NCBI GenBank assembly: GCA_044226625.1
Contig: JBGAGQ010000001.1
Location: 32,001-96,000, forward strand
Length of the DNA: 64,000 nucleotides
Source: Thermoanaerobaculia bacterium
Lineage (GTDB): Bacteria; Acidobacteriota; Thermoanaerobaculia; Multivoradales; UBA5704
Reading direction: 5' to 3'
A model generated the notes under the pieces. The model had not been told where the DNA came from. It did no database searches and worked only from the letters and a program-made list of their open reading frames with translations. Positions within the stretch are counted from its first letter, which is position 1. Each line of letters opens with the position of its first letter. Shown one piece after another: positions 1 to 64,000 of this stretch. The translations under genes were made by a program, and so were the position numbers.

Positions 1-1132
1 CGGCCGAAGCCGAGAGGAGACCCACCCGGTAGCGCCCGCCGAGCAGCCGCTCGAGGCTCGCGAAATGCTGTTCCGCCAGGAGCTCGGTCGGCGCCATGAA
101 CGCGCCTTGAAAACCGTTCTCCGCGGTGATCGCGAGCGAGAGCGCCGCGACGATCGTCTTGCCGCTCCCGACGTCCCCTTGCAGCAAACGGAGCATGGGG
201 TGGCCGCCGGTGAGGTCGGCGGCGATCTCCGACAGGGCACGCCGCTGCGCGGCGGTCAGCCGGAACGGCAGGATCGACCGCGCGACCGAGCGGACGCGGT
301 CGTCGATGCGGTAGCGGTGGGCCCGCGCTTCCTGAACCCGGAGTGCCCGGAATCGCGCGATTTCGAGCTGGAAGGCGAGCAGCTCGCCGTAGATCAGACG
401 CCTCTGGGCGGGGGTGCTCCGGGCGGCCAACGCCTCCGGGTCGGCGTCGTCCGGAGGGCGATGGAGGAACGCGATCGCCTCGCCGATCGAGGGCAAGTCG
501 TGGCGGGCGCGGAGCGTGTCCGGTAGATGCTCGGGAATCGCCGCGAGGTCGAGCCGGTCGAGCGCGGCGTCGAGCAGTCGCCGCAACAGCGGAGTCGACA
601 GCCCCGCGACCGCCGGATAGATCGGCGCGATGCGGCCGCCGTGAAACGCGGTCTCGGCCCGTTCGCAGGTGGGATTCTGGAGCTGGATCGCCGGCCGGGC
701 GTCGCCGCTTTCGTCGGGATCTCCCGGGTCGCTTCGCTTGCCTTTGGCCGCTCGCACCGGCTGGAGGGAACCCCAGAGGAGGTAGCTCTCCCCGGGGACG
801 ATCTGACGGTCGAGATAGGGCCGGTTGAACCAGACCACCGGCAGCTCCCCCGTTTCATCCAGGACCACACCGCGAACGAGCGAGAGGCCGCGCTTGCGCA
901 CCCGCACCGCGGCGAGCCGCTCGATCCGGCCGACGATCCCGACCGATCCGCTCCCCGGGCCGGCCAGGACGTCGGCGACCGTGGAGAGACTGCGGCGGTC
1001 CTCGTAACGGAAAGGAAGGTGGAAGAGGAGATCCGCCACCCGCCGGAAGCCGGCTTCGGCGAGGGCCCGCGCCCGCGCGGGACCGATGCCCGGGAGCGCC
1101 TCGATCGGCGAGGACGAGGTGAGGTTCTTCAG
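1..1132 (-). CDS. recG: ATP-dependent DNA helicase RecG (5' part; runs off the left edge)
   Basis: Absent from the ORF track. Manual minus-strand translation gives N-terminal 'LPGIGPARARALAEAGFRRVADLLFHLPFRYEDR' and Walker A region 'PMLRLLQGDVGSGKT' (~150-200). The only nearby in-frame start is a CTG at 1132 overlapping the upstream stop. Confidence 0.93.
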   Translation of the reverse strand, partial: MKNLTSSSPIEALPGIGPARARALAEAGFRRVADLLFHLPFRYEDRRSLSTVADVLAGPGSGSVGIVGRIERLAAVRVRKRGLSLVRGVVLDETGELPVVWFNRPYLDRQIVPGESYLLWGSLQPVRAAKGKRSDPGDPDESGDARPAIQLQNPTCERAETAFHGGRIAPIYPAVAGLSTPLLRRLLDAALDRLDLAAIPEHLPDTLRARHDLPSIGEAIAFLHRPPDDADPEALAARSTPAQRRLIYGELLAFQLEIARFRALRVQEARAHRYRIDDRVRSVARSILPFRLTAAQRRALSEIAADLTGGHPMLRLLQGDVGSGKTIVAALSLAITAENGFQGAFMAPTELLAEQHFASLERLLGGRYRVGLLSASA

Positions 1133-1947
1133 GAGCCTTCGGGAAGCTCGAACCGGAGGGCGACCACACCCAGCTTGATCTCGTCGCCGTGCTTGAGCTC
1201 GGAGGGGACCCCTTTTTCGAGCCGCCCGCCGTTCAAGAACGTGTTGTTCATCGTGCCGATCTCTTCGCCGAGGAAGAACTTGTTGCCCTGACGGTAGATC
1301 TTGGCATGACGGCGGGAGACGGCGCGCTGGCTGTCGACCGGGGTGAGGTCGATGTCCGGGTAGATGCCGGTGACCGGATCGCGCCGGCCGATCGACGTCT
1401 CCGGGCCGGTCGAGATCGGGAACTCCATCCCCGAAGGGACGTGAACCACGCGCTCCTTCGCGGTCGATTCCTCCGTCGGCGGATCCTGCTGCGGCAGCTC
1501 GCTCGCCTCGCGGCTCTGGCCGACCTGCGCGAGCGCCTCGACCAGGAGGGCGTCGGCTTCGCGCAGCCGGCGCGAGAGCTTGCGCATCATGCGCACCGCG
1601 ATCTCGGGGTTCCGTTGCAGCATGCCCGAGAACATCGTGCCGTTGATCATCACCAGCTTGACCGACGTGAGGGCCCGGATCGACGCCGCCCGCGGCAGCT
1701 CTTCGAGCAGCGACATCTCGCCGAAGAAGTCGCCCTTCTCGAGCACGGCGATCTGATGCTCTTCCTCGCCCGCGCGGTTGAGCACCTCGACCTGCCCCTC
1801 GTGGACGATGTACATCTCGGTCCCGAGCTCTCCCTCGCGGAAGACGTAGTCGCCCGCCGCGAACTCGACCAGGAGGTCCTCGCCCTTGCGCGCCACACCC
1901 TCCGCGGGCGCGGGGCCACCGGTCGTCTTGAACACGGGTTTCGACAT
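1129..1947 (-). CDS. cNMP-binding domain + C-terminal FHA domain protein
   Basis: 'FREGE..MYIV..G.VEV..GDFFGEMSLL..PRAAS' (cNMP domain) and 'IGRRD..VSRRHA..GTMNNTFLNG' (FHA). Confidence 0.9.
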   Translation of the reverse strand: MSKPVFKTTGGPAPAEGVARKGEDLLVEFAAGDYVFREGELGTEMYIVHEGQVEVLNRAGEEEHQIAVLEKGDFFGEMSLLEELPRAASIRALTSVKLVMINGTMFSGMLQRNPEIAVRMMRKLSRRLREADALLVEALAQVGQSREASELPQQDPPTEESTAKERVVHVPSGMEFPISTGPETSIGRRDPVTGIYPDIDLTPVDSQRAVSRRHAKIYRQGNKFFLGEEIGTMNNTFLNGGRLEKGVPSELKHGDEIKLGVVALRFELPEGS

Positions 1948-1952
1948 TGAGG

Positions 1953-2888
1953 TCAGCTCGCTCCGAGAATCAATCGAGAGCCCGCCGCGTCCAGGATCGC
2001 GGGCAGCCCCAGGGGCAGCGTCCAGTTCGGGCTTCGGTGCCCGCTATTATGGCCGATCCCGACCGGCCCCGGGAAGGCGCCGAGGGCATCCGCCAAAACC
2101 GCCCGCCATTCGCCGTCCGAGGCGAGGGGGTGGTTGCCGTCGTCGAGATGGCCGAACAGGAGGCCCGCCAGCCGGTCGAGCTGCCCGGACAGGCGCAGTT
2201 GGGCGAGCATCCGGTCGACCCGGTACGGCGGCTCTCCGACGTCTTCGAGCAGCAGGATCGAGCCGTCGAGGTCGGCCGCGTAGGGCGTGCCGAGGGTCGC
2301 CGTGATCAGGCTCAGACAGCCGCCGAGGAGCACGCCGGAGACCGGCTCCCGCTCCGCCCCCCCGTCCCGATTGGGGAACAGCGAGCCGCCGAACGCCTGG
2401 ATCGCCGGGTAGCGCCCGGCGAGCGCCCCCACGAACGACGCGCGCTCCGCCTCGTCCTGGCCGCGCGCGAAATCGGCGGCGACCATCGGTCCGTAGAACG
2501 AGACCAGCCCCAACCGGCGCACGACCTCGAGCAGGAAGGGCGTGAGATCGGAAAAGCCGACATAGGCACGCGGGTGGGAGGCGAGCAGCTCCCAATCGAT
2601 GCCGGGCAGGACGCGCAGCAGCCCGTGGCCGCCGCGGGCGAAGACGATCGCCGCGATCGAGGGATCGGCGGCGAGCTCGTGGAACGCCGCGAGGCGGAAG
2701 GCGTCGTCGCCGGCGAACATCCCCCACCGGGTCGCGAGATTCGCCGCGGGAACGGGCACGAAACCGAGCCGCTCGAGCGCGGCCGTGCCGAGAGCGAGAC
2801 GCTCCGGGTCGATCGGCCCGGACAGCGCGGCGATCCCGATCCGGTCGCCGGCCAGGACGGGGGGAGGGAGTTGGGCGGGTGCGATCAA
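1953..2888 (-). CDS. ldcA: LD-carboxypeptidase (peptidase S66)
   Basis: 'ARGGHG', 'GFSDLT', 'LEDVGE', 'GH' motifs of S66. Confidence 0.9.
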   Translation of the reverse strand: MIAPAQLPPPVLAGDRIGIAALSGPIDPERLALGTAALERLGFVPVPAANLATRWGMFAGDDAFRLAAFHELAADPSIAAIVFARGGHGLLRVLPGIDWELLASHPRAYVGFSDLTPFLLEVVRRLGLVSFYGPMVAADFARGQDEAERASFVGALAGRYPAIQAFGGSLFPNRDGGAEREPVSGVLLGGCLSLITATLGTPYAADLDGSILLLEDVGEPPYRVDRMLAQLRLSGQLDRLAGLLFGHLDDGNHPLASDGEWRAVLADALGAFPGPVGIGHNSGHRSPNWTLPLGLPAILDAAGSRLILGAS

Positions 2889-2986
2889 GCCTTGAGTCTA
2901 TGAGAACTCGGCACGGGAGGGCATCGAGGGATCGAGCCAGGCTCCGCACCGGAGCCCGAAGGTTTCGGAAAGAGAAAGGAGATAGA

Positions 2987-3413
<427 letters not shown>

Positions 3414-3485
3414 GACACCATTGTACCTCGGTCGGCCATAGCCCTCCTCGGCTTCCACCTCGGCACCCTCTGATAGCATGCGCCG

Positions 3486-4661
3486 GTGAAGCTCTCATCG
3501 AGGATCTCCCGCGTCGGCGAATCCGCCACGCTCAAGGTAGCTCGTCGCGCTCTCGCTCTGAAAAAGGAAGGGATCGACCTCGTCGACCTCGGCGCCGGGG
3601 AGCCGGACTTCCCCACGCCGAAGGTCGCCGTCGAGGCCGCCCGCGCGGCGCTCGCCGAAGGGTTCACCAAGTACACCGCGGGCAGCGGCATCCCCGAGCT
3701 GCGCGCCCAGGTCGCCGCGTTCCACCGTGCCCGCTGGGGCTCGCCCTGGACGGCAGCCGAGACCGTGATCTCGGTCGGCGGCAAGGCGGGTCTGTTCGAG
3801 GTCGCGATGTCGATCGCCGAGCCGGGCGCGGAGGTGATCATCCCCTCCCCCTGCTGGGTGAGCCTGCCGGCGCAGATCGAGCTCGCCGGCGGAACGCCCG
3901 TGCTCGTGCCCACCTCACCCGAGAACGGCTTCGCGCTCCACGCCGAAGCGTTGCTCGCGGCGGTCACGGAGCGGACGCGGGCGATCCTGATCAACTCGCC
4001 GTCGAATCCGACCGGGGGCCTGATCTCGCCGGCGGAGCTGCGCGCCCTCGTCCAGGGCGCAGCCGAGCGCGATCTGCTCGTGATCGCCGACGAGACCTAC
4101 GTCCGCCTGGTCTACGACGGCGCTCCGATGGCGACGGTGGCCGCCGTCGCCGCCGAGTTTTCCGACACCGTCGTCCTCGTCGGCTCGTTCTCGAAAAGCT
4201 ACGCGATGACCGGCTGGCGCGTGGGCTACGTGCTTGGCCCGCCGCCGCTGATCAAGGCGGTCGAAGGGGTGCAGAGCCACGTCACCTCGAATCCGACCTC
4301 GTTCGCCATGGTGGGGGCGCTCGCCGCCCTCGAGCACGCCGAGCCCGAGGTCGAAACGATGATCGCGACCTACCAGGAGCGGCGGGATTTCCTGATTCCG
4401 CGGTTGAACGCGATCCCAGGCCTCTGCTGCGCCCCGCCGGGCGGGGCGTTCTATGCTTTTCCCAAGGCGACCGGCGCGTTTCGCCCTGGCCGCTCCGACT
4501 CGGTTTCGCTCTCCGAGTTCCTGCTCGAAGAGGCGCGGGTGGCCGTGGTGCCCGGCTCGGCGTTCGGCGCCGACGAGCACGTTCGGCTGTCGTTCGCGAC
4601 CTCGATCGAAGAGCTCGAACGCGGCCTCGAACGGATCGACGCGGCGCTCCGCCGCGTCTGA
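3486..4661 (+). CDS. Class I/II PLP aminotransferase (aspartate aminotransferase-like)
   Basis: 'GEPDFPTP', 'NSPSNPTG', 'DETY', 'SFSKSYAMTGWRVGY'. Confidence 0.93.
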   Translation: MKLSSRISRVGESATLKVARRALALKKEGIDLVDLGAGEPDFPTPKVAVEAARAALAEGFTKYTAGSGIPELRAQVAAFHRARWGSPWTAAETVISVGGKAGLFEVAMSIAEPGAEVIIPSPCWVSLPAQIELAGGTPVLVPTSPENGFALHAEALLAAVTERTRAILINSPSNPTGGLISPAELRALVQGAAERDLLVIADETYVRLVYDGAPMATVAAVAAEFSDTVVLVGSFSKSYAMTGWRVGYVLGPPPLIKAVEGVQSHVTSNPTSFAMVGALAALEHAEPEVETMIATYQERRDFLIPRLNAIPGLCCAPPGGAFYAFPKATGAFRPGRSDSVSLSEFLLEEARVAVVPGSAFGADEHVRLSFATSIEELERGLERIDAALRRV

Positions 4662-4723
4662 GGCGGCACGGCCGCCCCGCTCGACGCCCCCTTTTCACCG
4701 AAATCCCTCCAAGGAGGACACCG

Positions 4724-6550
4724 ATGCTCCACCGAAGCCCCCTGGCCCGCCGGGTCTTCGCCCCCGGCCTGGCACTCGGCCTGTTGGCGCTCGCCGCCGG
4801 GCCGATGCGCGCGGCCGAAGCCCCGCCGACGGTCGACGAAGCGGTCCGATTCGTCGCCGAGGCCGAACAGCGCCTGACCGAGCTCGGCCTCGAAGCGCAG
4901 CGCGCCGACTGGGTCAAGCAGAACTTCATCACCGTCGACACCGAGATGATCTCGGCCAAAGCCGGCGAGCGCGCCGTCACCGCCGCCGTCGAGTACGCGA
5001 AGAAGGCGCCCCGCTATGACGGCCTCGCGGTGCCCGCCGACGTGCGGCGGAAGCTCGAGTTCCTGAAGACCTCGCTGGTCGTTCCGGCGCCGAGCGATCC
5101 CAAGAAGACCGCGGAGCTTTCGCAGATCACCGCCTCGCTCGACGCCGACTACGGCCGGGGGAAATACTGCCCGCAAGGCAAAGAGTGCATGGACATCGAG
5201 AAGCTCTCCGACGTGATCGACCAGAGCACCAACCCGGCCGAGCTCCTGGAGGTCTGGAAGGGCTGGCACGCGATCGCGCCGCCGATGCGGGAGCGCTTCA
5301 CCCGCTACGTCGAGCTGGGCAATGAAGGCGCCCGCGAGCTGGGCTACCGCGACATGGGCGCCCTCTGGCGCTCGAAGTACGACATGCCGGCGGACGACTT
5401 CGCCAAAGAGGTCGACCGCCTCTGGAACCAGGTGAAGCCGCTCTACGACCAGCTCCACTGCTACGTGCGCGCGAAGCTGGTCCAGAAGTACGGCCCCGAG
5501 CTGGTCAAGCCGAACGAGCCGATTCCGGCCCACCTGCTCGGCAACATGTGGGCGCAGGACTGGACCAACATCTACCCCATGGTCGCCCCGCCGACCGCCG
5601 ATCCGGGCTACCTGCTCACCGACCGGCTCAAGGCGAAGGGGACCGACGAGATCGGCATGGTCAAGTACGGCGAGGGCTTCTTCACTTCGCTCGGCTTCGC
5701 GCCGCTGCCGGCGACCTTCTGGGAGCGCTCGCTGATCGTCCAGCCGCGCGACCGCGACGTGGTCTGCCACGCCTCGGCCTGGGATCTCGACAACGAGGAC
5801 GACCTGCGGATCAAGATGTGCACCCAGGTCAACGCCGAAGACTTCGGCACCATCCACCACGAGCTCGGCCACAACTTCTACCAGCGCGCCTATAAGACGC
5901 AGCCGCCGCTGTTCCGCGACAGCGCGAACGACGGCTTCCACGAGGCCGTGGGCGACGCGGTGGCGCTCTCGATCACCCCGGAGTACTTGAAGAAGCTCGG
6001 TCTGATCGACGCCGTGCCCGATCCGTCGAAGGACGTCGGCCTGCTGCTCGACCGCGCGCTCGACAAGATCGCCTTCCTGCCCTTCGGCCTGATGGTCGAC
6101 CAGTGGCGTTGGAAGGTCTTCTCGGGGGAGATCAAGCCCGAGCACTACAACGAGACCTGGTGGCAGCTGCGCCGCAAGTATCAGGGCGTCCAGCCGCCGG
6201 TCGCGCGCACCGAGGCCGATTTCGACCCGGCCGCGAAGTACCACGTCGCGGCGAGCGTGCCGTATACCCGTTATTTCCTGGCGGCGATCCTCCAGTTCCA
6301 GTTCCACCGCGCGCTCTGCCAGGCCGCGGGGGTGACCGGGCCGCTCCATCGCTGCTCGATCTACGGCAGCAAGGAAGCGGGCGCGAAGCTCGACAAGATG
6401 CTCTCGATGGGCGCGAGCCGCCCCTGGCCCGACGCGCTTGAGGCGCTCACCGGCAGCCGCCAGATGGACGCGACCGCGATCGTCGACTACTTCCAGCCGT
6501 TGCTCGACTGGCTCAAGGTGCAGAACAAGGGCCAGACCTGCGGTTGGTGA
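4724..6550 (+). CDS. Secreted M2 family peptidyl-dipeptidase (ACE-like)
   Basis: ATG 4724 after AAGGAGG; signal peptide; '[15 protein letters not shown]', 'CHASAWD', zinc motif 'HHELGH', 'GFHEAVGD'. Confidence 0.93.
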
Positions 6551-6597
6551 TCTAAGCCCTGCCCCGGGGCCGGTCCGAACGCGGTAGTCTTGCCGCA

Positions 6598-7641
6598 ATG
6601 TTCCGGACCGGCCCCGTCGTCCTCCAAGCGCTTCTCCTCGCTTCGGCCTGCGGGCGCACCGAGCCCGGACCGACCGACGAGTCGGCCGCGGCCCGGGCCG
6701 GGTCGGCCCAACCGAAGCTGGTCCGCAGCACCGTCGCCTACACCCTCCGAGAAAAAGACCTGATCCCCGAGGGGATCGCCGCCGATCCCGGCACCCACCG
6801 GCTGTTCGTCGGCAGCGTCGAGAAACGGAAGATCCAGGTGATTTCCTCCGAGGGCAAGGAGAGCACCTTCGTGCCGAGCGGCGCCGCGGGTCTGGGTCCC
6901 GTGATCGGCCTGCGCGTCGACGCCGAGCATGGCCGCCTTTGGGCGGTCTCCGAGCCGACCGGCCGGCCGAAGAGCGACCCGGCCACGTTTCGCGGTCTCT
7001 ACGCCTTCACCCTGTCCGACGGCTCCCTCGCGGCGAAGATCGAGCTGCCCCGTTCGTTCGGCTCGGTCCACGCGCTCAACGACCTCTGCCTCGATTCCCA
7101 GGGCACCGTCTACGTGACCGACAGCGATCCCGGCTCGCTCTATTTCGCGCGGCCGGGGGAAAAGAAGCTCACCGCGCTGCCGCTCGCCTCGGAGGCGAAA
7201 CAGGCCCTCCGCTTCGCCAACGGCATCGCCTGCGCGGGTGAGCAGAACCGCCTCTACGTCGCGGTCGCCGCCGGCATCGCCGCGGTCGATCCGAAGACCG
7301 GCACCGCCCGCATCCTCACCGCCCCACCGGGCGTCGCCGCCAACGCGCTCGGCGGCTGCGACGGGCTCTACCGCCAGACCCGCACCACCCTGGTCGCGAT
7401 CCAAAACGGCCACGGCGCCGAGCGCGTCCTCCGCGCCACGCTCGACCCAACCGGCCTCGCGATCCAGAAAATCGAGACCCTCGAGATCGGCCAGCCCCAC
7501 TTCGACATCCCCACCACCGGCGCGATCCTCGACGGCGCCCTGTACTTCATCGCCAACAGCCAGGTCGGCAACTACGACAAGGTGGGAAATCTCGACCGCC
7601 GCGGGCTCAAGCGGCCGGTGATCTTGCGGCTGGGGCTGTAG
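6598..7641 (+). CDS. Lipoprotein, SMP-30/gluconolactonase-like beta-propeller
   Basis: Lipobox-like 'LLASAC'; 'IPEGIA', 'ALNDL', 'FANGIA', 'DGL', 'PTTG'. Confidence 0.7.
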   Translation: MFRTGPVVLQALLLASACGRTEPGPTDESAAARAGSAQPKLVRSTVAYTLREKDLIPEGIAADPGTHRLFVGSVEKRKIQVISSEGKESTFVPSGAAGLGPVIGLRVDAEHGRLWAVSEPTGRPKSDPATFRGLYAFTLSDGSLAAKIELPRSFGSVHALNDLCLDSQGTVYVTDSDPGSLYFARPGEKKLTALPLASEAKQALRFANGIACAGEQNRLYVAVAAGIAAVDPKTGTARILTAPPGVAANALGGCDGLYRQTRTTLVAIQNGHGAERVLRATLDPTGLAIQKIETLEIGQPHFDIPTTGAILDGALYFIANSQVGNYDKVGNLDRRGLKRPVILRLGL

Positions 7642-7643
7642 GG

Positions 7644-10600
7644 GTGAACCCTAAACCCCTGCACGGAGCGGAAGACCACCCGCTATCCAAGCGGATGAGG
7701 GCCTTCGGCTGTCCGGATCTCATCCCGCTCGATCAACCGCTCTCTAGTCCGCAACAGATCGAATACCTGGATCTCCTGCCCAAGAAGGGCGCCTCCTCCG
7801 CACCTCTCGTGACCGGCGTCGCCGAGCACCAGGGAACGGCCCTGCTCTACGTCTTGGACGCCGGTGGCGAAGGTGAGAGCGCCGAGAGAATCGCCGAGAT
7901 CCAGCGCCAGCTCGCCAACCGCAGCGATCCCGCCTGGCTCGGCGTAGCGCGCCCCGGCTCTCTCGAACTCTTCCCCATCGGCTTTCGAGAGACGGCCACC
8001 ACCGCGCCTCTCCGGGTGATCTCCGAGAAGGAGGGGACGGCGCCGCTCTTTTTCCAGAGCCTGGTCCACGGCTCCTTCTCGGAGGGCGAGAAAGTCCAAG
8101 GCGCGGACTACGTCTTCAAAAAGATCTTTGACCTCTTGACGCAAACGATCGATGAATACGTTGGAGAGGGCGCCAAAGGGCACGAGATTCAACCGCTCGA
8201 CGTTCTTTCGATGGCCGGGCGCGCGCTCTTCTTTCGCTTTCTGATCGATCGAAAGATCGTGCTTGCCTCGGAACGAGAGGAGATCTGCCCGGCGGCCGAT
8301 GGATTGAAGGACGCCTTCGCCAACGCCGAGAAGGCCGCGCAGACCTCCGCCTGGCTCGACGAGACCTTCAACGGCGACTTCCTTCGGCTGATCGACGAGT
8401 CGATTCCGGCCACCGATCGCCCTGCCCGCCAAGAGGCGTATCGGCATTTCTACCGGCGAATCGAACGTCGCGCAGGCAAGAACTTTTTCAATCACCTCCA
8501 CGCCATCTTGAACGGTTGGCGGGGCACCGGAGGTGTGTTCCAGCAGGAGCTGGACTGGAACGATCTCGACTTCGCCCACATCCCCGTGGGGGTCTTGAGC
8601 CAGGTCTACGAGAGCTTCAGCCACCGGGCCAATCCCGTGACGGCCCGTGAGACGAGCGTTCACTACACTCCGCGAACGATCGCGAGGCTGATGGTGGACC
8701 AAGCGTTTGCTGCGATCCCGGATCCCGCGCGAGCGATGGTCTTGGACCCTGCCTGCGGCGCGGGAATTTTCCTCGTTCTCGCCCTACGTCGCCTCGTGAG
8801 CGAGCGCTGGCAGGCGGACCAAAAGCGCCCTAATACCCGGACGATTCAAGACATCCTCTATAGCCAGTTACGCGGCTTCGATGTCAGTGAGTCGGCCCTG
8901 CGCCTTGCGGCTCTTGCGCTATACATCACGGCCATCGAGCTGAACGGAACGCAGAGACCGCCGAACGCGTTGAAATTCCCCAAGGATCTTCGAGAAGGGG
9001 TGCTTTTCCACTTCGGAAACGATGCGCCGGAAGAGGCGGCTTTCTCTCTGGGCAGCCTCGGGCCGCGCGTCCCTCCCGAGTTCGATGGCGTCTTCGACCT
9101 CGTGATCGGCAACCCGCCCTGGAAGCGCCTACGCGAGGAAGAGTTACAGAGAACGGCTTCTAAGAGCGAGCGACGGAAGACGACCCAGACGGCCGCGCTG
9201 AACGCAGAGTTCACACGGATCGGCCAGCGCGTGCTACGGGAACGAGGATTCGGCGACCTGGCGAAACGTTACAAGAACCCGGACAAGGACCCTGATCTTC
9301 CTTTTCTCTGGCGGGCCGCCGAGTGGGCCAAGAAGCCCTCCGGCGTCATCGCTCTCGCCCTGCCCGCCAGGTTGATCGGGCGCACCAGCGGAAAAGGTCA
9401 CGAGGCTTGGATGGCGATCCTGAAAAGCCTCTCGGTGACAGGTCTGATCAACGGTGCCGACCTGCGAAAGTCTGCCGTCTGGGAATCGATGGATCTACCT
9501 TTCTGCCTGCTATTCGCGCGCAATTCCGCGCCACCGCCTGACCACCGATTCATCTTCGCGGCTCCTCTCCGCGAACCCGAGTTGAATCAACAGAGCCGCT
9601 TTCGCCTCGACTACGAGACGGCCAAGCCGGTGAGCGTCGAGCGGATCGAGCGTCAACCTTGGATTCTCAAGACGCTGTCTCTCGGCACATGGCGAGACGT
9701 GGCGGTGATGGAAAAGCTTTTGCGGGCTTTCCCGCAGAGCTTGACGACGTTTTGGCGGGGGTGGAATCCCAAAGGGGATAAAACGGGAAAAGGTTTCGAT
9801 ATTTCGCCGAACTTAAAACAAAGTCCCGCTGACTTTCTGGCTGACCTTAAGGTCTTCGCACTACCTGACGATCGCAGCGCCCTAGACGTTCGGGATCTGG
9901 AAACTTTCTTTGAGCGCTATGGCCAGAGGACCGCGCATATGCCCCGGACCCAGAATCTCTTTCAGCCTCCGCTGCTCATCGTTCCCCAGGCGCCTGGCGC
10001 CGATCCAGAGCGCAGCCGCGCTTACCTTTCGCGGGAGGCCCTGGCCTTCTCCCAGAGTCACTACGGGTATTCGTGCGCCGGTCACCCTGAGGAGGAGACG
10101 CTGGCGGCGCTTCTCTACCTGGTACCTCACTCGACACTATTTTCATACTTCTGCCTGATGTCCAGCCGGCGAGCCGGCTTTGATCGGCAGACGATCAACA
10201 AAGAAGAGCTCGATGCCCTGCCATTCCCCGATCCTAGCTTGCTCTCGAAGCCGGAGAAGTCCACGATTCAAAGGCTCGCAAGAGAGTTGGAAAGTGGCGC
10301 GAAGGGAGCCCTATTTGAAATCGACTCGTTCCTCTTTCGCCTCTACGGCCTGGACGATGAGGAAGGTCAGACTCTTCGCGACACGCTGTTCGCCGCCATG
10401 TCCTATCGCCGGCAAGGGTGCGCGGCCCTGGAGCGCACAAGCCAACCGGATCGCGATCCGTTCCGCCAAGAGCTGTGCAGCCTTCTGGCGCCGTACTTCA
10501 CTGTTTGTGGCGAACAGATCTTCGTCCAAGAAGCGAGCGATCCACCGGACCGGCGGGAGCAGCCTTGGTTTTTTCTCGCACTCTCGCTAGCGCCGGAATC

Positions 10601-10814
10601 GGTGGCTGTGGGCTCTGCCCTGCTGCGTACAGCCATGCAGGAGGCCAACGAGCGTTCGGCGAGCCGGATCTTCGTCCGATTGCCCGGCAAGCGCGGCCTG
10701 CTTCTGGGGCTGCTCAACGAGCGTCGTTGGTGGACGATCACCCGGGCGCGCCTTTGCGGCCAGGCGATTCTTCGGCAGCATCTCGACGCCTTCGGCCTGC
10801 CCGAGACGGTATGA
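7644..10814 (+). CDS. Large N6-adenine DNA methyltransferase (type IIG/Eco57I-like architecture)
   Basis: 'HYTP', motif I 'LDPACGAGIFL', motif IV 'IGNPPW', long C-terminal region (probable TRD). Codon usage visibly less GC-biased than neighbours. Confidence 0.85.
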   Translation: MNPKPLHGAEDHPLSKRMRAFGCPDLIPLDQPLSSPQQIEYLDLLPKKGASSAPLVTGVAEHQGTALLYVLDAGGEGESAERIAEIQRQLANRSDPAWLGVARPGSLELFPIGFRETATTAPLRVISEKEGTAPLFFQSLVHGSFSEGEKVQGADYVFKKIFDLLTQTIDEYVGEGAKGHEIQPLDVLSMAGRALFFRFLIDRKIVLASEREEICPAADGLKDAFANAEKAAQTSAWLDETFNGDFLRLIDESIPATDRPARQEAYRHFYRRIERRAGKNFFNHLHAILNGWRGTGGVFQQELDWNDLDFAHIPVGVLSQVYESFSHRANPVTARETSVHYTPRTIARLMVDQAFAAIPDPARAMVLDPACGAGIFLVLALRRLVSERWQADQKRPNTRTIQDILYSQLRGFDVSESALRLAALALYITAIELNGTQRPPNALKFPKDLREGVLFHFGNDAPEEAAFSLGSLGPRVPPEFDGVFDLVIGNPPWKRLREEELQRTASKSERRKTTQTAALNAEFTRIGQRVLRERGFGDLAKRYKNPDKDPDLPFLWRAAEWAKKPSGVIALALPARLIGRTSGKGHEAWMAILKSLSVTGLINGADLRKSAVWESMDLPFCLLFARNSAPPPDHRFIFAAPLREPELNQQSRFRLDYETAKPVSVERIERQPWILKTLSLGTWRDVAVMEKLLRAFPQSLTTFWRGWNPKGDKTGKGFDISPNLKQSPADFLADLKVFALPDDRSALDVRDLETFFERYGQRTAHMPRTQNLFQPPLLIVPQAPGADPERSRAYLSREALAFSQSHYGYSCAGHPEEETLAALLYLVPHSTLFSYFCLMSSRRAGFDRQTINKEELDALPFPDPSLLSKPEKSTIQRLARELESGAKGALFEIDSFLFRLYGLDDEEGQTLRDTLFAAMSYRRQGCAALERTSQPDRDPFRQELCSLLAPYFTVCGEQIFVQEASDPPDRREQPWFFLALSLAPESVAVGSALLRTAMQEANERSASRIFVRLPGKRGLLLGLLNERRWWTITRARLCGQAILRQHLDAFGLPETV

Positions 10815-11563
10815 GTCGAGCGCCGGTCGACGGCTACTTCACCCACGGCGTCCGGCCGGAGGATTATCGGCTGCCGCACCCGCGGCTTGGACTGCCGGTG
10901 ATCCTTCTGGTCCGCCGCGTACTCGTTCGAGCGTTCGAAATCCTGTCGGAAGGGTTAGGTTCCCCGGCGGCGCAGGACGAGGACGGCGTCACCATGGCGT
11001 TACGGAACGTGATCGAGAACCATCTGCGGCACCGAGGTGAAGTGCCGGGGTTCAACCGATCGACCTTCGAGACGGTTGACCGCCAGGCTCAGGTGGAAAA
11101 TTTTGACGGCTCCAAGCGGGGAAAGGCGCCGGATCTGTGCTTCCGGCTACGCAACGACGACGAGGAACCGCGCCCCGTCCTCTCCGTGCATGACGCCCTT
11201 TTCGTAGAGTGCAAGCCCGTGGACAAAACCCACGCCGCAGGGAGCAGGTACTGTGACGAGGGTCTGTGCCGGTTTGTCGACGGCGACTACGCCTGGGCGA
11301 TGGAGGAGGCGATGATGCTCGCCTATACCCGGGCGAACCGGACCCTCGCCAAACATCTGATCCCCGCAATGCAGGAGCGCCAACGCTTCGAAGCCCTGAA
11401 GACGGTCGAGCTACCGCGGCCTGTTCTCGTGACCGAAGCGGCCCATCAGCCCGACACCGAGGCGCTCCACATCAGCCGCCACCGGAGAGGCTTCACCTGG
11501 CTGGACGGCAAAGGGCCGGCGACCGATATCTGGATCTACCACTCCTGGCACCGGTGCGATTAG
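10811..11563 (+). CDS. Putative PD-(D/E)XK nuclease coupled to the MTase
   Basis: ATG 10811 overlaps the MTase stop (ATGA); 'KAPDLCF...FVECKP' fits PD..ExK. Confidence 0.6.
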   Translation: MSRAPVDGYFTHGVRPEDYRLPHPRLGLPVILLVRRVLVRAFEILSEGLGSPAAQDEDGVTMALRNVIENHLRHRGEVPGFNRSTFETVDRQAQVENFDGSKRGKAPDLCFRLRNDDEEPRPVLSVHDALFVECKPVDKTHAAGSRYCDEGLCRFVDGDYAWAMEEAMMLAYTRANRTLAKHLIPAMQERQRFEALKTVELPRPVLVTEAAHQPDTEALHISRHRRGFTWLDGKGPATDIWIYHSWHRCD

Positions 11564-11773
11564 CACGCGCGGGAGAAGTTTCACCCCTGGCTGGAGGATG
11601 AAGTGCTGGCAGCGGACTATGCAGCGGGGGTGCTGGATGTGGAGGGGGCCAGGCCTTCGGCAATCGTGAAATAGATTGAAGTGTCGAACCGCCGAGGATC
11701 TTCAGGGCTGCCGCTCTGATAGGCTTTTGCGCGGCTACTCTTCCACGATTCCCCCTCCTCAAGGAGAGGCACC

Positions 11774-12271
11774 ATGGGCTCGTTCCTGGATTTCCTGGCG
11801 GTCCACCGGATTGGCTTGGCGGCCGCCACCCTCCTGGCGGCGGGCTTGGTGGTGCTCGTTCAGTGGCTCGCTTGGATTTTCGCCATGGGTCGTTTCAAGT
11901 CGGACCCGGATGCCAAGCCCACCTCTCCTACCTCACCGCTTCGCTTCGTGATCGCCGATTTCCTGGTCCGGCTGATCAACGACTTCCGGCACCTGCTGGC
12001 GCTCGTGCTCCTGCTGGTTTTCGCCGCGACCTTGGCGGCGGTTCTTACCTGGGCGAAGGACTTCGCGCAGGTGAAAGAGGGGTTGCAGATCGTGATGGCA
12101 ACGCTCGGAGGCCTCCTCGGCTCGATCATCGGCTATTATTTTGGCGAGTCGTCGGCCCGGAAGAGCGAGGGGGCCGGAGGCGCCCCGATTCCTCCGGCCG
12201 TGTCGAACCAACCGCCGCCGACGCAGAGCGAATCCCCTCCCCCGCAGCCCGCGCCGAAGCCGCCGGTCTAG
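11774..12271 (+). CDS. Small multi-TM membrane protein with Pro-rich tail
   Basis: AAGGAGAGG RBS; about three hydrophobic segments ending 'GSIIGYYFG'. Confidence 0.7.
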   Translation: MGSFLDFLAVHRIGLAAATLLAAGLVVLVQWLAWIFAMGRFKSDPDAKPTSPTSPLRFVIADFLVRLINDFRHLLALVLLLVFAATLAAVLTWAKDFAQVKEGLQIVMATLGGLLGSIIGYYFGESSARKSEGAGGAPIPPAVSNQPPPTQSESPPPQPAPKPPV

Positions 12272-12295
12272 GGGTAGGATCAGGGACGGAGGCCG

Positions 12296-12685
12296 ATGCT
12301 CATGAATCCTCTCGAAGTCAAAGACTCCGTCGTCGATCCCGACTCGCACGACCGAACGATCCGCTACCAGCCGTTGCCCCAAGGCGACGATCGAGCGCTC
12401 TACCGGGTTTTCATCTACCTCGAGGGTCCCGCGCTGCCGTTCGTCGAGAGCGTTACCTACACCCTCCATGAGACTTTCCCGGATCGGGTTCGCACGATCC
12501 GGCGCACGCCCGCCAACCCGAGCTGCAAACTGGAGATTCGGACCTGGGGAACCTTCGAGGTGATCGCCGAGGTTCTGGAAAAGAGCGGAAGCTCCTTCCG
12601 CCTGACCCACCCACTCACCTACGACCGAGAGATCCGGCAAGCGATCGAACGCAACGAAACCCAGAGATTCCAGGCCGTGGCCTGA
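12296..12685 (+). CDS. Stand-alone prokaryotic YEATS (pYEATS) domain protein
   Basis: 'VESVTYTLHETFPDRVR...WGTFEV' matches the YEATS V.Y.LH.TF..P.R / .WG.F pattern. Confidence 0.8.
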   Translation: MLMNPLEVKDSVVDPDSHDRTIRYQPLPQGDDRALYRVFIYLEGPALPFVESVTYTLHETFPDRVRTIRRTPANPSCKLEIRTWGTFEVIAEVLEKSGSSFRLTHPLTYDREIRQAIERNETQRFQAVA

Positions 12686-12738
12686 TATCGAGCGGCTCGA
12701 CCGCTGCGTCAGACTGTTTGAGGTGAATCCCACCCTCG

Positions 12739-12798
12739 GAACAGCTTGCCGTAGTCGCGGATGCGCGTGCCGCGGCCGATGATCTGCTTGAACTCGGT
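12739..12798 (-). pseudogene. hsdR: 60-bp relic of a type I restriction subunit (HsdR, helicase motif VI)
   Basis: Minus strand reads TEFKQIIGRGTRIRDYGKLF, the EcoAI/EcoEI-type HsdR motif VI region; no recognisable HsdR sequence on either side. Confidence 0.7.
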
Positions 12799-12832
12799 CC
12801 TCGAGGCTGTGGCTTGAAAACGAAGGGTGATT

Positions 12833-12946
12833 CTAAGCGGCTCCTTCCGGATGCCCGTAGAGCTTCAGCCAGGACTCCAGCCTCTCGACCCAAGAACGAA
12901 ACAGCGGGCATTCTCGCCGGATGGCGTCGATCAGCAGGCGGGACAT
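12833..12946 (-). pseudogene. Internally deleted DUF4276-like gene
   Basis: 37 codons starting 4 nt after the ATPase stop. 'MSRLL' joins directly to 'IDAIRRECPLFRSWVERLE', resembling the two termini of DUF4276 proteins. Confidence 0.6.
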
Positions 12947-12950
12947 GGGC

Positions 12951-14057
12951 TCACTCCGCCCCGGGACGGCCGCCCAGCTCGTTCTTTTCCCAAAGCTGGC
13001 CCAGGCTATAGTCCTCCAGCCAGGATGCAAGCTTCGCGGGGTCCAGCCGGGTAAACTGAGTACCTCCGTCCACGCGGTCGGCCACCAGCACGTCTTCCGG
13101 CTGGAACTGGTCGAGCAGGAACGGCGATTGGGTCGAGACGATCACCTGCGTCTCGATCGAGACCTGCTTGATCAACGAGCCCAGCAGCGTGATGGCATAC
13201 GGGTGCAGCCCTAACTCAGGTTCGTCCACCAAGATAACCGAGGGGCGCAAGCGTTGCGGCTGAAGGAGCAGCGTCGCCAACGCGATGAAGCGAATCGTGC
13301 CGTCGGAGAGGGACGACGCATCGAAGTATGCGTCCGACCCTTTGTGCCGCCACTCCAGACGGATCGTTTTCGTATTCAGCCTCTGCGGCTCCAACTGGAA
13401 ATCGTCAAAAAAAGGAGCCGCAAGCGCAACGGTGCGTCGGATCAGGCTGTAGTCGTCCTCGTGCTTCTCTCTCAGAAAATAAAGGAAGGCGGCCAGGTTC
13501 GAGCCGTCCGGACGCAGGTAACGGTTGTCGTTCACGTCCGCTGTCTTTTTCATCGGCGAGGTCGAGCTGGTGTCGTGGAAATGGTAGAGGCGCCAGCTGT
13601 CGAGGTGCTCGCGGACGTATTTTTGAACCCCTTCGGACTTCGGTGAGCTGATCCCAGCTTCCTTACCGATGCGCTCGATCGGTCCTTCCCATGGATCCGG
13701 GTGTTTCGCCTGATCCCAGAAGAAGACCCGCTCGGACTCCGGAACGAGCTCGTCGGCGCTGGTCGGCTGCAAAACGATCTTGTATTCGTTCACCTTATTC
13801 CGGAAAGAAATTTGAAGTTCCAACCTGTCCGTCACCTTCGACCCAAAATGCAGCACCTTGTCGGCACCACCCGCCTTGAGGACGTAGTCCTGCAATCGCC
13901 CTTCTCGAATCTCGCGTAAGAACGAGAACACCCCGATGAAGTTCGACTTCCCCGAACCGTTCGGGCCAATCAACACGTTGATCGGCGCGAGCTTCAGCTT
14001 CTCGATCGAAGCGATGCTCTTGAAGCCTTTGACGGTGATGGTGTCCAGCTCGGACAT
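12951..14057 (-). CDS. AAA_15/AAA_21-type ABC-like ATPase (defence-associated)
   Basis: 'ITVKGFKSI', Walker A 'GPNGSGKSN', 'LSDGT', 'DEPELGLHP', 'STQS'; ATG 14057 preferred. Confidence 0.9.
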   Translation of the reverse strand: MSELDTITVKGFKSIASIEKLKLAPINVLIGPNGSGKSNFIGVFSFLREIREGRLQDYVLKAGGADKVLHFGSKVTDRLELQISFRNKVNEYKIVLQPTSADELVPESERVFFWDQAKHPDPWEGPIERIGKEAGISSPKSEGVQKYVREHLDSWRLYHFHDTSSTSPMKKTADVNDNRYLRPDGSNLAAFLYFLREKHEDDYSLIRRTVALAAPFFDDFQLEPQRLNTKTIRLEWRHKGSDAYFDASSLSDGTIRFIALATLLLQPQRLRPSVILVDEPELGLHPYAITLLGSLIKQVSIETQVIVSTQSPFLLDQFQPEDVLVADRVDGGTQFTRLDPAKLASWLEDYSLGQLWEKNELGGRPGAE

Positions 14058-14280
14058 GGATCTCTTCTCGTCGAATTCGAAAGCCGGCGGGCTCGGCGGT
14101 TCTGAGCGATAGTATGACGCACCGACGAGTGAAGTTTGGCCACTTCGGCCGATCGACGGGCGCGCCAGCGCAAGCTCCAACGGTGCAAGTGAGGTGCGGT
14201 GCGAGAAAGCGGCTTAACGCCCTGACGCGTGGCGATGCAGACCGTAACCTCGCCATTCACGCCCGAGACCGTCCTCCAGC

Positions 14281-14620
14281 CCCAGGAAGTCGCTTCCAGC
14301 CCCAGGAAGTCGCTTCCTGAGCTGGGAAGTCGCTTCCTGCGCTGCGAAGTCACTTCCCGGCCCGGGAAGTCGCTTCCTGCCCTGGGAAGTCACTTCCGGG
14401 CCTGGCAAGTCTCTTCCTGATCCGGGAAGTCACTGCCTGGACTGGGAAGTCGCTTCCTGAGAGGGGAAGTCACTTCCTGGCCTGGGAAGTCGCTTCCTGG
14501 GCTGGCAAGTCGCTTCCTGGACCGAGAGGTCACATGCTGCGCCGGAAAGCCGCTTCCCCGGGCGTAGAGCGGGGTGCCGAGGTGGGAAGCGGCTTGCGGA
14601 GCCGGCGAGCCGCTTCCGGC
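14281..14620. repeat. Tandem array of 20-bp palindromic units, consensus ~CCTGGGAAGTCGCTTCCTGG
   Basis: 12 well-conserved units (14281-14520) plus ~5 degenerate ones at exact 20-nt period; core GGAAG-TCR-CTTCC is self-complementary. Confidence 0.92.
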
Positions 14621-14749
14621 GCGGGGCTTCCGCTCGGGGACCGCGCCTTTACTCTTCGCTCTCGAACGGGCAAAATCGCGCCTCTAAGCAAGCCGTCCGG
14701 TCCCCCCGGGCTCTCCCACCAGATCTTCTCCTTTCCTGGATACCGAATC

Positions 14750-15472
14750 ATGGGCCGCATCTTCGAAACTCGAAAACACACGATGTTCGCGCGCTGGGAC
14801 CGGATGTCGAAGCAGTTCAACCGGATCGGCAAAGAAATCACCATCGCGGTGAAGGCCGGCGGTCCGGACGCGGCGAGCAACCCGATGCTCCGCCGGGTCA
14901 TCCAGAACGCCCGCGCGGTCAACATGCCGAAGGACAAGGTCGATTCGGCGATCAAGCGCGCCTCGGGCCAGGATGCGACGACCTACGAGGAGATCATCTA
15001 CGAGGGGTACGCCCCGAACGGGATCGCGATTCTCGTCGAGACGGCGACCGACAACCCGACGCGCACGGTGTCGAACCTTCGGACGCATTTCAACAAGGGG
15101 AACGGCAACCTCGGCAGCTCGGGCAGCGTCGCGTTCCTGTTCAAGAAGATGGGCGTCTTCCGCCTGAACCCGAAAGGGATCGACGCCGAGACGCTGGAGC
15201 TCGATCTGATCGACTTCGGCCTCGAGGAGATGGGCGAAACGACCGGCGAAAAGGGCGAGCCCCAGATCCTCGTCCGGTGCGCCTTCAACGACTTCGGGAA
15301 CCTCCAGAAGGCGCTCGAAGACCGCGGCATCACGCCGATCTCGGCCGAGGCGGAGTTCATTCCGACCACCCCGACGGAGCTGCCCGAAGACAAGGCGACC
15401 GAGGTGCTCGCGCTGGTCGACCGCCTGGAGCAGGACGACGACGTCCAGCGCGTGTTCCACAACCTCGCGTAG
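14750..15472 (+). CDS. yebC: YebC/PmpR family protein
   Basis: 'MGRIFE.RK', 'NMPKDKV..AIKRA', 'YEGYAPNG', 'TDNPTRT', '[10 protein letters not shown]'. Confidence 0.95.
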
Positions 15473-15483
15473 GGCGCGGCGCG

Positions 15484-15930
15484 TCAGCCGGCCTGCCGCC
15501 GGGCCTTTTCGCGGCGGGCCAGCTCCTCGTGGGACACGTCTTCGATGTGGGTGGCGATCCACCACTGGTTGCCGACCGGGTCGGTCACGCCGCCGTGGCG
15601 GTCGCCATAGAACATGTCGGCCGGCTCCTGGATCGCTTTCGCCCCCGCGGCGATCGCCTGGGCGTAGAGCGCGTCGCAATTCTCCACATACAGGTAGATC
15701 GCGCACGGCATCGCCGGCCATTGAGGCTGCGACCCCGACAGCATGAGGCGCGAGTCGCCGATCTGGAGCTCGGCGTGGCCGACCTCGCCGGTTTCGCGCA
15801 GCGAGCGGAACAGGACTTTGGCATCGAACGCCTTCTCGAGGAACTCGAGCAGACGGTGGGCGTCGGCGGCGATCAGGTACGGGGTCACCGTGTGGTACCC
15901 CTCGGGGATCGGGCGCACGGTTTCGTTCAT
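15484..15930 (-). CDS. VOC/PhnB-like glyoxalase family protein
   Basis: 'PEGYHTVTPYL', 'HAELQIGDS', 'DMFYGDR.G.V.DPVGNQWWI'. Confidence 0.9.
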   Translation of the reverse strand: MNETVRPIPEGYHTVTPYLIAADAHRLLEFLEKAFDAKVLFRSLRETGEVGHAELQIGDSRLMLSGSQPQWPAMPCAIYLYVENCDALYAQAIAAGAKAIQEPADMFYGDRHGGVTDPVGNQWWIATHIEDVSHEELARREKARRQAG

Positions 15931-16089
15931 CGCAAACCTCCAGGATCGTCGGGGCGCCGGTAGCGGCGCCTCTCAGACGTATCCTCCCCCGTCCTCGCCC
16001 CCCACGTCTTGGAAAAAAGGTCCCCCGCGGGAGATCTCGGCGGCGGCCTCCGGCCGGGATCGCCAACGCCGTACCGCGGCCCCCCAGAA

Positions 16090-17040
16090 CTACCAGAGCT
16101 TACGGAAGCAGAACCACTGGTAGGGATCTTCGCGGATCGTCGCCTCGAGCTCGGCGATGAAGCGGCCGATCGCGTAGCGGACGTCGGCGTCCCGGTCGGC
16201 CGTCCGAGGCACGTGGATCGGCGGACGGACCTCGCTCCGATAGCTTAGGCGGCCGACCCGGCGGATGAACACCGGCAGCAGCGGCACGCCCGCCGCGCGC
16301 GCCAGGCTCGCCGGGCCGATCGGCAGTGGGAACGGCCGTCCGAACAGCGTCCCCTCGGTCGGCTTGCCCCAGCTGCGCGGCCGGTCCCCTTGGAGCGCCA
16401 CGATGTCGCCGTCGCGCAGCGCGTCGAGCAGGAGCATCGCGAGGCTCGGGTCGTTGTCGGCGAAGTGCGTGGTGTACCGGCCGTCCGACTGCTTCTCGAT
16501 CAACCCGCGGATGAACGCCTGGGCGCGCGGATCGACCTCCCCCTCGCGGACGACGTGCACCCTCCGGCCGGTCATCACCGACGGCACGAACGAACCCGCC
16601 TCCCAACTGCCGTAGTGCGCGGTCACCAGGATGAATCCGCCGGGCGCGTCGGTCACCTCGCGCCAGGAATCCATGCCCGAGATCACCGAATCGGGCTGCC
16701 GCTTGCCCGCGAGGTTTTCGTACCGCTCGGTGAGGCACCACGAGTAGACGTGGATCAGCCGGAAGATCCGCCTCTCGCGCTCGAGCCAGCCGCAGGGGCC
16801 GAGCACCCCTTCGAGGTTGCTCGCGATCGCCCGCCGGATGTTCCACAGGGTGGCCCAGAAGAAGATCGTGAACACGAGGATCGCCGGCCCGATCAACCAC
16901 TCCGGCAGGATGCGGATGCCGAACAGGTGGAAGCGGAACCAGAACACCCCGGTGACGTAGAACGGCCCCAGGATCCGGCGCCAGATTCCCGCCTCGGGCG
17001 CGTGCGGCGGGTTGTCCGGGGTGTCGGCCGCGACGCTCAT
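16090..17040 (-). CDS. LpxL-like lysophospholipid acyltransferase
   Basis: 'TAHYGSWE', 'GDR', 'PYQWF'; ATG 17040 overlaps the MMPL stop. Confidence 0.85.
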   Translation of the reverse strand: MSVAADTPDNPPHAPEAGIWRRILGPFYVTGVFWFRFHLFGIRILPEWLIGPAILVFTIFFWATLWNIRRAIASNLEGVLGPCGWLERERRIFRLIHVYSWCLTERYENLAGKRQPDSVISGMDSWREVTDAPGGFILVTAHYGSWEAGSFVPSVMTGRRVHVVREGEVDPRAQAFIRGLIEKQSDGRYTTHFADNDPSLAMLLLDALRDGDIVALQGDRPRSWGKPTEGTLFGRPFPLPIGPASLARAAGVPLLPVFIRRVGRLSYRSEVRPPIHVPRTADRDADVRYAIGRFIAELEATIREDPYQWFCFRKLW

Positions 17041-19622
17041 CGGGCCTCCTCCATCGCGTCCGCGGCCGGCCGGCGGAAGAGCGCGTCGAGCGCGGGCAGC
17101 ACCAGCAGGGTCGAGACGAGGCAGGCAAGGCCGCCGATCGCCACGATCAGCCCCGCGTTGCGCAGGCCGGGAATGCGCGACGCGGTCAAGCTGCCGAAAC
17201 CGATCGAGGCGGTGAGCATGACGAGCGTCATCGCCGGCCCCGACTCGAGCAGGACCGCGCGCATGCCGCCCGGCGTGTGGCGCGCGCCGACCACCGCGTG
17301 GACCCCCAGGTCGATGCCGGTCCCGAACAGGACCGGCAGCGCCGCGACGCAGACCAGGTCGAGCGGGCGCGCAAGGGCGCCCCAGAGCCCGAAGGTCCAG
17401 AGGCAGCCGAGCAGGAGCGGCATGCTCGCGAGGAACGAGGCGCCGACCCGTCCGCCGAGGGAGACCAGGACGACGATCGCCACCAGGAGCGCGGCGAAGC
17501 CGCTCGATCGGACCAGATCGCGCGAGGCAACCCGGCGCAGCTCGCGGCCGACCCGCGGCGCCGAGGCGAAAGCGGCTCCGGGAACTTCCTTCTCGATCTC
17601 TCCGGCGAGCGATTCGGCTTGGCGCTCGTCCAGCGAGCCGATCGGCACCCGCACGTGGACGGCGACCGCCGCGCCGCTCCCTTTGGGCCCGGAACCGGCG
17701 GCGTCGGAATGCACCAGCTCGGACATCCAGTCGGGCCACCCCGCAGGCTCGGGGGCTCGCGCGTCCTCGCCGCGGGCGAAGCCGCGTAGGACGTCGAGCG
17801 AGGATCGGAACGGCTCGACGCGAAATCCGACGGCGAGAAGCTCACGCTCGAAATCGCCCGCCGCCCGCTCGAGCGGCAGGGAGCGGAGCTCCGCGAGGCG
17901 CCGGGCGCGCCGCGCGCCGAGGACGATCCAATCCGACGGGCTATCGACCGCCGCCTCGGGCCCGAGCCGGCGAGACAGAACTTCGCGCACGCGCGCCGCC
18001 GCGTCGAGCGCCGCGCCGAGATCGTCGCGCCGAACCACGACCGTCGAGGTGTCGAGCCCGAGCCCGAAGCGGGTATAGGCGGCGGTCTCGAGCGCCTGGA
18101 GCGGCGTGTCCGCCGGCCGCAGAGCGCGCGGATCGACGTTGATCGCGAGGCCCCGCAGACCGAAGAGCGCGGCGAGCGAGAGCGCGGCGGCGACCGCCAG
18201 GACCGGCAGCGGCCGGCGCGCCGCGAAGCCGGACGTGCGCAGCAGGAGCGGCTGCCAGAACGCCCGCCAGAGGAGCGCCCGCGGCTTTCGCTCCGAGCGG
18301 CCGAAGACGAGCAGCGGCGCGGCGATCAGGACGGTCGTCGCGAGCGTCGCGAGCACCCCGAACATGAGCAGCAGGCCGAGCTCGCGGAGCGGCCGAAAGT
18401 GCGCGATCGCGAGCGCTCCGACCGCGACCGCCGAGGTCGCCGCCGAGGAGACGATGCCGGGGCCCGCCTCGACGCAGGCGGCCCGGAGCGCCTCGGCGCG
18501 CGAGAGCCCCGAGGCCCGGGCCAGACGAAAGCGCGAGCCGCCGTGGATTCCATATTCGACGCCGAGACCGAGCAGCGCCGCGGCGAACCCGACGCCCACC
18601 ACCGTGATGCTCCCGAGCGCGAGGCCGCCGGCTCCGACGGTCCAAGCCACCCCGGCGATCACCGCGAGCGTGATCGCCACGGGGATCAGCACCCCCTCGA
18701 ACCCGGCGAGCAGCACGAGCGCCACGCCGAGCGTCGAGCCCGAGATCGTCGAGGCGAGATCGGTCTTCAGGATTGCCTCGTCGTGCGCGGCGTAGATCGG
18801 TCCGCCGATCGCCTGGACCGAGAGCTTGCGGCCGGTCTCCTTCTCCGTCGTCCGTTGCGCGCCGGCGATCGCCGCGAGGATCGCGCGCCCGGCCGCCGGA
18901 TCGAGCTCGGCGCGCGCCGGGGTGATCACCACGAGCGCGGCGCCGCCGTCGCGGGAGACGAACGCCCCGGAGAGCGGATCGATCGGCAGCCCGGCGGGCG
19001 CCGCCCCGAGTAACCCTTCCGACAGGCCCAGTGGATCGGCGGTGAAGAGAGCGCGCGCGACACCGCCCATTGGGCTCCGCATCGCCTCGCGCATCGTCGC
19101 CACCCGCGCGTGGATCGCCGCCGGCTCGAGCCGGGCCGCGAGATCCTTCTTCCAATCCGGAGCGCTCACGAGGAGCGGCAGGCGCGGGGCAACGTGCTCG
19201 AAGAAGAAGCGCTCGTCCTCCTCTTCGAGCCCGGCGCGCGCGGCGCGGACCTCCGGGCTCTGTTTCAACAGCTCGGCGATTCGCCGCGCCGCCTCGGGCA
19301 GGGCGCTCTCGTCGGCGTCCTCGACGTGCTCGGCGTCCTCGGCGGCGCCCGAGTCGGCTCCCGCCTTTGCACCTGCCGGAGCGGCCGGCGGGGCGAGCTC
19401 GACGATCGCGAACACCTTCTCGAAGCCGCCGAACGTGCGGAGGAAGGTCCGATAGTCCTCGGCCGCCGGAGCGTCGTTCGGCAGCAGGTCGGAGAGGTCG
19501 GTATCGATGCGTAGACGCGACGCCGGCGCGAGCGCGAGCAGCGTGATCGCGAGCCCGAGGGCGAGCGTCCGTCCCGGGCGGGCGCCCACGAGGCGCGCGA
19601 TCCATTCGAGCAGGCCGGGCAT
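17037..19622 (-). CDS. MMPL/RND family exporter
   Basis: 'IDTDLSDLLP', two TM bundles with 'LGLGVEYGIH' and 'GTGIDLGVH'. Confidence 0.85.
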   Translation of the reverse strand: MPGLLEWIARLVGARPGRTLALGLAITLLALAPASRLRIDTDLSDLLPNDAPAAEDYRTFLRTFGGFEKVFAIVELAPPAAPAGAKAGADSGAAEDAEHVEDADESALPEAARRIAELLKQSPEVRAARAGLEEEDERFFFEHVAPRLPLLVSAPDWKKDLAARLEPAAIHARVATMREAMRSPMGGVARALFTADPLGLSEGLLGAAPAGLPIDPLSGAFVSRDGGAALVVITPARAELDPAAGRAILAAIAGAQRTTEKETGRKLSVQAIGGPIYAAHDEAILKTDLASTISGSTLGVALVLLAGFEGVLIPVAITLAVIAGVAWTVGAGGLALGSITVVGVGFAAALLGLGVEYGIHGGSRFRLARASGLSRAEALRAACVEAGPGIVSSAATSAVAVGALAIAHFRPLRELGLLLMFGVLATLATTVLIAAPLLVFGRSERKPRALLWRAFWQPLLLRTSGFAARRPLPVLAVAAALSLAALFGLRGLAINVDPRALRPADTPLQALETAAYTRFGLGLDTSTVVVRRDDLGAALDAAARVREVLSRRLGPEAAVDSPSDWIVLGARRARRLAELRSLPLERAAGDFERELLAVGFRVEPFRSSLDVLRGFARGEDARAPEPAGWPDWMSELVHSDAAGSGPKGSGAAVAVHVRVPIGSLDERQAESLAGEIEKEVPGAAFASAPRVGRELRRVASRDLVRSSGFAALLVAIVVLVSLGGRVGASFLASMPLLLGCLWTFGLWGALARPLDLVCVAALPVLFGTGIDLGVHAVVGARHTPGGMRAVLLESGPAMTLVMLTASIGFGSLTASRIPGLRNAGLIVAIGGLACLVSTLLVLPALDALFRRPAADAMEEAR

Positions 19623-19640
19623 CGTTCCGCCGTAAAGGCC

Positions 19641-20393
19641 CTAGGCCGACGCGCCCGCGTCGATCACCAGGGTCTGGCCCGTGATCGAGGCGGCGCCTTC
19701 GGACAGGAGGAAGGCGACCGCCGCGGCGACCGATTCCGCGCGCACGCCGCCCGGCAGGCACTCTCCCGCGCGCAGCCGGTCGACCTGCTCCGGGGAAAGG
19801 TCGGCGGTGAGGTCGGTCGGCACGAAGCCGGGGATCACGGCGTTCACCCGGACGTTGCGCTTGCCGACCTCGCGAGCGAGCACGCGGGTCATCGCCAGCA
19901 GCCCCGCTTTGGTCGCCGCGTATGCCGCCTGGCCCGCGACGCCGTGGAGCGCCGACAACGAAGAGACGTTCACGATCGAGCCGCCGCGGCGCGAGACGAA
20001 ACCGCGAAGCGCCGCCCGCGCGAGACGAAACGAGCCCGAGAGGTTCTGGTCGAGCACGGCGTCCCAATCTTCGTCCGAGGTGAGCGCGAGCAACGCCTCG
20101 CGCCGAATGCCCGCGTTGTTGACCAGGCCGCCGAGCGGGCCGACCTCGCGCTCCACCTCGGAGATCAGATCGTCCGGCCGCGCCCGGTCGGCGAGATCGA
20201 AGCGAAACGCCCGGACCGCGACGCCGTGCGACTCGGAGAGCCCGGCCGCCAGATCCCGCGCCGCCCCTTCGTCGCTCCGGAACGTCAACGCGACGGGCCG
20301 GCCGGCGGCAGCGAGCGCCTCGGCGATCGCGCGGCCCAGACCTCGGCCGCCCCCCGTGATGAGCACCGCCGCCATCGAGCTGGGTGAGCTCAT
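19641..20393 (-). CDS. 3-oxoacyl-ACP reductase (FabG-like SDR)
   Basis: 'TGGGRGLG', 'NNAG', 'YAATK'. Confidence 0.9.
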   Translation of the reverse strand: MSSPSSMAAVLITGGGRGLGRAIAEALAAAGRPVALTFRSDEGAARDLAAGLSESHGVAVRAFRFDLADRARPDDLISEVEREVGPLGGLVNNAGIRREALLALTSDEDWDAVLDQNLSGSFRLARAALRGFVSRRGGSIVNVSSLSALHGVAGQAAYAATKAGLLAMTRVLAREVGKRNVRVNAVIPGFVPTDLTADLSPEQVDRLRAGECLPGGVRAESVAAAVAFLLSEGAASITGQTLVIDAGASA

Positions 20394-21133
20394 CGGGCGC
20401 GCCTCTCGAACCGGGCGCCGATCACCGCGCGGGCGATCCGCAGGCTGTCCACGAGCGGCCGGTAGTGGCTGGTCGTCCGGCCGTCGGCAAATCCGAGATG
20501 GACGGGCGTCGCCACGATCGAGAAGCCGCCGCGCGCCGCGCGCACCACCACCGCGCTCTCGGCCTCGAACCGATCCTCGGGGAAGCCGACCGCTTCGATC
20601 AACCGCCGCGAGTACCAGCGGAAGCCGGTCTGGATGTCCGGCACGGGCTTGCCCGCGGCAAACGAGATCGCCCGCGACGAAAGCCGGTTGCTCAGGCGGC
20701 GGACGCGGCTCATCTCCGAGAACAGATGGTCCCTCACGCCGAGCGCCAGATCCGCTCCGGCTTCGATCAGCGGCAGCAGCTTCGGAATCTCGCTCGGCAG
20801 GTGCTGCCCGTCGGCGTCGAGCGTGATCACCCCGTCCGCGCCGCGCTCGAGAAGGTCGGCGAAAGCCCGCCGCAGCGCCGCCCCCTTGCCCAGGTTCTTC
20901 GGCTGGACGAGCACCCGTGCGCCCGCCTGCCGCGCGGCCTCTTCGGTGCGGTCGGTCGAACCGTCGTCGATCACCACCAGCTCGCGCAACGGCCGCTGCG
21001 AGGTGGGATCGCCCGAACCGTCGGCGACCAGCGCGAGCGTTCCCGTCACCACGGCGCCGATCGAAGGAGCCGCCTGATACGCCGGGATCGCGACGCCGAT
21101 CGCGAGCGGTCGGTTTCCGTTCATCGCGGTCAC
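20390..21133 (-). CDS. Glycosyltransferase family 2
   Basis: 'IPAYQ', 'DDGSTD', 'NLGKG', 'DADGQH', 'DIQTGFR'; GTG 21133 (or ATG 21124). Confidence 0.88.
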   Translation of the reverse strand: MTAMNGNRPLAIGVAIPAYQAAPSIGAVVTGTLALVADGSGDPTSQRPLRELVVIDDGSTDRTEEAARQAGARVLVQPKNLGKGAALRRAFADLLERGADGVITLDADGQHLPSEIPKLLPLIEAGADLALGVRDHLFSEMSRVRRLSNRLSSRAISFAAGKPVPDIQTGFRWYSRRLIEAVGFPEDRFEAESAVVVRAARGGFSIVATPVHLGFADGRTTSHYRPLVDSLRIARAVIGARFERRAR

Positions 21134-22428
21134 GACGCGGCCTCCGCCCGAGCCGGCGCTTCGAGCGCCAACCACGCCGCGGCGCCTCCCGCCGCGAGCG
21201 CGGTCGCGAGCACGCGCCGCGGTGCCACCAGCGCTCCGCCGTCGTGCGGCCGTAGGCCGAGGGCCGGATCCGCTTCGGCGAAGCCTGCCGTCGCGCCGAA
21301 CGGCGCGCCGGAGAGAGCGATCAACGCCGAGGCGAGATGGGCTCCGCCGTACTCCCCGGCGACACTCTTCGGCGCGAGGATCGGCGGCAGGGGCCGGTCG
21401 CCCCAGGCCGCGGCGAGCACCTCCGCCTCCAGCCGGTCCCCTTGGACGGCGCCACTCGCGCCCGAGACGATCCGATCGAAATCCGCCGGGCCGAGGCCGA
21501 ATCGCCCGATCCCGCGCAACAGGCCGCGCGCGAGCACCGCGCCGCCCGTTCCCCAATCCGTCGGCGGGGCCGAGGCGTCGAACGCGCTCGCCCACCCCGC
21601 GATCCGGGCGAGCGGCTCGACTCCGCGCGCCGCGGCGTCGGTCGCCCGCTCGAGCACCAGGACCACCGAGCCTTCCGCCGCGAGGAAACCGTCCCGCCGC
21701 CGGTCGAACGGCCGGGCGACCTCCCCCTCCGTCGCGGTCCCGCGCGAGAGCGCGCCGAACCGGTCGAGCAGAGCGTGGAGCAGCGGCGTCATCTCCTCCG
21801 CCGCCCCGACGAGCGCCCGGCGGGCGCGGCCGGAGGCCACCTCGGCGGCTCCTTTCGCCACCGCGAGCAGCGGCCCCGCTTCGCGCTGGACGACCGTGAC
21901 GTTCGCTCCGCGAGCGCGCGCGGCGATCGCGATCTGCGCCGCCGGGGCGTTCGCCACGCATTCGGTGAAGTAGAACGGCGAGGCCGCCTCCGGGCTCTCG
22001 AGGAGGATCTGGCGCATCAGGTGCTCGGTGAACGACGACGGACCGAACGCGTTGGCGAGGAACACCGCCATCCCCGCGCCCCCCTCCGCCTCGCCCGACA
22101 CTCCTTCGTTCGCGATCCGCCCGTTCGCATCCCCGAGCCCCGCCATGGCGAGCGCCTGCCGCGCCGCGGCGACCGCAAGCTTCGAGGGCGGGCTCATGCG
22201 CCGCGCCTCCGCCGGCAGGAGCCAAGGAGCGAAGCTCGAGAGACTGACCCGGGAGGCGAGATGGGCGCTCGGTCCGGCGCGGTGGTAGCCCTCCGGGCGA
22301 TCGATCGGGGCGAGGCGCGGTCCGCCGGACGCCAGCGCCTCGCGCAGCTCCGCGAGGCCGAGCCCGAACGCGGTCACCGCGCCGACGCCGGTGACGACGA
22401 CGGGCGCCGAGCCCGGCGCGCCGCTCAT
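21130..22428 (-). CDS. Non-catalytic ketosynthase (chain-length-factor-like)
   Basis: KS-fold motifs 'VTGVG', 'RPFD.RRDG...EG'; catalytic Cys/His positions replaced (REAG, ASG). Confidence 0.8.
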   Translation of the reverse strand: MSGAPGSAPVVVTGVGAVTAFGLGLAELREALASGGPRLAPIDRPEGYHRAGPSAHLASRVSLSSFAPWLLPAEARRMSPPSKLAVAAARQALAMAGLGDANGRIANEGVSGEAEGGAGMAVFLANAFGPSSFTEHLMRQILLESPEAASPFYFTECVANAPAAQIAIAARARGANVTVVQREAGPLLAVAKGAAEVASGRARRALVGAAEEMTPLLHALLDRFGALSRGTATEGEVARPFDRRRDGFLAAEGSVVLVLERATDAAARGVEPLARIAGWASAFDASAPPTDWGTGGAVLARGLLRGIGRFGLGPADFDRIVSGASGAVQGDRLEAEVLAAAWGDRPLPPILAPKSVAGEYGGAHLASALIALSGAPFGATAGFAEADPALGLRPHDGGALVAPRRVLATALAAGGAAAWLALEAPARAEAAS

Positions 22429-23690
22429 CGAGAGCCCGCCCGCGTAAAGACGAGCGCCGCGTTGGCGCCGCCGAACGCGAGGCTGGTCGACAGAGCGCTC
22501 GCCGGAGCCTCGGGACCCGAGTCGAGCGGCCGCGGGCGGTCGAGCACGAGATCGACGTCGAGGTCGGGATCGACCTCACCGCCGGTCGAGCAGGGATGGA
22601 CCTCGCCGCGCGCGAGGCAGAGCACCGTGGCGACCGCCTCGAGCGCCCCCGCCGAGCCAAGCAGATGCCCCACGAGCCCTTTCGTCGAGGTGACCGGGAT
22701 CTCCTTCGCCCGCTCCCCCAACGAGCGCGCAAACGCCCGCCACTCCGCCGCGTCGTTGAGCGGCGTGCCGGTACCGTGGGCGTTGACGAACGCGATCGCC
22801 TCGGGGCCCACGCCGGCGTCCGCGAGCGCGGCGGCGATCGCCGCCGCGGCCCCCGAGCCCTCCGGCTCCGGCGCGGTCATGTGGTGGGCATCGCACGAGG
22901 CGCCGGCGCCGGCGAGCACCGCGAGCGGCTCCGCGCCGCGGCCGAGCGCGCGCTCCTCCGACTCGAGCACGAGGACCGCCCCGCCCTCGCCGATCGACAG
23001 CCCCTCGCGTCCGGCGCGAAACGGCCGGCAGGGATTCTCGTCGACCGAGCGGAGCGAATTGAACCCGGCATAGGTGATCTGACAGAGCGAATCGGCGCCG
23101 CCCGCGAGGGCGACTTCCACCTCGGCCGTGCGGAGCGCCTCGAGCGCGGCGCCGAGCGCGAGCGCCCCGGAGGCGCAAGCCGACGACACCGTCTCCACGG
23201 GACCCGTGATCCCGAAACGCCGCGCCACCGCGTCCCCCGGACCGTTCGGCTGCTGCGAGGCGAGCGCCGAGACGCGCGGGTTCGCGCGCCGCGCGAGCAG
23301 GTCGGCGAAGAACTCCTCGCCCTCCCACATGCCACCGGTCGAGCTACCGAAATAGAGGCCCACGGCGAGGTCCGAGAGGTCCTCCGGCAATCCCGCCTGC
23401 GCGAGCGCCTCCGACGCCGCCGCGAGCGCGAACCGGTCGGCGAGCGAAAGGCGCAGGCCGACCCGGCCGTTCCGCCCTCGGCTGCGCCGCGCCCAGGACG
23501 CCTCGGGCGCCGGCACCTCCGAGGCCAGGTGCGTGCGATGCCTCGCGTGGTCGAAGCGATCGAAATCGCCGATCGCCACGCGGCCCGCGGCGAGCCCCGA
23601 CCAGAGGGCGTCCCGCCCCCAGCCGAGCCCGCTCACCGCACCGACCCCGGACACGACGATCCGCGCCGGGCTTGTCGCTCGTTGCGCCAT
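22425..23690 (-). CDS. Beta-ketoacyl-ACP synthase (FabF-like)
   Basis: 'SSACASG', 'NAHGTGT', 'KGLVGHLLG' give an intact C-H-H triad. Confidence 0.92.
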   Translation of the reverse strand: MAQRATSPARIVVSGVGAVSGLGWGRDALWSGLAAGRVAIGDFDRFDHARHRTHLASEVPAPEASWARRSRGRNGRVGLRLSLADRFALAAASEALAQAGLPEDLSDLAVGLYFGSSTGGMWEGEEFFADLLARRANPRVSALASQQPNGPGDAVARRFGITGPVETVSSACASGALALGAALEALRTAEVEVALAGGADSLCQITYAGFNSLRSVDENPCRPFRAGREGLSIGEGGAVLVLESEERALGRGAEPLAVLAGAGASCDAHHMTAPEPEGSGAAAAIAAALADAGVGPEAIAFVNAHGTGTPLNDAAEWRAFARSLGERAKEIPVTSTKGLVGHLLGSAGALEAVATVLCLARGEVHPCSTGGEVDPDLDVDLVLDRPRPLDSGPEAPASALSTSLAFGGANAALVFTRAGSR

Positions 23691-23719
23691 CCCCAGGAAA
23701 CGGCTCCTCGAAACGACCT

Positions 23720-23989
23720 CTAGAGCCGACCCTCGACGAAGCTCGCGAGGCTTGCGACCGAGGCGAACGACTCCCGGCCCATCTCGTTGCTCTTGATCTT
23801 GATCCCGAACTCCTTCTCGAGCGCCACCACCAGCTCGAGCGCATCGACCGAGTCGAGACCCAGCCCTTCACCAAACAGCGCCGCATCATCCTCGATCGAC
23901 GCCGGATCCGTCCCGTCGAGATGCAGACTCTCGACGATCAGCCGCTTGATTCGTTCCCTGAGACCCGCTGTCACCGCCGCTTCCGACAT
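23720..23989 (-). CDS. Acyl carrier protein
   Basis: 'LFGEGLGLDSVDALEL' phosphopantetheine motif; ATG 23989. Confidence 0.92.
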   Translation of the reverse strand: MSEAAVTAGLRERIKRLIVESLHLDGTDPASIEDDAALFGEGLGLDSVDALELVVALEKEFGIKIKSNEMGRESFASVASLASFVEGRL

Positions 23990-24223
23990 AAGAAGAAATA
24001 CCTCAAAAATTCGCCCCGGAACAGACCGGCAGGCGCTCGATCCACCTCCATGCCGTCTGCACGTTTCCCGCCAAGGCCTCACACCTCCCCCAACTCCCCC
24101 CCACCGAGAGGCCACAAGCCGCGGAACCGTCCGGGAACCGAGACAGAAGATCGTACTGTGAGGAGGGCGGGGGCGGCAAACGGGGGGCGGGAGGGGAGGA
24201 GAGCGCCGAAGCCCCGAGCCGAT

Positions 24224-27200
24224 TCATAAGCCGCAGCTCAAATTTCCGCCTTGTGCTTTCGGGTCGCGGAAGTCCGAAGAGGAATAACCGATCACCTCGA
24301 ACGACGCCCACGAGAGGACCGAGCGGGCCAATGGGTTGCGGCTCCTCAAGGCACAAAGCTGTGCTTGGCGCAAAGCGTCGGCAGCATCCGCACCCGCCGC
24401 GTAACTTCGATGAAACTCGGCGAGCAACCTCGAGGATCGGTCGTCTCCCACGCTCCAAACGCTCGCCAAAATGCCCGGCGCTCCCGCCGCGAAGATCGGC
24501 CGCACCAGCGCCCCGATTTCGACCTGACCGCCGGGATGCCCTGCGGCGCTCGAACAAGCCGCGAGCACCACCAGGCGCGTGCGGGCGAGGCGAAGCTCGG
24601 AGAGCATCTCGCCCGCGGACAGAAAACCGCTGCGTCCTTTTCCCGGGGCGAGCGCGAGATAGCTCCGAATCGGCGAGAGGATCACCGCGTGGCCCGCGTA
24701 ATGCACCATCCGAGCCCTGGTGGAATCGGCGAGGAAGGCTCCGGCGGTCGCGTTCTCTTCTTTCAAGACGATCGCTTCCCGACCGTAAATCCGCCGGAGG
24801 ATCCCCACCTCGTGCGAGGCCCCAGCAAGCCGTTCCAGCCCCGCCGCCTCCGGCGCGGCCGGGTCGAACGCCGGATCGCCCACGAGCAGCGCGGACGGCC
24901 GGACGGCGCGCCCCATCTTTCGATCCCGCAAGAGGCAATAGACGAACAGAGTCGCGCTCGGTGCGGTCGACACCACGAAATTTTCGACCAGATACCTGCC
25001 CGTGCGAACGTCCAGGAGGGCCGCCATCGGCACCTCGCGCAAGGGACTGTCCGGTACGATCACGATCCTTTCCGCGTGGTGACGCAGGAGTCGGTTTCGA
25101 ATCGATTCGAACACGGCTCGGTCCAACACCCCGAGCGTCTCGGCGGCCTCCCTGCCCAAACGCTTAGACACTTGCCGCTCCAATCGACGCGTCAGCTCGA
25201 CGAGAACGGCACGATCGATCTTCTGAATCACGACCTCGAACCGGTCGTCTTGAACGAGCCACGCGACCACCCGATTCTCGAGGACGGCCAGCTCGACGAC
25301 GACGGTTCCCCGCGGCAAATCGCGCTGGACCTCGTGGAGCCGCAAGGGAGCACCGGTCTGTGCCAAGAGGCGGACCTCCCGAGGAGAGAGGCTGGCCCCG
25401 CGTAGAAACGAGAGGGGCTCGAAGACGCGGGACCGCTCGGCGACCTCGAAGGCTTCGCGATAGAGACCTCGATCCAGCAGGAGAGAGAGATAAAGCTCAT
25501 AGGAACGGCGAAATCGAGCCAGATAATCGGCCAAGAAATCGGGCCCACGGCGCGCGTCATCCCCCTCCGTGCGCGCTCGTTCCCGGTGGATTTCGGCAAA
25601 ACCTCGCCGGAGATCCCCCTCCACCGCCACGCTTCGCCCGGCACGCTCCAGCGCTCCCGCCCGTTCGAAGGCCAACGTCGCCCGCAGCGTTCCCACCTCG
25701 CCCTCCGGATCGAGACGGAGCGCGTCGGTGAAGCGCTCGATGGCGCCGACGGGATCCGAACGCCAGAGGCTCGGCGCCTCGAGCCCGCGGATTTGGCCGG
25801 CCGCGCGCCCCAGTCCGTCCGGATCGGTTCCGAGCAGCCTTTCCGCCTCGGCCAGATCTCGCATCGCACTGGGGAAATCCCCCAGATCGGACTCCAGGGC
25901 GGCCCTTTCCTTGAGCGCCACGCCAAGGATCGCTTCCCTGCTCTTCCTCGTGCTCGTCGGCGAACGGAGCAAACTCTCGCGTGCCAGCCGCGAGGCCTCC
26001 TGCTGCAGCGCAAGCGCCACGTGGGGCGCGCGCAGCGAATGGGCTGTCAAGGCGGCTTCGCCCAGCAGTAGCTGGTAGACGGGCGGGGCCGAGGAGCGGG
26101 AGACTCTCTGCAGTAGACCAGCCGCTTCGCGCCACGCCGATTCGGCCTCGCCCAGGTTCCGAAGTATTCCCATCTTCCGAGCGGCGATTCGAAGGATGGC
26201 TTCGTCATCGCCTTCTCCCCGCTCCAGCTCCGCCGCGTGGTCGAACGCCTCGAGTGCTTCGAGGGGCCTTCCCAACCACTGCAGACAATAGGCGCGATGC
26301 GCCCGGGCTTTTGCCTCCAGATTGCGGTAGCCGCGAAGGCGTGCCAGCTTCTCGATGCGTTGGAGCCGATCCAACGCGGCCTCAGGAGGGATGAGCCGTC
26401 CCCGAGAAAGCTCTACGATCGATCCGAGCTCGGCGCTCCAAGCGATCGGGCTCGCGACCGAACGCAGCAGGCCGCGCGCCCGGCGAAAGGCCCGCGCCGA
26501 CGCGCGCGAGCGCAAGGCTTCCTGGGCATCGATCCCTTCTCTGAAGGCCCGCTGCCCCGCGGCAAACGTTCGCGCTCCGCGAGAGCTTCTGGAGATACGC
26601 GCCAATGAATCGACAACCGCCGGCAGAAACGTATCGCGAGTGAGCCGTCGATGCTCCTGCGCCAGCAGCCCTAAAGCCGTGGCGGTACGCCGAGCCGAAC
26701 GGAGCCGGCCGGCTTCCATCTCGTCAGCCCATCGACCGAGAAGCTCGTCTTCGCAAAATTGGCGCACCTGTGATGGAAAGCGATGGGCCGACCGTAGAAC
26801 CTCGGCACGATCGCCGAGCGTTAGGGCTCGCTCCAACCGGGATTTGGCAGAAGACCACGACCGCGTCTGGTCGGAGACGTAAGATTTTCGCAGTTGCAGA
26901 GCGCGTACGCGCGCCTGCCACCCCCGCTCCGAGCGCGAATCCCCTTCGACGTACGATCGCCACGAATCCTCGGCGAGGCCGCGCGGCATCACCGCGTCGT
27001 CGGCGAGAGCTCGAGTGAATCGAGCCTCGGCGGAACGAGGATCGAGCGCGAGAATCCGACGCGCCTCCTCGGCCGCTCGGAGCAGGTCGACGGGCGGACC
27101 GGCGGACCGTTCCCGTGCGGAATAGACGGCTCCAAAACCGAACAGGCTCGTCATGTCCCAGGCCTTGCTCCGAGCCGATGAGTCCGGCGTCTCGCGCTTC

Positions 27201-27304
27201 GGCCCCCCCGCTCCCGATTCCGGAGAGTTGCAATTGGCCAACAACAGGACACAAGAGAGGGTCGCCGCCGTCTCGCGGGCGCCTCTCCAAACGGCAATCG
27301 GCAT
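24224..27304 (-). CDS. TPR-like + CHAT protease (CHAT-1), possible lipoprotein
   Basis: C-terminal 'VHYAGHA...LVVLAACSS...W.V.D...ALRQAQ...WASF'; N-terminal 'VLLLANC'. Start uncertain. Confidence 0.85.
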   Translation of the reverse strand: MPIAVWRGARETAATLSCVLLLANCNSPESGAGGPKRETPDSSARSKAWDMTSLFGFGAVYSARERSAGPPVDLLRAAEEARRILALDPRSAEARFTRALADDAVMPRGLAEDSWRSYVEGDSRSERGWQARVRALQLRKSYVSDQTRSWSSAKSRLERALTLGDRAEVLRSAHRFPSQVRQFCEDELLGRWADEMEAGRLRSARRTATALGLLAQEHRRLTRDTFLPAVVDSLARISRSSRGARTFAAGQRAFREGIDAQEALRSRASARAFRRARGLLRSVASPIAWSAELGSIVELSRGRLIPPEAALDRLQRIEKLARLRGYRNLEAKARAHRAYCLQWLGRPLEALEAFDHAAELERGEGDDEAILRIAARKMGILRNLGEAESAWREAAGLLQRVSRSSAPPVYQLLLGEAALTAHSLRAPHVALALQQEASRLARESLLRSPTSTRKSREAILGVALKERAALESDLGDFPSAMRDLAEAERLLGTDPDGLGRAAGQIRGLEAPSLWRSDPVGAIERFTDALRLDPEGEVGTLRATLAFERAGALERAGRSVAVEGDLRRGFAEIHRERARTEGDDARRGPDFLADYLARFRRSYELYLSLLLDRGLYREAFEVAERSRVFEPLSFLRGASLSPREVRLLAQTGAPLRLHEVQRDLPRGTVVVELAVLENRVVAWLVQDDRFEVVIQKIDRAVLVELTRRLERQVSKRLGREAAETLGVLDRAVFESIRNRLLRHHAERIVIVPDSPLREVPMAALLDVRTGRYLVENFVVSTAPSATLFVYCLLRDRKMGRAVRPSALLVGDPAFDPAAPEAAGLERLAGASHEVGILRRIYGREAIVLKEENATAGAFLADSTRARMVHYAGHAVILSPIRSYLALAPGKGRSGFLSAGEMLSELRLARTRLVVLAACSSAAGHPGGQVEIGALVRPIFAAGAPGILASVWSVGDDRSSRLLAEFHRSYAAGADAADALRQAQLCALRSRNPLARSVLSWASFEVIGYSSSDFRDPKAQGGNLSCGL

Positions 27305-27424
27305 AATTTCTCTCAACGAGCGACAGAACGTTTGCGAAGTACTGCGGAGCCGAAAAGGAAGGTGCGGTGAACACGGGATTTGTGTGACCTTGATATAGGA
27401 TGAATATCCTAATTCAAGGCCCAC

Positions 27425-28009
27425 ATGACTCGGGAAGAAGACTTTTCCAGGCTCTATCGCACCTATGTCCGCGGAGTGATCGCATACCTCCGTCGGTTCA
27501 GGTTTTCTCCCGAGGAAGCCCGAGACCTGGCACAAGAAGTATTTGTCCGCGTCTATAAGAGAATGGGAACCTGGCAAGAGGAGGCGGAGTGGGCGTACTT
27601 GAAAAAGACGGCCTTTCACGTCGCCCTGAACGAGCTTCGCCGCCGCGACTCGCAAAGCCGAACCGCCAATGAGCAGTCGCTCGACGAGCTACCGGCCGCC
27701 CCCGAAGATCGCGGTCTTTGGGAGGGCGAGTCGAAATCCCCGGAAGCGGAGCTGATCGACCTCGAGGAGTCCCGATCGCACCGCAGGCATCTTCACCAGG
27801 CGATCGAAGATCTGCCCGAGCGGCTCAAGACCTGCCTGCTCCTTTGGCTCGGCGGGCTAAAGTATCGGGAGATCGCAAAGGTCTTGGGCGTTACTTTGGA
27901 CACCGCAAAAACGAGGATTCACGAGGCGAAGAGTCAGCTCGCCCTCGCCCTTCAGGAAACCTCTCGAGGCACCCGTGTCCGTCGGCCCGGGCAGGAGGAA
28001 CGGCCATGA
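27425..28009 (+). CDS. ECF sigma factor
   Basis: Region 2 'ARDLAQEVFVRVY', region 4 'LPERLK..LLL...GLKYREIA.VLG....TAKTRIH'. Confidence 0.92.
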   Translation: MTREEDFSRLYRTYVRGVIAYLRRFRFSPEEARDLAQEVFVRVYKRMGTWQEEAEWAYLKKTAFHVALNELRRRDSQSRTANEQSLDELPAAPEDRGLWEGESKSPEAELIDLEESRSHRRHLHQAIEDLPERLKTCLLLWLGGLKYREIAKVLGVTLDTAKTRIHEAKSQLALALQETSRGTRVRRPGQEERP

Positions 28010-28806
28010 GCGTCAAGCCGGATTCCTGGATCGAGGCGTATCACGAGATCGTCCGCGAGGAACGCGGCCGGGGCGACGAGTGGCCGACGGAAGAGAGTCT
28101 GTTCGCCTTTTCCCGGCAGGAGCTCGAGCCGGCCGAAGCCCGCAAGGTACGGAAGTTCCTGGTCGCCTATCCCGAGATCGCGGCGGCGCTGGCCGAGCTG
28201 GACGAACCCTTCTCGAGCTCCGCGAAAGGCCCGGAGGGCCTCACGGATGTTGAAATCGAGCAGGACTGGTCCCGGCTCATGACTCGTCTCGAAAAAGAGG
28301 CGACCTTCGCACCCCCGGCAGCTCTCTCCGAGCCGAAGCGACCCAAGAAGCCTCGCCAGCGGTCCCCTGTCGGCTGGTGGCTCGGCACTCTGGCGGCATC
28401 CGCCGCGGCCTTCGCCCTGGGCTCCCTCCTGGCGGTCTCGCCTTTCTCCGAACCGTCGCCGCCAATCGCCCTCCGCAGCCGCCTCTTGATTCCCGATGGG
28501 CAGCGAGGCACGACGCAAGAGCCCATACCGGTTGCGTCGGACGAGGGGAAGGGAGGGATGCTGCTGAGCCTCGGTTCGCTCGAACCGAGGCCGTTCGACG
28601 AATACCGCCTCTCGATCCATGAGGTCCGCGACGGGCGGGAGATCGAGCGCTTTCACCAGGGCGGTCTGCGGCGCAACGAGGCGGACGCATTCGACCTCCT
28701 ACTCCCCCCAGGTTCCCTCTCCCCGGGACTCTATCGGCTACGCCTGGTCGGGAACGCGGGGGGCGCCAACACCCTTCTCGCAACCTATTCCATCCGGTTG
28801 AGGTAA
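28006..28806 (+). CDS. Single-TM anti-sigma-like protein
   Basis: ATGA overlap with sigma; degenerate zf-HC2-like N-terminus lacking HxxxCxxC; TM 'WWLGTLAASAAAFALGSLLAV'; beta-rich C-terminal domain. Confidence 0.75.
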   Translation: MSVKPDSWIEAYHEIVREERGRGDEWPTEESLFAFSRQELEPAEARKVRKFLVAYPEIAAALAELDEPFSSSAKGPEGLTDVEIEQDWSRLMTRLEKEATFAPPAALSEPKRPKKPRQRSPVGWWLGTLAASAAAFALGSLLAVSPFSEPSPPIALRSRLLIPDGQRGTTQEPIPVASDEGKGGMLLSLGSLEPRPFDEYRLSIHEVRDGREIERFHQGGLRRNEADAFDLLLPPGSLSPGLYRLRLVGNAGGANTLLATYSIRLR

Positions 28807-28820
28807 CCACCAACTCGAAG

Positions 28821-28844
28821 CCACCTTCGGCCGTGCCGGGTGTC
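28821..28844 (+). promoter_or_regulatory. Putative ECF promoter CCACC-N14-GTGTC upstream of the caspase
   Basis: Same boxes and spacing as 41915-41938 (-). Confidence 0.5.
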
Positions 28845-28890
28845 CCTCTTTCTCAAACGGCGAATGAACGCCGAAGAGGAGAGGCTCGTC

Positions 28891-31221
28891 ATGAGACGTC
28901 GCTCTTGGCTACCCCTTTGCTATCTTGCCACCGGATTCACGTTCTGGCTCGCCTTCCTACCCGACGCCGCCTCGCCGTCGGCGAATCCCGCCGCCGGCCC
29001 TCCATTCGCCGTAACGGATCGTTCCGCTCCAAGGCGTCTCGCGCTGTTGGTGGGAATCGATGACTACTCGGTTCCTCCCGGATCGCCGGTCACGCTCGCG
29101 CCGTTGCGCGGCGTGAGAAATCTCACCGGCGCCGTCCGGGATGTCCAATCGATGGCTCGCTTGCTGGTCGAAACGCAAAGCTTCGTTCCTGAAGACGTTC
29201 GCGTTCTCTCTGACCGGCAGGCGACCCGAGAGGCGATCCTCAACGCGATCGAGACCGATCTGATCCGCCGCGCACGCCCCGGAGACATCGCGCTCTTCTA
29301 CTACTCCGGGCACGGATCCCAAGTCCTCAACTCGGCTTCGAGCGAGCTCGACAAGCTGGACGAATCGATCGTCCCCGCCGATGTCCGGCTCGGCGCTCGA
29401 GACATCACCGACAAGGAGCTTCGCGAACGTTTCCTTCGAATCCTCGACCGCGGCGCCCTGTTGACCGTGGTGCTCGACGATTGCCACAGCGGCTCCGGTG
29501 CCCGCGAGGGCCTCCTTACCGCTTCGGTGCCCCGCGGGATCGAGCCGGATCTTCGCGACATCAACGATGGCTCCCCGGTGGGTCCCCTCCCGGAGGACCG
29601 AGGCGCGTTGGTCCTCGCCGCCAGCCAGGATTTCCAAAGCGCCTGGGAAAGCACGGACGAGCGCGGCAGATCCCGAGGCGCCTTCTCGCTCGCACTGGAG
29701 CGGGCGATCCTGGAACGCACGGAGGGAGAGCCCGCGTCCCAGACCTTCGCCCGCGCCCGGGCTCGGCTCAAGGCGGAACGCCGAATTCAGGAACCCGCGA
29801 TTTCGGGCTCGCCCGAAGCGATCGACCGCCCCTTGTTCGGTTTCTCGGGGGGAGCAGGAAAACGGCGCCCCCTCCTCGCGGTCGAGAAGAGCGGCGCCGA
29901 CGGACTGGTCGAGCTGCAAGGTGGGCTCGCCCTCGGATTGACGGTCGGCTCTCGGCTTCGTCTGGAGGGATCGGGAACCGAGCTCGAAGTCGTCCGCCTT
30001 GAAGGCTTCTCGCGCTGTACCGCCCGGATCGTTGCTTTCGGGGCAAACCGGAATCTCAACGCGATCCTCCCGGGTACTCTCGCCGAGGTCGTCCAATGGA
30101 AGGCTTCCCCTGGATTGCCCCTCCAAGTCTGGCTCGCCGAGAGCGACGGGTATCTGAAGTGCATCGAGATGGCGCGAACCTTGGCCGCCAGAGCCTCCAG
30201 CCGAGGGATGGGCTGGGTGACCGACCCCACCGAGACGCCCCCGACGCACGTCCTGCGCTGGCGCAAGGGAGGCTGGGAGCTTCTCGCGTCGGCCGCCGCC
30301 CCGCAGTCACTGGGAACCGCCATCGGTGCGGACGCGCTGCTCGACCGAGTGGGCTCGGCCGGGAGCCTTTTCGTCCAGCTTCCCGCACCTCCCGGTTACC
30401 TGCGGCGATTCAAGCTCGGTCCCGGAACGCCGAACGACGGAGTCCAGCCGGTGTTCGACCCGGAGCAGGCGGATTACCTGCTCGCGGGACGGTTTCACGA
30501 CGGCAAGATCGAATACGCCTGGATCCGTCCGGATGGCGCGGCCGACCGTCGGGCGAAGTCTCCCCTTCCGGTCCGAACCAGCTGGCGTCCCGCGGGCGCG
30601 CCCGATCCCGATAGCGAACGAGACGCCGCCGAGAACCTCGAGGCGAACCTCCTCCAGATTGTGAAGATCCGCGCGTGGTACCAGCTCTCCGGGCCGCCTG
30701 GCCAAGAGTTCCCCTACGACCTGGCGCTCCGCGGCCTCAAGAACCACCTCGACGTCGCTCCGGAGGGTTCGCTCCTCGGCGGAGAAAGGTACCAATTCGT
30801 CCTACGCCACAATTCCCGGCCGACCGGTTCGATCGTCCGGAGGTATGCCTACGTCTTCACCATCGACAGCCAGGGAGACAGCTCGCTCCTCTTTCCTCTC
30901 CTCGGCAGAGAAAATCACTTCGAGCCCGACTCGCAGACTCTCCGAGAGATCGTCCTTCCGCAGACGATGACGATCTCCGCCCCTTTCGGGCGCGATACCT
31001 ACTTTCTCCTGACCAGCGACGAACCGATTCCGAATCCCGGAATCCTCGAGTTCCGCGGTTTCCGTCGCCGGGGACCTCCGGGCGCGACCTGCCTGGAAGA
31101 GCTGCTTTCTCAGGTGGGGGGAACCAGCCGCAGCGACCCGCCCGCGACGACGATCGGATGGTCGATCGACCGATGGAGCTTCCAGTCCGTGGCACCGGCG
31201 GCTCCAGCGGTCCAACCCTGA
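28891..31221 (+). CDS. Exported caspase-like (C14) protease with DUF4384-like C-terminus
   Basis: ATG 28891 after AGGAGAGG; signal-like N-terminus; 'ALLVGIDDY', 'YSGHGS', 'LDDCHSG'; C-terminal 'YAYVFTIDSQG...LLFP...PFGRD'. Confidence 0.88.
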   Translation: MRRRSWLPLCYLATGFTFWLAFLPDAASPSANPAAGPPFAVTDRSAPRRLALLVGIDDYSVPPGSPVTLAPLRGVRNLTGAVRDVQSMARLLVETQSFVPEDVRVLSDRQATREAILNAIETDLIRRARPGDIALFYYSGHGSQVLNSASSELDKLDESIVPADVRLGARDITDKELRERFLRILDRGALLTVVLDDCHSGSGAREGLLTASVPRGIEPDLRDINDGSPVGPLPEDRGALVLAASQDFQSAWESTDERGRSRGAFSLALERAILERTEGEPASQTFARARARLKAERRIQEPAISGSPEAIDRPLFGFSGGAGKRRPLLAVEKSGADGLVELQGGLALGLTVGSRLRLEGSGTELEVVRLEGFSRCTARIVAFGANRNLNAILPGTLAEVVQWKASPGLPLQVWLAESDGYLKCIEMARTLAARASSRGMGWVTDPTETPPTHVLRWRKGGWELLASAAAPQSLGTAIGADALLDRVGSAGSLFVQLPAPPGYLRRFKLGPGTPNDGVQPVFDPEQADYLLAGRFHDGKIEYAWIRPDGAADRRAKSPLPVRTSWRPAGAPDPDSERDAAENLEANLLQIVKIRAWYQLSGPPGQEFPYDLALRGLKNHLDVAPEGSLLGGERYQFVLRHNSRPTGSIVRRYAYVFTIDSQGDSSLLFPLLGRENHFEPDSQTLREIVLPQTMTISAPFGRDTYFLLTSDEPIPNPGILEFRGFRRRGPPGATCLEELLSQVGGTSRSDPPATTIGWSIDRWSFQSVAPAAPAVQP

Positions 31222-31232
31222 AACGGGGAGAT

Positions 31233-34025
31233 TCAGCGGCTCAGAACGAAGCCGCCCGCCTGAGACACCGCCCAGCGGAGGCCCTGGGTGGATCTCAGGT
31301 CTCGCAGGCGGGCGACCTGGGTTTCGTGAAAAGCAGAGGCGGGATCGCGCGTCGCGAAAAGCCGCTCGTAGAACCGCTCCATGAACTGAGCCGTCGCTCG
31401 GTCGTCGACGGACCAGAGCGTGAAGAGCAGGTTTTCGGTCCCCGCCAGGGCGAATCCCCGTCGTAGGCCGAGCACCCCCTCGCCGTCTCTCGCTTCTCCG
31501 GTTCCGCTACGGCATGCGGACAGAACGGTGAGCCATGTCCGGCTAAGGTCGAGGCCCGCGGCCTCCTCCGCCGTCAAGATTCCGTCCGTGGCGGCCGGGG
31601 GCACCGATCCACGGCTCCACGCCTCGAGACTCCGCGCCGCGCCGCCCAGCAGGACGTAGCCGCGGTACAGCGGCAAACGGCTCAAGCGCGTCTCGACCTC
31701 GGAAGTGAGCTCGCCCCGCATCTCCCCGCCATGGGTCGCCAGATGGAGGATGCCGGGGCTCGGCCGCGCAAATAGCTCCCGCTCCGTGGCTTGATCCCCC
31801 GTGAGGACCGTCGCCTCCCAGCCCTGCGCTCTGGCGAGCCCCGCGAGGTGCCGCGTTTCTTCCCGCGCGTAAGGCAGGTTTCCGGTGCCGTCCGAGAGAG
31901 CGAGGACGCTCGGCATCACCGAGTCGGATCGAGGGCGAAGCAGATCGCGGCCTGAGCCTACGAGGGAGATCCGCCAGCGTTCTCCCAAAAACCGCTCGTC
32001 TCCATCCACCAGCGCAGCCCAGGGAACGAACTGGAGCGCTCCGTCCGGGCTGATCACGACGTCTCGGGTTCCCTCCGGAAACCGGGCGACGAGCGGACGC
32101 CAGAGCAGATCGAACAGCTGCTGAAGCGGGGCGGCCGGGAGCGCTAAATCCTCCCCGGGCAGATCGGGCCGGGCGCCTCGGCTCCGACCCTCCAAATCTT
32201 GCCGCAAGCGGGCGATCGATTCGTCGATCGGGCCGGCGGAGCCCAAGGGAACCCAAATCGGGGGCCCGGTCCGCGGCAGGACGACGGCACCGTACCGCGG
32301 ATCGAGCCGCTTTCCACTCTGATAAACATGAAATCGTACCCACTCGACGAGAACCTGCCCTTCGGCGAGCGCCTTCCGGATTCGCGCGAGATCGAATTTC
32401 GAACGCTCCGCACGGAGGGGCAAGGCGGCGGCTTTCGCCATCGCCGACTGCTCCGTGTCGATGGCGCGCGTCAAGTCCTCGCTTCGCTCCCGATCTTCGA
32501 CCCGGCCCCGGGCGAGGGTCTCCAAGGCGGCGAGCTTCAGCCCGTGGATTCGGTCGAGGCGTTCACGGTCCTCTGGACGGATGCTCCGGCGGGCCAGAAG
32601 GCGCTCCGAAAGAAGGGAGTCCTCGATCGCTCCCTTCATCCTCAACACGGCCTCCAAGAGGAGATCGGCGTCACCGAGCTCGGCGAGGTGGTCGTAATTC
32701 AAGAGGGTCCTTTGGTACGCGAGACGCTGCGTCTCGGAGCCGAACGCAAGGACTCGATCGAGCACCTCGCCTTTGAGGTCCAGGGCAACCCGGCCCAGCT
32801 CGAGGGCCTTCCTTCGTTCGCCGCGCCGAAGCGCGACCAAGGCGAGGCCTTGGTTGACTTCCGAAAGGAGAGATTGGTTCGGGAAGGCCTCTTTGGAAAG
32901 CACGGATTTCGTGTCCGCGAGGAGCGTTTCGGCCAGGCCGAAGTCGCCCTGATAGAAAGCCACGGTTCCCAAGGTCGCCCGAAGTGGGAAGTTCGAGGGG
33001 GCCCCGGGCTCGCCCGCCGGTTCGAGCCACGCCAACGCTTCTTTCAGCTCGTCTCGTGCCTGGTCGAGCTTTCCCATCTCGAAGTGGGTAGCACCCAAGC
33101 TGGAGAGGGCCTGTCCTCGCGCCCGCCCCCTCCCGGCAAGCTTCAACGCCTCGACGAATCGCGCTTCGGCGTCGTCCAGCCTCCCGAGGCATCGCAGCAT
33201 GGCGCCGAGATCGTTGACGATCAAAAAACGCGTCGAAACGTCCTCGACAGGACCTCGCTCCAGGAGACCCTCGAGAATCCTCTGGCCGGACTCGCAAGCG
33301 CCGGTCGCCCCGTAGAGCAGGGCCAGATTGTTGCTGGTCTCTTGAAACACGCGGCTCCGCCGCTCCCCCAGCTCGCGGAGGAGGTCGAGCGCCTGAAGGT
33401 AGGCACCCTCGGAAGCCTCCACGTCTCCGAGCAGGTGGTACATGGTCGCCAAGTTCTGGAGCGCAATCGCCCGCGATTCGCGCGCCCCGCGGTCCGCCTC
33501 GCCTAAGGTCGCCGCAACGGCGGCTCGGAACGACACCGCGGCTCGGGCAATGCTCCGGGCCTTCCACCGGTTCATTCCCTGGTTGTTGAAGAGCCAGGCG
33601 CGACTTCTCCATGCGTCGCTCCGGTTCCCGAGAGTGAAGAGCGCCTGCCCATAGAGCTGCTCGGCTTTGTCGAAGCGTCCCAACGAGGCATAGAGCCCGG
33701 CAAGGTATCCGACGCGAAGCGCGTCTGAAACGGGATCGTTCCCCGGAACCTTCCGAAGGAGGACCACCATCGTCTCGACGATCGGGATTGCATCCTCTAC
33801 TGACTTCTCCGGCAGCGGGAACGGGAAAGGGGATCCGGGAACGGAAACCCAACCGCCAATCGGCTCTCGAGGCAACGTGCCGAGATCGGGCGTCAGGAGT
33901 TGCGCCTCTTCCGAGACGATTCGTTGCTCGTTGACGTTCCGATCCGCTCGACCGCTCGGACCATCCGAAAGCAGGCCCAACATGGTCATCGAGAGAAAAA
34001 GGCCCGTTCGAGGGTTCCAAGGCAT
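31233..34025 (-). CDS. TPR + CHAT protease (CHAT-2)
   Basis: Multiple TPRs; 'LHLATHG', 'VLSACRSG', 'GEGVLGLRRGF..AG'; ATG 34025 followed by a hydrophobic stretch. Confidence 0.9.
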   Translation of the reverse strand: MPWNPRTGLFLSMTMLGLLSDGPSGRADRNVNEQRIVSEEAQLLTPDLGTLPREPIGGWVSVPGSPFPFPLPEKSVEDAIPIVETMVVLLRKVPGNDPVSDALRVGYLAGLYASLGRFDKAEQLYGQALFTLGNRSDAWRSRAWLFNNQGMNRWKARSIARAAVSFRAAVAATLGEADRGARESRAIALQNLATMYHLLGDVEASEGAYLQALDLLRELGERRSRVFQETSNNLALLYGATGACESGQRILEGLLERGPVEDVSTRFLIVNDLGAMLRCLGRLDDAEARFVEALKLAGRGRARGQALSSLGATHFEMGKLDQARDELKEALAWLEPAGEPGAPSNFPLRATLGTVAFYQGDFGLAETLLADTKSVLSKEAFPNQSLLSEVNQGLALVALRRGERRKALELGRVALDLKGEVLDRVLAFGSETQRLAYQRTLLNYDHLAELGDADLLLEAVLRMKGAIEDSLLSERLLARRSIRPEDRERLDRIHGLKLAALETLARGRVEDRERSEDLTRAIDTEQSAMAKAAALPLRAERSKFDLARIRKALAEGQVLVEWVRFHVYQSGKRLDPRYGAVVLPRTGPPIWVPLGSAGPIDESIARLRQDLEGRSRGARPDLPGEDLALPAAPLQQLFDLLWRPLVARFPEGTRDVVISPDGALQFVPWAALVDGDERFLGERWRISLVGSGRDLLRPRSDSVMPSVLALSDGTGNLPYAREETRHLAGLARAQGWEATVLTGDQATERELFARPSPGILHLATHGGEMRGELTSEVETRLSRLPLYRGYVLLGGAARSLEAWSRGSVPPAATDGILTAEEAAGLDLSRTWLTVLSACRSGTGEARDGEGVLGLRRGFALAGTENLLFTLWSVDDRATAQFMERFYERLFATRDPASAFHETQVARLRDLRSTQGLRWAVSQAGGFVLSR

Positions 34026-34060
34026 CCGAGGGCTCCTTTCGCCTTTGCGGACCGACGCGA

Positions 34061-36805
34061 TCAGCGCGCGAGAACGAAGCCGCCCGCCTGAGCTACGGCC
34101 CAGCGGATGTCTTCGTGCAGATCTCTCAATTGGCGCAGGCGGGCGACCTGCGTCTCGTGAAACGCAAGGAAGGGGTCCTTGGCCGCGAACAATCGCTCGT
34201 AGAACCGCTCCATGAACTGCGCCGTCGCCGCGTCGTCGACCGACCAAAGGGTGAACAGGAGATTCCGGGTGCCCGCCAAGGCGAAGCCGCGCCGAAGGCC
34301 GAGCACCCCTTCGCCCCCCCTAGACTCACCGCTGCCCGTTTGGCACGCGGAGAGCACGGTCAGCCAGGTGTGGCTGAGGTCGAGCCCGCTCACCTCTTCG
34401 GCGTTCAAGATCCCATCGGAGGAGGCCGCTGGAACCACTCCCCGACTCCAGGCCTCGAGGCTCTGTCGCGCGCCGCCCAGCAGCACGTAGGCGCGGTACA
34501 TCGGCTGGCGGCTCAGCCGCGTTTGGATCGCCGATTTCAAATCGGCGCGAAGCTGTCCGCCGTGCGTCGCCAAATGGAGGATCGTGGGCCCGGGCTCCTT
34601 GAAAAGAGCCGGCTCGGAGGCTTGATCTCCCGTCAGAACCTTCACCTTCCAGTCGTTCGATTCCGCGGTTTTCGCCAGCGTCTCGGCCTCCTCCCGGGCG
34701 TAGGGAAGGTTGCCCAGGCCGTCGGCGAGCGCGAGCACCGTTTTGCCTTCCGGAACGGGCGAGGACCGCAGCAGGTCTCGGCCTGAGGTCACCTGCGAGA
34801 TTTGCCAGCTTTCCGCCACGAAAACGTCCCGGTCGTCAATCAGCGCCGCCCACGGTACGAAATGCAGCGCGCCGTCGGGGCTCAACAGGACCCTTTTCGT
34901 GCCGGTCGGGAACTCCGCCGCAAGGGGCGTCCAGAGCCGATCGAACAGCTTGCGAAGGGCATCCTTCGCGTCGCTGGCGCCCCCCTCGGGCAGATCGGGT
35001 TTTGCGCCGCGATCTCCGCCATCCATCGCGCCGACGACCTTCTCCGCGAGGGCATCCATCTCTTCGGCCCGGGCGAGGGGAATCCAACAGGGCCTACCCG
35101 AGTGGGGAATCAGTACGGCGCCGTAATGGGGTTCGAGCGTTCCTCCCTTGACGGAGAGTCGATAGCGCATCATCTCGACGAGAACCTCGTCCGATGCGAG
35201 CGCTGCCTGAATCTTCGCCAGATCGAAGGGGGGGCGTTCGCCGCGGAGCGGCAGCGAGACGCTCCGTGCCAGCGCGGTCTCCTCCCGCTTGAGTGCCCTC
35301 GCGATCTCTTCGTCCTTGGCCGTGCTTTCCAATCCGCCACGCGCGAGGCTCTCCATCACCCGAATCTTCAGCGCGTGGATTCGGTCGAGGCGTTCGCGAT
35401 CTTCCACCTTGACCGCCCGCCTCGCAATGGAGCGCTCGGCGAGCAGCGAGTCGAGAACCACCCCTTTGAGACGAAGCACGGCCTCGGCGAGAAGAGGAGC
35501 GTCGCCGATCTCGGCCAGGTAGTCGTACAGGTACGCGTTGCTCTGATAAGCGAGCCGTTGGCTCTCCGACCCGAAGGCGAGAATCCGTTCTAGCTCTTCG
35601 ATTTCCTGATCGAGGGCCAAACGGCTCAGCTCCAACGCCCGCGCAGGCTGTCCTCGCCTCTGGGCGACCAATGCCAGTCCTCGATTGAGGTCCGACAGGA
35701 GCCACCGGTCGCGCCTCGTGCCGCTGGCAAAATCACTTTTCGATCGCACCCATCTCGCCTCGGCCGACGCGAGGTTCCCCTGCAAGAGATCGAGATTTCC
35801 CAGAGTCGCTTCGACTCCCCCCAGGAGGCGCCGGTCCGTCCGATCCGATTTCAAAAGCAGACCGCGGGCCTCTTCCGCCTCGGCGCGCGCCTTGTCCAAG
35901 TCGCCGGAGTCGGTGTGAGTTGCCGACAGAGATAAAAGAATCAAGACTCGGGAAGGACCGTTCCCCGCAAACTTCAGGGCCTCGCCGAGCCTCCGCTCGG
36001 CTCCTTCGAGATCCTTGACACCACGGAGCGCTTCACCCGAGTTCATGAGCAACGCCAAACGGAGGTTGGGGTTCCAGACTCCGCCTCGAGCGATCAGAGC
36101 GTCGAGCTGGCGACGCGCCCTCTCGAAGTCGCCGATCGATCCATAGAGCACCGCCAAGTTATTGACCGTCGCCTGGTATGCGGAACTGTCCTCTCCCGTC
36201 CCGCGAAGGAGGTCGAGTGCGAGGAGGTAGGCCTCTTCCGAGGCTTCGGCGTCACCGAGGAATTGATAAGCCGACGCAAGGTTCTGCCAGACGATCGCTT
36301 GCGGCTCGCTTTCAACGCCGCCCTTCTCGCCGATCACCGCCACGGCGGCCCGAAACGACTGCGCCGCTTCGGCATACCGCTCCGCGTTCAAGCGGGTCAT
36401 ACCTCGGTTGTTGAGAACCCACCCCAGGTCGCGCCCCGAGGCCTTGTTCCGCTCGAGGATCGTTTGCGCCTGGGCGTACAGATCCTCCGCTTTGGAGTAG
36501 TTGCCCGTCCCGCCATACAACCCAGCGAGAAACCCGAGGCCTCGGGCATACGCGGGCCCTTCGCCGCCAAACGTACGAATCCCCTCGAGAATCGATTGGT
36601 AAATCGGAATCGCATCTTGCACAGCTCCTTGAGGGACCGGAAAAGGGATTCCGGGAACCGAGATCGATCCGCCGATCGGCACGGGCTGCCATCTCGATCC
36701 GTCCGAGAGGGAGCGCGCCGATACCGGCCCGACGCACAACGGAAGGAGGACGGCGACGACCGCCGCCGTTCGGAAACCGACGTTTGGCGATCGCCGCCTT
36801 CTCAC
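34061..36805 (-). CDS. TPR + CHAT protease (CHAT-3), paralogue of CHAT-2
   Basis: Signal peptide 'AAVVAVLLPLCVGPVSA'; 'LHLATHG', 'VLSACQTG'. Confidence 0.9.
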   Translation of the reverse strand: MRRRRSPNVGFRTAAVVAVLLPLCVGPVSARSLSDGSRWQPVPIGGSISVPGIPFPVPQGAVQDAIPIYQSILEGIRTFGGEGPAYARGLGFLAGLYGGTGNYSKAEDLYAQAQTILERNKASGRDLGWVLNNRGMTRLNAERYAEAAQSFRAAVAVIGEKGGVESEPQAIVWQNLASAYQFLGDAEASEEAYLLALDLLRGTGEDSSAYQATVNNLAVLYGSIGDFERARRQLDALIARGGVWNPNLRLALLMNSGEALRGVKDLEGAERRLGEALKFAGNGPSRVLILLSLSATHTDSGDLDKARAEAEEARGLLLKSDRTDRRLLGGVEATLGNLDLLQGNLASAEARWVRSKSDFASGTRRDRWLLSDLNRGLALVAQRRGQPARALELSRLALDQEIEELERILAFGSESQRLAYQSNAYLYDYLAEIGDAPLLAEAVLRLKGVVLDSLLAERSIARRAVKVEDRERLDRIHALKIRVMESLARGGLESTAKDEEIARALKREETALARSVSLPLRGERPPFDLAKIQAALASDEVLVEMMRYRLSVKGGTLEPHYGAVLIPHSGRPCWIPLARAEEMDALAEKVVGAMDGGDRGAKPDLPEGGASDAKDALRKLFDRLWTPLAAEFPTGTKRVLLSPDGALHFVPWAALIDDRDVFVAESWQISQVTSGRDLLRSSPVPEGKTVLALADGLGNLPYAREEAETLAKTAESNDWKVKVLTGDQASEPALFKEPGPTILHLATHGGQLRADLKSAIQTRLSRQPMYRAYVLLGGARQSLEAWSRGVVPAASSDGILNAEEVSGLDLSHTWLTVLSACQTGSGESRGGEGVLGLRRGFALAGTRNLLFTLWSVDDAATAQFMERFYERLFAAKDPFLAFHETQVARLRQLRDLHEDIRWAVAQAGGFVLAR

Positions 36806-36808
36806 GAT

Positions 36809-37744
36809 CTAACTCCTCTCCTTCTGCGGCTGGACCCCCATCCCCTGCACGATCTGGTCGCCGTTGCCTCCGGTGACCGAGCAAAACGAGGTTCGCTCCG
36901 TGACGTTCGTGACTTTCACCCGGGCGCGCTCGTGGACGACCTCGTCGAGCGTCTCGCCGGTGTCGGGATCCGAAATGATTTCCGACTCGCCCACGACGAA
37001 CTCATCCCCGACCGAAACGCCTTCGCGCGAGCCCCGATTGAGGATGATCTTTTCGCCATCCACCTTGACGACCGAACCGCGCCAGGGCACCGAGGGGAGC
37101 TGCTCGACCATCCAAGGGATCACGTCTTTGATCGCCGTCTGCAGGGCCTCGTGTACGTTGTCCTTCTTCCCCGTGGTGATCGATCCCGCGTTCCCCAGTT
37201 TGTTCAGACCGAAGGAGATACCGTGTCCCTGCGCCAGTCCGACGAAATCCTTCGCGGCCACCAACGCGCCGGTCGTGGAGTCGATCATTTGCAAGGTGGC
37301 CCGAATTTCCGTCTTCGCTCGGTTCGCACCGATCTTGAACTGACCCAGATCGATTCCGCCCCCCTGGTTCGAGGCGTCCTTCTCGAAGTGGGTGATGACC
37401 CCTTTGACGAGAAGTTGTGCCGGGCTCATGCGACTCCGGACCGCCGTCTTCTTTCCCTGCACCGTCACACCCGACGCGCCACGTGCCTGCTCGTCGAGCG
37501 CGCTCTTCTGCATGTCGCTCTGCGCGACGACGATGAAATCGCCGCTTTCCTGGAGGGCCGTCGTCAACTCCGTCGCCCAGTCGTACCCGATACTGTCCGG
37601 AGCCTCGCTGTGGTTCTCGAACTTTTCGACGAAAACCGTATAGCGGAGCCCTCCGCTCGTACGGGCCCAGGCTGGTGAGAAGTGAAATGCGATTCCGAGT
37701 AGCAGACCAAGGCTCACGCTCTGAAGTCTTCGTTTCGAGTACAT
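36809..37744 (-). CDS. CsgG/HfaB-like exported protein with FlgT-C-like domain
   Basis: AAGGAGG RBS; signal peptide; 'FEN..ELTTAL..SG.F.VV', 'IDSTTG.LV'; C-terminal 'IILNRGS..GV.VGD.F...DPDTGE.L'. Confidence 0.75.
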   Translation of the reverse strand: MYSKRRLQSVSLGLLLGIAFHFSPAWARTSGGLRYTVFVEKFENHSEAPDSIGYDWATELTTALQESGDFIVVAQSDMQKSALDEQARGASGVTVQGKKTAVRSRMSPAQLLVKGVITHFEKDASNQGGGIDLGQFKIGANRAKTEIRATLQMIDSTTGALVAAKDFVGLAQGHGISFGLNKLGNAGSITTGKKDNVHEALQTAIKDVIPWMVEQLPSVPWRGSVVKVDGEKIILNRGSREGVSVGDEFVVGESEIISDPDTGETLDEVVHERARVKVTNVTERTSFCSVTGGNGDQIVQGMGVQPQKERS

Positions 37745-37787
37745 CGTGGTTCCTCCTTGAATAGGGATTGAGGGGTCCAGCGGGGAC

Positions 37788-39881
37788 TCATAGGTGAACG
37801 TCTCGCGAACGCAGAACCGCGAGCGTTCCGGCGATCAGGAGAAGCGCCTGGGCCGTGAGGACGAAAAGCAAGGTACCCGGGCGGGTTCGGTTCTTGGCCG
37901 GAAAATAGAACTCGGCAAACCCTTCCTGCTCGCTGTTCAAAACGGGAAGTTTCGTCTTCGATCCCGCCTTGGCCGGCTCCTGCCGCACGATCTCTTCCAT
38001 GGGCCGTCGCTTCTCCTCGGCGTCGACCGCGAGCTCGAGAGCCCAGCGCGAGGGCATCAGGTGGGCGATCGTTCGCGCGGTTTGTTGCATCTCGTGAACT
38101 GGACGCAGCATTCCGCCGAGCATCACCATCGGCAGGATGGCGATCGGCACGAGGGAGATCGCGACCTCAGAGCTCCGCGCGAGAGCCGAGAGTGTGAGAC
38201 CGATCGACGAGCCAACGAGGGCGCTCAAGAACAGGCCGGCGAGCAGGCGCGGCCATGGCGCCTCGATCTCGCAGCCGGCTCGAACGATCGCCAGCAACAG
38301 GCCGCACTGCACGAGGCCGATCAAGCCGAGCAGCACGAGCTTCGCCCCAAGGTACGCCACGAGGCGCAGGCCGACCATCCGTTCCCGGGCGAAGACCGGG
38401 CGCTCGGCGACAATCTCGCGCGCCGCGTTCGAACAGCCGAACCAAAGGGCGGCGATGTTGGACAGGAAGAGGACGGAAGCGACCGAAGGCCACGCCATGG
38501 CCTTGCTGACCCCTTCCTCCGGCCGAGTCGCGGCGCCGAAAACTAGGACGATCAGGAGCGCGATGATCGGTGCTTGGACCATCAGGATCACGCCGTTCCA
38601 GCGGTCTCTCGCCTTGAGCACCAGCTCCCGTCGAGTCAGGAGGATCAATTGGCGGAGTGCCGAGGGGAGCTTGCGGGGCCGCGGCTCCGTCGCGACCTGC
38701 ACGTCGCTCTGACCCGCCCGCTGGTCGACGAATCGGCTCTTGATCGCGGAGCGTTCGTACCGGTTCGACCATTCCGCCGTCGACTTCTTCGCGAGACCTC
38801 GAAGCACCCCCTCGGGTGAAGGCTCGGCGGGCAAGGAAAGGTCCGGATTGAAGAATCGAATCGCCTCCGGATAGGCCGGGCCGTAATAGACCACCCGGGC
38901 GGGATTGCGGGTCTCAACGTCGCGCGAGACCACGACCAGGTTGTCCATCAGGCGGAAGACCTCGCGGCTCGGCTGATGGATCGTGAGCAGGATCGTGCGC
39001 CCCTCCAGCGCGAGCTCGCGGAGCCCCTCCATCACCAGCAGGGCGTCCTCGGACGACAGGCCCGAGGTGGGCTCGTCGAGCAGCAGGACCGGTGGATCGG
39101 TCAGCAGCTCCATCGCGACGTTTACCCTCTTCCGTTCACCGCCACTCACGACCTTGCGCGTCGGCGAGCCGATCGCCGAGTCTCGAATGTGGGCGATGTG
39201 AAGCTGGGACAGCACACGGTCGATCCGCCGCTCGATCTCGTCGCGGCCGGTATCGCCGGGGAGCCTGAGCTTTGCGGTGAAGTACAAGGCCTCACGCACG
39301 GTCAGGTCGCCATGGAGAATGTCGTCCTGGGGTACGTAACCGATGCCGAGCCGGAATTGATCGAACTCGGCGTACAGGTCGCGGCCGTTGTAAAGCACTC
39401 GCCCGGCGCTCGGCGGCTGATAGCCGTTGAGCGCGGTCATGAGCGTCGTCTTGCCCGCACCGCTCGGCCCCATCAGGCCGACCAGCTCTGAGGGCAGAAG
39501 GGTGAGCGACACGCCTTCGATCAATCGCCGCTTGCCCGCATCGATCGCGACCCCTTGGGCCTCCACGCGGGTGTTGCCCCGGTAATCGCGCCGTTCGAGG
39601 AATTCGTCGTCCAAACGAACCAGGCGGCTGCCGCCCAGGTCGACGATGTCGCCGATCTCGAGAGGGGCGGTCGCCGAAAGGCGGGTACCGTTCAAAAAGG
39701 TCCCGTTGGTCGAACCGAGATCGGTCACCGTCCAGCGCGCACCGGAGCGCTCGATCCGCGCATGCCGACGCGAGATCAAGGGATGATCGATCGCCAGGTC
39801 GTTCTCCGACGTCCGTCCGACGATCAGAGCGGCGGAGGAGCCGAGTTGCAGGCGGAAGCCGGGAGGAGGAGCGGCCGTCAT
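37788..39881 (-). CDS. FHA + ABC ATPase + permease fusion (Rv1747-like exporter)
   Basis: FHA 'GR..SRRHA..STNGTFLNG'; 'GPSGAGKT', 'SGGERKR', 'LDEPTSGL'; C-terminal TM bundle. Confidence 0.92.
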   Translation of the reverse strand: MTAAPPPGFRLQLGSSAALIVGRTSENDLAIDHPLISRRHARIERSGARWTVTDLGSTNGTFLNGTRLSATAPLEIGDIVDLGGSRLVRLDDEFLERRDYRGNTRVEAQGVAIDAGKRRLIEGVSLTLLPSELVGLMGPSGAGKTTLMTALNGYQPPSAGRVLYNGRDLYAEFDQFRLGIGYVPQDDILHGDLTVREALYFTAKLRLPGDTGRDEIERRIDRVLSQLHIAHIRDSAIGSPTRKVVSGGERKRVNVAMELLTDPPVLLLDEPTSGLSSEDALLVMEGLRELALEGRTILLTIHQPSREVFRLMDNLVVVSRDVETRNPARVVYYGPAYPEAIRFFNPDLSLPAEPSPEGVLRGLAKKSTAEWSNRYERSAIKSRFVDQRAGQSDVQVATEPRPRKLPSALRQLILLTRRELVLKARDRWNGVILMVQAPIIALLIVLVFGAATRPEEGVSKAMAWPSVASVLFLSNIAALWFGCSNAAREIVAERPVFARERMVGLRLVAYLGAKLVLLGLIGLVQCGLLLAIVRAGCEIEAPWPRLLAGLFLSALVGSSIGLTLSALARSSEVAISLVPIAILPMVMLGGMLRPVHEMQQTARTIAHLMPSRWALELAVDAEEKRRPMEEIVRQEPAKAGSKTKLPVLNSEQEGFAEFYFPAKNRTRPGTLLFVLTAQALLLIAGTLAVLRSRDVHL

Positions 39882-39897
39882 CTCTTCTTCTCCTCTC

Positions 39898-41883
39898 CTA
39901 GCGAGCGCCAGCCGCTGCGCGCAGCTGGCTCCAGTCGTCTTGAATCGCCTGGATCACGTCGGCGGTCGGTCCGATGAAGGCGTTCCGCGCCTTCCCCTGG
40001 GCGGAGAGCTCCGTGTATTCGAGCGTCTCGGTCCATCCCGAGCCCAAGGTTCGACTGGTAGGCAGCATGTAGGCGTTCATGCGTATGCGCGCCGGTGTGA
40101 GCGAACCCTTGAGGCCCTTGAACCTCACGGTCTGGCGCTCGCCATCCTCGACCCGCAAGAGGACCAGGACATGGAAACCTTTCTGAACGAGCTCCGCGCC
40201 AAGCGCCTTTTGCGAAACTTTCGCGCCCTTTTTTTCGAGCATCTCGTCGATCTCCGGCTCGCCATGCTCGTCGACTACCTGGAATCGGCGCGACAGCCTC
40301 CGCTCCATCTCCTGTTCGAGCGGCACCGCGAGAACCGGATCCCCCCCGGCGAGCACCGCCACCTGGGGCCGATCGGGAAGCGCGCCCATGGAAGGAGGCA
40401 TCCCAGGGGGAGCTCCCGAGCCGGGAGGCATTCCCGGGGGCATGCCAGGCGGCATCCCCGGCGGCGCACCGGTCGTGCCGGGGGGGATCTGCGGAGCGCC
40501 CCCGTTCGCCGCCTGCGGCCAGCCCTGGGGCAGGGTGGGAGGCGCCTGGTTCGGATTGGCGTTCGGCACCGGAGGAGCCGGCGTCATTTGGGAGCCCGCC
40601 GTTGAGTCGTGCGGATGGAACTTCGCGAGATTCCCTTGCGTGCCCCCGTTTCCCACGTCGTCCGTCGACCCTTTCGAATCGGGCCGAGCTTTCCCCGTGC
40701 CCCCGACTTGGGAGGCGTCCTCCTTCTTCGAGACTTCGGAATCCGAAGACTCACCTTCGTCGTCGGTCTTCGACGCTTGGAAAGCGAACAGGCCGGCGAC
40801 TCCTAAAAGAAACGCCGCGCCGACGAGCATGCGGCGGCGAAAGATCCTGCGGCGGATCGCATTGAACTCGGCGGCCGACATCGCCGGGATCCTGCCCACC
40901 GGAGCGGGCGGTGAGGCGGGCCGCGGACTTGCCGCGCGGATCGTCGGATCTACGCCGAGGGGAGCCACCGACGCGCCGGCCAACGGCATCACGCTCTGCC
41001 GGACAGTGGCATCCACCATCGGCTCGTACGAAAGCCTTTGGCCCGCGGGGGCGAGGTCCGCGGTTTCCAGATCGCGCGCCATCGTTTCGCAATCGGGATA
41101 GCGGTCGGCGGCCCGCTTCGCGAGGGACCGCATCACGACCGCTTCGAGGGCAGGAGAGACCTCGGGCGCGGCAGACCGTAGAGGCGGCGGAGTCTCCGAA
41201 ACGTGGGCCTGAAGGATTGCGAATTGGGAACCCGAATCGAACGGCGTGCGCCCCGCGAGGAGCTGGTAGAGCACGACTCCGAGGGAATAGATGTCGGCGC
41301 GGCTATCGACCGCGTCCGGAGTCAGAATCTGTTCGGGGCTCATGTACTGGGGCGTGCCGACCGCGATACCGGTCGTCGTGAGGCCAGGCGACGCATCGGC
41401 CCTGGCGATTCCGAAGTCGGCGACAACGACCTCGCCGCTCTCGTTTAACAGCAGGTTCGCGGGCTTGACGTCGCGATGGACGATCCCCTTCTTGTGCGCA
41501 AAGCCAAGCCCCGCCAGAGCCTGGCGGGCCCAGAGCAGTGCCTGGGACCTCGGCACGGACCCGGCCCGCCGTTCCAGGACCTCGGCCAAACTCCCGCCGT
41601 CCACGTATTCGACGACGAGGAACCAACGCCCTCCGTCTTCCAGGTAGTCGAGGATGCGGGCGATGTTGGGGTGCCGCAATTGGGATTGCAGCTCGGCCTC
41701 GCGACGGAAGCGCTGGCGAAAGGACTCCACCGATTCCAGGCCCGGCGATAGAACTTTGACCGCGGCTCGAAGCATCAGAGAGGCATGGCGAGCGAGATAG
41801 ACCGAGCCCATGCCCCCCTGCCCCAACTCGCTTTCGAGCATCCAGCTGCCCACCTTGCGACCGATCAGAATCTCTTCCGCCAC
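39898..41883 (-). CDS. Membrane Hanks-type Ser/Thr kinase
   Basis: 'GQGGMG.VY', 'AVK', 'HRDVKPAN', 'DFG', 'GTPQYMSPE'; one TM; PPGM-repeat linker; GTG 41883 after GGAGG. Confidence 0.93.
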   Translation of the reverse strand: MAEEILIGRKVGSWMLESELGQGGMGSVYLARHASLMLRAAVKVLSPGLESVESFRQRFRREAELQSQLRHPNIARILDYLEDGGRWFLVVEYVDGGSLAEVLERRAGSVPRSQALLWARQALAGLGFAHKKGIVHRDVKPANLLLNESGEVVVADFGIARADASPGLTTTGIAVGTPQYMSPEQILTPDAVDSRADIYSLGVVLYQLLAGRTPFDSGSQFAILQAHVSETPPPLRSAAPEVSPALEAVVMRSLAKRAADRYPDCETMARDLETADLAPAGQRLSYEPMVDATVRQSVMPLAGASVAPLGVDPTIRAASPRPASPPAPVGRIPAMSAAEFNAIRRRIFRRRMLVGAAFLLGVAGLFAFQASKTDDEGESSDSEVSKKEDASQVGGTGKARPDSKGSTDDVGNGGTQGNLAKFHPHDSTAGSQMTPAPPVPNANPNQAPPTLPQGWPQAANGGAPQIPPGTTGAPPGMPPGMPPGMPPGSGAPPGMPPSMGALPDRPQVAVLAGGDPVLAVPLEQEMERRLSRRFQVVDEHGEPEIDEMLEKKGAKVSQKALGAELVQKGFHVLVLLRVEDGERQTVRFKGLKGSLTPARIRMNAYMLPTSRTLGSGWTETLEYTELSAQGKARNAFIGPTADVIQAIQDDWSQLRAAAGAR

Positions 41884-41914
41884 AGAACCTCCGAGCCTTG
41901 GGTTTGTTTTAGTA

Positions 41915-41938
41915 GACACACCCGAAAAGGTTTGGTGG
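41915..41938 (-). promoter_or_regulatory. Putative ECF promoter CCACC-N14-GTGTC heading the kinase operon
   Basis: Exact match to 28821-28844, 31 nt upstream of the kinase start. Confidence 0.5.
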
Positions 41939-41975
41939 ATTGCCGAACAAAGAGAGGCTGGCCGCGGGGGACGAA

Positions 41976-41999
41976 AAACAAACGCTTCCACGCCGTGTC
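41976..41999 (+). promoter_or_regulatory. Variant promoter AAACA-N14-GTGTC upstream of CHAT-4
   Basis: GTGTC 41995-41999; upstream box keeps only the central AC. Confidence 0.3.
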
Positions 42000-42052
42000 T
42001 CTCCCAAGGAAACCTTTCCGAGGGAATCGATGCTCTACGCGGCGACTACCGA

Positions 42053-43945
42053 GTGATCCGATTTCGTGTCGAAATCCAAGCCGTGGCGAGCGGCTTTGCG
42101 GTGCGAGCCTCCTGCCCGCGAGGGGAGGGCCGCTCCCAGCTCGTTCTGACCACCCCGATCTCGGCGGTACCTTCTTCCAACGGCGAGCACGATCCGAGAG
42201 CGATCGGAGAAGAGCTTTTTAGCTCGCTGCTGATGGGAGAAACCCTTTCGCTCTACGAGCGCTCGATCGACGACCTCGAAGCCGACCCCGACGGCATGCT
42301 CAGGATGGAACTCAGCTTCGATCCGCGGGACCCCGACGTGGCGGCTCTTCAGCGCCTTCCCTGGGAGCTCCTGAACAAACCCGGCTCCCCCGATCTCCTC
42401 GCGCTCGACCGGAGGAGGTCGATCGTCCGGTATCTCACCGTACCCCAGCGGATTACCGCGGCCCCAAAGCCCCAAAAACTGCGCATCCTGGCGGTCACGT
42501 CCGATCCCCGTCTGACCGGAATGCGTCCGTTGAACCTCGAAGGCGAGCTTCAGAGCCTTCGGGACGCCATCGGAAATTCAGGCACTCTCGAGCTGATCGA
42601 GCTAAGGAACGGCACCCTCGCCGCGCTCCGCGAAAAGCTCGTCGAACAGGAGTTCCACGTCCTTCATTTCCTCGGCCACGGGGTTCGACACCCAGCGTCC
42701 GGTGACCAGGTGCTCTATTTCGAGGGGCCTCTTCGCCAAGCCGATCCGGTGAGCGGTTCGGACCTGATGAACAAGCTTTCCGGACGCCCTCGCTTGCGTC
42801 TCGTCGTGCTCAACGCCTGCGAATCCGGCGTCGTTCCCGAGGGATCGAAGGAGATGGAATTCCGGCCCCTGGCGAGTGTTGCGACCTCGCTCGTACTCGG
42901 GGGCATGCCCGCGGTGATCGCGATGCGCAAGCCGATTCGGGACTCCGCGGCGGTGGCTTGGGCCCACGGATTCTATTCGCGCCTGGCGGCGGGCGACACG
43001 ATCGACGCCGCCATGGTCGAAGGGCGCCAACAGGTCCATTCGAGAGACCGTGCTGGCGACGAATGGGCGACGCCGATCCTTTTTCTTCGCTCGGCGACCG
43101 GCGAGCTCTACCCCGAGCGGGAGCTACCGCCAGAGGGGGTCACCCGCTGGCGCCTCGGCCGCCGCTTCGCGATTCTGGTTACCCTGCTTCTCGTCGCCGG
43201 TTTGGCCTGGCTCGGCCGGAGAGAGTGGGTGGATCAGCGGGTCCAGCGCCTCTGCGCGGAGGGCGCCGCCAAGGTCACCGCCGGAAACTGGAACGAGGCA
43301 CGCGAGCGCTTCCGGACCGCTCTGAAGCTCGCTCCCCGCTCGGCCAAGGTGGCGACAAATCTGGCCGCCGCCGAGGAGCAGTTGGGCGACGTGCGCGCGG
43401 CCGAGGATCTCTATCGCGAGGCCGCGCTGCGGGAGCCGGAATCCGTGGATCGGCTCTACGACCTCGGCCACTTCCTAAACGATCACGGCAACCCCGTCGA
43501 GGCTTACGGCGTCCTTTCCAAGGCTGTGACGTGGCCCGCTCCCTCGCCGCGAAACTCCGAGGTCTACGCCGAGCTGGCGCGAGCCGCCCTGTCTCGCGGG
43601 CTTTTCTCCCGCGCGAGAACGAACATCGCCGTCGCGTTGCGGCTCGACCCGGAGCGCGCCGAGTACTACAGGCGCCTCGGCGAGATCGAGCTGGCGAGCG
43701 GCTCTCCCGCGGCGGCGATCGCTCCGCTTGAGAGGGCTCTCGACCTCTTCGCCGTCGGCGATCTCGGGCGCATCGAGACGCTCGCCCTGCTCGCGCAATC
43801 CGAAGACCGGCTCGGCAACGCCGCCGCCACCTGCCGTCGGGTCGACGACTTCCGCCTGCTCGACAACCAGGGGATCTCGCCCTGGGCCCCGGCGGTGGAG
43901 GAAATCGCCCGCCGCCGGGCTTGCCCTGAAAGGACCGACGGATGA
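42053..43945 (+). CDS. N-terminal CHAT + TM + C-terminal TPR protein (CHAT-4)
   Basis: 'LPWELL', 'VLHFLGHG', 'LVVLNACES', 'EWATP.L'; TM 'FAILVTLLLVAGLAWL'; TPRs. Start uncertain (GTG 42053). Confidence 0.85.
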   Translation: MIRFRVEIQAVASGFAVRASCPRGEGRSQLVLTTPISAVPSSNGEHDPRAIGEELFSSLLMGETLSLYERSIDDLEADPDGMLRMELSFDPRDPDVAALQRLPWELLNKPGSPDLLALDRRRSIVRYLTVPQRITAAPKPQKLRILAVTSDPRLTGMRPLNLEGELQSLRDAIGNSGTLELIELRNGTLAALREKLVEQEFHVLHFLGHGVRHPASGDQVLYFEGPLRQADPVSGSDLMNKLSGRPRLRLVVLNACESGVVPEGSKEMEFRPLASVATSLVLGGMPAVIAMRKPIRDSAAVAWAHGFYSRLAAGDTIDAAMVEGRQQVHSRDRAGDEWATPILFLRSATGELYPERELPPEGVTRWRLGRRFAILVTLLLVAGLAWLGRREWVDQRVQRLCAEGAAKVTAGNWNEARERFRTALKLAPRSAKVATNLAAAEEQLGDVRAAEDLYREAALREPESVDRLYDLGHFLNDHGNPVEAYGVLSKAVTWPAPSPRNSEVYAELARAALSRGLFSRARTNIAVALRLDPERAEYYRRLGEIELASGSPAAAIAPLERALDLFAVGDLGRIETLALLAQSEDRLGNAAATCRRVDDFRLLDNQGISPWAPAVEEIARRRACPERTDG

Positions 43946-45153
43946 CTCAGAGCTTTCTTCGTTCGGGATTCCGCGCGGCCTCCCGGCTCGCGCTTCTCAC
44001 GGCCCTGCCGGCTGGCGCGCTATCTGCCCGCCCCGAGATCTCCGCTCGGCTCACCCAGATCGGCGGCGCGGTGGAGGTGGCAGGCCCAGGGGTCCGGAGC
44101 CTGCCCGCCGCGAACGCCTGGCAAATCGTTCAAGAAGGAGCCCTGGTGCGCGTACCCGCCGAGGGGTTCGTCGGCGTGGTCTGCTCGAACCGCCGCTACG
44201 TCCCGCTCAAGGGACCGGCCGTTTGGAAGCTTTCAGAGAGGGCATGCAATACCGGCCGGCTCCTGACCGAAGCCCAATACGCGCTCGTGGCGCCGCGCGC
44301 CGGCCGGTTCGAGGTGGTGGAAGGGATGATGGTCATCGACCGCGAGCTGCGCACCATTCGGGGCGAGAACCCTTTCGCGCCGACGGTCTATTCGCTTCGG
44401 AACTGTGTACTGCCCTCGCTTCGTCCCACCCTTTGGTGGCTCGCGGGCGAGAGCGCGGAAGAGTACCGGGTCGAATGGCGACGAGGCGACGTGACCGAGC
44501 ATCGCTTCCAGATTTCAGCGGCCGAAGCGACCTGCCATCGAGATCCGGACGGGCTCGACCTCTGCTCGTACCCTTGGCCCGCGGAGGCTCCGGATCTTGC
44601 CCAGGATTCGGAATACCTCCTCAACGTCTCGGCTCGAAACGGCGTCTCTCCAAACTGGTTCGCCGACACGCCGGTTGACGCGCGAACGCCGCGGCCGGGG
44701 GACGACGCCCAACTTCGAGCCGCACTGGCCGAGCTACGGAACGCGGGCCTCGTGGGCGACGATCTGCTGACGGCAGAGGCCGGGCTCTTCGCGAGGCGAC
44801 GCCTGTACTCGCAAGCGATCCCGATCTATCGACAGCTTCGCGCCAGTAATCCATCCCCGGAGCTCGCCGTCACCCTCGCCGACCTCTACCTCGTCACCGG
44901 CCTCGACTTCCTCGCCGAGCCGCTCTACCGCGAGGCGCTCGCGGGCGATTCGAAAGCCGTTCGAGCGGCCGCCTACTTCGGGTTGGGCCGGATCGCCTAC
45001 GAGGGCCAACGCTATTGCGACGCCGTCGGCTCTTTCGAGCTGGCGAGGCAAGTCTACGACGAGCGAAGTCTCACCCAAGAGGCCGAGGCGGCGAATCGAG
45101 CGCTAACGCGAGCGGTGCAGGAATCGGCGAAGTCTTTGGAAAAGTCGCCGTGA
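43942..45153 (+). CDS. Exported protein with FecR-like N-domain, DUF928-like middle and TPR tail
   Basis: ATGA overlap; signal peptide; 'RPTLWW..YRVEW..YPWP..APDL'; C-terminal TPRs. Domain names are by resemblance only. Confidence 0.6.
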   Translation: MTQSFLRSGFRAASRLALLTALPAGALSARPEISARLTQIGGAVEVAGPGVRSLPAANAWQIVQEGALVRVPAEGFVGVVCSNRRYVPLKGPAVWKLSERACNTGRLLTEAQYALVAPRAGRFEVVEGMMVIDRELRTIRGENPFAPTVYSLRNCVLPSLRPTLWWLAGESAEEYRVEWRRGDVTEHRFQISAAEATCHRDPDGLDLCSYPWPAEAPDLAQDSEYLLNVSARNGVSPNWFADTPVDARTPRPGDDAQLRAALAELRNAGLVGDDLLTAEAGLFARRRLYSQAIPIYRQLRASNPSPELAVTLADLYLVTGLDFLAEPLYREALAGDSKAVRAAAYFGLGRIAYEGQRYCDAVGSFELARQVYDERSLTQEAEAANRALTRAVQESAKSLEKSP

Positions 45154-45396
45154 TGCACCTCGGACCCGCAAGCGCAGGTCGCCGAACGCGCGAGCGATGA
45201 GGAAGACGCGGGCGCCTTGAAGCTCGGCCGGCGGAACCCGACGGGAAAGCTCGACCACCGCGCGCTCCGCATCGCTCTCGACGATGCGGCCGAAAGCCAG
45301 ACGGGTGACGGCGTTGTCTCGTTCAGCACCGGCCCGATGGACTTTGACTTTGGGGGCCGGAGCGGAGGAGGAGCTCAGCGAACTCGGCGGGACACT

Positions 45397-48300
45397 TCAC
45401 GGTCGTTTGGATTCGGAAATCCTTTCGGATCGGAACAGCCTTTCCGTCGAAGTACGGGGGTCTCCGGTGTACGCGTAACCGGCCCAATAGAAAGGCGCCC
45501 CGTATTTCGGGTGAACGATCATCTCGCTTTGCGCCGCGCGTAGCGCTTCCGACGCGGCTCGGCCCTCGACGAGGTGGCGGTAGAGAGAATCGATCAGCAA
45601 CGCCGAGGCCTCGTCGTCGATGCTCCAGAGGGTTGCGACCACGCCCCCCGCACCCGCGAAGAGAAAGGCGCGAATCATCCCTTCGATCTCGTCGCCCCCG
45701 GATCTCTTGCCGAGGCCGCTCTGACAGGAGGACAGCACCACGAGCGGCCGTGCGGGCAACCGCAGCTCGTCGAAGATCTCCCCCATCTCCAGACGGCCGT
45801 CCTGTTCGGCGTCCGGCGCGAGGGCCAGATAGCTCACCCTCGGCCGTTTCGAATCCTGCTCACCGTGCGCCGCGAGGTGGAGCAACGAGAGCGACGCAGC
45901 CTGCTTTCGCAGGATCGATTCCCGCGCCTGCGCTCCCACCTTCGCGGTCACGCCCAGGAGCCGCGCGACCCCTTCCGCCTCTCGCCGGGCCGCTGGCAAG
46001 GGCGGAAGGTCCGGGATTTCGGTCGCAGGATCGCCGAACACTAGCGCGCCGGCAGCAGCAGATAGCGACGGCTCCCCGGGCCTCGCGTTCGCCTCCGCCA
46101 CCAGCGCACCGGCCGCGGGGAGCAGGCTCAAGGCGTAGTCCTGGATCAGATACCGCCCCGTGCCCGGCTCCTGGAGCGCGCCCCAAGGCAACCGCTGAAG
46201 GGCATCATGGGGGACGAGCAGCAGGCGCGAGGCCCGCAGATGGGGACGCAAAGGGGCGATCAACGATCGATATAAACCCTCGCTCACCGAGCGGAATGTC
46301 GTCAAACCGGGATCGACCACCTCCACGCCCCGCTCGAGGAGACGATCGGGCCGGACGCCCGAATACCCTTCGGCCGGGATCGCCGAACGAAGCCTCTCGA
46401 CGTCCCGGGCTAACTGCCCGCGGGAGGGCGAAAGCTCGAACGAGGCCAGGCCTTCGCGGTCGAGAACCCAGGCGATCGTCTTGCCCGGCAAGGTGAAGAA
46501 GCTCACCAGAGCGGTATCCTCCGGAAGCGCCGCTCGGATCTCCGCGACGGTCGGGGGTCGGCTGACCGGCAACTCGGAGTACCCGGGTTGCAGCAACTTA
46601 AGCCGGAGCAGCAGGTCGTCCCTCGAGCCGCGCAGTTCTTCGACCTTCGCCAAGCTGTCCCGATCGTCCGCGGGCTCGAGCGTCTTCAAACGGGCGTTGA
46701 TCTCGTCGATGCGGGCGAGAAGGTCCGGATCCCCTTCCGCTCGGGGGTCGGATCGCGGCCCCCCCAACCAGCGAAGGAGCGTCGACGCTCGGGCGCGTTC
46801 GGCGCTCGCGAAAGCGTCCTCCGTACGGCCCGCGGCGACTTCCAGCTCGATCAGGGGCTCGAAGCTCTTCGCCGTTTCGCGCGCGACGTTCAGGGAGAAC
46901 TCGTCGAGACGGAGATGCTCTTGGCGCTCCTCGGCGGAGTCCGCGAGCTCTCGGGCCGCCGCGATCGCCTCCTCCGGTTTGCCCTGGCTCGCTAGCAGGC
47001 TCGACCGGAGGGCCAGGATCACCTTCCGATCCGGGGCATCCTTCGCCATCGCCTCGGCGGGGAGATTCGCGAGCTCCTTCAGCCTCCGTCGCCAGGGGGC
47101 CGAAATCGGCCGTCGGATCGTCGCGAACGGCCTCGAGCAGCCGTCGCGTGTTGGTCATGCCTTCCGCCGGAAGTAGATCCTCCAGCGCCACCCCGAGCTT
47201 CCCGAGCTGAGCGAGGCTCACGGGCTCCTTCTCGTCCATCGCTGCAGCAGCCTCGAGGAGCGCGCCAACTTCAGGAGAGATGTCGGAAATCAGCTCGGCC
47301 AGCTTCCGAAAGGCCTTCACCTTCTCCGGCCCATCGGCTTGCTCTCCCAGCGCTACAGAGAACCAATGCAAGGTTTCTGCTTGCCTCATGTCATCCTCGG
47401 TGCCGGCCTTTTCCCGCGCGACGTCCGCCGCGCGCCGGCTTCGTTCCGACGCTCCCAGGTCCGAGAACAGGATTGACTCCAGACTATGAAGAAAGGAGGG
47501 CAACGAAGGTTCGAGCTTTTGGGCTTCCGCCAGGAGCGCCACCGCCTCCTCCGCCCGATTTGCGTTCCGCGCCAGGAGCGACAACACCGCGAGCACCTTC
47601 GCTCGATCCTCGGGCTCCATGGCCGCGGAGAGCAGCTTCTTACCCTGGACGAATAGCTCCTCGGCCGCGGGCGATCCGAGCGGAACGCCGCGCCGCTGCG
47701 ATTCCTCCAGCAGGGCCACCACCTTCCGCTTGGGGTCGCTCTTGGACTTTTCGATAAAGGCCAAAACCTTACGGGCCGGTATGCCAAGGGACGTTTCCAG
47801 ACCCGATGAAAGCTCGAGGACTCGGTTCAGCTCATTGTTCGCCTCATCGAAACGGCCATGTCCGACCAGAATCTCGGCCAGGCTTCCACGCGACAGCCCT
47901 TCCAACAGGGCGGGAATTCGTTCGATCTTTTCCGCCGGTTTCCAGCCGAGCTTCGCAGCGAGCCGCAAAGCCCAGAGGAGCTTTTCGATGCCGTCGACGG
48001 GCTTCCGAAAGACGTGATTCAGAGAACGGGGCATCGCCGCGGCCAGCTTCGCGGCCCGACGCAAGAGCGTCTCCGCCTCGGCATCGTCGTCGCGCTCTTT
48101 CGCCGTAAGACCGAGGCTCAGTGAGAGGACTGCGGGCGCCAGCCGATCGCCCGCTTGCACGTACCGCTCCAAGGCCTGCTCGAAGTACGCCCGCGACGTC
48201 GCTTCGTCCTCGAAAGTGGAGAGCCCGAGCAGGGTGAGCGCGTTCGCCTCCTCGCCGAGATCTCCCTTCGCTTTCGCCTCGGCGCGCTGCTTTTCCAGTT

Positions 48301-48478
48301 GTTCGACGACGAAGTGGCGGGCCGAGCTCGTCAACTCTCCCGGTTTGAGCGAGGTTCGGGCTTCCGCTTCTCCGAGTCCGGCGATCGTCAAAGCCCAGGC
48401 GAGGAGGATGACGAGGCGTCGGCGCACAGCCCCCCTTCCAGCTTCGGTCTGCGTCCTCTCGGTACCCGGTCTGGCCAC
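45397..48478 (-). pseudogene. TPR + CHAT protease (CHAT-5) split by a one-base frameshift near 47095-47099
   Basis: GTG 48478 after AAGGAGG with signal peptide. The reading frame switches between 47154 and 47050. Downstream frame has 'LHLAAHG', 'VLSSCQSG', 'PFYWAGY'. Confidence 0.75.
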
Positions 48479-48502
48479 GTTCGAGCCCTCCTTCTTTTCA
48501 AA

Positions 48503-48527
48503 GACACTCTTGATCGCTGAGAGGGGG
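48503..48527 (-). promoter_or_regulatory. Variant promoter CCCCC-N15-GTGTC upstream of CHAT-5
   Basis: GACAC at 48503-48507 on +, 24 nt before the start codon. Confidence 0.35.
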
Positions 48528-48668
48528 CGACTGTTCAGACGGAGAGGGCTCGGAATCACGGCGGGCGTGTCATCGAAGCGGCGCGGGCTCCCTTGCCCTG
48601 CCCGTCCCCGATCGATTGACGCTTATAGCCCGTTGGTGATACCTTCCTCAGGTCCAAAAGGAGTGGTC

Positions 48669-49127
48669 ATGGTCACAGTGCGATTCGGCAAGATCCTGTT
48701 GGCTGCTGGAATGTTCGCCGCGAGCCTTTCGGCTTCGGCCCAAACCGGTCCCTTTCAATTTCACGCGATCTCGCCCTGCCGTATCGCGGACACCCGTTCG
48801 GGCTTCGGCGGCATCATGACCGCCGGTGCGACGCGCGACTTCACGGTGCAGGGCGTTTGCGGCATCCCCTCCGGAGCGGCCGCGGTCGTCGTGAACGTGA
48901 CGGTCGTCGGCCCGACCGCGACCGGATTCCTCACGCTCTATCCCTCGAACCTCGCGAGCCCGCCGCTCGTCGCCACGCTGACGTTCAACGCGGGCGAGCC
49001 GGCGCTCGGCAACGGCGCGATCGTGCCGCTCAAGGCGACCACCCCCGACCTGCGGGCGGTGTACGGCATCGCCGGCGGCTCGGCGACCACCCACGTGGTC
49101 ATCGACGCCACGGGCTACTTCCAGTAA
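48669..49127 (+). CDS. Small secreted beta-rich protein (PCRxxDTR-type domain)
   Basis: AAGGAG RBS; signal peptide; 'SPCRIADTR..VNVTVV..GFLTLYP..HVVIDATGYF'. Confidence 0.8.
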   Translation: MVTVRFGKILLAAGMFAASLSASAQTGPFQFHAISPCRIADTRSGFGGIMTAGATRDFTVQGVCGIPSGAAAVVVNVTVVGPTATGFLTLYPSNLASPPLVATLTFNAGEPALGNGAIVPLKATTPDLRAVYGIAGGSATTHVVIDATGYFQ

Positions 49128-49162
49128 ACGGCGAGTAGAACCCGCTCGCACACGAGCGATCG

Positions 49163-49203
49163 AGGGCCGCTCGGCAGCACCTGCCGGGCGGCCCTTTTGC
49201 TTT
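49163..49203 (+). terminator. Intrinsic terminator
   Basis: AGGGCCGCTCGGCAG-CAC-CTGCCGGGCGGCCCT stem followed by TTTGCTTT. Confidence 0.8.
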
Positions 49204-49237
49204 GGGACGAGAACCGCACCCTCCCCGAACCGCCCCC

Positions 49238-51190
49238 TTGAGTTCCCCACTCCGACCGCCCCGGCCGCTCGTCGCCGCGATCCTGCTCGTCCTGGTCGCG
49301 AGCTTGTCGATGACCCTGTTCGAGCTCCGGGGCCGCGTCCCGTTCAGCTCCGACCAGTCGATCATCGGCCTGATCGGGCTCGACATCCTGAACCACGGCA
49401 AGCATCCGGTCTTCTGCTACGGCTCGGAGTACGGCGGCACGCTTGAGCCCCATCTGCTCGCCCTCACGTTCGGCCTGTTCGGCGCGTCACCGGCCGTCTT
49501 CCGCGTCACCCTCGCCGTGCTGGTCGTCCTCCTCGTCCTCGCCGTCTGGGCGTTCACTCGGCGGGCGTTCGGCGAGGGCGCGGCGTTCGCGGCGGGGCTC
49601 TATCTGGCGATCGCCCCGTCGTTCTTCCTCTACAAGGGGCTTACGTCGGACGGCGCCTACACTTCGCTCCTCCTCCTCTCGGCGCTCGCCCTGCTGTTCG
49701 CCCTGCGGGTCGACGACCATTTCGAGTGGAACCAAGTTGACGGACTGCGGTCGCCGGCCCAGCCGGACACCAGGAAGACGGCGCTCGATCTCCTCGTCCT
49801 CGGCGGCCTGCTCGGCATGGCCTGGTGGGTCCATCCGCTGTCGATCTTCCTCGGCGCGCCAATCGCGATCCTCGCGTTGACGGGCCGTTGGCGGCTCTGG
49901 CTCGGGCCGAAGAGCCTGGCTCTGCTCGCCCTCGGTTTCCTGGTGGGCGATTTCCCCTGGTGGTGGCACAACGTGCGCCACGGTTTCCCGAGCTTGAAGG
50001 CACCGGAGATGGCCGCGGCGACCTCGGCGCAAGGGGTCGATCCCCTATCCGAGCGGCTCGGCGACCTGTTCCGCCTCGGTTGGAACGACGTGCTCGGCGG
50101 GCGCTCGACCTGGGCGCACGGAACGACGTTTCCCGGCTCGACCGCGATCGCGATCGTCCTGCTGCTGGTCCTGCTCGGTTTCGGCCTTTACCAGCTGCGC
50201 GCCGCCGCCGGGCGGGCTCGCCGCCGACACGCGGCGATGCTGGTCTCGATCCTGGTCGCCGTGCCGGTCCTGAACCTCGCGATCGCGCGCACCGATTTCG
50301 TCGATCCGCGCTATCTGCTCCCGACCTATCTCGCGATCGCGCCGCTCGCGGGGCTCGCGGTCGTCTCGCTCCGGCCGCGGGCGCTCGCCGCCCTGCTCGC
50401 CACTGCACTTCTCGGCATGAACCTCGCGAGCCAGTGGACGGCGCCCCAGCTCGCCGGTCGCGAGGGGGGACGCTTCGACGTTTCGGGCGCCCGTCTGGTC
50501 GCCGAGATCCGCGCGCGCGGCATCGATTCGCTCTACGCCTCGTACTGGACCGCCTACCGCATCGCGTTCCTCTCAGGCGGCATGATCGCCGCGAGCCCGT
50601 TCGGCACGTCGACGAACTCGTTCGTGCGCGATCTCGACCTGCGGGCGAAGGTCGACGCCGATCCGCACCCGAGCTTCCTGCTGAGCGGCGAGGACCGGCG
50701 GCGCCTCACCGAGCTGCTGGAGCGCCGCGGCCTCCCCTCCAAGCGCGAGACGCTCGAGGGGTACACGCTGTTTTCCGACCTCGACCCAGACTTCGCGGGC
50801 AAGCTCCGGGCCTGCCACTGCATTCCGGCCGCGGCAAGCCCAGGCGACATCGAGTGGCTGAAGGCCGAGGGCCCGACGGAGATGCACCGCGGAGAAAGGG
50901 CGATCTTCACGGTCGAATTCCGCACGTTCCTCCTGATGCCGTTCTCGAACAACGTCCACCTCTCCTACCGCTGGCGCCCCGCCGACGGCTCCGCCGCGGT
51001 CGAGGGCGACCGGGTGATGCTCGTCACGAAAGCGATGCGCGGCGCGACGGTCGAAGCCGAGCTGCCGGTGGTCGCCGACCTGCCGCCCGGCAAGCACCGC
51101 CTGGTGATCGATCTGGTCGAGGAGAACTTCGCCTGGTTCGAGGATTTGGGCCTGCCGCCGAAATCGCTCGACGTGGCGGTGGTGCCGTAG
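49238..51190 (+). CDS. GT-C (ArnT/PMT-like) membrane glycosyltransferase with Ig-like C-terminus
   Basis: 'SSDQSIIGL..FCYGSEYGG.LE', many TMs, 'RYLLP', 'YWTAYRI.F'. Confidence 0.7.
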   Translation: MSSPLRPPRPLVAAILLVLVASLSMTLFELRGRVPFSSDQSIIGLIGLDILNHGKHPVFCYGSEYGGTLEPHLLALTFGLFGASPAVFRVTLAVLVVLLVLAVWAFTRRAFGEGAAFAAGLYLAIAPSFFLYKGLTSDGAYTSLLLLSALALLFALRVDDHFEWNQVDGLRSPAQPDTRKTALDLLVLGGLLGMAWWVHPLSIFLGAPIAILALTGRWRLWLGPKSLALLALGFLVGDFPWWWHNVRHGFPSLKAPEMAAATSAQGVDPLSERLGDLFRLGWNDVLGGRSTWAHGTTFPGSTAIAIVLLLVLLGFGLYQLRAAAGRARRRHAAMLVSILVAVPVLNLAIARTDFVDPRYLLPTYLAIAPLAGLAVVSLRPRALAALLATALLGMNLASQWTAPQLAGREGGRFDVSGARLVAEIRARGIDSLYASYWTAYRIAFLSGGMIAASPFGTSTNSFVRDLDLRAKVDADPHPSFLLSGEDRRRLTELLERRGLPSKRETLEGYTLFSDLDPDFAGKLRACHCIPAAASPGDIEWLKAEGPTEMHRGERAIFTVEFRTFLLMPFSNNVHLSYRWRPADGSAAVEGDRVMLVTKAMRGATVEAELPVVADLPPGKHRLVIDLVEENFAWFEDLGLPPKSLDVAVVP

Positions 51191-51287
51191 GCCGTCGTCC
51201 ACGCCCGCTTGTGGGGTCGAAGCGCGCCTAACACCAGGGCCGGCCCCTGGGGGTCTTTGCTGCCATCAACCTCGATGGGAGACCTCC

Positions 51288-53852
51288 ATGCCAAGACGTT
51301 TCGGTCGCCGCCTCCTCGCTCTCCTCGTTTGTGTCGCCTTCGGAGCCGTGGCCTCGCTCGGGCAGCTCCAGCCGCGAGTGCCGTTCGCGAAATCCCTGCC
51401 CGGGCCTCCCTCCGGGTCGGCCATCGACTCCGTGATGGTCAAGTTTCACGAGGGGACGCGCATCCGCTTCCGGGACCCGGATTTCGTGATCCTCGAACGC
51501 TCGCCGCGCGACGAGGATCAGTTGGCGACCCGAAAGCTCGACGACAAGCAGGTGGAGACCGATCTCCAGACCTTCCAGGGGATCCTCGCCGCGTCTCCCC
51601 TCGTCGTCGGCGTCGCGCGGACCTTCGACGCCAGCGAGCCGGTTCTCGAGCTGCGCCGCGCCGCCGGGGAGAACGCGGCGGGAAGAGAGTTGGCCGACCT
51701 CGACCTCTACGTCAGGATCGAAGTGCCCTCCGGCACCACGGCCGGCGCGGTCGCGGGCTTGATCGCTGACCTCGACGACCTCGCGAGCGTCGAGGTGGCT
51801 TACGCCGCGGCCGTACCCTCGCTGCCGACCGACCTGCCGCCGACGACTCCCGATTTCACGGTCCTCGGCTTCCAGGGCTACCTCGAGAGCGCGAGCCTGG
51901 GTGGGATCGACGCTCGCTACGCCTGGACCGTCCCCGGCGGGAAGGGGGACGGCGCCCGGGTGGTCGACGTCGAATACACCTGGCGGCTCGCGCACGAGGA
52001 CTTCCCCGCGGTCTCCTATCAGGGGGGTGCCAATACCGGCAACGGCACGGAACACGGCGACGCCGTGATCGGCATCCTCGCCGCTCCGGACAACGGTTAC
52101 GGAGTGACCGGCATCGCCCACCACGCTTCGATCGGCCTGCAGAGCGTGCTCGGCGTGGGGCTCGCGAACGCGATTCACCAGGCGGCTTTGAACGCCGGCC
52201 CCGGCGGCATCGTCCTGATCGAGCAACAGGTCGGTTCCACCCCGCCGCCAGGCTCAACCTGCCCGTGCCCGCAGGGCTTCTCCTGCATCTTTAGCCTCGT
52301 CCCGGTCGAGTACGAGCCCGCGAGCTTCGACGCGATCCACACCGCGACCGCGAACGGGGTGATCGTCGTCGAGGCCGCCGCGAACGGCTCCAACAACTTG
52401 GACGATCCCCACTACGGCGGAGCGTTCGATCGCCAGGTCCGGGATTCCGGAGCGATCCTGGTCGCGGCGAGCACGGGCGCGCCGCGCGTGCCCGTCTGCA
52501 CCACGAATTTCGGCTCTCGCGTCGACCTCCACGGCTGGGGCCGTACGATCACCACGCTCGGGTACGGCGACCTCTTCGGCTCCGGCGATCCGAGCCAGGC
52601 CTATACCGCCCTGTTCGGCGGAACCTCCGGCGCTTCGCCGATGGTGGCCGGCGCGGCCGCCGACCTGCAAGGCGCCGCGCTCGCCCACAACCTGCAGGCC
52701 CTCTCGCCCGCGGCGATGCGGCAGCTGCTGCGAAACACCGGGACGGCGCAGGCGGCGGATCCCCGGCAGATCGGTCCTCTCCCCAACCTCCATGCCGCGC
52801 TCGATCAACTGATCGGCACGACGACCGACAATCCGCCCAACCCACGCCTTTCGGTGACCTGTGCCGGTCTGTACTGCCAGGCCAACGCGAGCGGCTCGAC
52901 GGACGATTTCCCGGGCATGACGTTCAGCTTCCAGTGGGAGACCGGAGGGGCGGCGACACCGTTCTCGAGCGTCCCGAACGCCAATCACACGTACGCGGTT
53001 CCCGGGGTGATCTATCCGATCACGGTCACGGTCAAGGACAGCGCGGGCCAGACGCGGGCCGCCTCGGTCTCCGCCTGGGTCGCCGGCACGACGCCGATCG
53101 ATACGGTCGGGCTCGCTCCGGCCGACCCTGCGGCGATCGAGCTTCGCCTGTTCCACGCCGCGGGCCTCGGCCAGAACCTCCAAGTGCAGATCTCCGGCGC
53201 CACCGGCGTGGGCGTGAGCGGCGACTGGAACGGCGACGGCATCGACACAGTGGGGCGCTACGATCCGGTGACCTCGACGTTCACCTTGCGCAATTCGAAC
53301 TTCTCCGGCGCGCCGGACGTCACGTTCTCCTTCGCCGCGGGGAGCATCCTCCGGACCGACCCGCTGATTCCGATCGCCGGAGACTGGAACGGCGACGGCC
53401 GCGACACGTGCGGGCTCTACGATCCGGCGACCGGCTGGTTCTACCTGCGCAACGCCAACACCACCGGAGACGCCGAGATTTCGTTCAAGATCAACGCCCT
53501 GCTGGGCACCGGCAGCTCGGTCCGGCCGGTCGCGGGAGATTGGAACGGCGACGGCATCGACAGCGTCGGCCTCTTCGACGCGACGAGCGGCGTCTTCTTC
53601 CTGCGCAACGAAAACAGCGCGGGTGGCCCCGAGAGCATCTTCAACTTCGGTACCCCCGGAGGCGGGCTCCTGCCCGAGGCGGGGGACTGGGACGGCGACG
53701 GCTGGGACTCGATCGGAGTTTGGAATCCGGCGACCGGCCAGCACCTCCTGCGCAATCTGAACAGCGCGGGCGTCGCCGACCACCAGTTCGTCTTCACCCT
53801 CAATCAGGCGAACACCCTGCCGATCGCCGGCGATTGGGACGGAGACTTCTAG
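51288..53852 (+). CDS. Secreted S8 subtilase with PKD-like domain and GDWNGDG repeats
   Basis: 'VDVE', 'HGDAV.G', 'EAAANG', 'GGTSGASP'; five GDW(N/D)GD repeats. Confidence 0.9.
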   Translation: MPRRFGRRLLALLVCVAFGAVASLGQLQPRVPFAKSLPGPPSGSAIDSVMVKFHEGTRIRFRDPDFVILERSPRDEDQLATRKLDDKQVETDLQTFQGILAASPLVVGVARTFDASEPVLELRRAAGENAAGRELADLDLYVRIEVPSGTTAGAVAGLIADLDDLASVEVAYAAAVPSLPTDLPPTTPDFTVLGFQGYLESASLGGIDARYAWTVPGGKGDGARVVDVEYTWRLAHEDFPAVSYQGGANTGNGTEHGDAVIGILAAPDNGYGVTGIAHHASIGLQSVLGVGLANAIHQAALNAGPGGIVLIEQQVGSTPPPGSTCPCPQGFSCIFSLVPVEYEPASFDAIHTATANGVIVVEAAANGSNNLDDPHYGGAFDRQVRDSGAILVAASTGAPRVPVCTTNFGSRVDLHGWGRTITTLGYGDLFGSGDPSQAYTALFGGTSGASPMVAGAAADLQGAALAHNLQALSPAAMRQLLRNTGTAQAADPRQIGPLPNLHAALDQLIGTTTDNPPNPRLSVTCAGLYCQANASGSTDDFPGMTFSFQWETGGAATPFSSVPNANHTYAVPGVIYPITVTVKDSAGQTRAASVSAWVAGTTPIDTVGLAPADPAAIELRLFHAAGLGQNLQVQISGATGVGVSGDWNGDGIDTVGRYDPVTSTFTLRNSNFSGAPDVTFSFAAGSILRTDPLIPIAGDWNGDGRDTCGLYDPATGWFYLRNANTTGDAEISFKINALLGTGSSVRPVAGDWNGDGIDSVGLFDATSGVFFLRNENSAGGPESIFNFGTPGGGLLPEAGDWDGDGWDSIGVWNPATGQHLLRNLNSAGVADHQFVFTLNQANTLPIAGDWDGDF

Positions 53853-53979
53853 CCGGCCCCCCTCCGCCCCCTTCGGGGCGCGCCTCGGACCCTTCCCCCT
53901 CGGTCCGGGGCGCGCCGCTTCGCCGTGACCGCGCACCGTCCGGCCTGATATCTTCCGCCGCGGATTCATCGCCCTCGCA

Positions 53980-54660
53980 ATGCGCGTAACCCTGCTCAAG
54001 CTGCTCGACGGGCTCACCCGCTCGGTCGACCTGCCGGAACCGATCTACGAGTTCGGGGCGTTTCGCGTGCCCGGGCAGCAGCACCTGCCGTACGTCCGCG
54101 ATTACTTCCCCGGCAAGCGCTACGTCGGCTGCGACATGCGGCCGGGCGACGGGGTGGACGAGATCCAGGACCTCCACCAGCTTTCGCTCCCCGACGCCTC
54201 GGTCGGCACCGCGATCCTGTTCGACACGATCGAGCACGTCCGCGAGCCCTGGCGCGCGACCGCCGAGGTGCTCCGCTGCCTGAAGCCGGGCGGGGTGATC
54301 CTGATGACCTCCGTCTGGTATTTCCCGATCCACGCCTACCCCGACGACTACTGGCGCTTCACCGCGAGCGCGTTCGACGCGCTGCTCAAGGACTACCACC
54401 CGATCGCGACCGCCATGTGCGGCCTGGAGAAGCTCCCCCACACGGTCGTCGGCCTCGCCGGCAAGGGGCCGATCGATCCCGCGTTCGAGGCCGAGATCCG
54501 CCGCGTCGTTGCGGCCTGGAAGCGGCACGGCGCCACGAGTTGGAAGGAGCGGGTGCTCGACTGGGCGCCGCCCGCCCTGTTGATCCCCGCCTACGGGCTC
54601 TTCCTGCGCGCGATGGCCCGAAGAACGCCGAAGCGCGCCCAACCGCCGCAGGACGGATGA
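53980..54660 (+). CDS. SAM-dependent methyltransferase (type 11-like)
   Basis: 'YVGCD..GDGVD', 'TIEHV..PW', 'LKPGG', 'H.YPDDYWRFT'. Confidence 0.85.
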   Translation: MRVTLLKLLDGLTRSVDLPEPIYEFGAFRVPGQQHLPYVRDYFPGKRYVGCDMRPGDGVDEIQDLHQLSLPDASVGTAILFDTIEHVREPWRATAEVLRCLKPGGVILMTSVWYFPIHAYPDDYWRFTASAFDALLKDYHPIATAMCGLEKLPHTVVGLAGKGPIDPAFEAEIRRVVAAWKRHGATSWKERVLDWAPPALLIPAYGLFLRAMARRTPKRAQPPQDG

Positions 54661-55682
54661 CGGCGCCGAGCCCTCCCTCGCCGTTCCGCGGAGAGCCCGA
54701 ACCGCTCGCCGCCCCCTCGATCGCACATCCGGTCGCCCTCTCGATCATCATCCCGAGCCGCGACACGAAAGACCTCACCCTCACCTGCCTCCATTCTCTC
54801 GGCGATCTGCCGGCCGACGTCGAAGTGCTCGTGGTCGACGACGGCAGCACCGACGGCACCGCCGAGGCGATCGCCGCCGATCCCCGGCTCCCGTGTGTGC
54901 GAACTCTCCGCTCGGAGGTGGGCACCGGCTTCACCCGCGCGGCGAACCGCGGCCTGCTCGCCGCGCGCGGCGACCTGCTCCTGCTGCTCAACAGCGACAC
55001 GGAGGTCGAAGCCGGAGGGATCGCGGTGCTCCGGGCCGCGTTCGCAGCCGACCCCAAGCTCGGCATCGCCGGCGCCGCCCTCTCGTTCCCCGACGGCCGG
55101 CCGCAATGGAGCGGCGGCGGCGCGCCGAGCGACCTCTGGCTGTTCGGCCTCGCGAGCGGCCTCCCCGCGTTCATCGGCCGCCTCGCTCCGTATCGCAGGG
55201 CGCGCCCGCTCCGCCGGGCGGGCGAGGTCGAATGGGTCACCGGCGCCGCGCTCTGCGTGCGCCGCGCCGCGGTCGAACCGATAGGGGCCCCCGGGCCTCT
55301 CGACGAGCGCTATCGGTTCTACGCCCAAGACCTCGACCTCTGCCTGACCGTGCGAGAGCGCGGGTGGAAGGTCGCGATCCTGCCGGAGTTCCACGTCCTC
55401 CATCACCACGGCGCCACGATCCGCCAAGACGGCGGGACGAGCTCGGACCAGAAACATCCGGAGCTCTTGCTCACCGACCTCCTGCTCGCCGCGGCGAAGC
55501 ACCGCGGGACTTCCGGAGCCGCCGCCGCCCGCCGCGCCCTGCGCGCGGGAGCCGCCCTGCGCGCGCTCGGTCGGATGGTCCACCGTCCTTTCGTCCGCGC
55601 CGCCGACCGCGCCGCCTGGACCGCCGACGACGAGGCGTTTCGCCGCGCCCGCTGCGCCCTTTCCGGCGCGCGAATCCCATAG
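54657..55682 (+). CDS. Glycosyltransferase family 2
   Basis: ATGA overlap; 'VVDDGSTDGT', 'GFTRAANRG', 'LLNSD', 'WVTGA'. Confidence 0.88.
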   Translation: MTAPSPPSPFRGEPEPLAAPSIAHPVALSIIIPSRDTKDLTLTCLHSLGDLPADVEVLVVDDGSTDGTAEAIAADPRLPCVRTLRSEVGTGFTRAANRGLLAARGDLLLLLNSDTEVEAGGIAVLRAAFAADPKLGIAGAALSFPDGRPQWSGGGAPSDLWLFGLASGLPAFIGRLAPYRRARPLRRAGEVEWVTGAALCVRRAAVEPIGAPGPLDERYRFYAQDLDLCLTVRERGWKVAILPEFHVLHHHGATIRQDGGTSSDQKHPELLLTDLLLAAAKHRGTSGAAAARRALRAGAALRALGRMVHRPFVRAADRAAWTADDEAFRRARCALSGARIP

Positions 55683-55777
55683 AATCCGCGCCACTGCCCC
55701 GGCGGCTCGTTCGTATGCCGCTCGGCCGGCCTGTCTTTTCCACGCCGGTTTCCACTTTCGCCCCCCGGGAGGCTCCA

Positions 55778-57211
55778 ATGAAACATCGGGTCGCGTTCGC
55801 CTTGCTCCTTGCGCTGTCTTGCCTGCCGGCCTCCGCCACGTGCGGCGGCGGAGGAGGGGGCGGCGTCGGCGGCATCGCCCCCGCGCCGCAGGGCTTCCCG
55901 CAGGACGACCTCGCGACCTATCGCGTGCCGTGGAAGGTGCTCGCTCCCGGCGATCCCGCCCCGGAGGGGACGTGGGTCCTCTACTGGTTCCCGATCTCGC
56001 CCGAGGAAGCGCGCGGCTCGGAGCTGCAGAGCTCCCGCATCCTCACCCTGGCGGCCGGCCGCTGCGTCGGCATGGCCCTCGTGCCGGCGAACCTCGCGGA
56101 TCTGCAAACGCGCTTCCAGGTCGCCGGGGACACGGCGACCGCGGTGCTCGCCGGCGCCGACGGCAAGGAGATCGCCCGCGCCTCGATCCGCCCCGGCCAG
56201 CCGCTCGGCCGCGCCGACGTCGAAAAGATCGTCGACAAGGCGCTCTCGCAGCGCGAGGACGAGCTCGACGCCCAGCTCGACGCGGCGAAAGCGAAGGAGA
56301 AGAGCGGCGACAAGGACGGCGCGGCCACCCTCTACCAGCAGGTCTGGGAGCAGCGCTGCATGGTCCCGAAGCTCGGCAAGAAAGCCGCCAAGGCGCTCGA
56401 CAAGCTCGGCAAGCCGGTGCCGAAGGACGCGCGCCTCGACCTGCCGTTCGCCGATCCGAGCCGTTCGACGGAGACCCGCGTCGCCAGGGCGCTCGCCATC
56501 GGGCTCCGCGCCGAGGACGCCCTCGACCTGCCCGCCGCCGCCAAGGCCTACGAGGCGGCGCGCCGGCTCGATCCGGGCGATCCCGTGCCGCTGCGTTACC
56601 TGGGCGAGCTCTACCGCCACCACACCGGCGAGTGGGACAAGGCGCGCGCGGCGTTCCACCGGCTGCTCGACCTCGGCGGCGACCCGCTGTCGCGCGCCGT
56701 CGCCCTCCACGGCCTCGGCAAGATGACCATCCACGACGGCGAGTTCCAGAAGGGCGTCGACCTGTTCGTACAGTCGGTCGCCACCTTCCCGCTCGCAATC
56801 ACCTACCGCAACCTCGCCGTCTACTGGAACTCCGAGGGGCAGTTCGACAAGGCGTACGGCTTCGTCCAGAAGGCGATGGCGCTCGATCCCGACGACACCT
56901 ACAACCAGGTCTTCGCCGCCACCTATCTGGTCAACCTCGGCCACCCGGACGAGGCCGCGCGCATCGCGCGGGAGAACGAGTCGCTCCTGCCCGCCTCCTA
57001 CAACCTGGCGGCGATCTGGGCGCAGCTGGGCCAGAGCGAGAAGGCGCTCGAGCTCCTCACCCGCCATTTCTTCCGCTACGAGCGCGTCGACGCGGTGCGC
57101 GCCAAGGAGATGGAAGAGGCGCGCGTCGACGCCGTGTTCGTGTCGCTGCGCGAGAACCCGAAGTTCGTCGACCTGATCAAGAACGCCGACCACGCGACCG
57201 GGATGCGCTGA
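55778..57211 (+). CDS. Exported TPR protein with CGGGGGGG motif
   Basis: GGAGG RBS; signal peptide; C-terminal TPRs. Confidence 0.78.
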   Translation: MKHRVAFALLLALSCLPASATCGGGGGGGVGGIAPAPQGFPQDDLATYRVPWKVLAPGDPAPEGTWVLYWFPISPEEARGSELQSSRILTLAAGRCVGMALVPANLADLQTRFQVAGDTATAVLAGADGKEIARASIRPGQPLGRADVEKIVDKALSQREDELDAQLDAAKAKEKSGDKDGAATLYQQVWEQRCMVPKLGKKAAKALDKLGKPVPKDARLDLPFADPSRSTETRVARALAIGLRAEDALDLPAAAKAYEAARRLDPGDPVPLRYLGELYRHHTGEWDKARAAFHRLLDLGGDPLSRAVALHGLGKMTIHDGEFQKGVDLFVQSVATFPLAITYRNLAVYWNSEGQFDKAYGFVQKAMALDPDDTYNQVFAATYLVNLGHPDEAARIARENESLLPASYNLAAIWAQLGQSEKALELLTRHFFRYERVDAVRAKEMEEARVDAVFVSLRENPKFVDLIKNADHATGMR

Positions 57212-57246
57212 CGCTCCCTCCGAGGAACGAGGCGACGACAAGCCGA

Positions 57247-58011
57247 ATGACCGAGCTTCTCCGCTACCGCGACCTGATCCGCGTTCTGGTCGAACGCGAT
57301 CTGAAGGTCCGTTACCGCCGCTCGGCGTTCGGCTTCCTCTGGACGATGCTCCAGCCGCTCCTGATGATGCTGGTCTTCACCATGGTGTTCTCGTCGATCT
57401 TCGGCTCGGACCGGCCGGGGTACTGGATCTACGCCCTGGCCGGGATCCTGTTCTGGAACTTCTTTTCCCAGTCGATCGTCGCCTCGATGAACAGCCTGCG
57501 CGGCAACGCGCAGCTGCTCCAGAAGTTGCCGGTGCCGAAGGTGGTCTTCCCGCTCTCGACCGTGATCTCGGGCGTGATCAACCTCGCGCTCGCGTTGATC
57601 CCGCTGTTCCTGATCCTGATCTTCTCGGGCCACCGGCCGGGATGGTCGATCCTGTTCCTGCCGGTCGCCATCCTGCTCGCCGCGCTGTTCACGCTCGGCG
57701 CGGGGCTGCTGCTCTCACCTCTCGCCGTTTTCTTCTCCGACGTGGTCGAGCTGATCGGCGTCCTGCTCACCCTGCTCATGTACCTCACGCCGGTCATCTA
57801 CCCGTACGAGATCGTTCCCGAGCACGTGCGCTGGATCGTCCGGTTCAATCCGCTGCGCTCGATCCTCGAGATCTTCCGCGACCCGATCTACCTGCAGAAG
57901 GTCCCGCCGATGACGCACATCGCGGTCTCGGCCGGAATCGCGATCGTGGCGCTCGGCATCGGCATCTGGGCGTTCCGCAAGTCGAGCGACCGGATCCCGT
58001 TCTACGTCTAG
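57247..58011 (+). CDS. wzm: Polysaccharide ABC exporter permease (Wzm-like)
   Basis: 'RDLKVRYRRS.FG.LW..LQPL', 'YLTPVIYP', 'FNPL'. Confidence 0.9.
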   Translation: MTELLRYRDLIRVLVERDLKVRYRRSAFGFLWTMLQPLLMMLVFTMVFSSIFGSDRPGYWIYALAGILFWNFFSQSIVASMNSLRGNAQLLQKLPVPKVVFPLSTVISGVINLALALIPLFLILIFSGHRPGWSILFLPVAILLAALFTLGAGLLLSPLAVFFSDVVELIGVLLTLLMYLTPVIYPYEIVPEHVRWIVRFNPLRSILEIFRDPIYLQKVPPMTHIAVSAGIAIVALGIGIWAFRKSSDRIPFYV

Positions 58012-58044
58012 CGTCGTCGAGCCTCGCCGAACGAAGCGTCCGCC

Positions 58045-58857
58045 ATGTCCAAGACTCCAGGCTCCGACCTGCGCATCCGGCTCGACGACGTGTCGCTCTG
58101 CTACCGGCTCGCCAAGCAGCGCATCCCGTCGTTCAAGGACTACGCGATCCACCTGATGAAGGGCGCCCTCTCCTACGAGAAGCTCTGGGCGCTCTCCGGC
58201 GTGAGCTTCTCGGTGCGCGACGGCGAGACGGTCGGCATCATCGGCCGAAACGGCGCGGGCAAGAGCACCCTGCTCAAGGTGATCTCCGGCGTGCTCAAGC
58301 CGAGCGCCGGCCGCCGGGAGGTCGACGGCCTCGTGGTGCCGATTCTCGAGCTCGGTACCGGCTTCGACCACGAGCTTTCCGGACTCGAAAACATCTACCT
58401 GAACGCCCTGCTGCTCGGGCGCAAGCGGCGCGAGATCGACCTCGCGCTCGACCGGATCATCGAGTTTTCCGGACTCGGCGATTTCGTTCGGGCGCCGATC
58501 CGCAACTATTCCTCCGGGATGGTCGCGCGGCTCGGATTCTCGATCGCGACCGCCTGGCTGCCCGACGTGCTCATCCTCGACGAGGTGCTCTCGGTGGGCG
58601 ACGCCGCGTTCACCCGCCGTTGCGAAGACCGAATTGCCGAGTTTCACGACGCGGGAACGACGATCCTGCTCGTCTCGCACAGCGAGGCGGCGATCCGCCG
58701 CAGCTGCGGCCGCTGTCTCTGGCTCGATGCCGGCCGCCTGCGCGGCGACGGACCGACCGACGAGGTCCTCGCCTCCTACTCCGGCGACTCCCAGGGAACC
58801 GAGCCGGCGGCGCGCGAGGTCGGCCAGCTCCACCCCGAGGAGCTGCCGCGCGGGTAG
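58045..58857 (+). CDS. wzt: Polysaccharide ABC exporter ATPase (Wzt-like)
   Basis: 'GRNGAGKST', 'YSSGMVARL.FS', 'DEVLSVGD'. Confidence 0.92.
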   Translation: MSKTPGSDLRIRLDDVSLCYRLAKQRIPSFKDYAIHLMKGALSYEKLWALSGVSFSVRDGETVGIIGRNGAGKSTLLKVISGVLKPSAGRREVDGLVVPILELGTGFDHELSGLENIYLNALLLGRKRREIDLALDRIIEFSGLGDFVRAPIRNYSSGMVARLGFSIATAWLPDVLILDEVLSVGDAAFTRRCEDRIAEFHDAGTTILLVSHSEAAIRRSCGRCLWLDAGRLRGDGPTDEVLASYSGDSQGTEPAAREVGQLHPEELPRG

Positions 58858-58885
58858 GATCCTCGTCCAGCTCAGGAGGAAACCC

Positions 58886-59281
58886 ATGCCCCCCGAACGA
58901 ATCAACGTCCCCGGCCTCGGCCGGCTCCCGGCGTTCTGCCACGCGGTGATCGCGGGCGATCTGATTTACGTCTCCGGCACCCTCGGTACCGTCGGCGACA
59001 CCTTCGATCTCGTCCCGGGAGGAACGGGACCCGAGACCGAGCAGGCCCTGCGCAACGTCGAGCGAATCCTCGCCGCCTGCGGCGCGACGTTCGCCGACCT
59101 GGTGAAGGTGAACGTCTACCTCCATGACATCGGCACCTTCGCCGAGATGAATGCCGCCTATCTCGCCCTCGTCGCCGGACCCGGCGGCGAGCCCCCCGCG
59201 CGGATCACCGTCGGCGGCGCCGTCCTCGCCCTCGGCGCCGCGGTCGAGATCGACGCCGTCGCCTTGAAGCCCAACCGTTGA
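58886..59281 (+). CDS. RidA/YjgF family protein
   Basis: AGGAGG RBS; 'IYVSG', 'KVNVYL', 'PPARITV..VEIDAVA'. Confidence 0.9.
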   Translation: MPPERINVPGLGRLPAFCHAVIAGDLIYVSGTLGTVGDTFDLVPGGTGPETEQALRNVERILAACGATFADLVKVNVYLHDIGTFAEMNAAYLALVAGPGGEPPARITVGGAVLALGAAVEIDAVALKPNR

Positions 59282-59292
59282 GGAGGCCTCGC

Positions 59293-59877
59293 ATGCGCAA
59301 CCGGTCGCTCCCCTCGCTTCGCTCCCTCCGACCCACGCTCCCGCTCCTCGCCCTGACCCTTGCGGGCGCTTTGTTACCGTTCTCCGCAACGTCCCAGGCT
59401 GCGACGGCCAAGGGGACCACCACGTTCGTTCTCGTCCGCCATGCCGAGAAAGCGACCGACCATCCCACGGATCCCACCCTCTCCTCCGCGGGCGCGGAGC
59501 GGGCCCGGGATCTCGCCCGGGTGCTCGACGGAGCGGGGCTCTCGGCGGTCTACGTCACCGAGTACAAGCGCACGAGCCTCACGGCCGAGCCGACGGCCCA
59601 GCACTTCGACCTCACGCCCGTGTCGCGGCCGCGCGCCCAGATGACCCCCGAGGCCTACGCCGCCGACCTGGCGCCGAAGCTGGTGAAGAAGCACGCCGGC
59701 CAGGCCGTGCTGATCGTCGGCCACAGCGACACCGTGCCCGCGCTGGTGAAAGCCCTCACCGGCCAGACCGTGCCACCGATCGCCGAGACCGAGTTCGACC
59801 GGCTCTACCTCGTCGAGGTGCCGAAGACCGGCGCCGCGCGCGTGATCGCCGCGCGTTACGGCAAACCGGCCCCCTGA
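59293..59877 (+). CDS. Exported histidine phosphatase superfamily protein
   Basis: Signal peptide; 'LVRHAEK', 'G.ERA', 'VGHSDT'. Confidence 0.85.
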   Translation: MRNRSLPSLRSLRPTLPLLALTLAGALLPFSATSQAATAKGTTTFVLVRHAEKATDHPTDPTLSSAGAERARDLARVLDGAGLSAVYVTEYKRTSLTAEPTAQHFDLTPVSRPRAQMTPEAYAADLAPKLVKKHAGQAVLIVGHSDTVPALVKALTGQTVPPIAETEFDRLYLVEVPKTGAARVIAARYGKPAP

Positions 59878-59982
59878 GGCCGGGACGGGCAGGCCAACGT
59901 TAGACGCCCGAGCTTCGTAACGCCGGGCCCCTTCGGGGATCGTTCTCCTAGGAGCGACGGCCGCACGCCGCGCCCGGGACCC

Positions 59983-60495
59983 ATGATCGACTTCTCGAGC
60001 CTGTTCCAGACCTACGCCCCCGACCTGCACCGGTTCGCCCTCTACCTCTCGGGCAACCCCGCGCTCGCGGACGACCTCGTGTCGGAGACCTTCGTCCGGC
60101 TCTGGAATGCGCAGAAGCGGGTCGACCTCGCGACCGTGCGCGGCTACCTGTTCGCCATCCTCCGCAACCTCTATCTCCAGGACCTCCGGCGCTCCTCCCG
60201 CGCGACCGAGCTCGACGACAGCGCCCACGATCCGGCCCCCGGGCCCGACCGGCAGGCCGAGAGTCGCGCCGAGCTCGACGCGGTTCTCGCGGCGCTCCAG
60301 GAGCTTCCGGAGGTCGACCGCTCCGCCCTGCTCCTGCGCGCCCAAGGGAACATGCCCTACGAAGAGATCGGCGCCGCCCTCGGCCTCGCGCCCGCTTCCG
60401 TCCGCGTGCGCGTCCACCGCGCCCGCCTCAAGCTCGCCACGGCCCGACGGGAGGGGCGCCTCCACTCCTCCACGAGAAAGGAACGAACGTCATGA
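59983..60495 (+). CDS. ECF sigma factor
   Basis: 'ADDLVSETFVRLW', 'YEEIG..LG...SVRVRVHRAR'. Confidence 0.9.
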   Translation: MIDFSSLFQTYAPDLHRFALYLSGNPALADDLVSETFVRLWNAQKRVDLATVRGYLFAILRNLYLQDLRRSSRATELDDSAHDPAPGPDRQAESRAELDAVLAALQELPEVDRSALLLRAQGNMPYEEIGAALGLAPASVRVRVHRARLKLATARREGRLHSSTRKERTS

Positions 60496-60911
60496 ACGTC
60501 ACCCGCGACGTGGTGAAAGACCTGCTCACCGTCTACCTCGCCGGAGAGGCGAGCGCCGACACCCGCGCCCTGGTCGAGGAATACCTCCAAACCGACTCCG
60601 ACCTCGCGGCCGACGTCGCCGCCGCCCGCTTCGAAGCCCTCCCCCTTCCCGACGCCTCGCTCCTGCCAACCGACGCTGAGAAGGAAGCGCTCGAGAAGAC
60701 CCGCCAGATGCTCAAGTCGCGCACCTCGACGCTCGTCGTGGCGACCCTCTTCTCCGTCCTGCCGCTGAGCTTCGTCTTCCACGGATCGAAAATCACCTTC
60801 CTCTTGATCCGCGACGCCCCGGTCGTCGGCCTCGCCTGGTGGGCGACGGCCGCGGTGATGTGGGCCTGGCACATCGCGGTGCGGCGGCGGCTCAAGGTTT
60901 CGGGGCTGTAG
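60492..60911 (+). CDS. Two-TM anti-sigma factor (degenerate zf-HC2)
   Basis: ATGA overlap; 'VVKDLL..Y..GE.S..TR.LVEEYL'; two C-terminal TMs. Confidence 0.8.
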   Translation: MNVTRDVVKDLLTVYLAGEASADTRALVEEYLQTDSDLAADVAAARFEALPLPDASLLPTDAEKEALEKTRQMLKSRTSTLVVATLFSVLPLSFVFHGSKITFLLIRDAPVVGLAWWATAAVMWAWHIAVRRRLKVSGL

Positions 60912-60986
60912 ACGAGCGCCCGACTCGATCCGGGGCGATAGACTCCGCTCCTCCAAGTCTTGAAGCGACCGGCAGCGAGGCGACCG

Positions 60987-61553
60987 ATGGACGCTCCCAA
61001 CTTTCGCGTGACGATCCACATGGTGGCGAGCCTCGACGGCTTCGTCGCCCGCAGGGACGGCAGCACCGATTGGCTCGAAACCGCCGACGAATTCGCCGAC
61101 GGCGAAACGCTCGACCCCGAATTCGTGGAGTCCTTCCTCCGCTCGATCGACTGCTACGTCATGGGCTCGCGGACCTACGAGACCGCCTTGGGCTTCGAAG
61201 CGAAGGGGTACGGCTGGGCCTACGGCGACAAGCCCGTCTTCGTCCTCACCCACCGCGACCTGCCGCGGACCCGTGAGACCATCGAATTTCACGCCGGCGA
61301 TCTCGCCTCGTTCGTCAACGACCGCCTCCGCCTCGCCTACCGCTCCGTCTGGTTCGTCGGCGGAGGAGCCCTCTCCGCCGACTGTCTCCGCTCCGGCCTC
61401 GCCGACGAAGTCCGCTACTCGATCGTGCCGATCCTGATCGGCGACGGAATCCCCTTCTTCGACCGCCTCAACCGGGACGTCCCCCTCCACCTCGCCGAAG
61501 TCAAAGCCTACAAAAGCGGCATGGTCGGGCTGCGGTATGAGGTCCGGCGGTAG
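60987..61553 (+). CDS. RibD C-terminal/DHFR-like protein
   Basis: 'SLDGFVA', 'MGSRTY', 'VGGG', 'PILIGDG'. Confidence 0.88.
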   Translation: MDAPNFRVTIHMVASLDGFVARRDGSTDWLETADEFADGETLDPEFVESFLRSIDCYVMGSRTYETALGFEAKGYGWAYGDKPVFVLTHRDLPRTRETIEFHAGDLASFVNDRLRLAYRSVWFVGGGALSADCLRSGLADEVRYSIVPILIGDGIPFFDRLNRDVPLHLAEVKAYKSGMVGLRYEVRR

Positions 61554-61796
61554 GAAGCAAGGGTCAGATCAAAAAAAGCAGGGCGACGATAGGGGCTTCC
61601 CGCGCGTTTGCCGCGGGTGACTGTATGGGATCAAGCGACGCTCAGGCTCCCAGGCACGGCGCCGTGTCGACTCCTTCTCTGCTTCTATCGCATATACTCT
61701 GCGGGTCGCCCCACCTATCCAGCATCAACCCGTCGCCGCAGATCCCTGCGCTGGCGTTCGCAGGAGTTTTTATCTCCAACCCCGGGGAGAAAGCGC

Positions 61797-62546
61797 TTGA
61801 AATTAAAAGATATAGGAGGCCACATCGTATCGGGCGTGATCGGAACGGCGATCGGCTACTTCATCACGCAAATTACATCGAAAGACATCGGGCAGGTCGT
61901 GGCTGCACTTTGCCTGACCTTGGTCATCGGTCTGATCGCGCTCGCCGCCGGGAAGGGAGCCTCGCAAACCACCGAGATGCTGAACATGATGCGAAGTCAG
62001 GCTCCGCAGATCGCAATCTATTGGTCGACCTCCTTGGAGCGAGCCGAGATTTACGAGGCATCCTTCAAACTGATCAATGAGGCGAAAGAAAGCATCAGGA
62101 TCGTGAGCTTCCACCGGAGTGAATACATTCGTTCTTCTTCCCGGGATTCCTACTTCGACCGCCTCGAAGAGATCCTGCAACAGAAACAAGCCAGAAATCA
62201 GAGATTCTTGTACCAGAGAATTTTCCAGGTTCCGGACGAAACCTCGGAGCCTTCGGAATCGCTGCTGGGAAAGCGCGAGTTTTCACACTACGAGAAATTG
62301 AAGGCCCTGAGCGTCAAAGGATTCCGCGCTCCGACCAAGATCCGCTTCTCGATCAGCAGCGCCAAGGTCAACACGTCCATGATCGTCGTAGACGGACGTG
62401 CGGCATTGATCGGCATTCTCCAAGCGACCGAAAGCGGGCTGATTCTTTCCATGGCCATCGAGATCTCGGACCAGACCGGACGATTGATCGAGCCGTTCAC
62501 CGAGCTTCTTGACTCGATCGAGAGAGAAGCCAGAGCGCTTCCTTGA
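61797..62546 (+). CDS. Orphan 2TM protein with possible PLD/TrmB-like C-terminal fold
   Basis: TTG after GGGGAGA; two hydrophobic segments; 'LINEAKESIRI..YQRIF..SMIVVDG'; lower GC than flanks. Confidence 0.55.
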   Translation: MKLKDIGGHIVSGVIGTAIGYFITQITSKDIGQVVAALCLTLVIGLIALAAGKGASQTTEMLNMMRSQAPQIAIYWSTSLERAEIYEASFKLINEAKESIRIVSFHRSEYIRSSSRDSYFDRLEEILQQKQARNQRFLYQRIFQVPDETSEPSESLLGKREFSHYEKLKALSVKGFRAPTKIRFSISSAKVNTSMIVVDGRAALIGILQATESGLILSMAIEISDQTGRLIEPFTELLDSIEREARALP

Positions 62547-62804
62547 GCGAGACAAGCGATCGCTCCTCAGCGGGCGATCCCCCGGCGCAACGGCGAGGAC
62601 TCTCGGATCCCAACAAGCGCAGGTTCGAGAAATCGAGGGGACGGGCCGAGCTCTAAGGCCATCCCGATCGATGAATTAAACGCTGTCAAGAATCCTTCCA
62701 CGAAAGCGAATGCCCTTTGTGCGAGGGATTCACCCTCGCGGCTTCGCGAGCGATGTAGCGGCTTCTAGAGCCGGCTCCACGCTGGAACGCAAGGAAGGAA
62801 TCGT

Positions 62805-63074
62805 ATGGCTATCGCCGGCCGGAATCTCACCCTTCATCAGATCGAGAGCGAGCTCAACGAGCGCCTCGATCGCACGTTGGCAGAACCCTCGTCGATTTCA
62901 CCCGCCGAGATCCAGGAAAGGGTCCAACGAGCGGCTCGGGATCTGGGGCTGGATGCCGAGACAAGAGTCGAATTTCGCTTCGAACGGAGCACTTCGACGA
63001 GTGGCGGTGAAGTCGCACGTCAGGCGCCCAAGACGGTCGTCGTCGTGGTCGTCGTGGTCGTCGTCGTAAGGTAG
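62805..63074 (+). CDS. 89-aa protein with C-terminal Val11-Arg
   Basis: AAGGAAGGA RBS, ATG start, downstream terminator; Val codons are mixed (GTC/GTG/GTA). Confidence 0.7.
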   Translation: MAIAGRNLTLHQIESELNERLDRTLAEPSSISPAEIQERVQRAARDLGLDAETRVEFRFERSTSTSGGEVARQAPKTVVVVVVVVVVVR

Positions 63075-63087
63075 GAGGAGCTCGTGC

Positions 63088-63119
63088 GAGGGCCTCGGCG
63101 TCGGCCGAGCGCCCTCTTT
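63088..63119 (+). terminator. Probable intrinsic terminator
   Basis: GAGGGC-CTCGGC-GTCG-GCCGAG-C-GCCCTC followed by TTT. Confidence 0.55.
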
Positions 63120-63399
63120 CAGAAGCGCTCGAGCGGAACCACCCGATGGACTCAATTCGCGGAGCTCGGCCCTCGCCGCCCCAGTCGATCGACGCCGTCG
63201 CCTACAAACCGGCTCGCTGACGCTTCAATCGAGCCCACTCGAGGTCCTCAGGATCCGGCTCCGTGGGGGACACGATCGGCAAAGGTTCGAGGCGGATCCG
63301 TTCCTCCTCCCACCTGCCGAACCGTCAAGACTCAACCGACCCCGGCAAAGCAACTTTCCGAGCTCGAAAACCGTCCCCGAAGGCGCATTTCCGTAGGAA

Positions 63400-63505
63400 G
63401 ATCCTGGAAGTCGCTTCTCAGCATGGGAAATCGCCTCCCGGGTCGGCGAGCCTCTTCCTGTGGCAAGAGGGCGCTTCCTGGGCTGGGAAGTCACTTCCTG
63501 GGCTC
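63400..63505. repeat. Second, more degenerate array of the 20-bp GGAAG-TCR-CTTCC unit
   Basis: About five units at 20-nt period, including GCTGGGAAGTCACTTCCTGG. Confidence 0.8.
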
Positions 63506-63610
63506 GCACCACCCCGACGAGTCGCGGAAGCCCCTTGCGGTGGCGCTACGCCGCGATCTAGGCCCGCCCGAGCCTCCCAGGATCGTCCCACGGACCCGGC
63601 GTCCCCATTT

Positions 63611-63952
63611 TCAGGCCCGCGGGTCGAATCCGAAGACGCGTAGCTCCTGCTCGCATCGGCAGGCTTTCGCAATCCGCGCCGCCCAGGCGACGGCTTCTGC
63701 GCGCGAGTGCAGCTCGAACACGGCAAAGCCGCCGTTGAGCGGCGGCGCCCAGGGGTACCCCCCCTCGGCGACCGAACCGTCGCCGGAGACGAGCACGGGC
63801 GGCACGGCTTCGTCGATTCCGCCGGCGAAGACGTAGACGCCCGCAGCCTTCGCCTCTTCGACCACGGCGGCCGCATCGTTCCCCACCGATTCCAACTCGC
63901 CTTCGGGAACGACCATTGCCGCGCTGGGGAAGGAGATCAGGTATTTGGCCAT
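63611..63952 (-). CDS. YCII/DGPF family protein
   Basis: 'MAKYLISF', 'AGVYVFAGG', 'GGF.V.E..SRAEA..WA..IA..C...QELR'. Confidence 0.85.
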   Translation of the reverse strand: MAKYLISFPSAAMVVPEGELESVGNDAAAVVEEAKAAGVYVFAGGIDEAVPPVLVSGDGSVAEGGYPWAPPLNGGFAVFELHSRAEAVAWAARIAKACRCEQELRVFGFDPRA

Positions 63953-64000
63953 GGTGTGCCTTTAGGGAGGTTGGTTGGACGATGCCTCGATGGGCCTGCA

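What the first reader, a model, noticed from the sequence alone, without database searches (positions are those of the whole stretch)
24224..48530. CRISPR-independent, trans-envelope CHAT/caspase proteolytic signalling island
Seen: every gene in 24 kb fits one theme. There are five TPR-CHAT proteases and one C14 caspase-like protease, all with intact His/Cys dyads, plus an ECF sigma with coupled TM anti-sigma, a membrane Ser/Thr kinase, an FHA-ABC exporter, a CsgG-like protein and an exported TPR protein. Codon usage looks less GC-biased than the flanks, and no cas gene or SAVED/CARF domain is visible in the window. Known: in Craspase, TPR-CHAT Csx29 cleaves Csx30, which binds a sigma factor; the Haliangium type III-B locus links SAVED-CHAT, PCaspase, a sigma factor, an inhibitor and a kinase. 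Inference: the same parts list, with TPR sensors and export signals, forms an envelope protease cascade (TPR-CHAT -> caspase -> anti-sigma -> sigma) for defence, kin/prey recognition or development.
Basis: partly seen in the sequence, partly recalled or inferred. Interest (0 to 1): 0.9.

Follow-up and report, generated by a model that had tools for sequence, protein, structure and literature searches.

The report
CHAT/caspase–ECF sigma envelope signalling island
An accessory gene island in an uncultured acidobacterium combines exported caspase-family proteases with a sigma/anti-sigma switch and a kinase-controlled exporter, and its core gene sets recur in many related genomes, pointing to an undescribed way of signalling across the cell envelope by proteolysis.

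Summary
Window 24224-48530 encodes five CHAT proteases (one of them frameshifted in this assembly), a metacaspase-like C14 protein, and an ECF sigma translationally coupled to a one-pass anti-sigma. It also encodes a membrane Ser/Thr kinase, an FHA-ABCG exporter, a CsgG-like protein and an exported TPR protein. There is no cas gene in the window, and third-position GC is lower than in the flanks.

Comparative genomics shows two conserved modules.

Module 1 is a TPR-CHAT lipoprotein encoded divergently from sigma and anti-sigma, often with the exported metacaspase. The anti-sigma family occurs in 73 of 400 other class genomes. Of 29 loci, 17 show the chat1-type gene beside sigma. All 12 extended loci carry a flanking CHAT gene, and 7 of 12 a caspase homologue.

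Module 2 is kinase > FHA-ABCG > CsgG-like > TPR-CHAT, seen in 7 genomes of 2 families.

The two modules are adjacent in the window, in G006 and, rearranged, in G486.

The most likely mechanism (inferred, not shown) is a split, DdvA-like regulated proteolysis: exported CHAT and/or metacaspase proteases cut the anti-sigma near a conserved juxtamembrane D-G-x-R-G motif and so free the sigma factor.

The claim that all 24 kb form one machine is only partly supported. I rate this a new variant of a known kind, interest about 0.6.

The parts
24224..27304 (-). chat1: TPR-CHAT protease, probable lipoprotein (start ATG 27304 is my choice; the ORF is open to 27655). Divergent from the sigma gene.
   Evidence: Pfam CHAT E 3e-52. 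Family alignment A3 has invariant H872 and C917. The profile matches the Craspase CHAT 8d9h_E (E 2e-5) and separase 5fc2 (E 2e-4). Full-length orthologues are divergent from sigma in 10 of 12 extended loci. Lipobox-like N-termini in orthologues.
27425..28009 (+). ECF-type sigma-70 factor
   Evidence: Pfam Sigma70_r2, r4_2 and Sigma70_ECF. TIGR02937 above its cut-off. Best PDB sequence matches are ECF sigma factors.
28006..28806 (+). One-pass anti-sigma-like protein of an unannotated family. It has an N-terminal helical domain, a TM helix at 125-143, the conserved P-D-G-x-R-G motif (residues 163-168) and a periplasmic Ig-like beta-sandwich.
   Evidence: 4-nt overlap with the sigma stop. Adjacent to a sigma homologue in 29 of 29 loci. 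Alignment A1. AF2 model, pLDDT 77.6. Generic Ig-like fold hits only. R167 and G168 each present in 25 of 28 sequences. 114 relatives, none with a Pfam domain or a functional name.
28891..31221 (+). Exported metacaspase-like C14 protease with about 450 aa of conserved beta-rich C-terminal domains (alternative starts at 28840 and 28864)
   Evidence: Pfam Peptidase_C14. His/Cys aligned to AtMC4. H141, G142, C198 and H199 invariant in A2. AF2 model, pLDDT 74.6. Top Foldseek hits are metacaspases 4/9, Yca1 and TbMCA2.
31233..34025 (-). chat2: TPR-CHAT, last gene of the minus-strand operon; tandem paralogue of chat3
   Evidence: Pfam CHAT 2e-56 plus TPR_12. 54% identical to chat3. Present in G006.
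34061..36805 (-). chat3: exported TPR-CHAT with a signal peptide
   Evidence: Pfam CHAT 1e-55 plus TPR_12. N-terminal hydrophobic segment. Orthologues follow the CsgG-like gene in G006, G015, G486, G691, G426 and G652.
36809..37744 (-). CsgG-like / FlgT_C periplasmic or outer-membrane protein (signal peptide, no lipobox Cys)
   Evidence: Pfam CsgG 8e-17 and FlgT_C 2e-8. N-terminus.
37788..39881 (-). FHA-domain ABCG-type half-transporter (FHA, then NBD, then ABC-2 membrane domain)
   Evidence: Pfam FHA, ABC_tran and ABC2_membrane. TIGR00955, 254 bits. Five hydrophobic segments.
39898..41883 (-). Membrane Ser/Thr kinase: kinase domain, TM helix at about 352-370, Pro/Gly-rich linker, extracytoplasmic globular domain of about 150 aa. 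First gene of the operon.
   Evidence: Pfam Pkinase 3e-50. Start chosen at GTG 41883, which has a GGAGG upstream. Topology.
42053..43945 (+). chat4: CHAT domain with no signal peptide, then a TM-like helix at about 365-385, then C-terminal TPRs (start uncertain)
   Evidence: Pfam CHAT 4e-27 plus TPR_16/19. Weak HetF hit. Hydropathy and sequence. A chat4-like CHAT lies upstream of sigma in G034 and G621.
43942..45153 (+). Exported protein with C-terminal TPRs, start overlapping the chat4 stop
   Evidence: Signal-peptide-like N-terminus. Weak TPR_16. Conserved after chat4 in G006.
45397..48478 (-). chat5: TPR-CHAT with a signal peptide, read in two frames in this assembly (the frame switches near 47080-47100)
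   Evidence: Pfam CHAT 6e-61 in 45397-47049 and TPR in 46598-48559. Frame-wise GC3. A low-depth contig of a second run of the same sample has 2 extra letters behind 47080, which would give one frame of 1067 codons.

Best explanation
The region is an accessory island of a Thermoanaerobaculia (Acidobacteriota) genome built from two recurrently linked modules, plus extra CHAT genes.

Module 1 (chat1 <> sigma > anti-sigma > metacaspase) most likely works as a split version of the Myxococcus DdvS/DdvA switch. The one-pass anti-sigma holds the ECF sigma at the membrane. An extracytoplasmic signal, sensed through TPR or other domains, activates the exported TPR-CHAT lipoprotein and/or the exported metacaspase-like protease. 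The protease then acts as a site-1 protease and cuts the anti-sigma's periplasmic part, probably at or near the conserved juxtamembrane D-G-x-R|G. An M50 site-2 protease and cytoplasmic proteases then free the sigma factor, which drives the island genes.

Module 2 (membrane Ser/Thr kinase > FHA-ABCG exporter > CsgG-like protein > exported TPR-CHATs) most likely works like PknF/Rv1747: the kinase's outside domain senses a signal, and phospho-threonine binding by the FHA domain gates the exporter. The CsgG-like protein and the CHAT proteases act on the periplasmic or outer-membrane side.

Shown: gene content, catalytic residues, predicted topology, conserved synteny of each module, and their repeated adjacency. 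Inferred: every cleavage event, the direction of signal flow, the substrate of the exporter, and the biological role.
For: 1. Module 1 is conserved well beyond close kin.
- The anti-sigma family occurs in 73 of 400 other class genomes.
- Sigma is adjacent in 29 of 29 loci, and a chat1-type N-terminus lies divergently upstream of sigma in 17 of 29.
- Of 12 extended loci, 12 have a flanking CHAT gene, 10 have a full-length chat1-type gene, and 7 have a caspase homologue at 44-57% identity.
- Reciprocally, 12 of 29 chat1-type loci have sigma upstream.

2. Starting from the caspase, 6 of 10 loci from other families of the phylum have a CHAT gene within the roughly 40 kb fetched, and 2 of these also have sigma/anti-sigma.

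3. Rosetta-stone precedent: DdvA is an anti-sigma fused through one TM helix to a periplasmic TPR-CHAT. It is proposed to cut its own linker before RseP acts (PMC11506125, passages).

4. A CHAT > caspase > sigma cascade with an associated kinase exists in Haliangium (bioRxiv 2023.06.23.546230, passages).

5. Intact dyads in all the proteases.

6. Exported location: signal-peptide or lipobox-like N-termini in the window proteins and in orthologues.

7. The anti-sigma has Lys/Arg-rich sequence before its TM helix and an Ig-like domain after it. The R-G pair is present in 25 of 28 sequences. The two sequences that clearly lack it are the two whose neighbours are chat4/chat5-type CHATs. Acidic P4 with Arg at P1 fits the separase motif as quoted, and Arg at P1 fits metacaspases (specificity recalled).

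8. An M50 protease is present in the genome.

9. Module 2 (STK > FHA-ABC > CsgG-like > CHAT) is seen in G000, G006, G015, G486, G691, G426 and G652. The modules are adjacent in G000, G006 and, in another order, in G486. The G006 block has unrelated flanks.

10. The PknF/Rv1747 precedent comes from the abstracts listed.
Against: - No experiment or expression data: no RNA run was listed.
- Synteny cannot tell whether the proteases act on the anti-sigma or are simply genes that the sigma factor controls.
- No fused anti-sigma-CHAT form of this family was found (the tool rates this as weak evidence).
- chat1 and the sigma show no sequence-level match to DdvA or DdvS.
- The anti-sigma N-terminal domain has no Cys/His zinc motif, so it is not a ZAS domain.
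- 17 of 29 chat1-type genes have no sigma next door, and 4 of 10 caspase loci have no CHAT nearby.
- Module 2 stands alone in 3 of 4 extended f14 loci.
- The CsgG-like family is mostly unlinked to island genes (18 of 27 loci).
- The conserved R-G lies in a loop at the start of the modelled beta-sandwich, not in the lowest-confidence linker.
- Signal peptides and gene starts were judged without a dedicated predictor.
- Related genomes are not independent samples.
Confidence: 0.45

Rival explanations
1. Output model. The sigma/anti-sigma pair responds to some other envelope signal through an unrelated site-1 protease or through a conformational change. The CHAT proteases, metacaspase, exporter and CsgG-like protein are simply its regulon: exported enzymes and transport parts for envelope remodelling, surface-protein processing or protein scavenging.
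For: ECF sigma factors commonly sit beside their target genes. The classification paper itself says that regulators and targets are hard to tell apart from context (PMC7826278, passage). chat1 is divergently transcribed from sigma, with very short spacing in G129 and G099, which fits co-regulation. chat1-type genes form a large multi-copy family, and most copies lack a sigma neighbour (17 of 29). The genome holds 35 CHAT matches.
Against: The DdvA fusion shows that a periplasmic TPR-CHAT can belong to the sensing side of an anti-sigma. The specific, repeated pairing of one anti-sigma family with caspase-family proteases, and the change in the R-G motif in the two loci with other CHAT types, would be unexpected for mere targets.
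Confidence: 0.3
2. Defence or conflict system. The island senses phage or competitor proteins in the periplasm through TPR domains and answers with proteolysis and a transcriptional alarm, as proposed for DdvA. Alternatively it kills the cell, as Haliangium PCaspase does.
For: The precedents. Accessory distribution: the CsgG-like gene was found in 1 of 7 other same-genus genomes, and the island is absent beside conserved flanks in G001, G002 and G003. Lower GC3 than the flanks. A restriction-modification/ATPase stretch lies 10 kb to the left.
Against: PADLOC gives only generic kinase, caspase and CHAT-domain matches and no system-specific hit. There are no CBASS, cas or effector nuclease genes in the window. 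Exported proteases cannot degrade cytoplasmic proteins as PCaspase does. This is a statement about role and could hold together with the best explanation.
Confidence: 0.15
3. A chance pile-up of paralogues. A CHAT-rich genome happens to have several CHAT genes near unrelated signalling genes, with no functional coupling.
For: 35 CHAT matches in the genome. chat2/chat3 are a tandem duplication. chat4/tprX and chat5 are conserved with the island only in G006.
Against: Expected 0.13 CHAT genes per 24.3 kb against 5 seen. Four distinct CHAT subfamilies are present. Both modules are conserved across families, and they are adjacent again in G486 in a different order.
Confidence: 0.05

Closest known systems
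DdvS/DdvA of Myxococcus xanthus (ECF sigma with a transmembrane anti-sigma carrying a periplasmic TPR-CHAT; PMC11506125, passages read)
   Same: An ECF sigma with a one-pass anti-sigma, a periplasmic TPR-CHAT with a His/Cys dyad, and a proposed protease-triggered regulated intramembrane proteolysis.
   Different: Here the TPR-CHAT is a separate lipoprotein gene and is not fused. The anti-sigma has an Ig-like periplasmic domain and no zinc-binding N-terminal motif. An exported metacaspase is added. There is no CBASS or CRISPR regulon beside it. No sequence-level match to DdvA or DdvS was found.
Haliangium ochraceum type III-B SAVED-CHAT > PCaspase > sigma cascade (bioRxiv 2023.06.23.546230, passages read)
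   Same: CHAT protease, C14 caspase, sigma factor and Ser/Thr kinase in one gene cluster, with one caspase-family protease acting on another.
   Different: That system is cytoplasmic, cA3-activated through a SAVED domain, and tied to Cmr and CBASS genes. Here the proteases carry export signals and TPR domains, a membrane anti-sigma is present, and no SAVED or cas gene was found in the window.
Craspase (Cas7-11 with TPR-CHAT Csx29, Csx30 and CASP-sigma; described in passages)
   Same: A TPR-CHAT architecture. The catalytic region of the chat1 family matches the Craspase CHAT protein 8d9h/7x8a by profile. The protease controls a sigma factor through a bound inhibitor.
   Different: No gRAMP or RAMP gene in the assembly. 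Predicted extracytoplasmic location. A different inhibitor (a membrane anti-sigma).
PknF/Rv1747 of Mycobacterium tuberculosis (abstracts in the listing)
   Same: A Ser/Thr kinase in an operon with an FHA-domain ABC exporter that it regulates.
   Different: One FHA domain here, not two. A different phylum. The operon continues with a CsgG-like protein and TPR-CHAT proteases.
ECF54 group (CHAT, subtilase and carboxypeptidase-domain genes in the conserved context; PMC8999054 passage, PMC7826278 passages)
   Same: An ECF sigma whose conserved neighbourhood holds CHAT proteases, with proteolytic control proposed.
   Different: ECF54 is described as actinobacterial and as lacking an anti-sigma. Here a co-transcribed anti-sigma is always present. 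I could not assign this sigma to an ECF group because no group models were available.

Membership tests
ECF sigma / one-pass anti-sigma pair controlled by regulated intramembrane proteolysis | Sigma-70 regions 2 and 4 only, ECF type | tested here: met
   Pfam Sigma70_r2, r4_2 and Sigma70_ECF. TIGR02937 scores 78 bits against a cut-off of 42.9.
ECF sigma / one-pass anti-sigma pair controlled by regulated intramembrane proteolysis | Co-transcribed single-pass membrane anti-sigma that binds the sigma factor | tested here: inconclusive
   Start/stop overlap, one TM helix, and sigma adjacency in 29 of 29 loci. Only a sub-threshold NCBIfam anti-sigma hit (30 bits against a cut-off of 100). Binding was not tested.
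ECF sigma / one-pass anti-sigma pair controlled by regulated intramembrane proteolysis | Dedicated site-1 protease and M50 site-2 protease | tested here: inconclusive
   M50 homologues are present in the genome (ubiquitous). The site-1 role of chat1 or the metacaspase is inferred from synteny only.
DdvA-type anti-sigma | N-terminal zinc-binding (CHCC) anti-sigma domain, TM helix and periplasmic TPR-CHAT in one polypeptide | tested here: not met
   The anti-sigma is 266 aa with an Ig-like periplasmic domain. There is no conserved Cys/His in the N-terminal domain. CHAT is a separate gene. No longer fused relatives were found (weak evidence).
Craspase (type III-E) | TPR-CHAT encoded with and bound to Cas7-11/gRAMP | tested here: not met
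   No RAMP (PF03787) match in the assembly. No cas gene among the 41 window ORFs scanned.
SAVED-CHAT / PCaspase system | SAVED sensor domain fused to CHAT | tested here: not met
   No SAVED Pfam hit on any of the five CHAT proteins. The whole-genome SAVED search was uninformative because its controls did not ring.
SAVED-CHAT / PCaspase system | CHAT protease, C14 caspase, sigma factor and kinase in one cluster | tested here: met
   conserved in G006 and G486.
Metacaspase-type C14 peptidase | Caspase fold with a His/Cys dyad; closest to metacaspases | tested here: met
   phmmer hits AtMC4 at E 1e-15 with the motifs aligned. H141 and C198 are invariant. The top Foldseek hits are metacaspases.
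Metacaspase-type C14 peptidase | Cleavage after Arg/Lys | not testable with these tools
CsgG curli secretion channel | CsgG domain | tested here: met
   PF03783, E 8e-17, covering positions 29-207 of the 210-position model.
CsgG curli secretion channel | Lipoprotein Cys and csgA/B/E/F partners | tested here: not met
   The N-terminus has a signal peptide without a lipobox Cys. No curli-family Pfam hit among the window ORFs scanned.
PknF/Rv1747-type kinase-gated ABC exporter | Ser/Thr kinase in an operon with an ABC exporter that carries an N-terminal FHA domain | tested here: met
   A 17-nt gap between the genes. FHA at residues 20-83, then the NBD, then ABC2_membrane. The order is conserved in 7 genomes.
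PknF/Rv1747-type kinase-gated ABC exporter | Phosphorylation-dependent regulation | not testable with these tools
   Needs biochemistry.
ECF54 | No anti-sigma; actinobacterial | tested here: not met
   An anti-sigma-like gene is always adjacent. The lineage is Thermoanaerobaculia.

The most novel reading that the evidence does not exclude
Thermoanaerobaculia use an extracytoplasmic caspase-family cascade as a new kind of site-1 protease for ECF signalling. A TPR-CHAT lipoprotein senses a periplasmic protein cue and activates an exported metacaspase, or acts alongside it. The anti-sigma is cut after the conserved Arg of its D-G-x-R|G motif, and the freed sigma factor switches on a kinase-gated ABCG/CsgG-like export apparatus with further CHAT proteases. 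This would be a bacterial, trans-envelope counterpart of eukaryotic caspase cascades, independent of CRISPR or cyclic-nucleotide signals.
Probability: 0.2. Interest if true: 0.8.

Novelty: new variant of a known kind. Interest (0 to 1): 0.62.

Why it matters
Protease control of sigma factors by caspase-family enzymes has so far been described inside the cell (Craspase, SAVED-CHAT/PCaspase) or as a single fused protein whose trigger is unknown (DdvA).

A split, multi-gene version would offer several things:
- separable parts for biochemistry (protease, substrate, sensor);
- a candidate cleavage motif to test;
- a large natural series of variants, since the anti-sigma family is present in about a fifth of the sampled class genomes;
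- a function for at least part of the very large and unexplained CHAT expansions in Acidobacteriota and similar phyla;
- a link from Ser/Thr-kinase-gated export to the same circuit.

All named members of the anti-sigma family are currently annotated 'hypothetical protein'.

Tried and rejected
- Complex prediction on chat1 (residues 155-1026, alignment A3) with the periplasmic part of the anti-sigma (144-266, alignment A1) gave no verdict: score 0.31 against a mark of 0.32, and the controls were not run. I do not count it either way.

- Promoter or regulon motif search upstream of 29 sigma genes. Enriched dyads were found, 13 of 29 against at most 5 in shuffles. They lie inside the chat1 coding sequence on the other strand, where they encode the conserved WPR..EPR peptide. 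I rejected them as confounded. Reading the intergenic regions by eye was inconclusive.

- Island boundaries through flank adjacency. The flank orthologues are on different contigs in G001-G004 and G006. DNA beside the ACP/KS and PMT_2 orthologues has no island genes, but no empty site could be reconstructed.

- Distant CsgG-like loci (G037, G052, G042) have metabolic, GmrSD, VWA and M48 neighbours.

- Sequence searches of chat3, chat1 and the sigma against the PDB did not retrieve DdvA or DdvS.

- Foldseek on the anti-sigma model gave only generic Ig-like hits.

- The search for fused, longer relatives of the anti-sigma found none (weak evidence).

- The whole-genome SAVED search was uninformative because its controls were silent.

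- Sequencing runs: no RNA holder was listed, so nothing can be said about expression. X3 and X4 held only small shares.

- The two extra genes of the f14-type module have no Pfam hit and no homologue in this genome.

- Literature. Searches found no paper describing a separate exported CHAT or caspase protease acting on an anti-sigma, or a CHAT/CsgG/FHA module. Supplements were closed. Table S7 of PMC11506125 (DdvA-like proteins) and the supplementary group descriptions of PMC7826278 could bear on novelty, and I could not see them.

- Unpublished genomes. The tally (13 of 300 other genomes) includes G209, and the tallies (73 and 78 of 400) include G498. No locus from either genome was analysed. 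L033 was fetched automatically and not used.

Full report
CONTEXT. The window is G000:C58:32001-96000 of a 6.6 Mb draft genome in 133 contigs, 98% complete with 5.5% contamination. Its nearest named relative locus and all named homologues of the anti-sigma protein come from Thermoanaerobaculia MAGs, phylum Acidobacteriota. The genome is not a myxobacterium, although its GC content is about 70%.

CHECK OF THE OBSERVATION. The region 24224-48530 holds twelve genes; coordinates are in 'parts'. Pfam confirms five CHAT proteins, one Peptidase_C14 protein, an ECF sigma, a CsgG-like/FlgT_C protein, an FHA-ABC-ABC2 transporter, a Ser/Thr kinase and a TPR protein. NCBIfam places the transporter with ABCG/White-type half-transporters. 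The ORF that overlaps the sigma stop codon is a one-pass membrane protein without any Pfam domain.

The catalytic His and Cys are present in the C14 protein, aligned to Arabidopsis metacaspase-4, and in all five CHAT domains. They are invariant in the caspase and chat1 family alignments. The chat1 profile matches the catalytic region of the Craspase CHAT protein and of separase.

Three corrections apply:
- chat5 is read in two frames in this assembly. The probable source run agrees with the window, while a low-depth contig of a second run of the same sample has two extra letters at the frame switch that would give one frame of 1067 codons. The break is therefore either a strain variant or an assembly error.
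- chat4 has the reverse architecture: a CHAT domain without a signal peptide, a TM-like helix preceded by RWRLGRR, then TPRs.
- No DUF928 was found, and DUF4384 is only a sub-threshold hit.

Island genes have GC3 of 0.71-0.82 against 0.87-0.94 in the neighbouring flank genes. Five of the genome's 35 CHAT matches lie here, against 0.13 expected. They belong to four subfamilies, and only chat2/chat3 are a recent tandem pair.

TOPOLOGY (hydropathy and inspection only). chat1 and its orthologues start with lipoprotein-like signals. chat3, chat5, the CsgG-like protein, the TPR protein and the caspase family have signal-peptide-like N-termini; chat2's is weak. The anti-sigma has a basic stretch before its TM helix, which places its helical N-domain in the cytoplasm and its Ig-like domain outside. 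The kinase has one TM helix, a Pro/Gly-rich linker and an outside domain of about 150 aa.

NO CRISPR LINK. None of the 41 window ORFs scanned is a cas, CARF or SAVED protein. The assembly has a Cas1 on contig C121 only and no RAMP match. The SAVED search was uninformative. PADLOC gives only generic domain matches.

CONSERVATION, MODULE 1. With the anti-sigma as query, 73 of 400 other genomes of the class have a match, often several, including 50 of 96 in family f14.
- In the 29 loci returned (+-1.5 kb), all 29 have a sigma homologue adjacent, and 17 show the N-terminus of a chat1-type protein divergently upstream of sigma.
- I extended 12 of these loci. All 12 have at least one CHAT gene flanking the pair.
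- 10 of the 12 have a full-length chat1-type gene, at 29-36% identity over residues about 50-1012.
- The other two, G034 and G621, have a chat4-like CHAT upstream and a chat5-like CHAT downstream.
- 7 of the 12 have a caspase homologue at 44-57% identity. Usually it lies beyond chat1, after two further conserved genes with no Pfam domain. In G056 it lies directly after the anti-sigma, as in the window.
- Starting from the caspase in 300 genomes of the phylum, 13 have a match. Of the 10 loci fetched, 6 have a CHAT gene within the fetched stretch, and G129 and G099 also have the chat1 <> sigma > anti-sigma arrangement.
- Reciprocally, the chat1 N-terminal region is a large multi-copy family, found in 78 of 400 genomes. 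12 of 29 loci have sigma upstream and 17 do not.

The pairing is therefore specific and widespread but not obligatory for chat1-type proteins.

CONSERVATION, MODULE 2. The order kinase > FHA-ABC > CsgG-like > chat3-type CHAT is kept in G006 (same genus), in G015 (another genus, on a 13 kb contig) and in four genomes of family f14 at 42-68% identity. The CsgG-like family as a whole is common: 98 of 400 genomes, mostly one copy at about 45% identity. It is usually unlinked to island genes: 18 of 27 loci have none nearby, and 5 of 27 have a kinase beside it.

LINKAGE OF THE MODULES. In G006 the whole island is syntenic from chat1 to the TPR protein, followed by a chat5-like gene. Its flanks share nothing with the window's flanks. 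In G486, a different family, the order is casp < gapA < chat1 <> sigma > anti-sigma > (1.6 kb) > kinase > FHA-ABC > CsgG-like > CHAT. In G691, G426 and G652 module 2 stands alone within the 20 kb fetched. In the same genus the CsgG-like gene was found in only 1 of 7 other genomes. G001, G002 and G003 have the window's flank genes without the island. So the island is accessory, and its two cores are separable but repeatedly joined.

THE ANTI-SIGMA FAMILY. Alignment A1 (28 sequences) and the AF2 model (pLDDT 77.6) show these features:
- a helical N-domain without conserved Cys or His;
- a TM helix;
- a conserved L-x-P-D-G-x-R-G stretch just outside the membrane;
- an Ig-like beta-sandwich with no specific structural relative.

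Arg167 and Gly168 are each present in 25 of 28 sequences, and one further sequence has the pair shifted by one position. The two clear exceptions are the two loci with chat4/chat5-type neighbours, which is n = 2. In the large protein collection the family has 114 members at E <= 1e-5 among the 8000 candidates scored. None has a Pfam domain, and all named ones are called hypothetical protein.

MECHANISM. What is shown is a conserved gene set whose products are predicted to meet at the outer face of the inner membrane. What is inferred follows.
(a) The small membrane protein is the anti-sigma of the adjacent ECF sigma. The basis is universal adjacency, translational coupling and topology. Binding was not tested.
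(b) The exported caspase-family proteases act on it. The basis is the DdvA fusion precedent, the Haliangium CHAT > caspase > sigma cascade, and the conserved Arg-containing motif. That motif fits both the separase-type preference quoted and the Arg/Lys preference of metacaspases (recalled).
(c) An M50 protease completes the release (ubiquitous, so this shows only feasibility).
(d) The kinase gates the FHA-ABCG exporter as PknF gates Rv1747 (abstracts).

The main rival is that the proteases are outputs of the sigma factor and not inputs, and synteny cannot separate the two. The complex prediction gave no verdict, and the promoter search was confounded.

COMPARISON AND NOVELTY. The island is not a member of the Craspase, SAVED-CHAT/PCaspase or DdvA families, because defining features were tested and not met; see the membership table. 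It works most like DdvS/DdvA, with the sensor-protease split from the anti-sigma and a metacaspase added. It is joined to a PknF/Rv1747-like kinase/exporter pair. ECF54 is the only ECF group for which I found a CHAT context in print. It is actinobacterial and has no anti-sigma. My six literature searches found no description of this split module, but supplements were closed. I therefore rate it a new variant of a known kind.

VERDICT. Confidence is high (about 0.9) that modules 1 and 2 are real conserved units. It is about 0.45 for the specific proteolytic-input mechanism. Interest is 0.62.

Noticed in passing
window 2990-3406 (-): Bacterial RNase P RNA class A (236 bits). The long ORF 3398-6550 (+), which ends in a full Peptidase_M2 (angiotensin-converting-enzyme-like) domain, overlaps it at its 5' end, so that gene probably starts further downstream.
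   Followed up: no
window 7644-14180: A low-GC stretch (0.61) with a 1056-aa N6-methylase/Eco57I/MmeI-like protein, a prokaryotic YEATS-domain protein (12296-12685) and an AAA_21/SMC_N ATPase (12951-14180). It looks like a small defence island about 10 kb left of the finding.
   Followed up: no
window 17037-24115 (-): An ACP, two ketoacyl synthases, an SDR and an MMPL transporter form a lipid or polyketide-type cluster that directly abuts the island. The cluster is conserved without the island in G001, G002 and G003.
   Followed up: partly
window 51288-53852 (+): An S8 subtilase with PKD and FG-GAP domains lies between the PMT_2 glycosyltransferase and a methyltransferase. In G001 and G002 those two genes are adjacent, so the subtilase is a second insertion.
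   Followed up: partly
window 59983-60911 (+): A second ECF sigma paralogue (28% identical to the island's sigma), followed by an overlapping 139-aa ORF without a Pfam hit. This may be another sigma/anti-sigma pair.
   Followed up: no
G000:C81:24972-34129 and G000:C121:74420-79241: Two more ECF sigma paralogues of this genome lie just upstream of CHAT genes. On C81 the order is sigma, a 0.6 kb gap, CHAT, a 504-aa ORF, CHAT. On C121 it is sigma then a lipoprotein-like CHAT. The C121 pair is about 10 kb from the genome's only Cas1 match, which recalls DdvS/DdvA control of CRISPR-Cas.
   Followed up: partly
L094:12872-14373 (also L092, L095, L099, L101, L159): In family-f14 genomes two conserved genes without any Pfam domain sit between chat1 and the caspase: one of about 352 aa and one lipoprotein-like of about 130 aa. 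They have no homologue in the window's genome.
   Followed up: partly
L136, L137, L138, L153, L155: In 5 of 27 class-wide CsgG-like loci a Ser/Thr kinase gene lies directly beside the CsgG-like gene, although the FHA-ABC and CHAT genes are missing. A kinase/CsgG-like pair may be the older unit.
   Followed up: no
window 48668-49127 (+): A small ORF of about 150 aa with a clear signal peptide and high GC3 lies between chat5 and the glycosyltransferase. It has no Pfam hit when scanned as part of the longer ORF 48216-49127.
   Followed up: no
window 1129-1947 (-): A protein that combines a cyclic-nucleotide-binding domain with an FHA domain. It is another FHA signalling protein in the window, unrelated in position to the island.
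   Followed up: no
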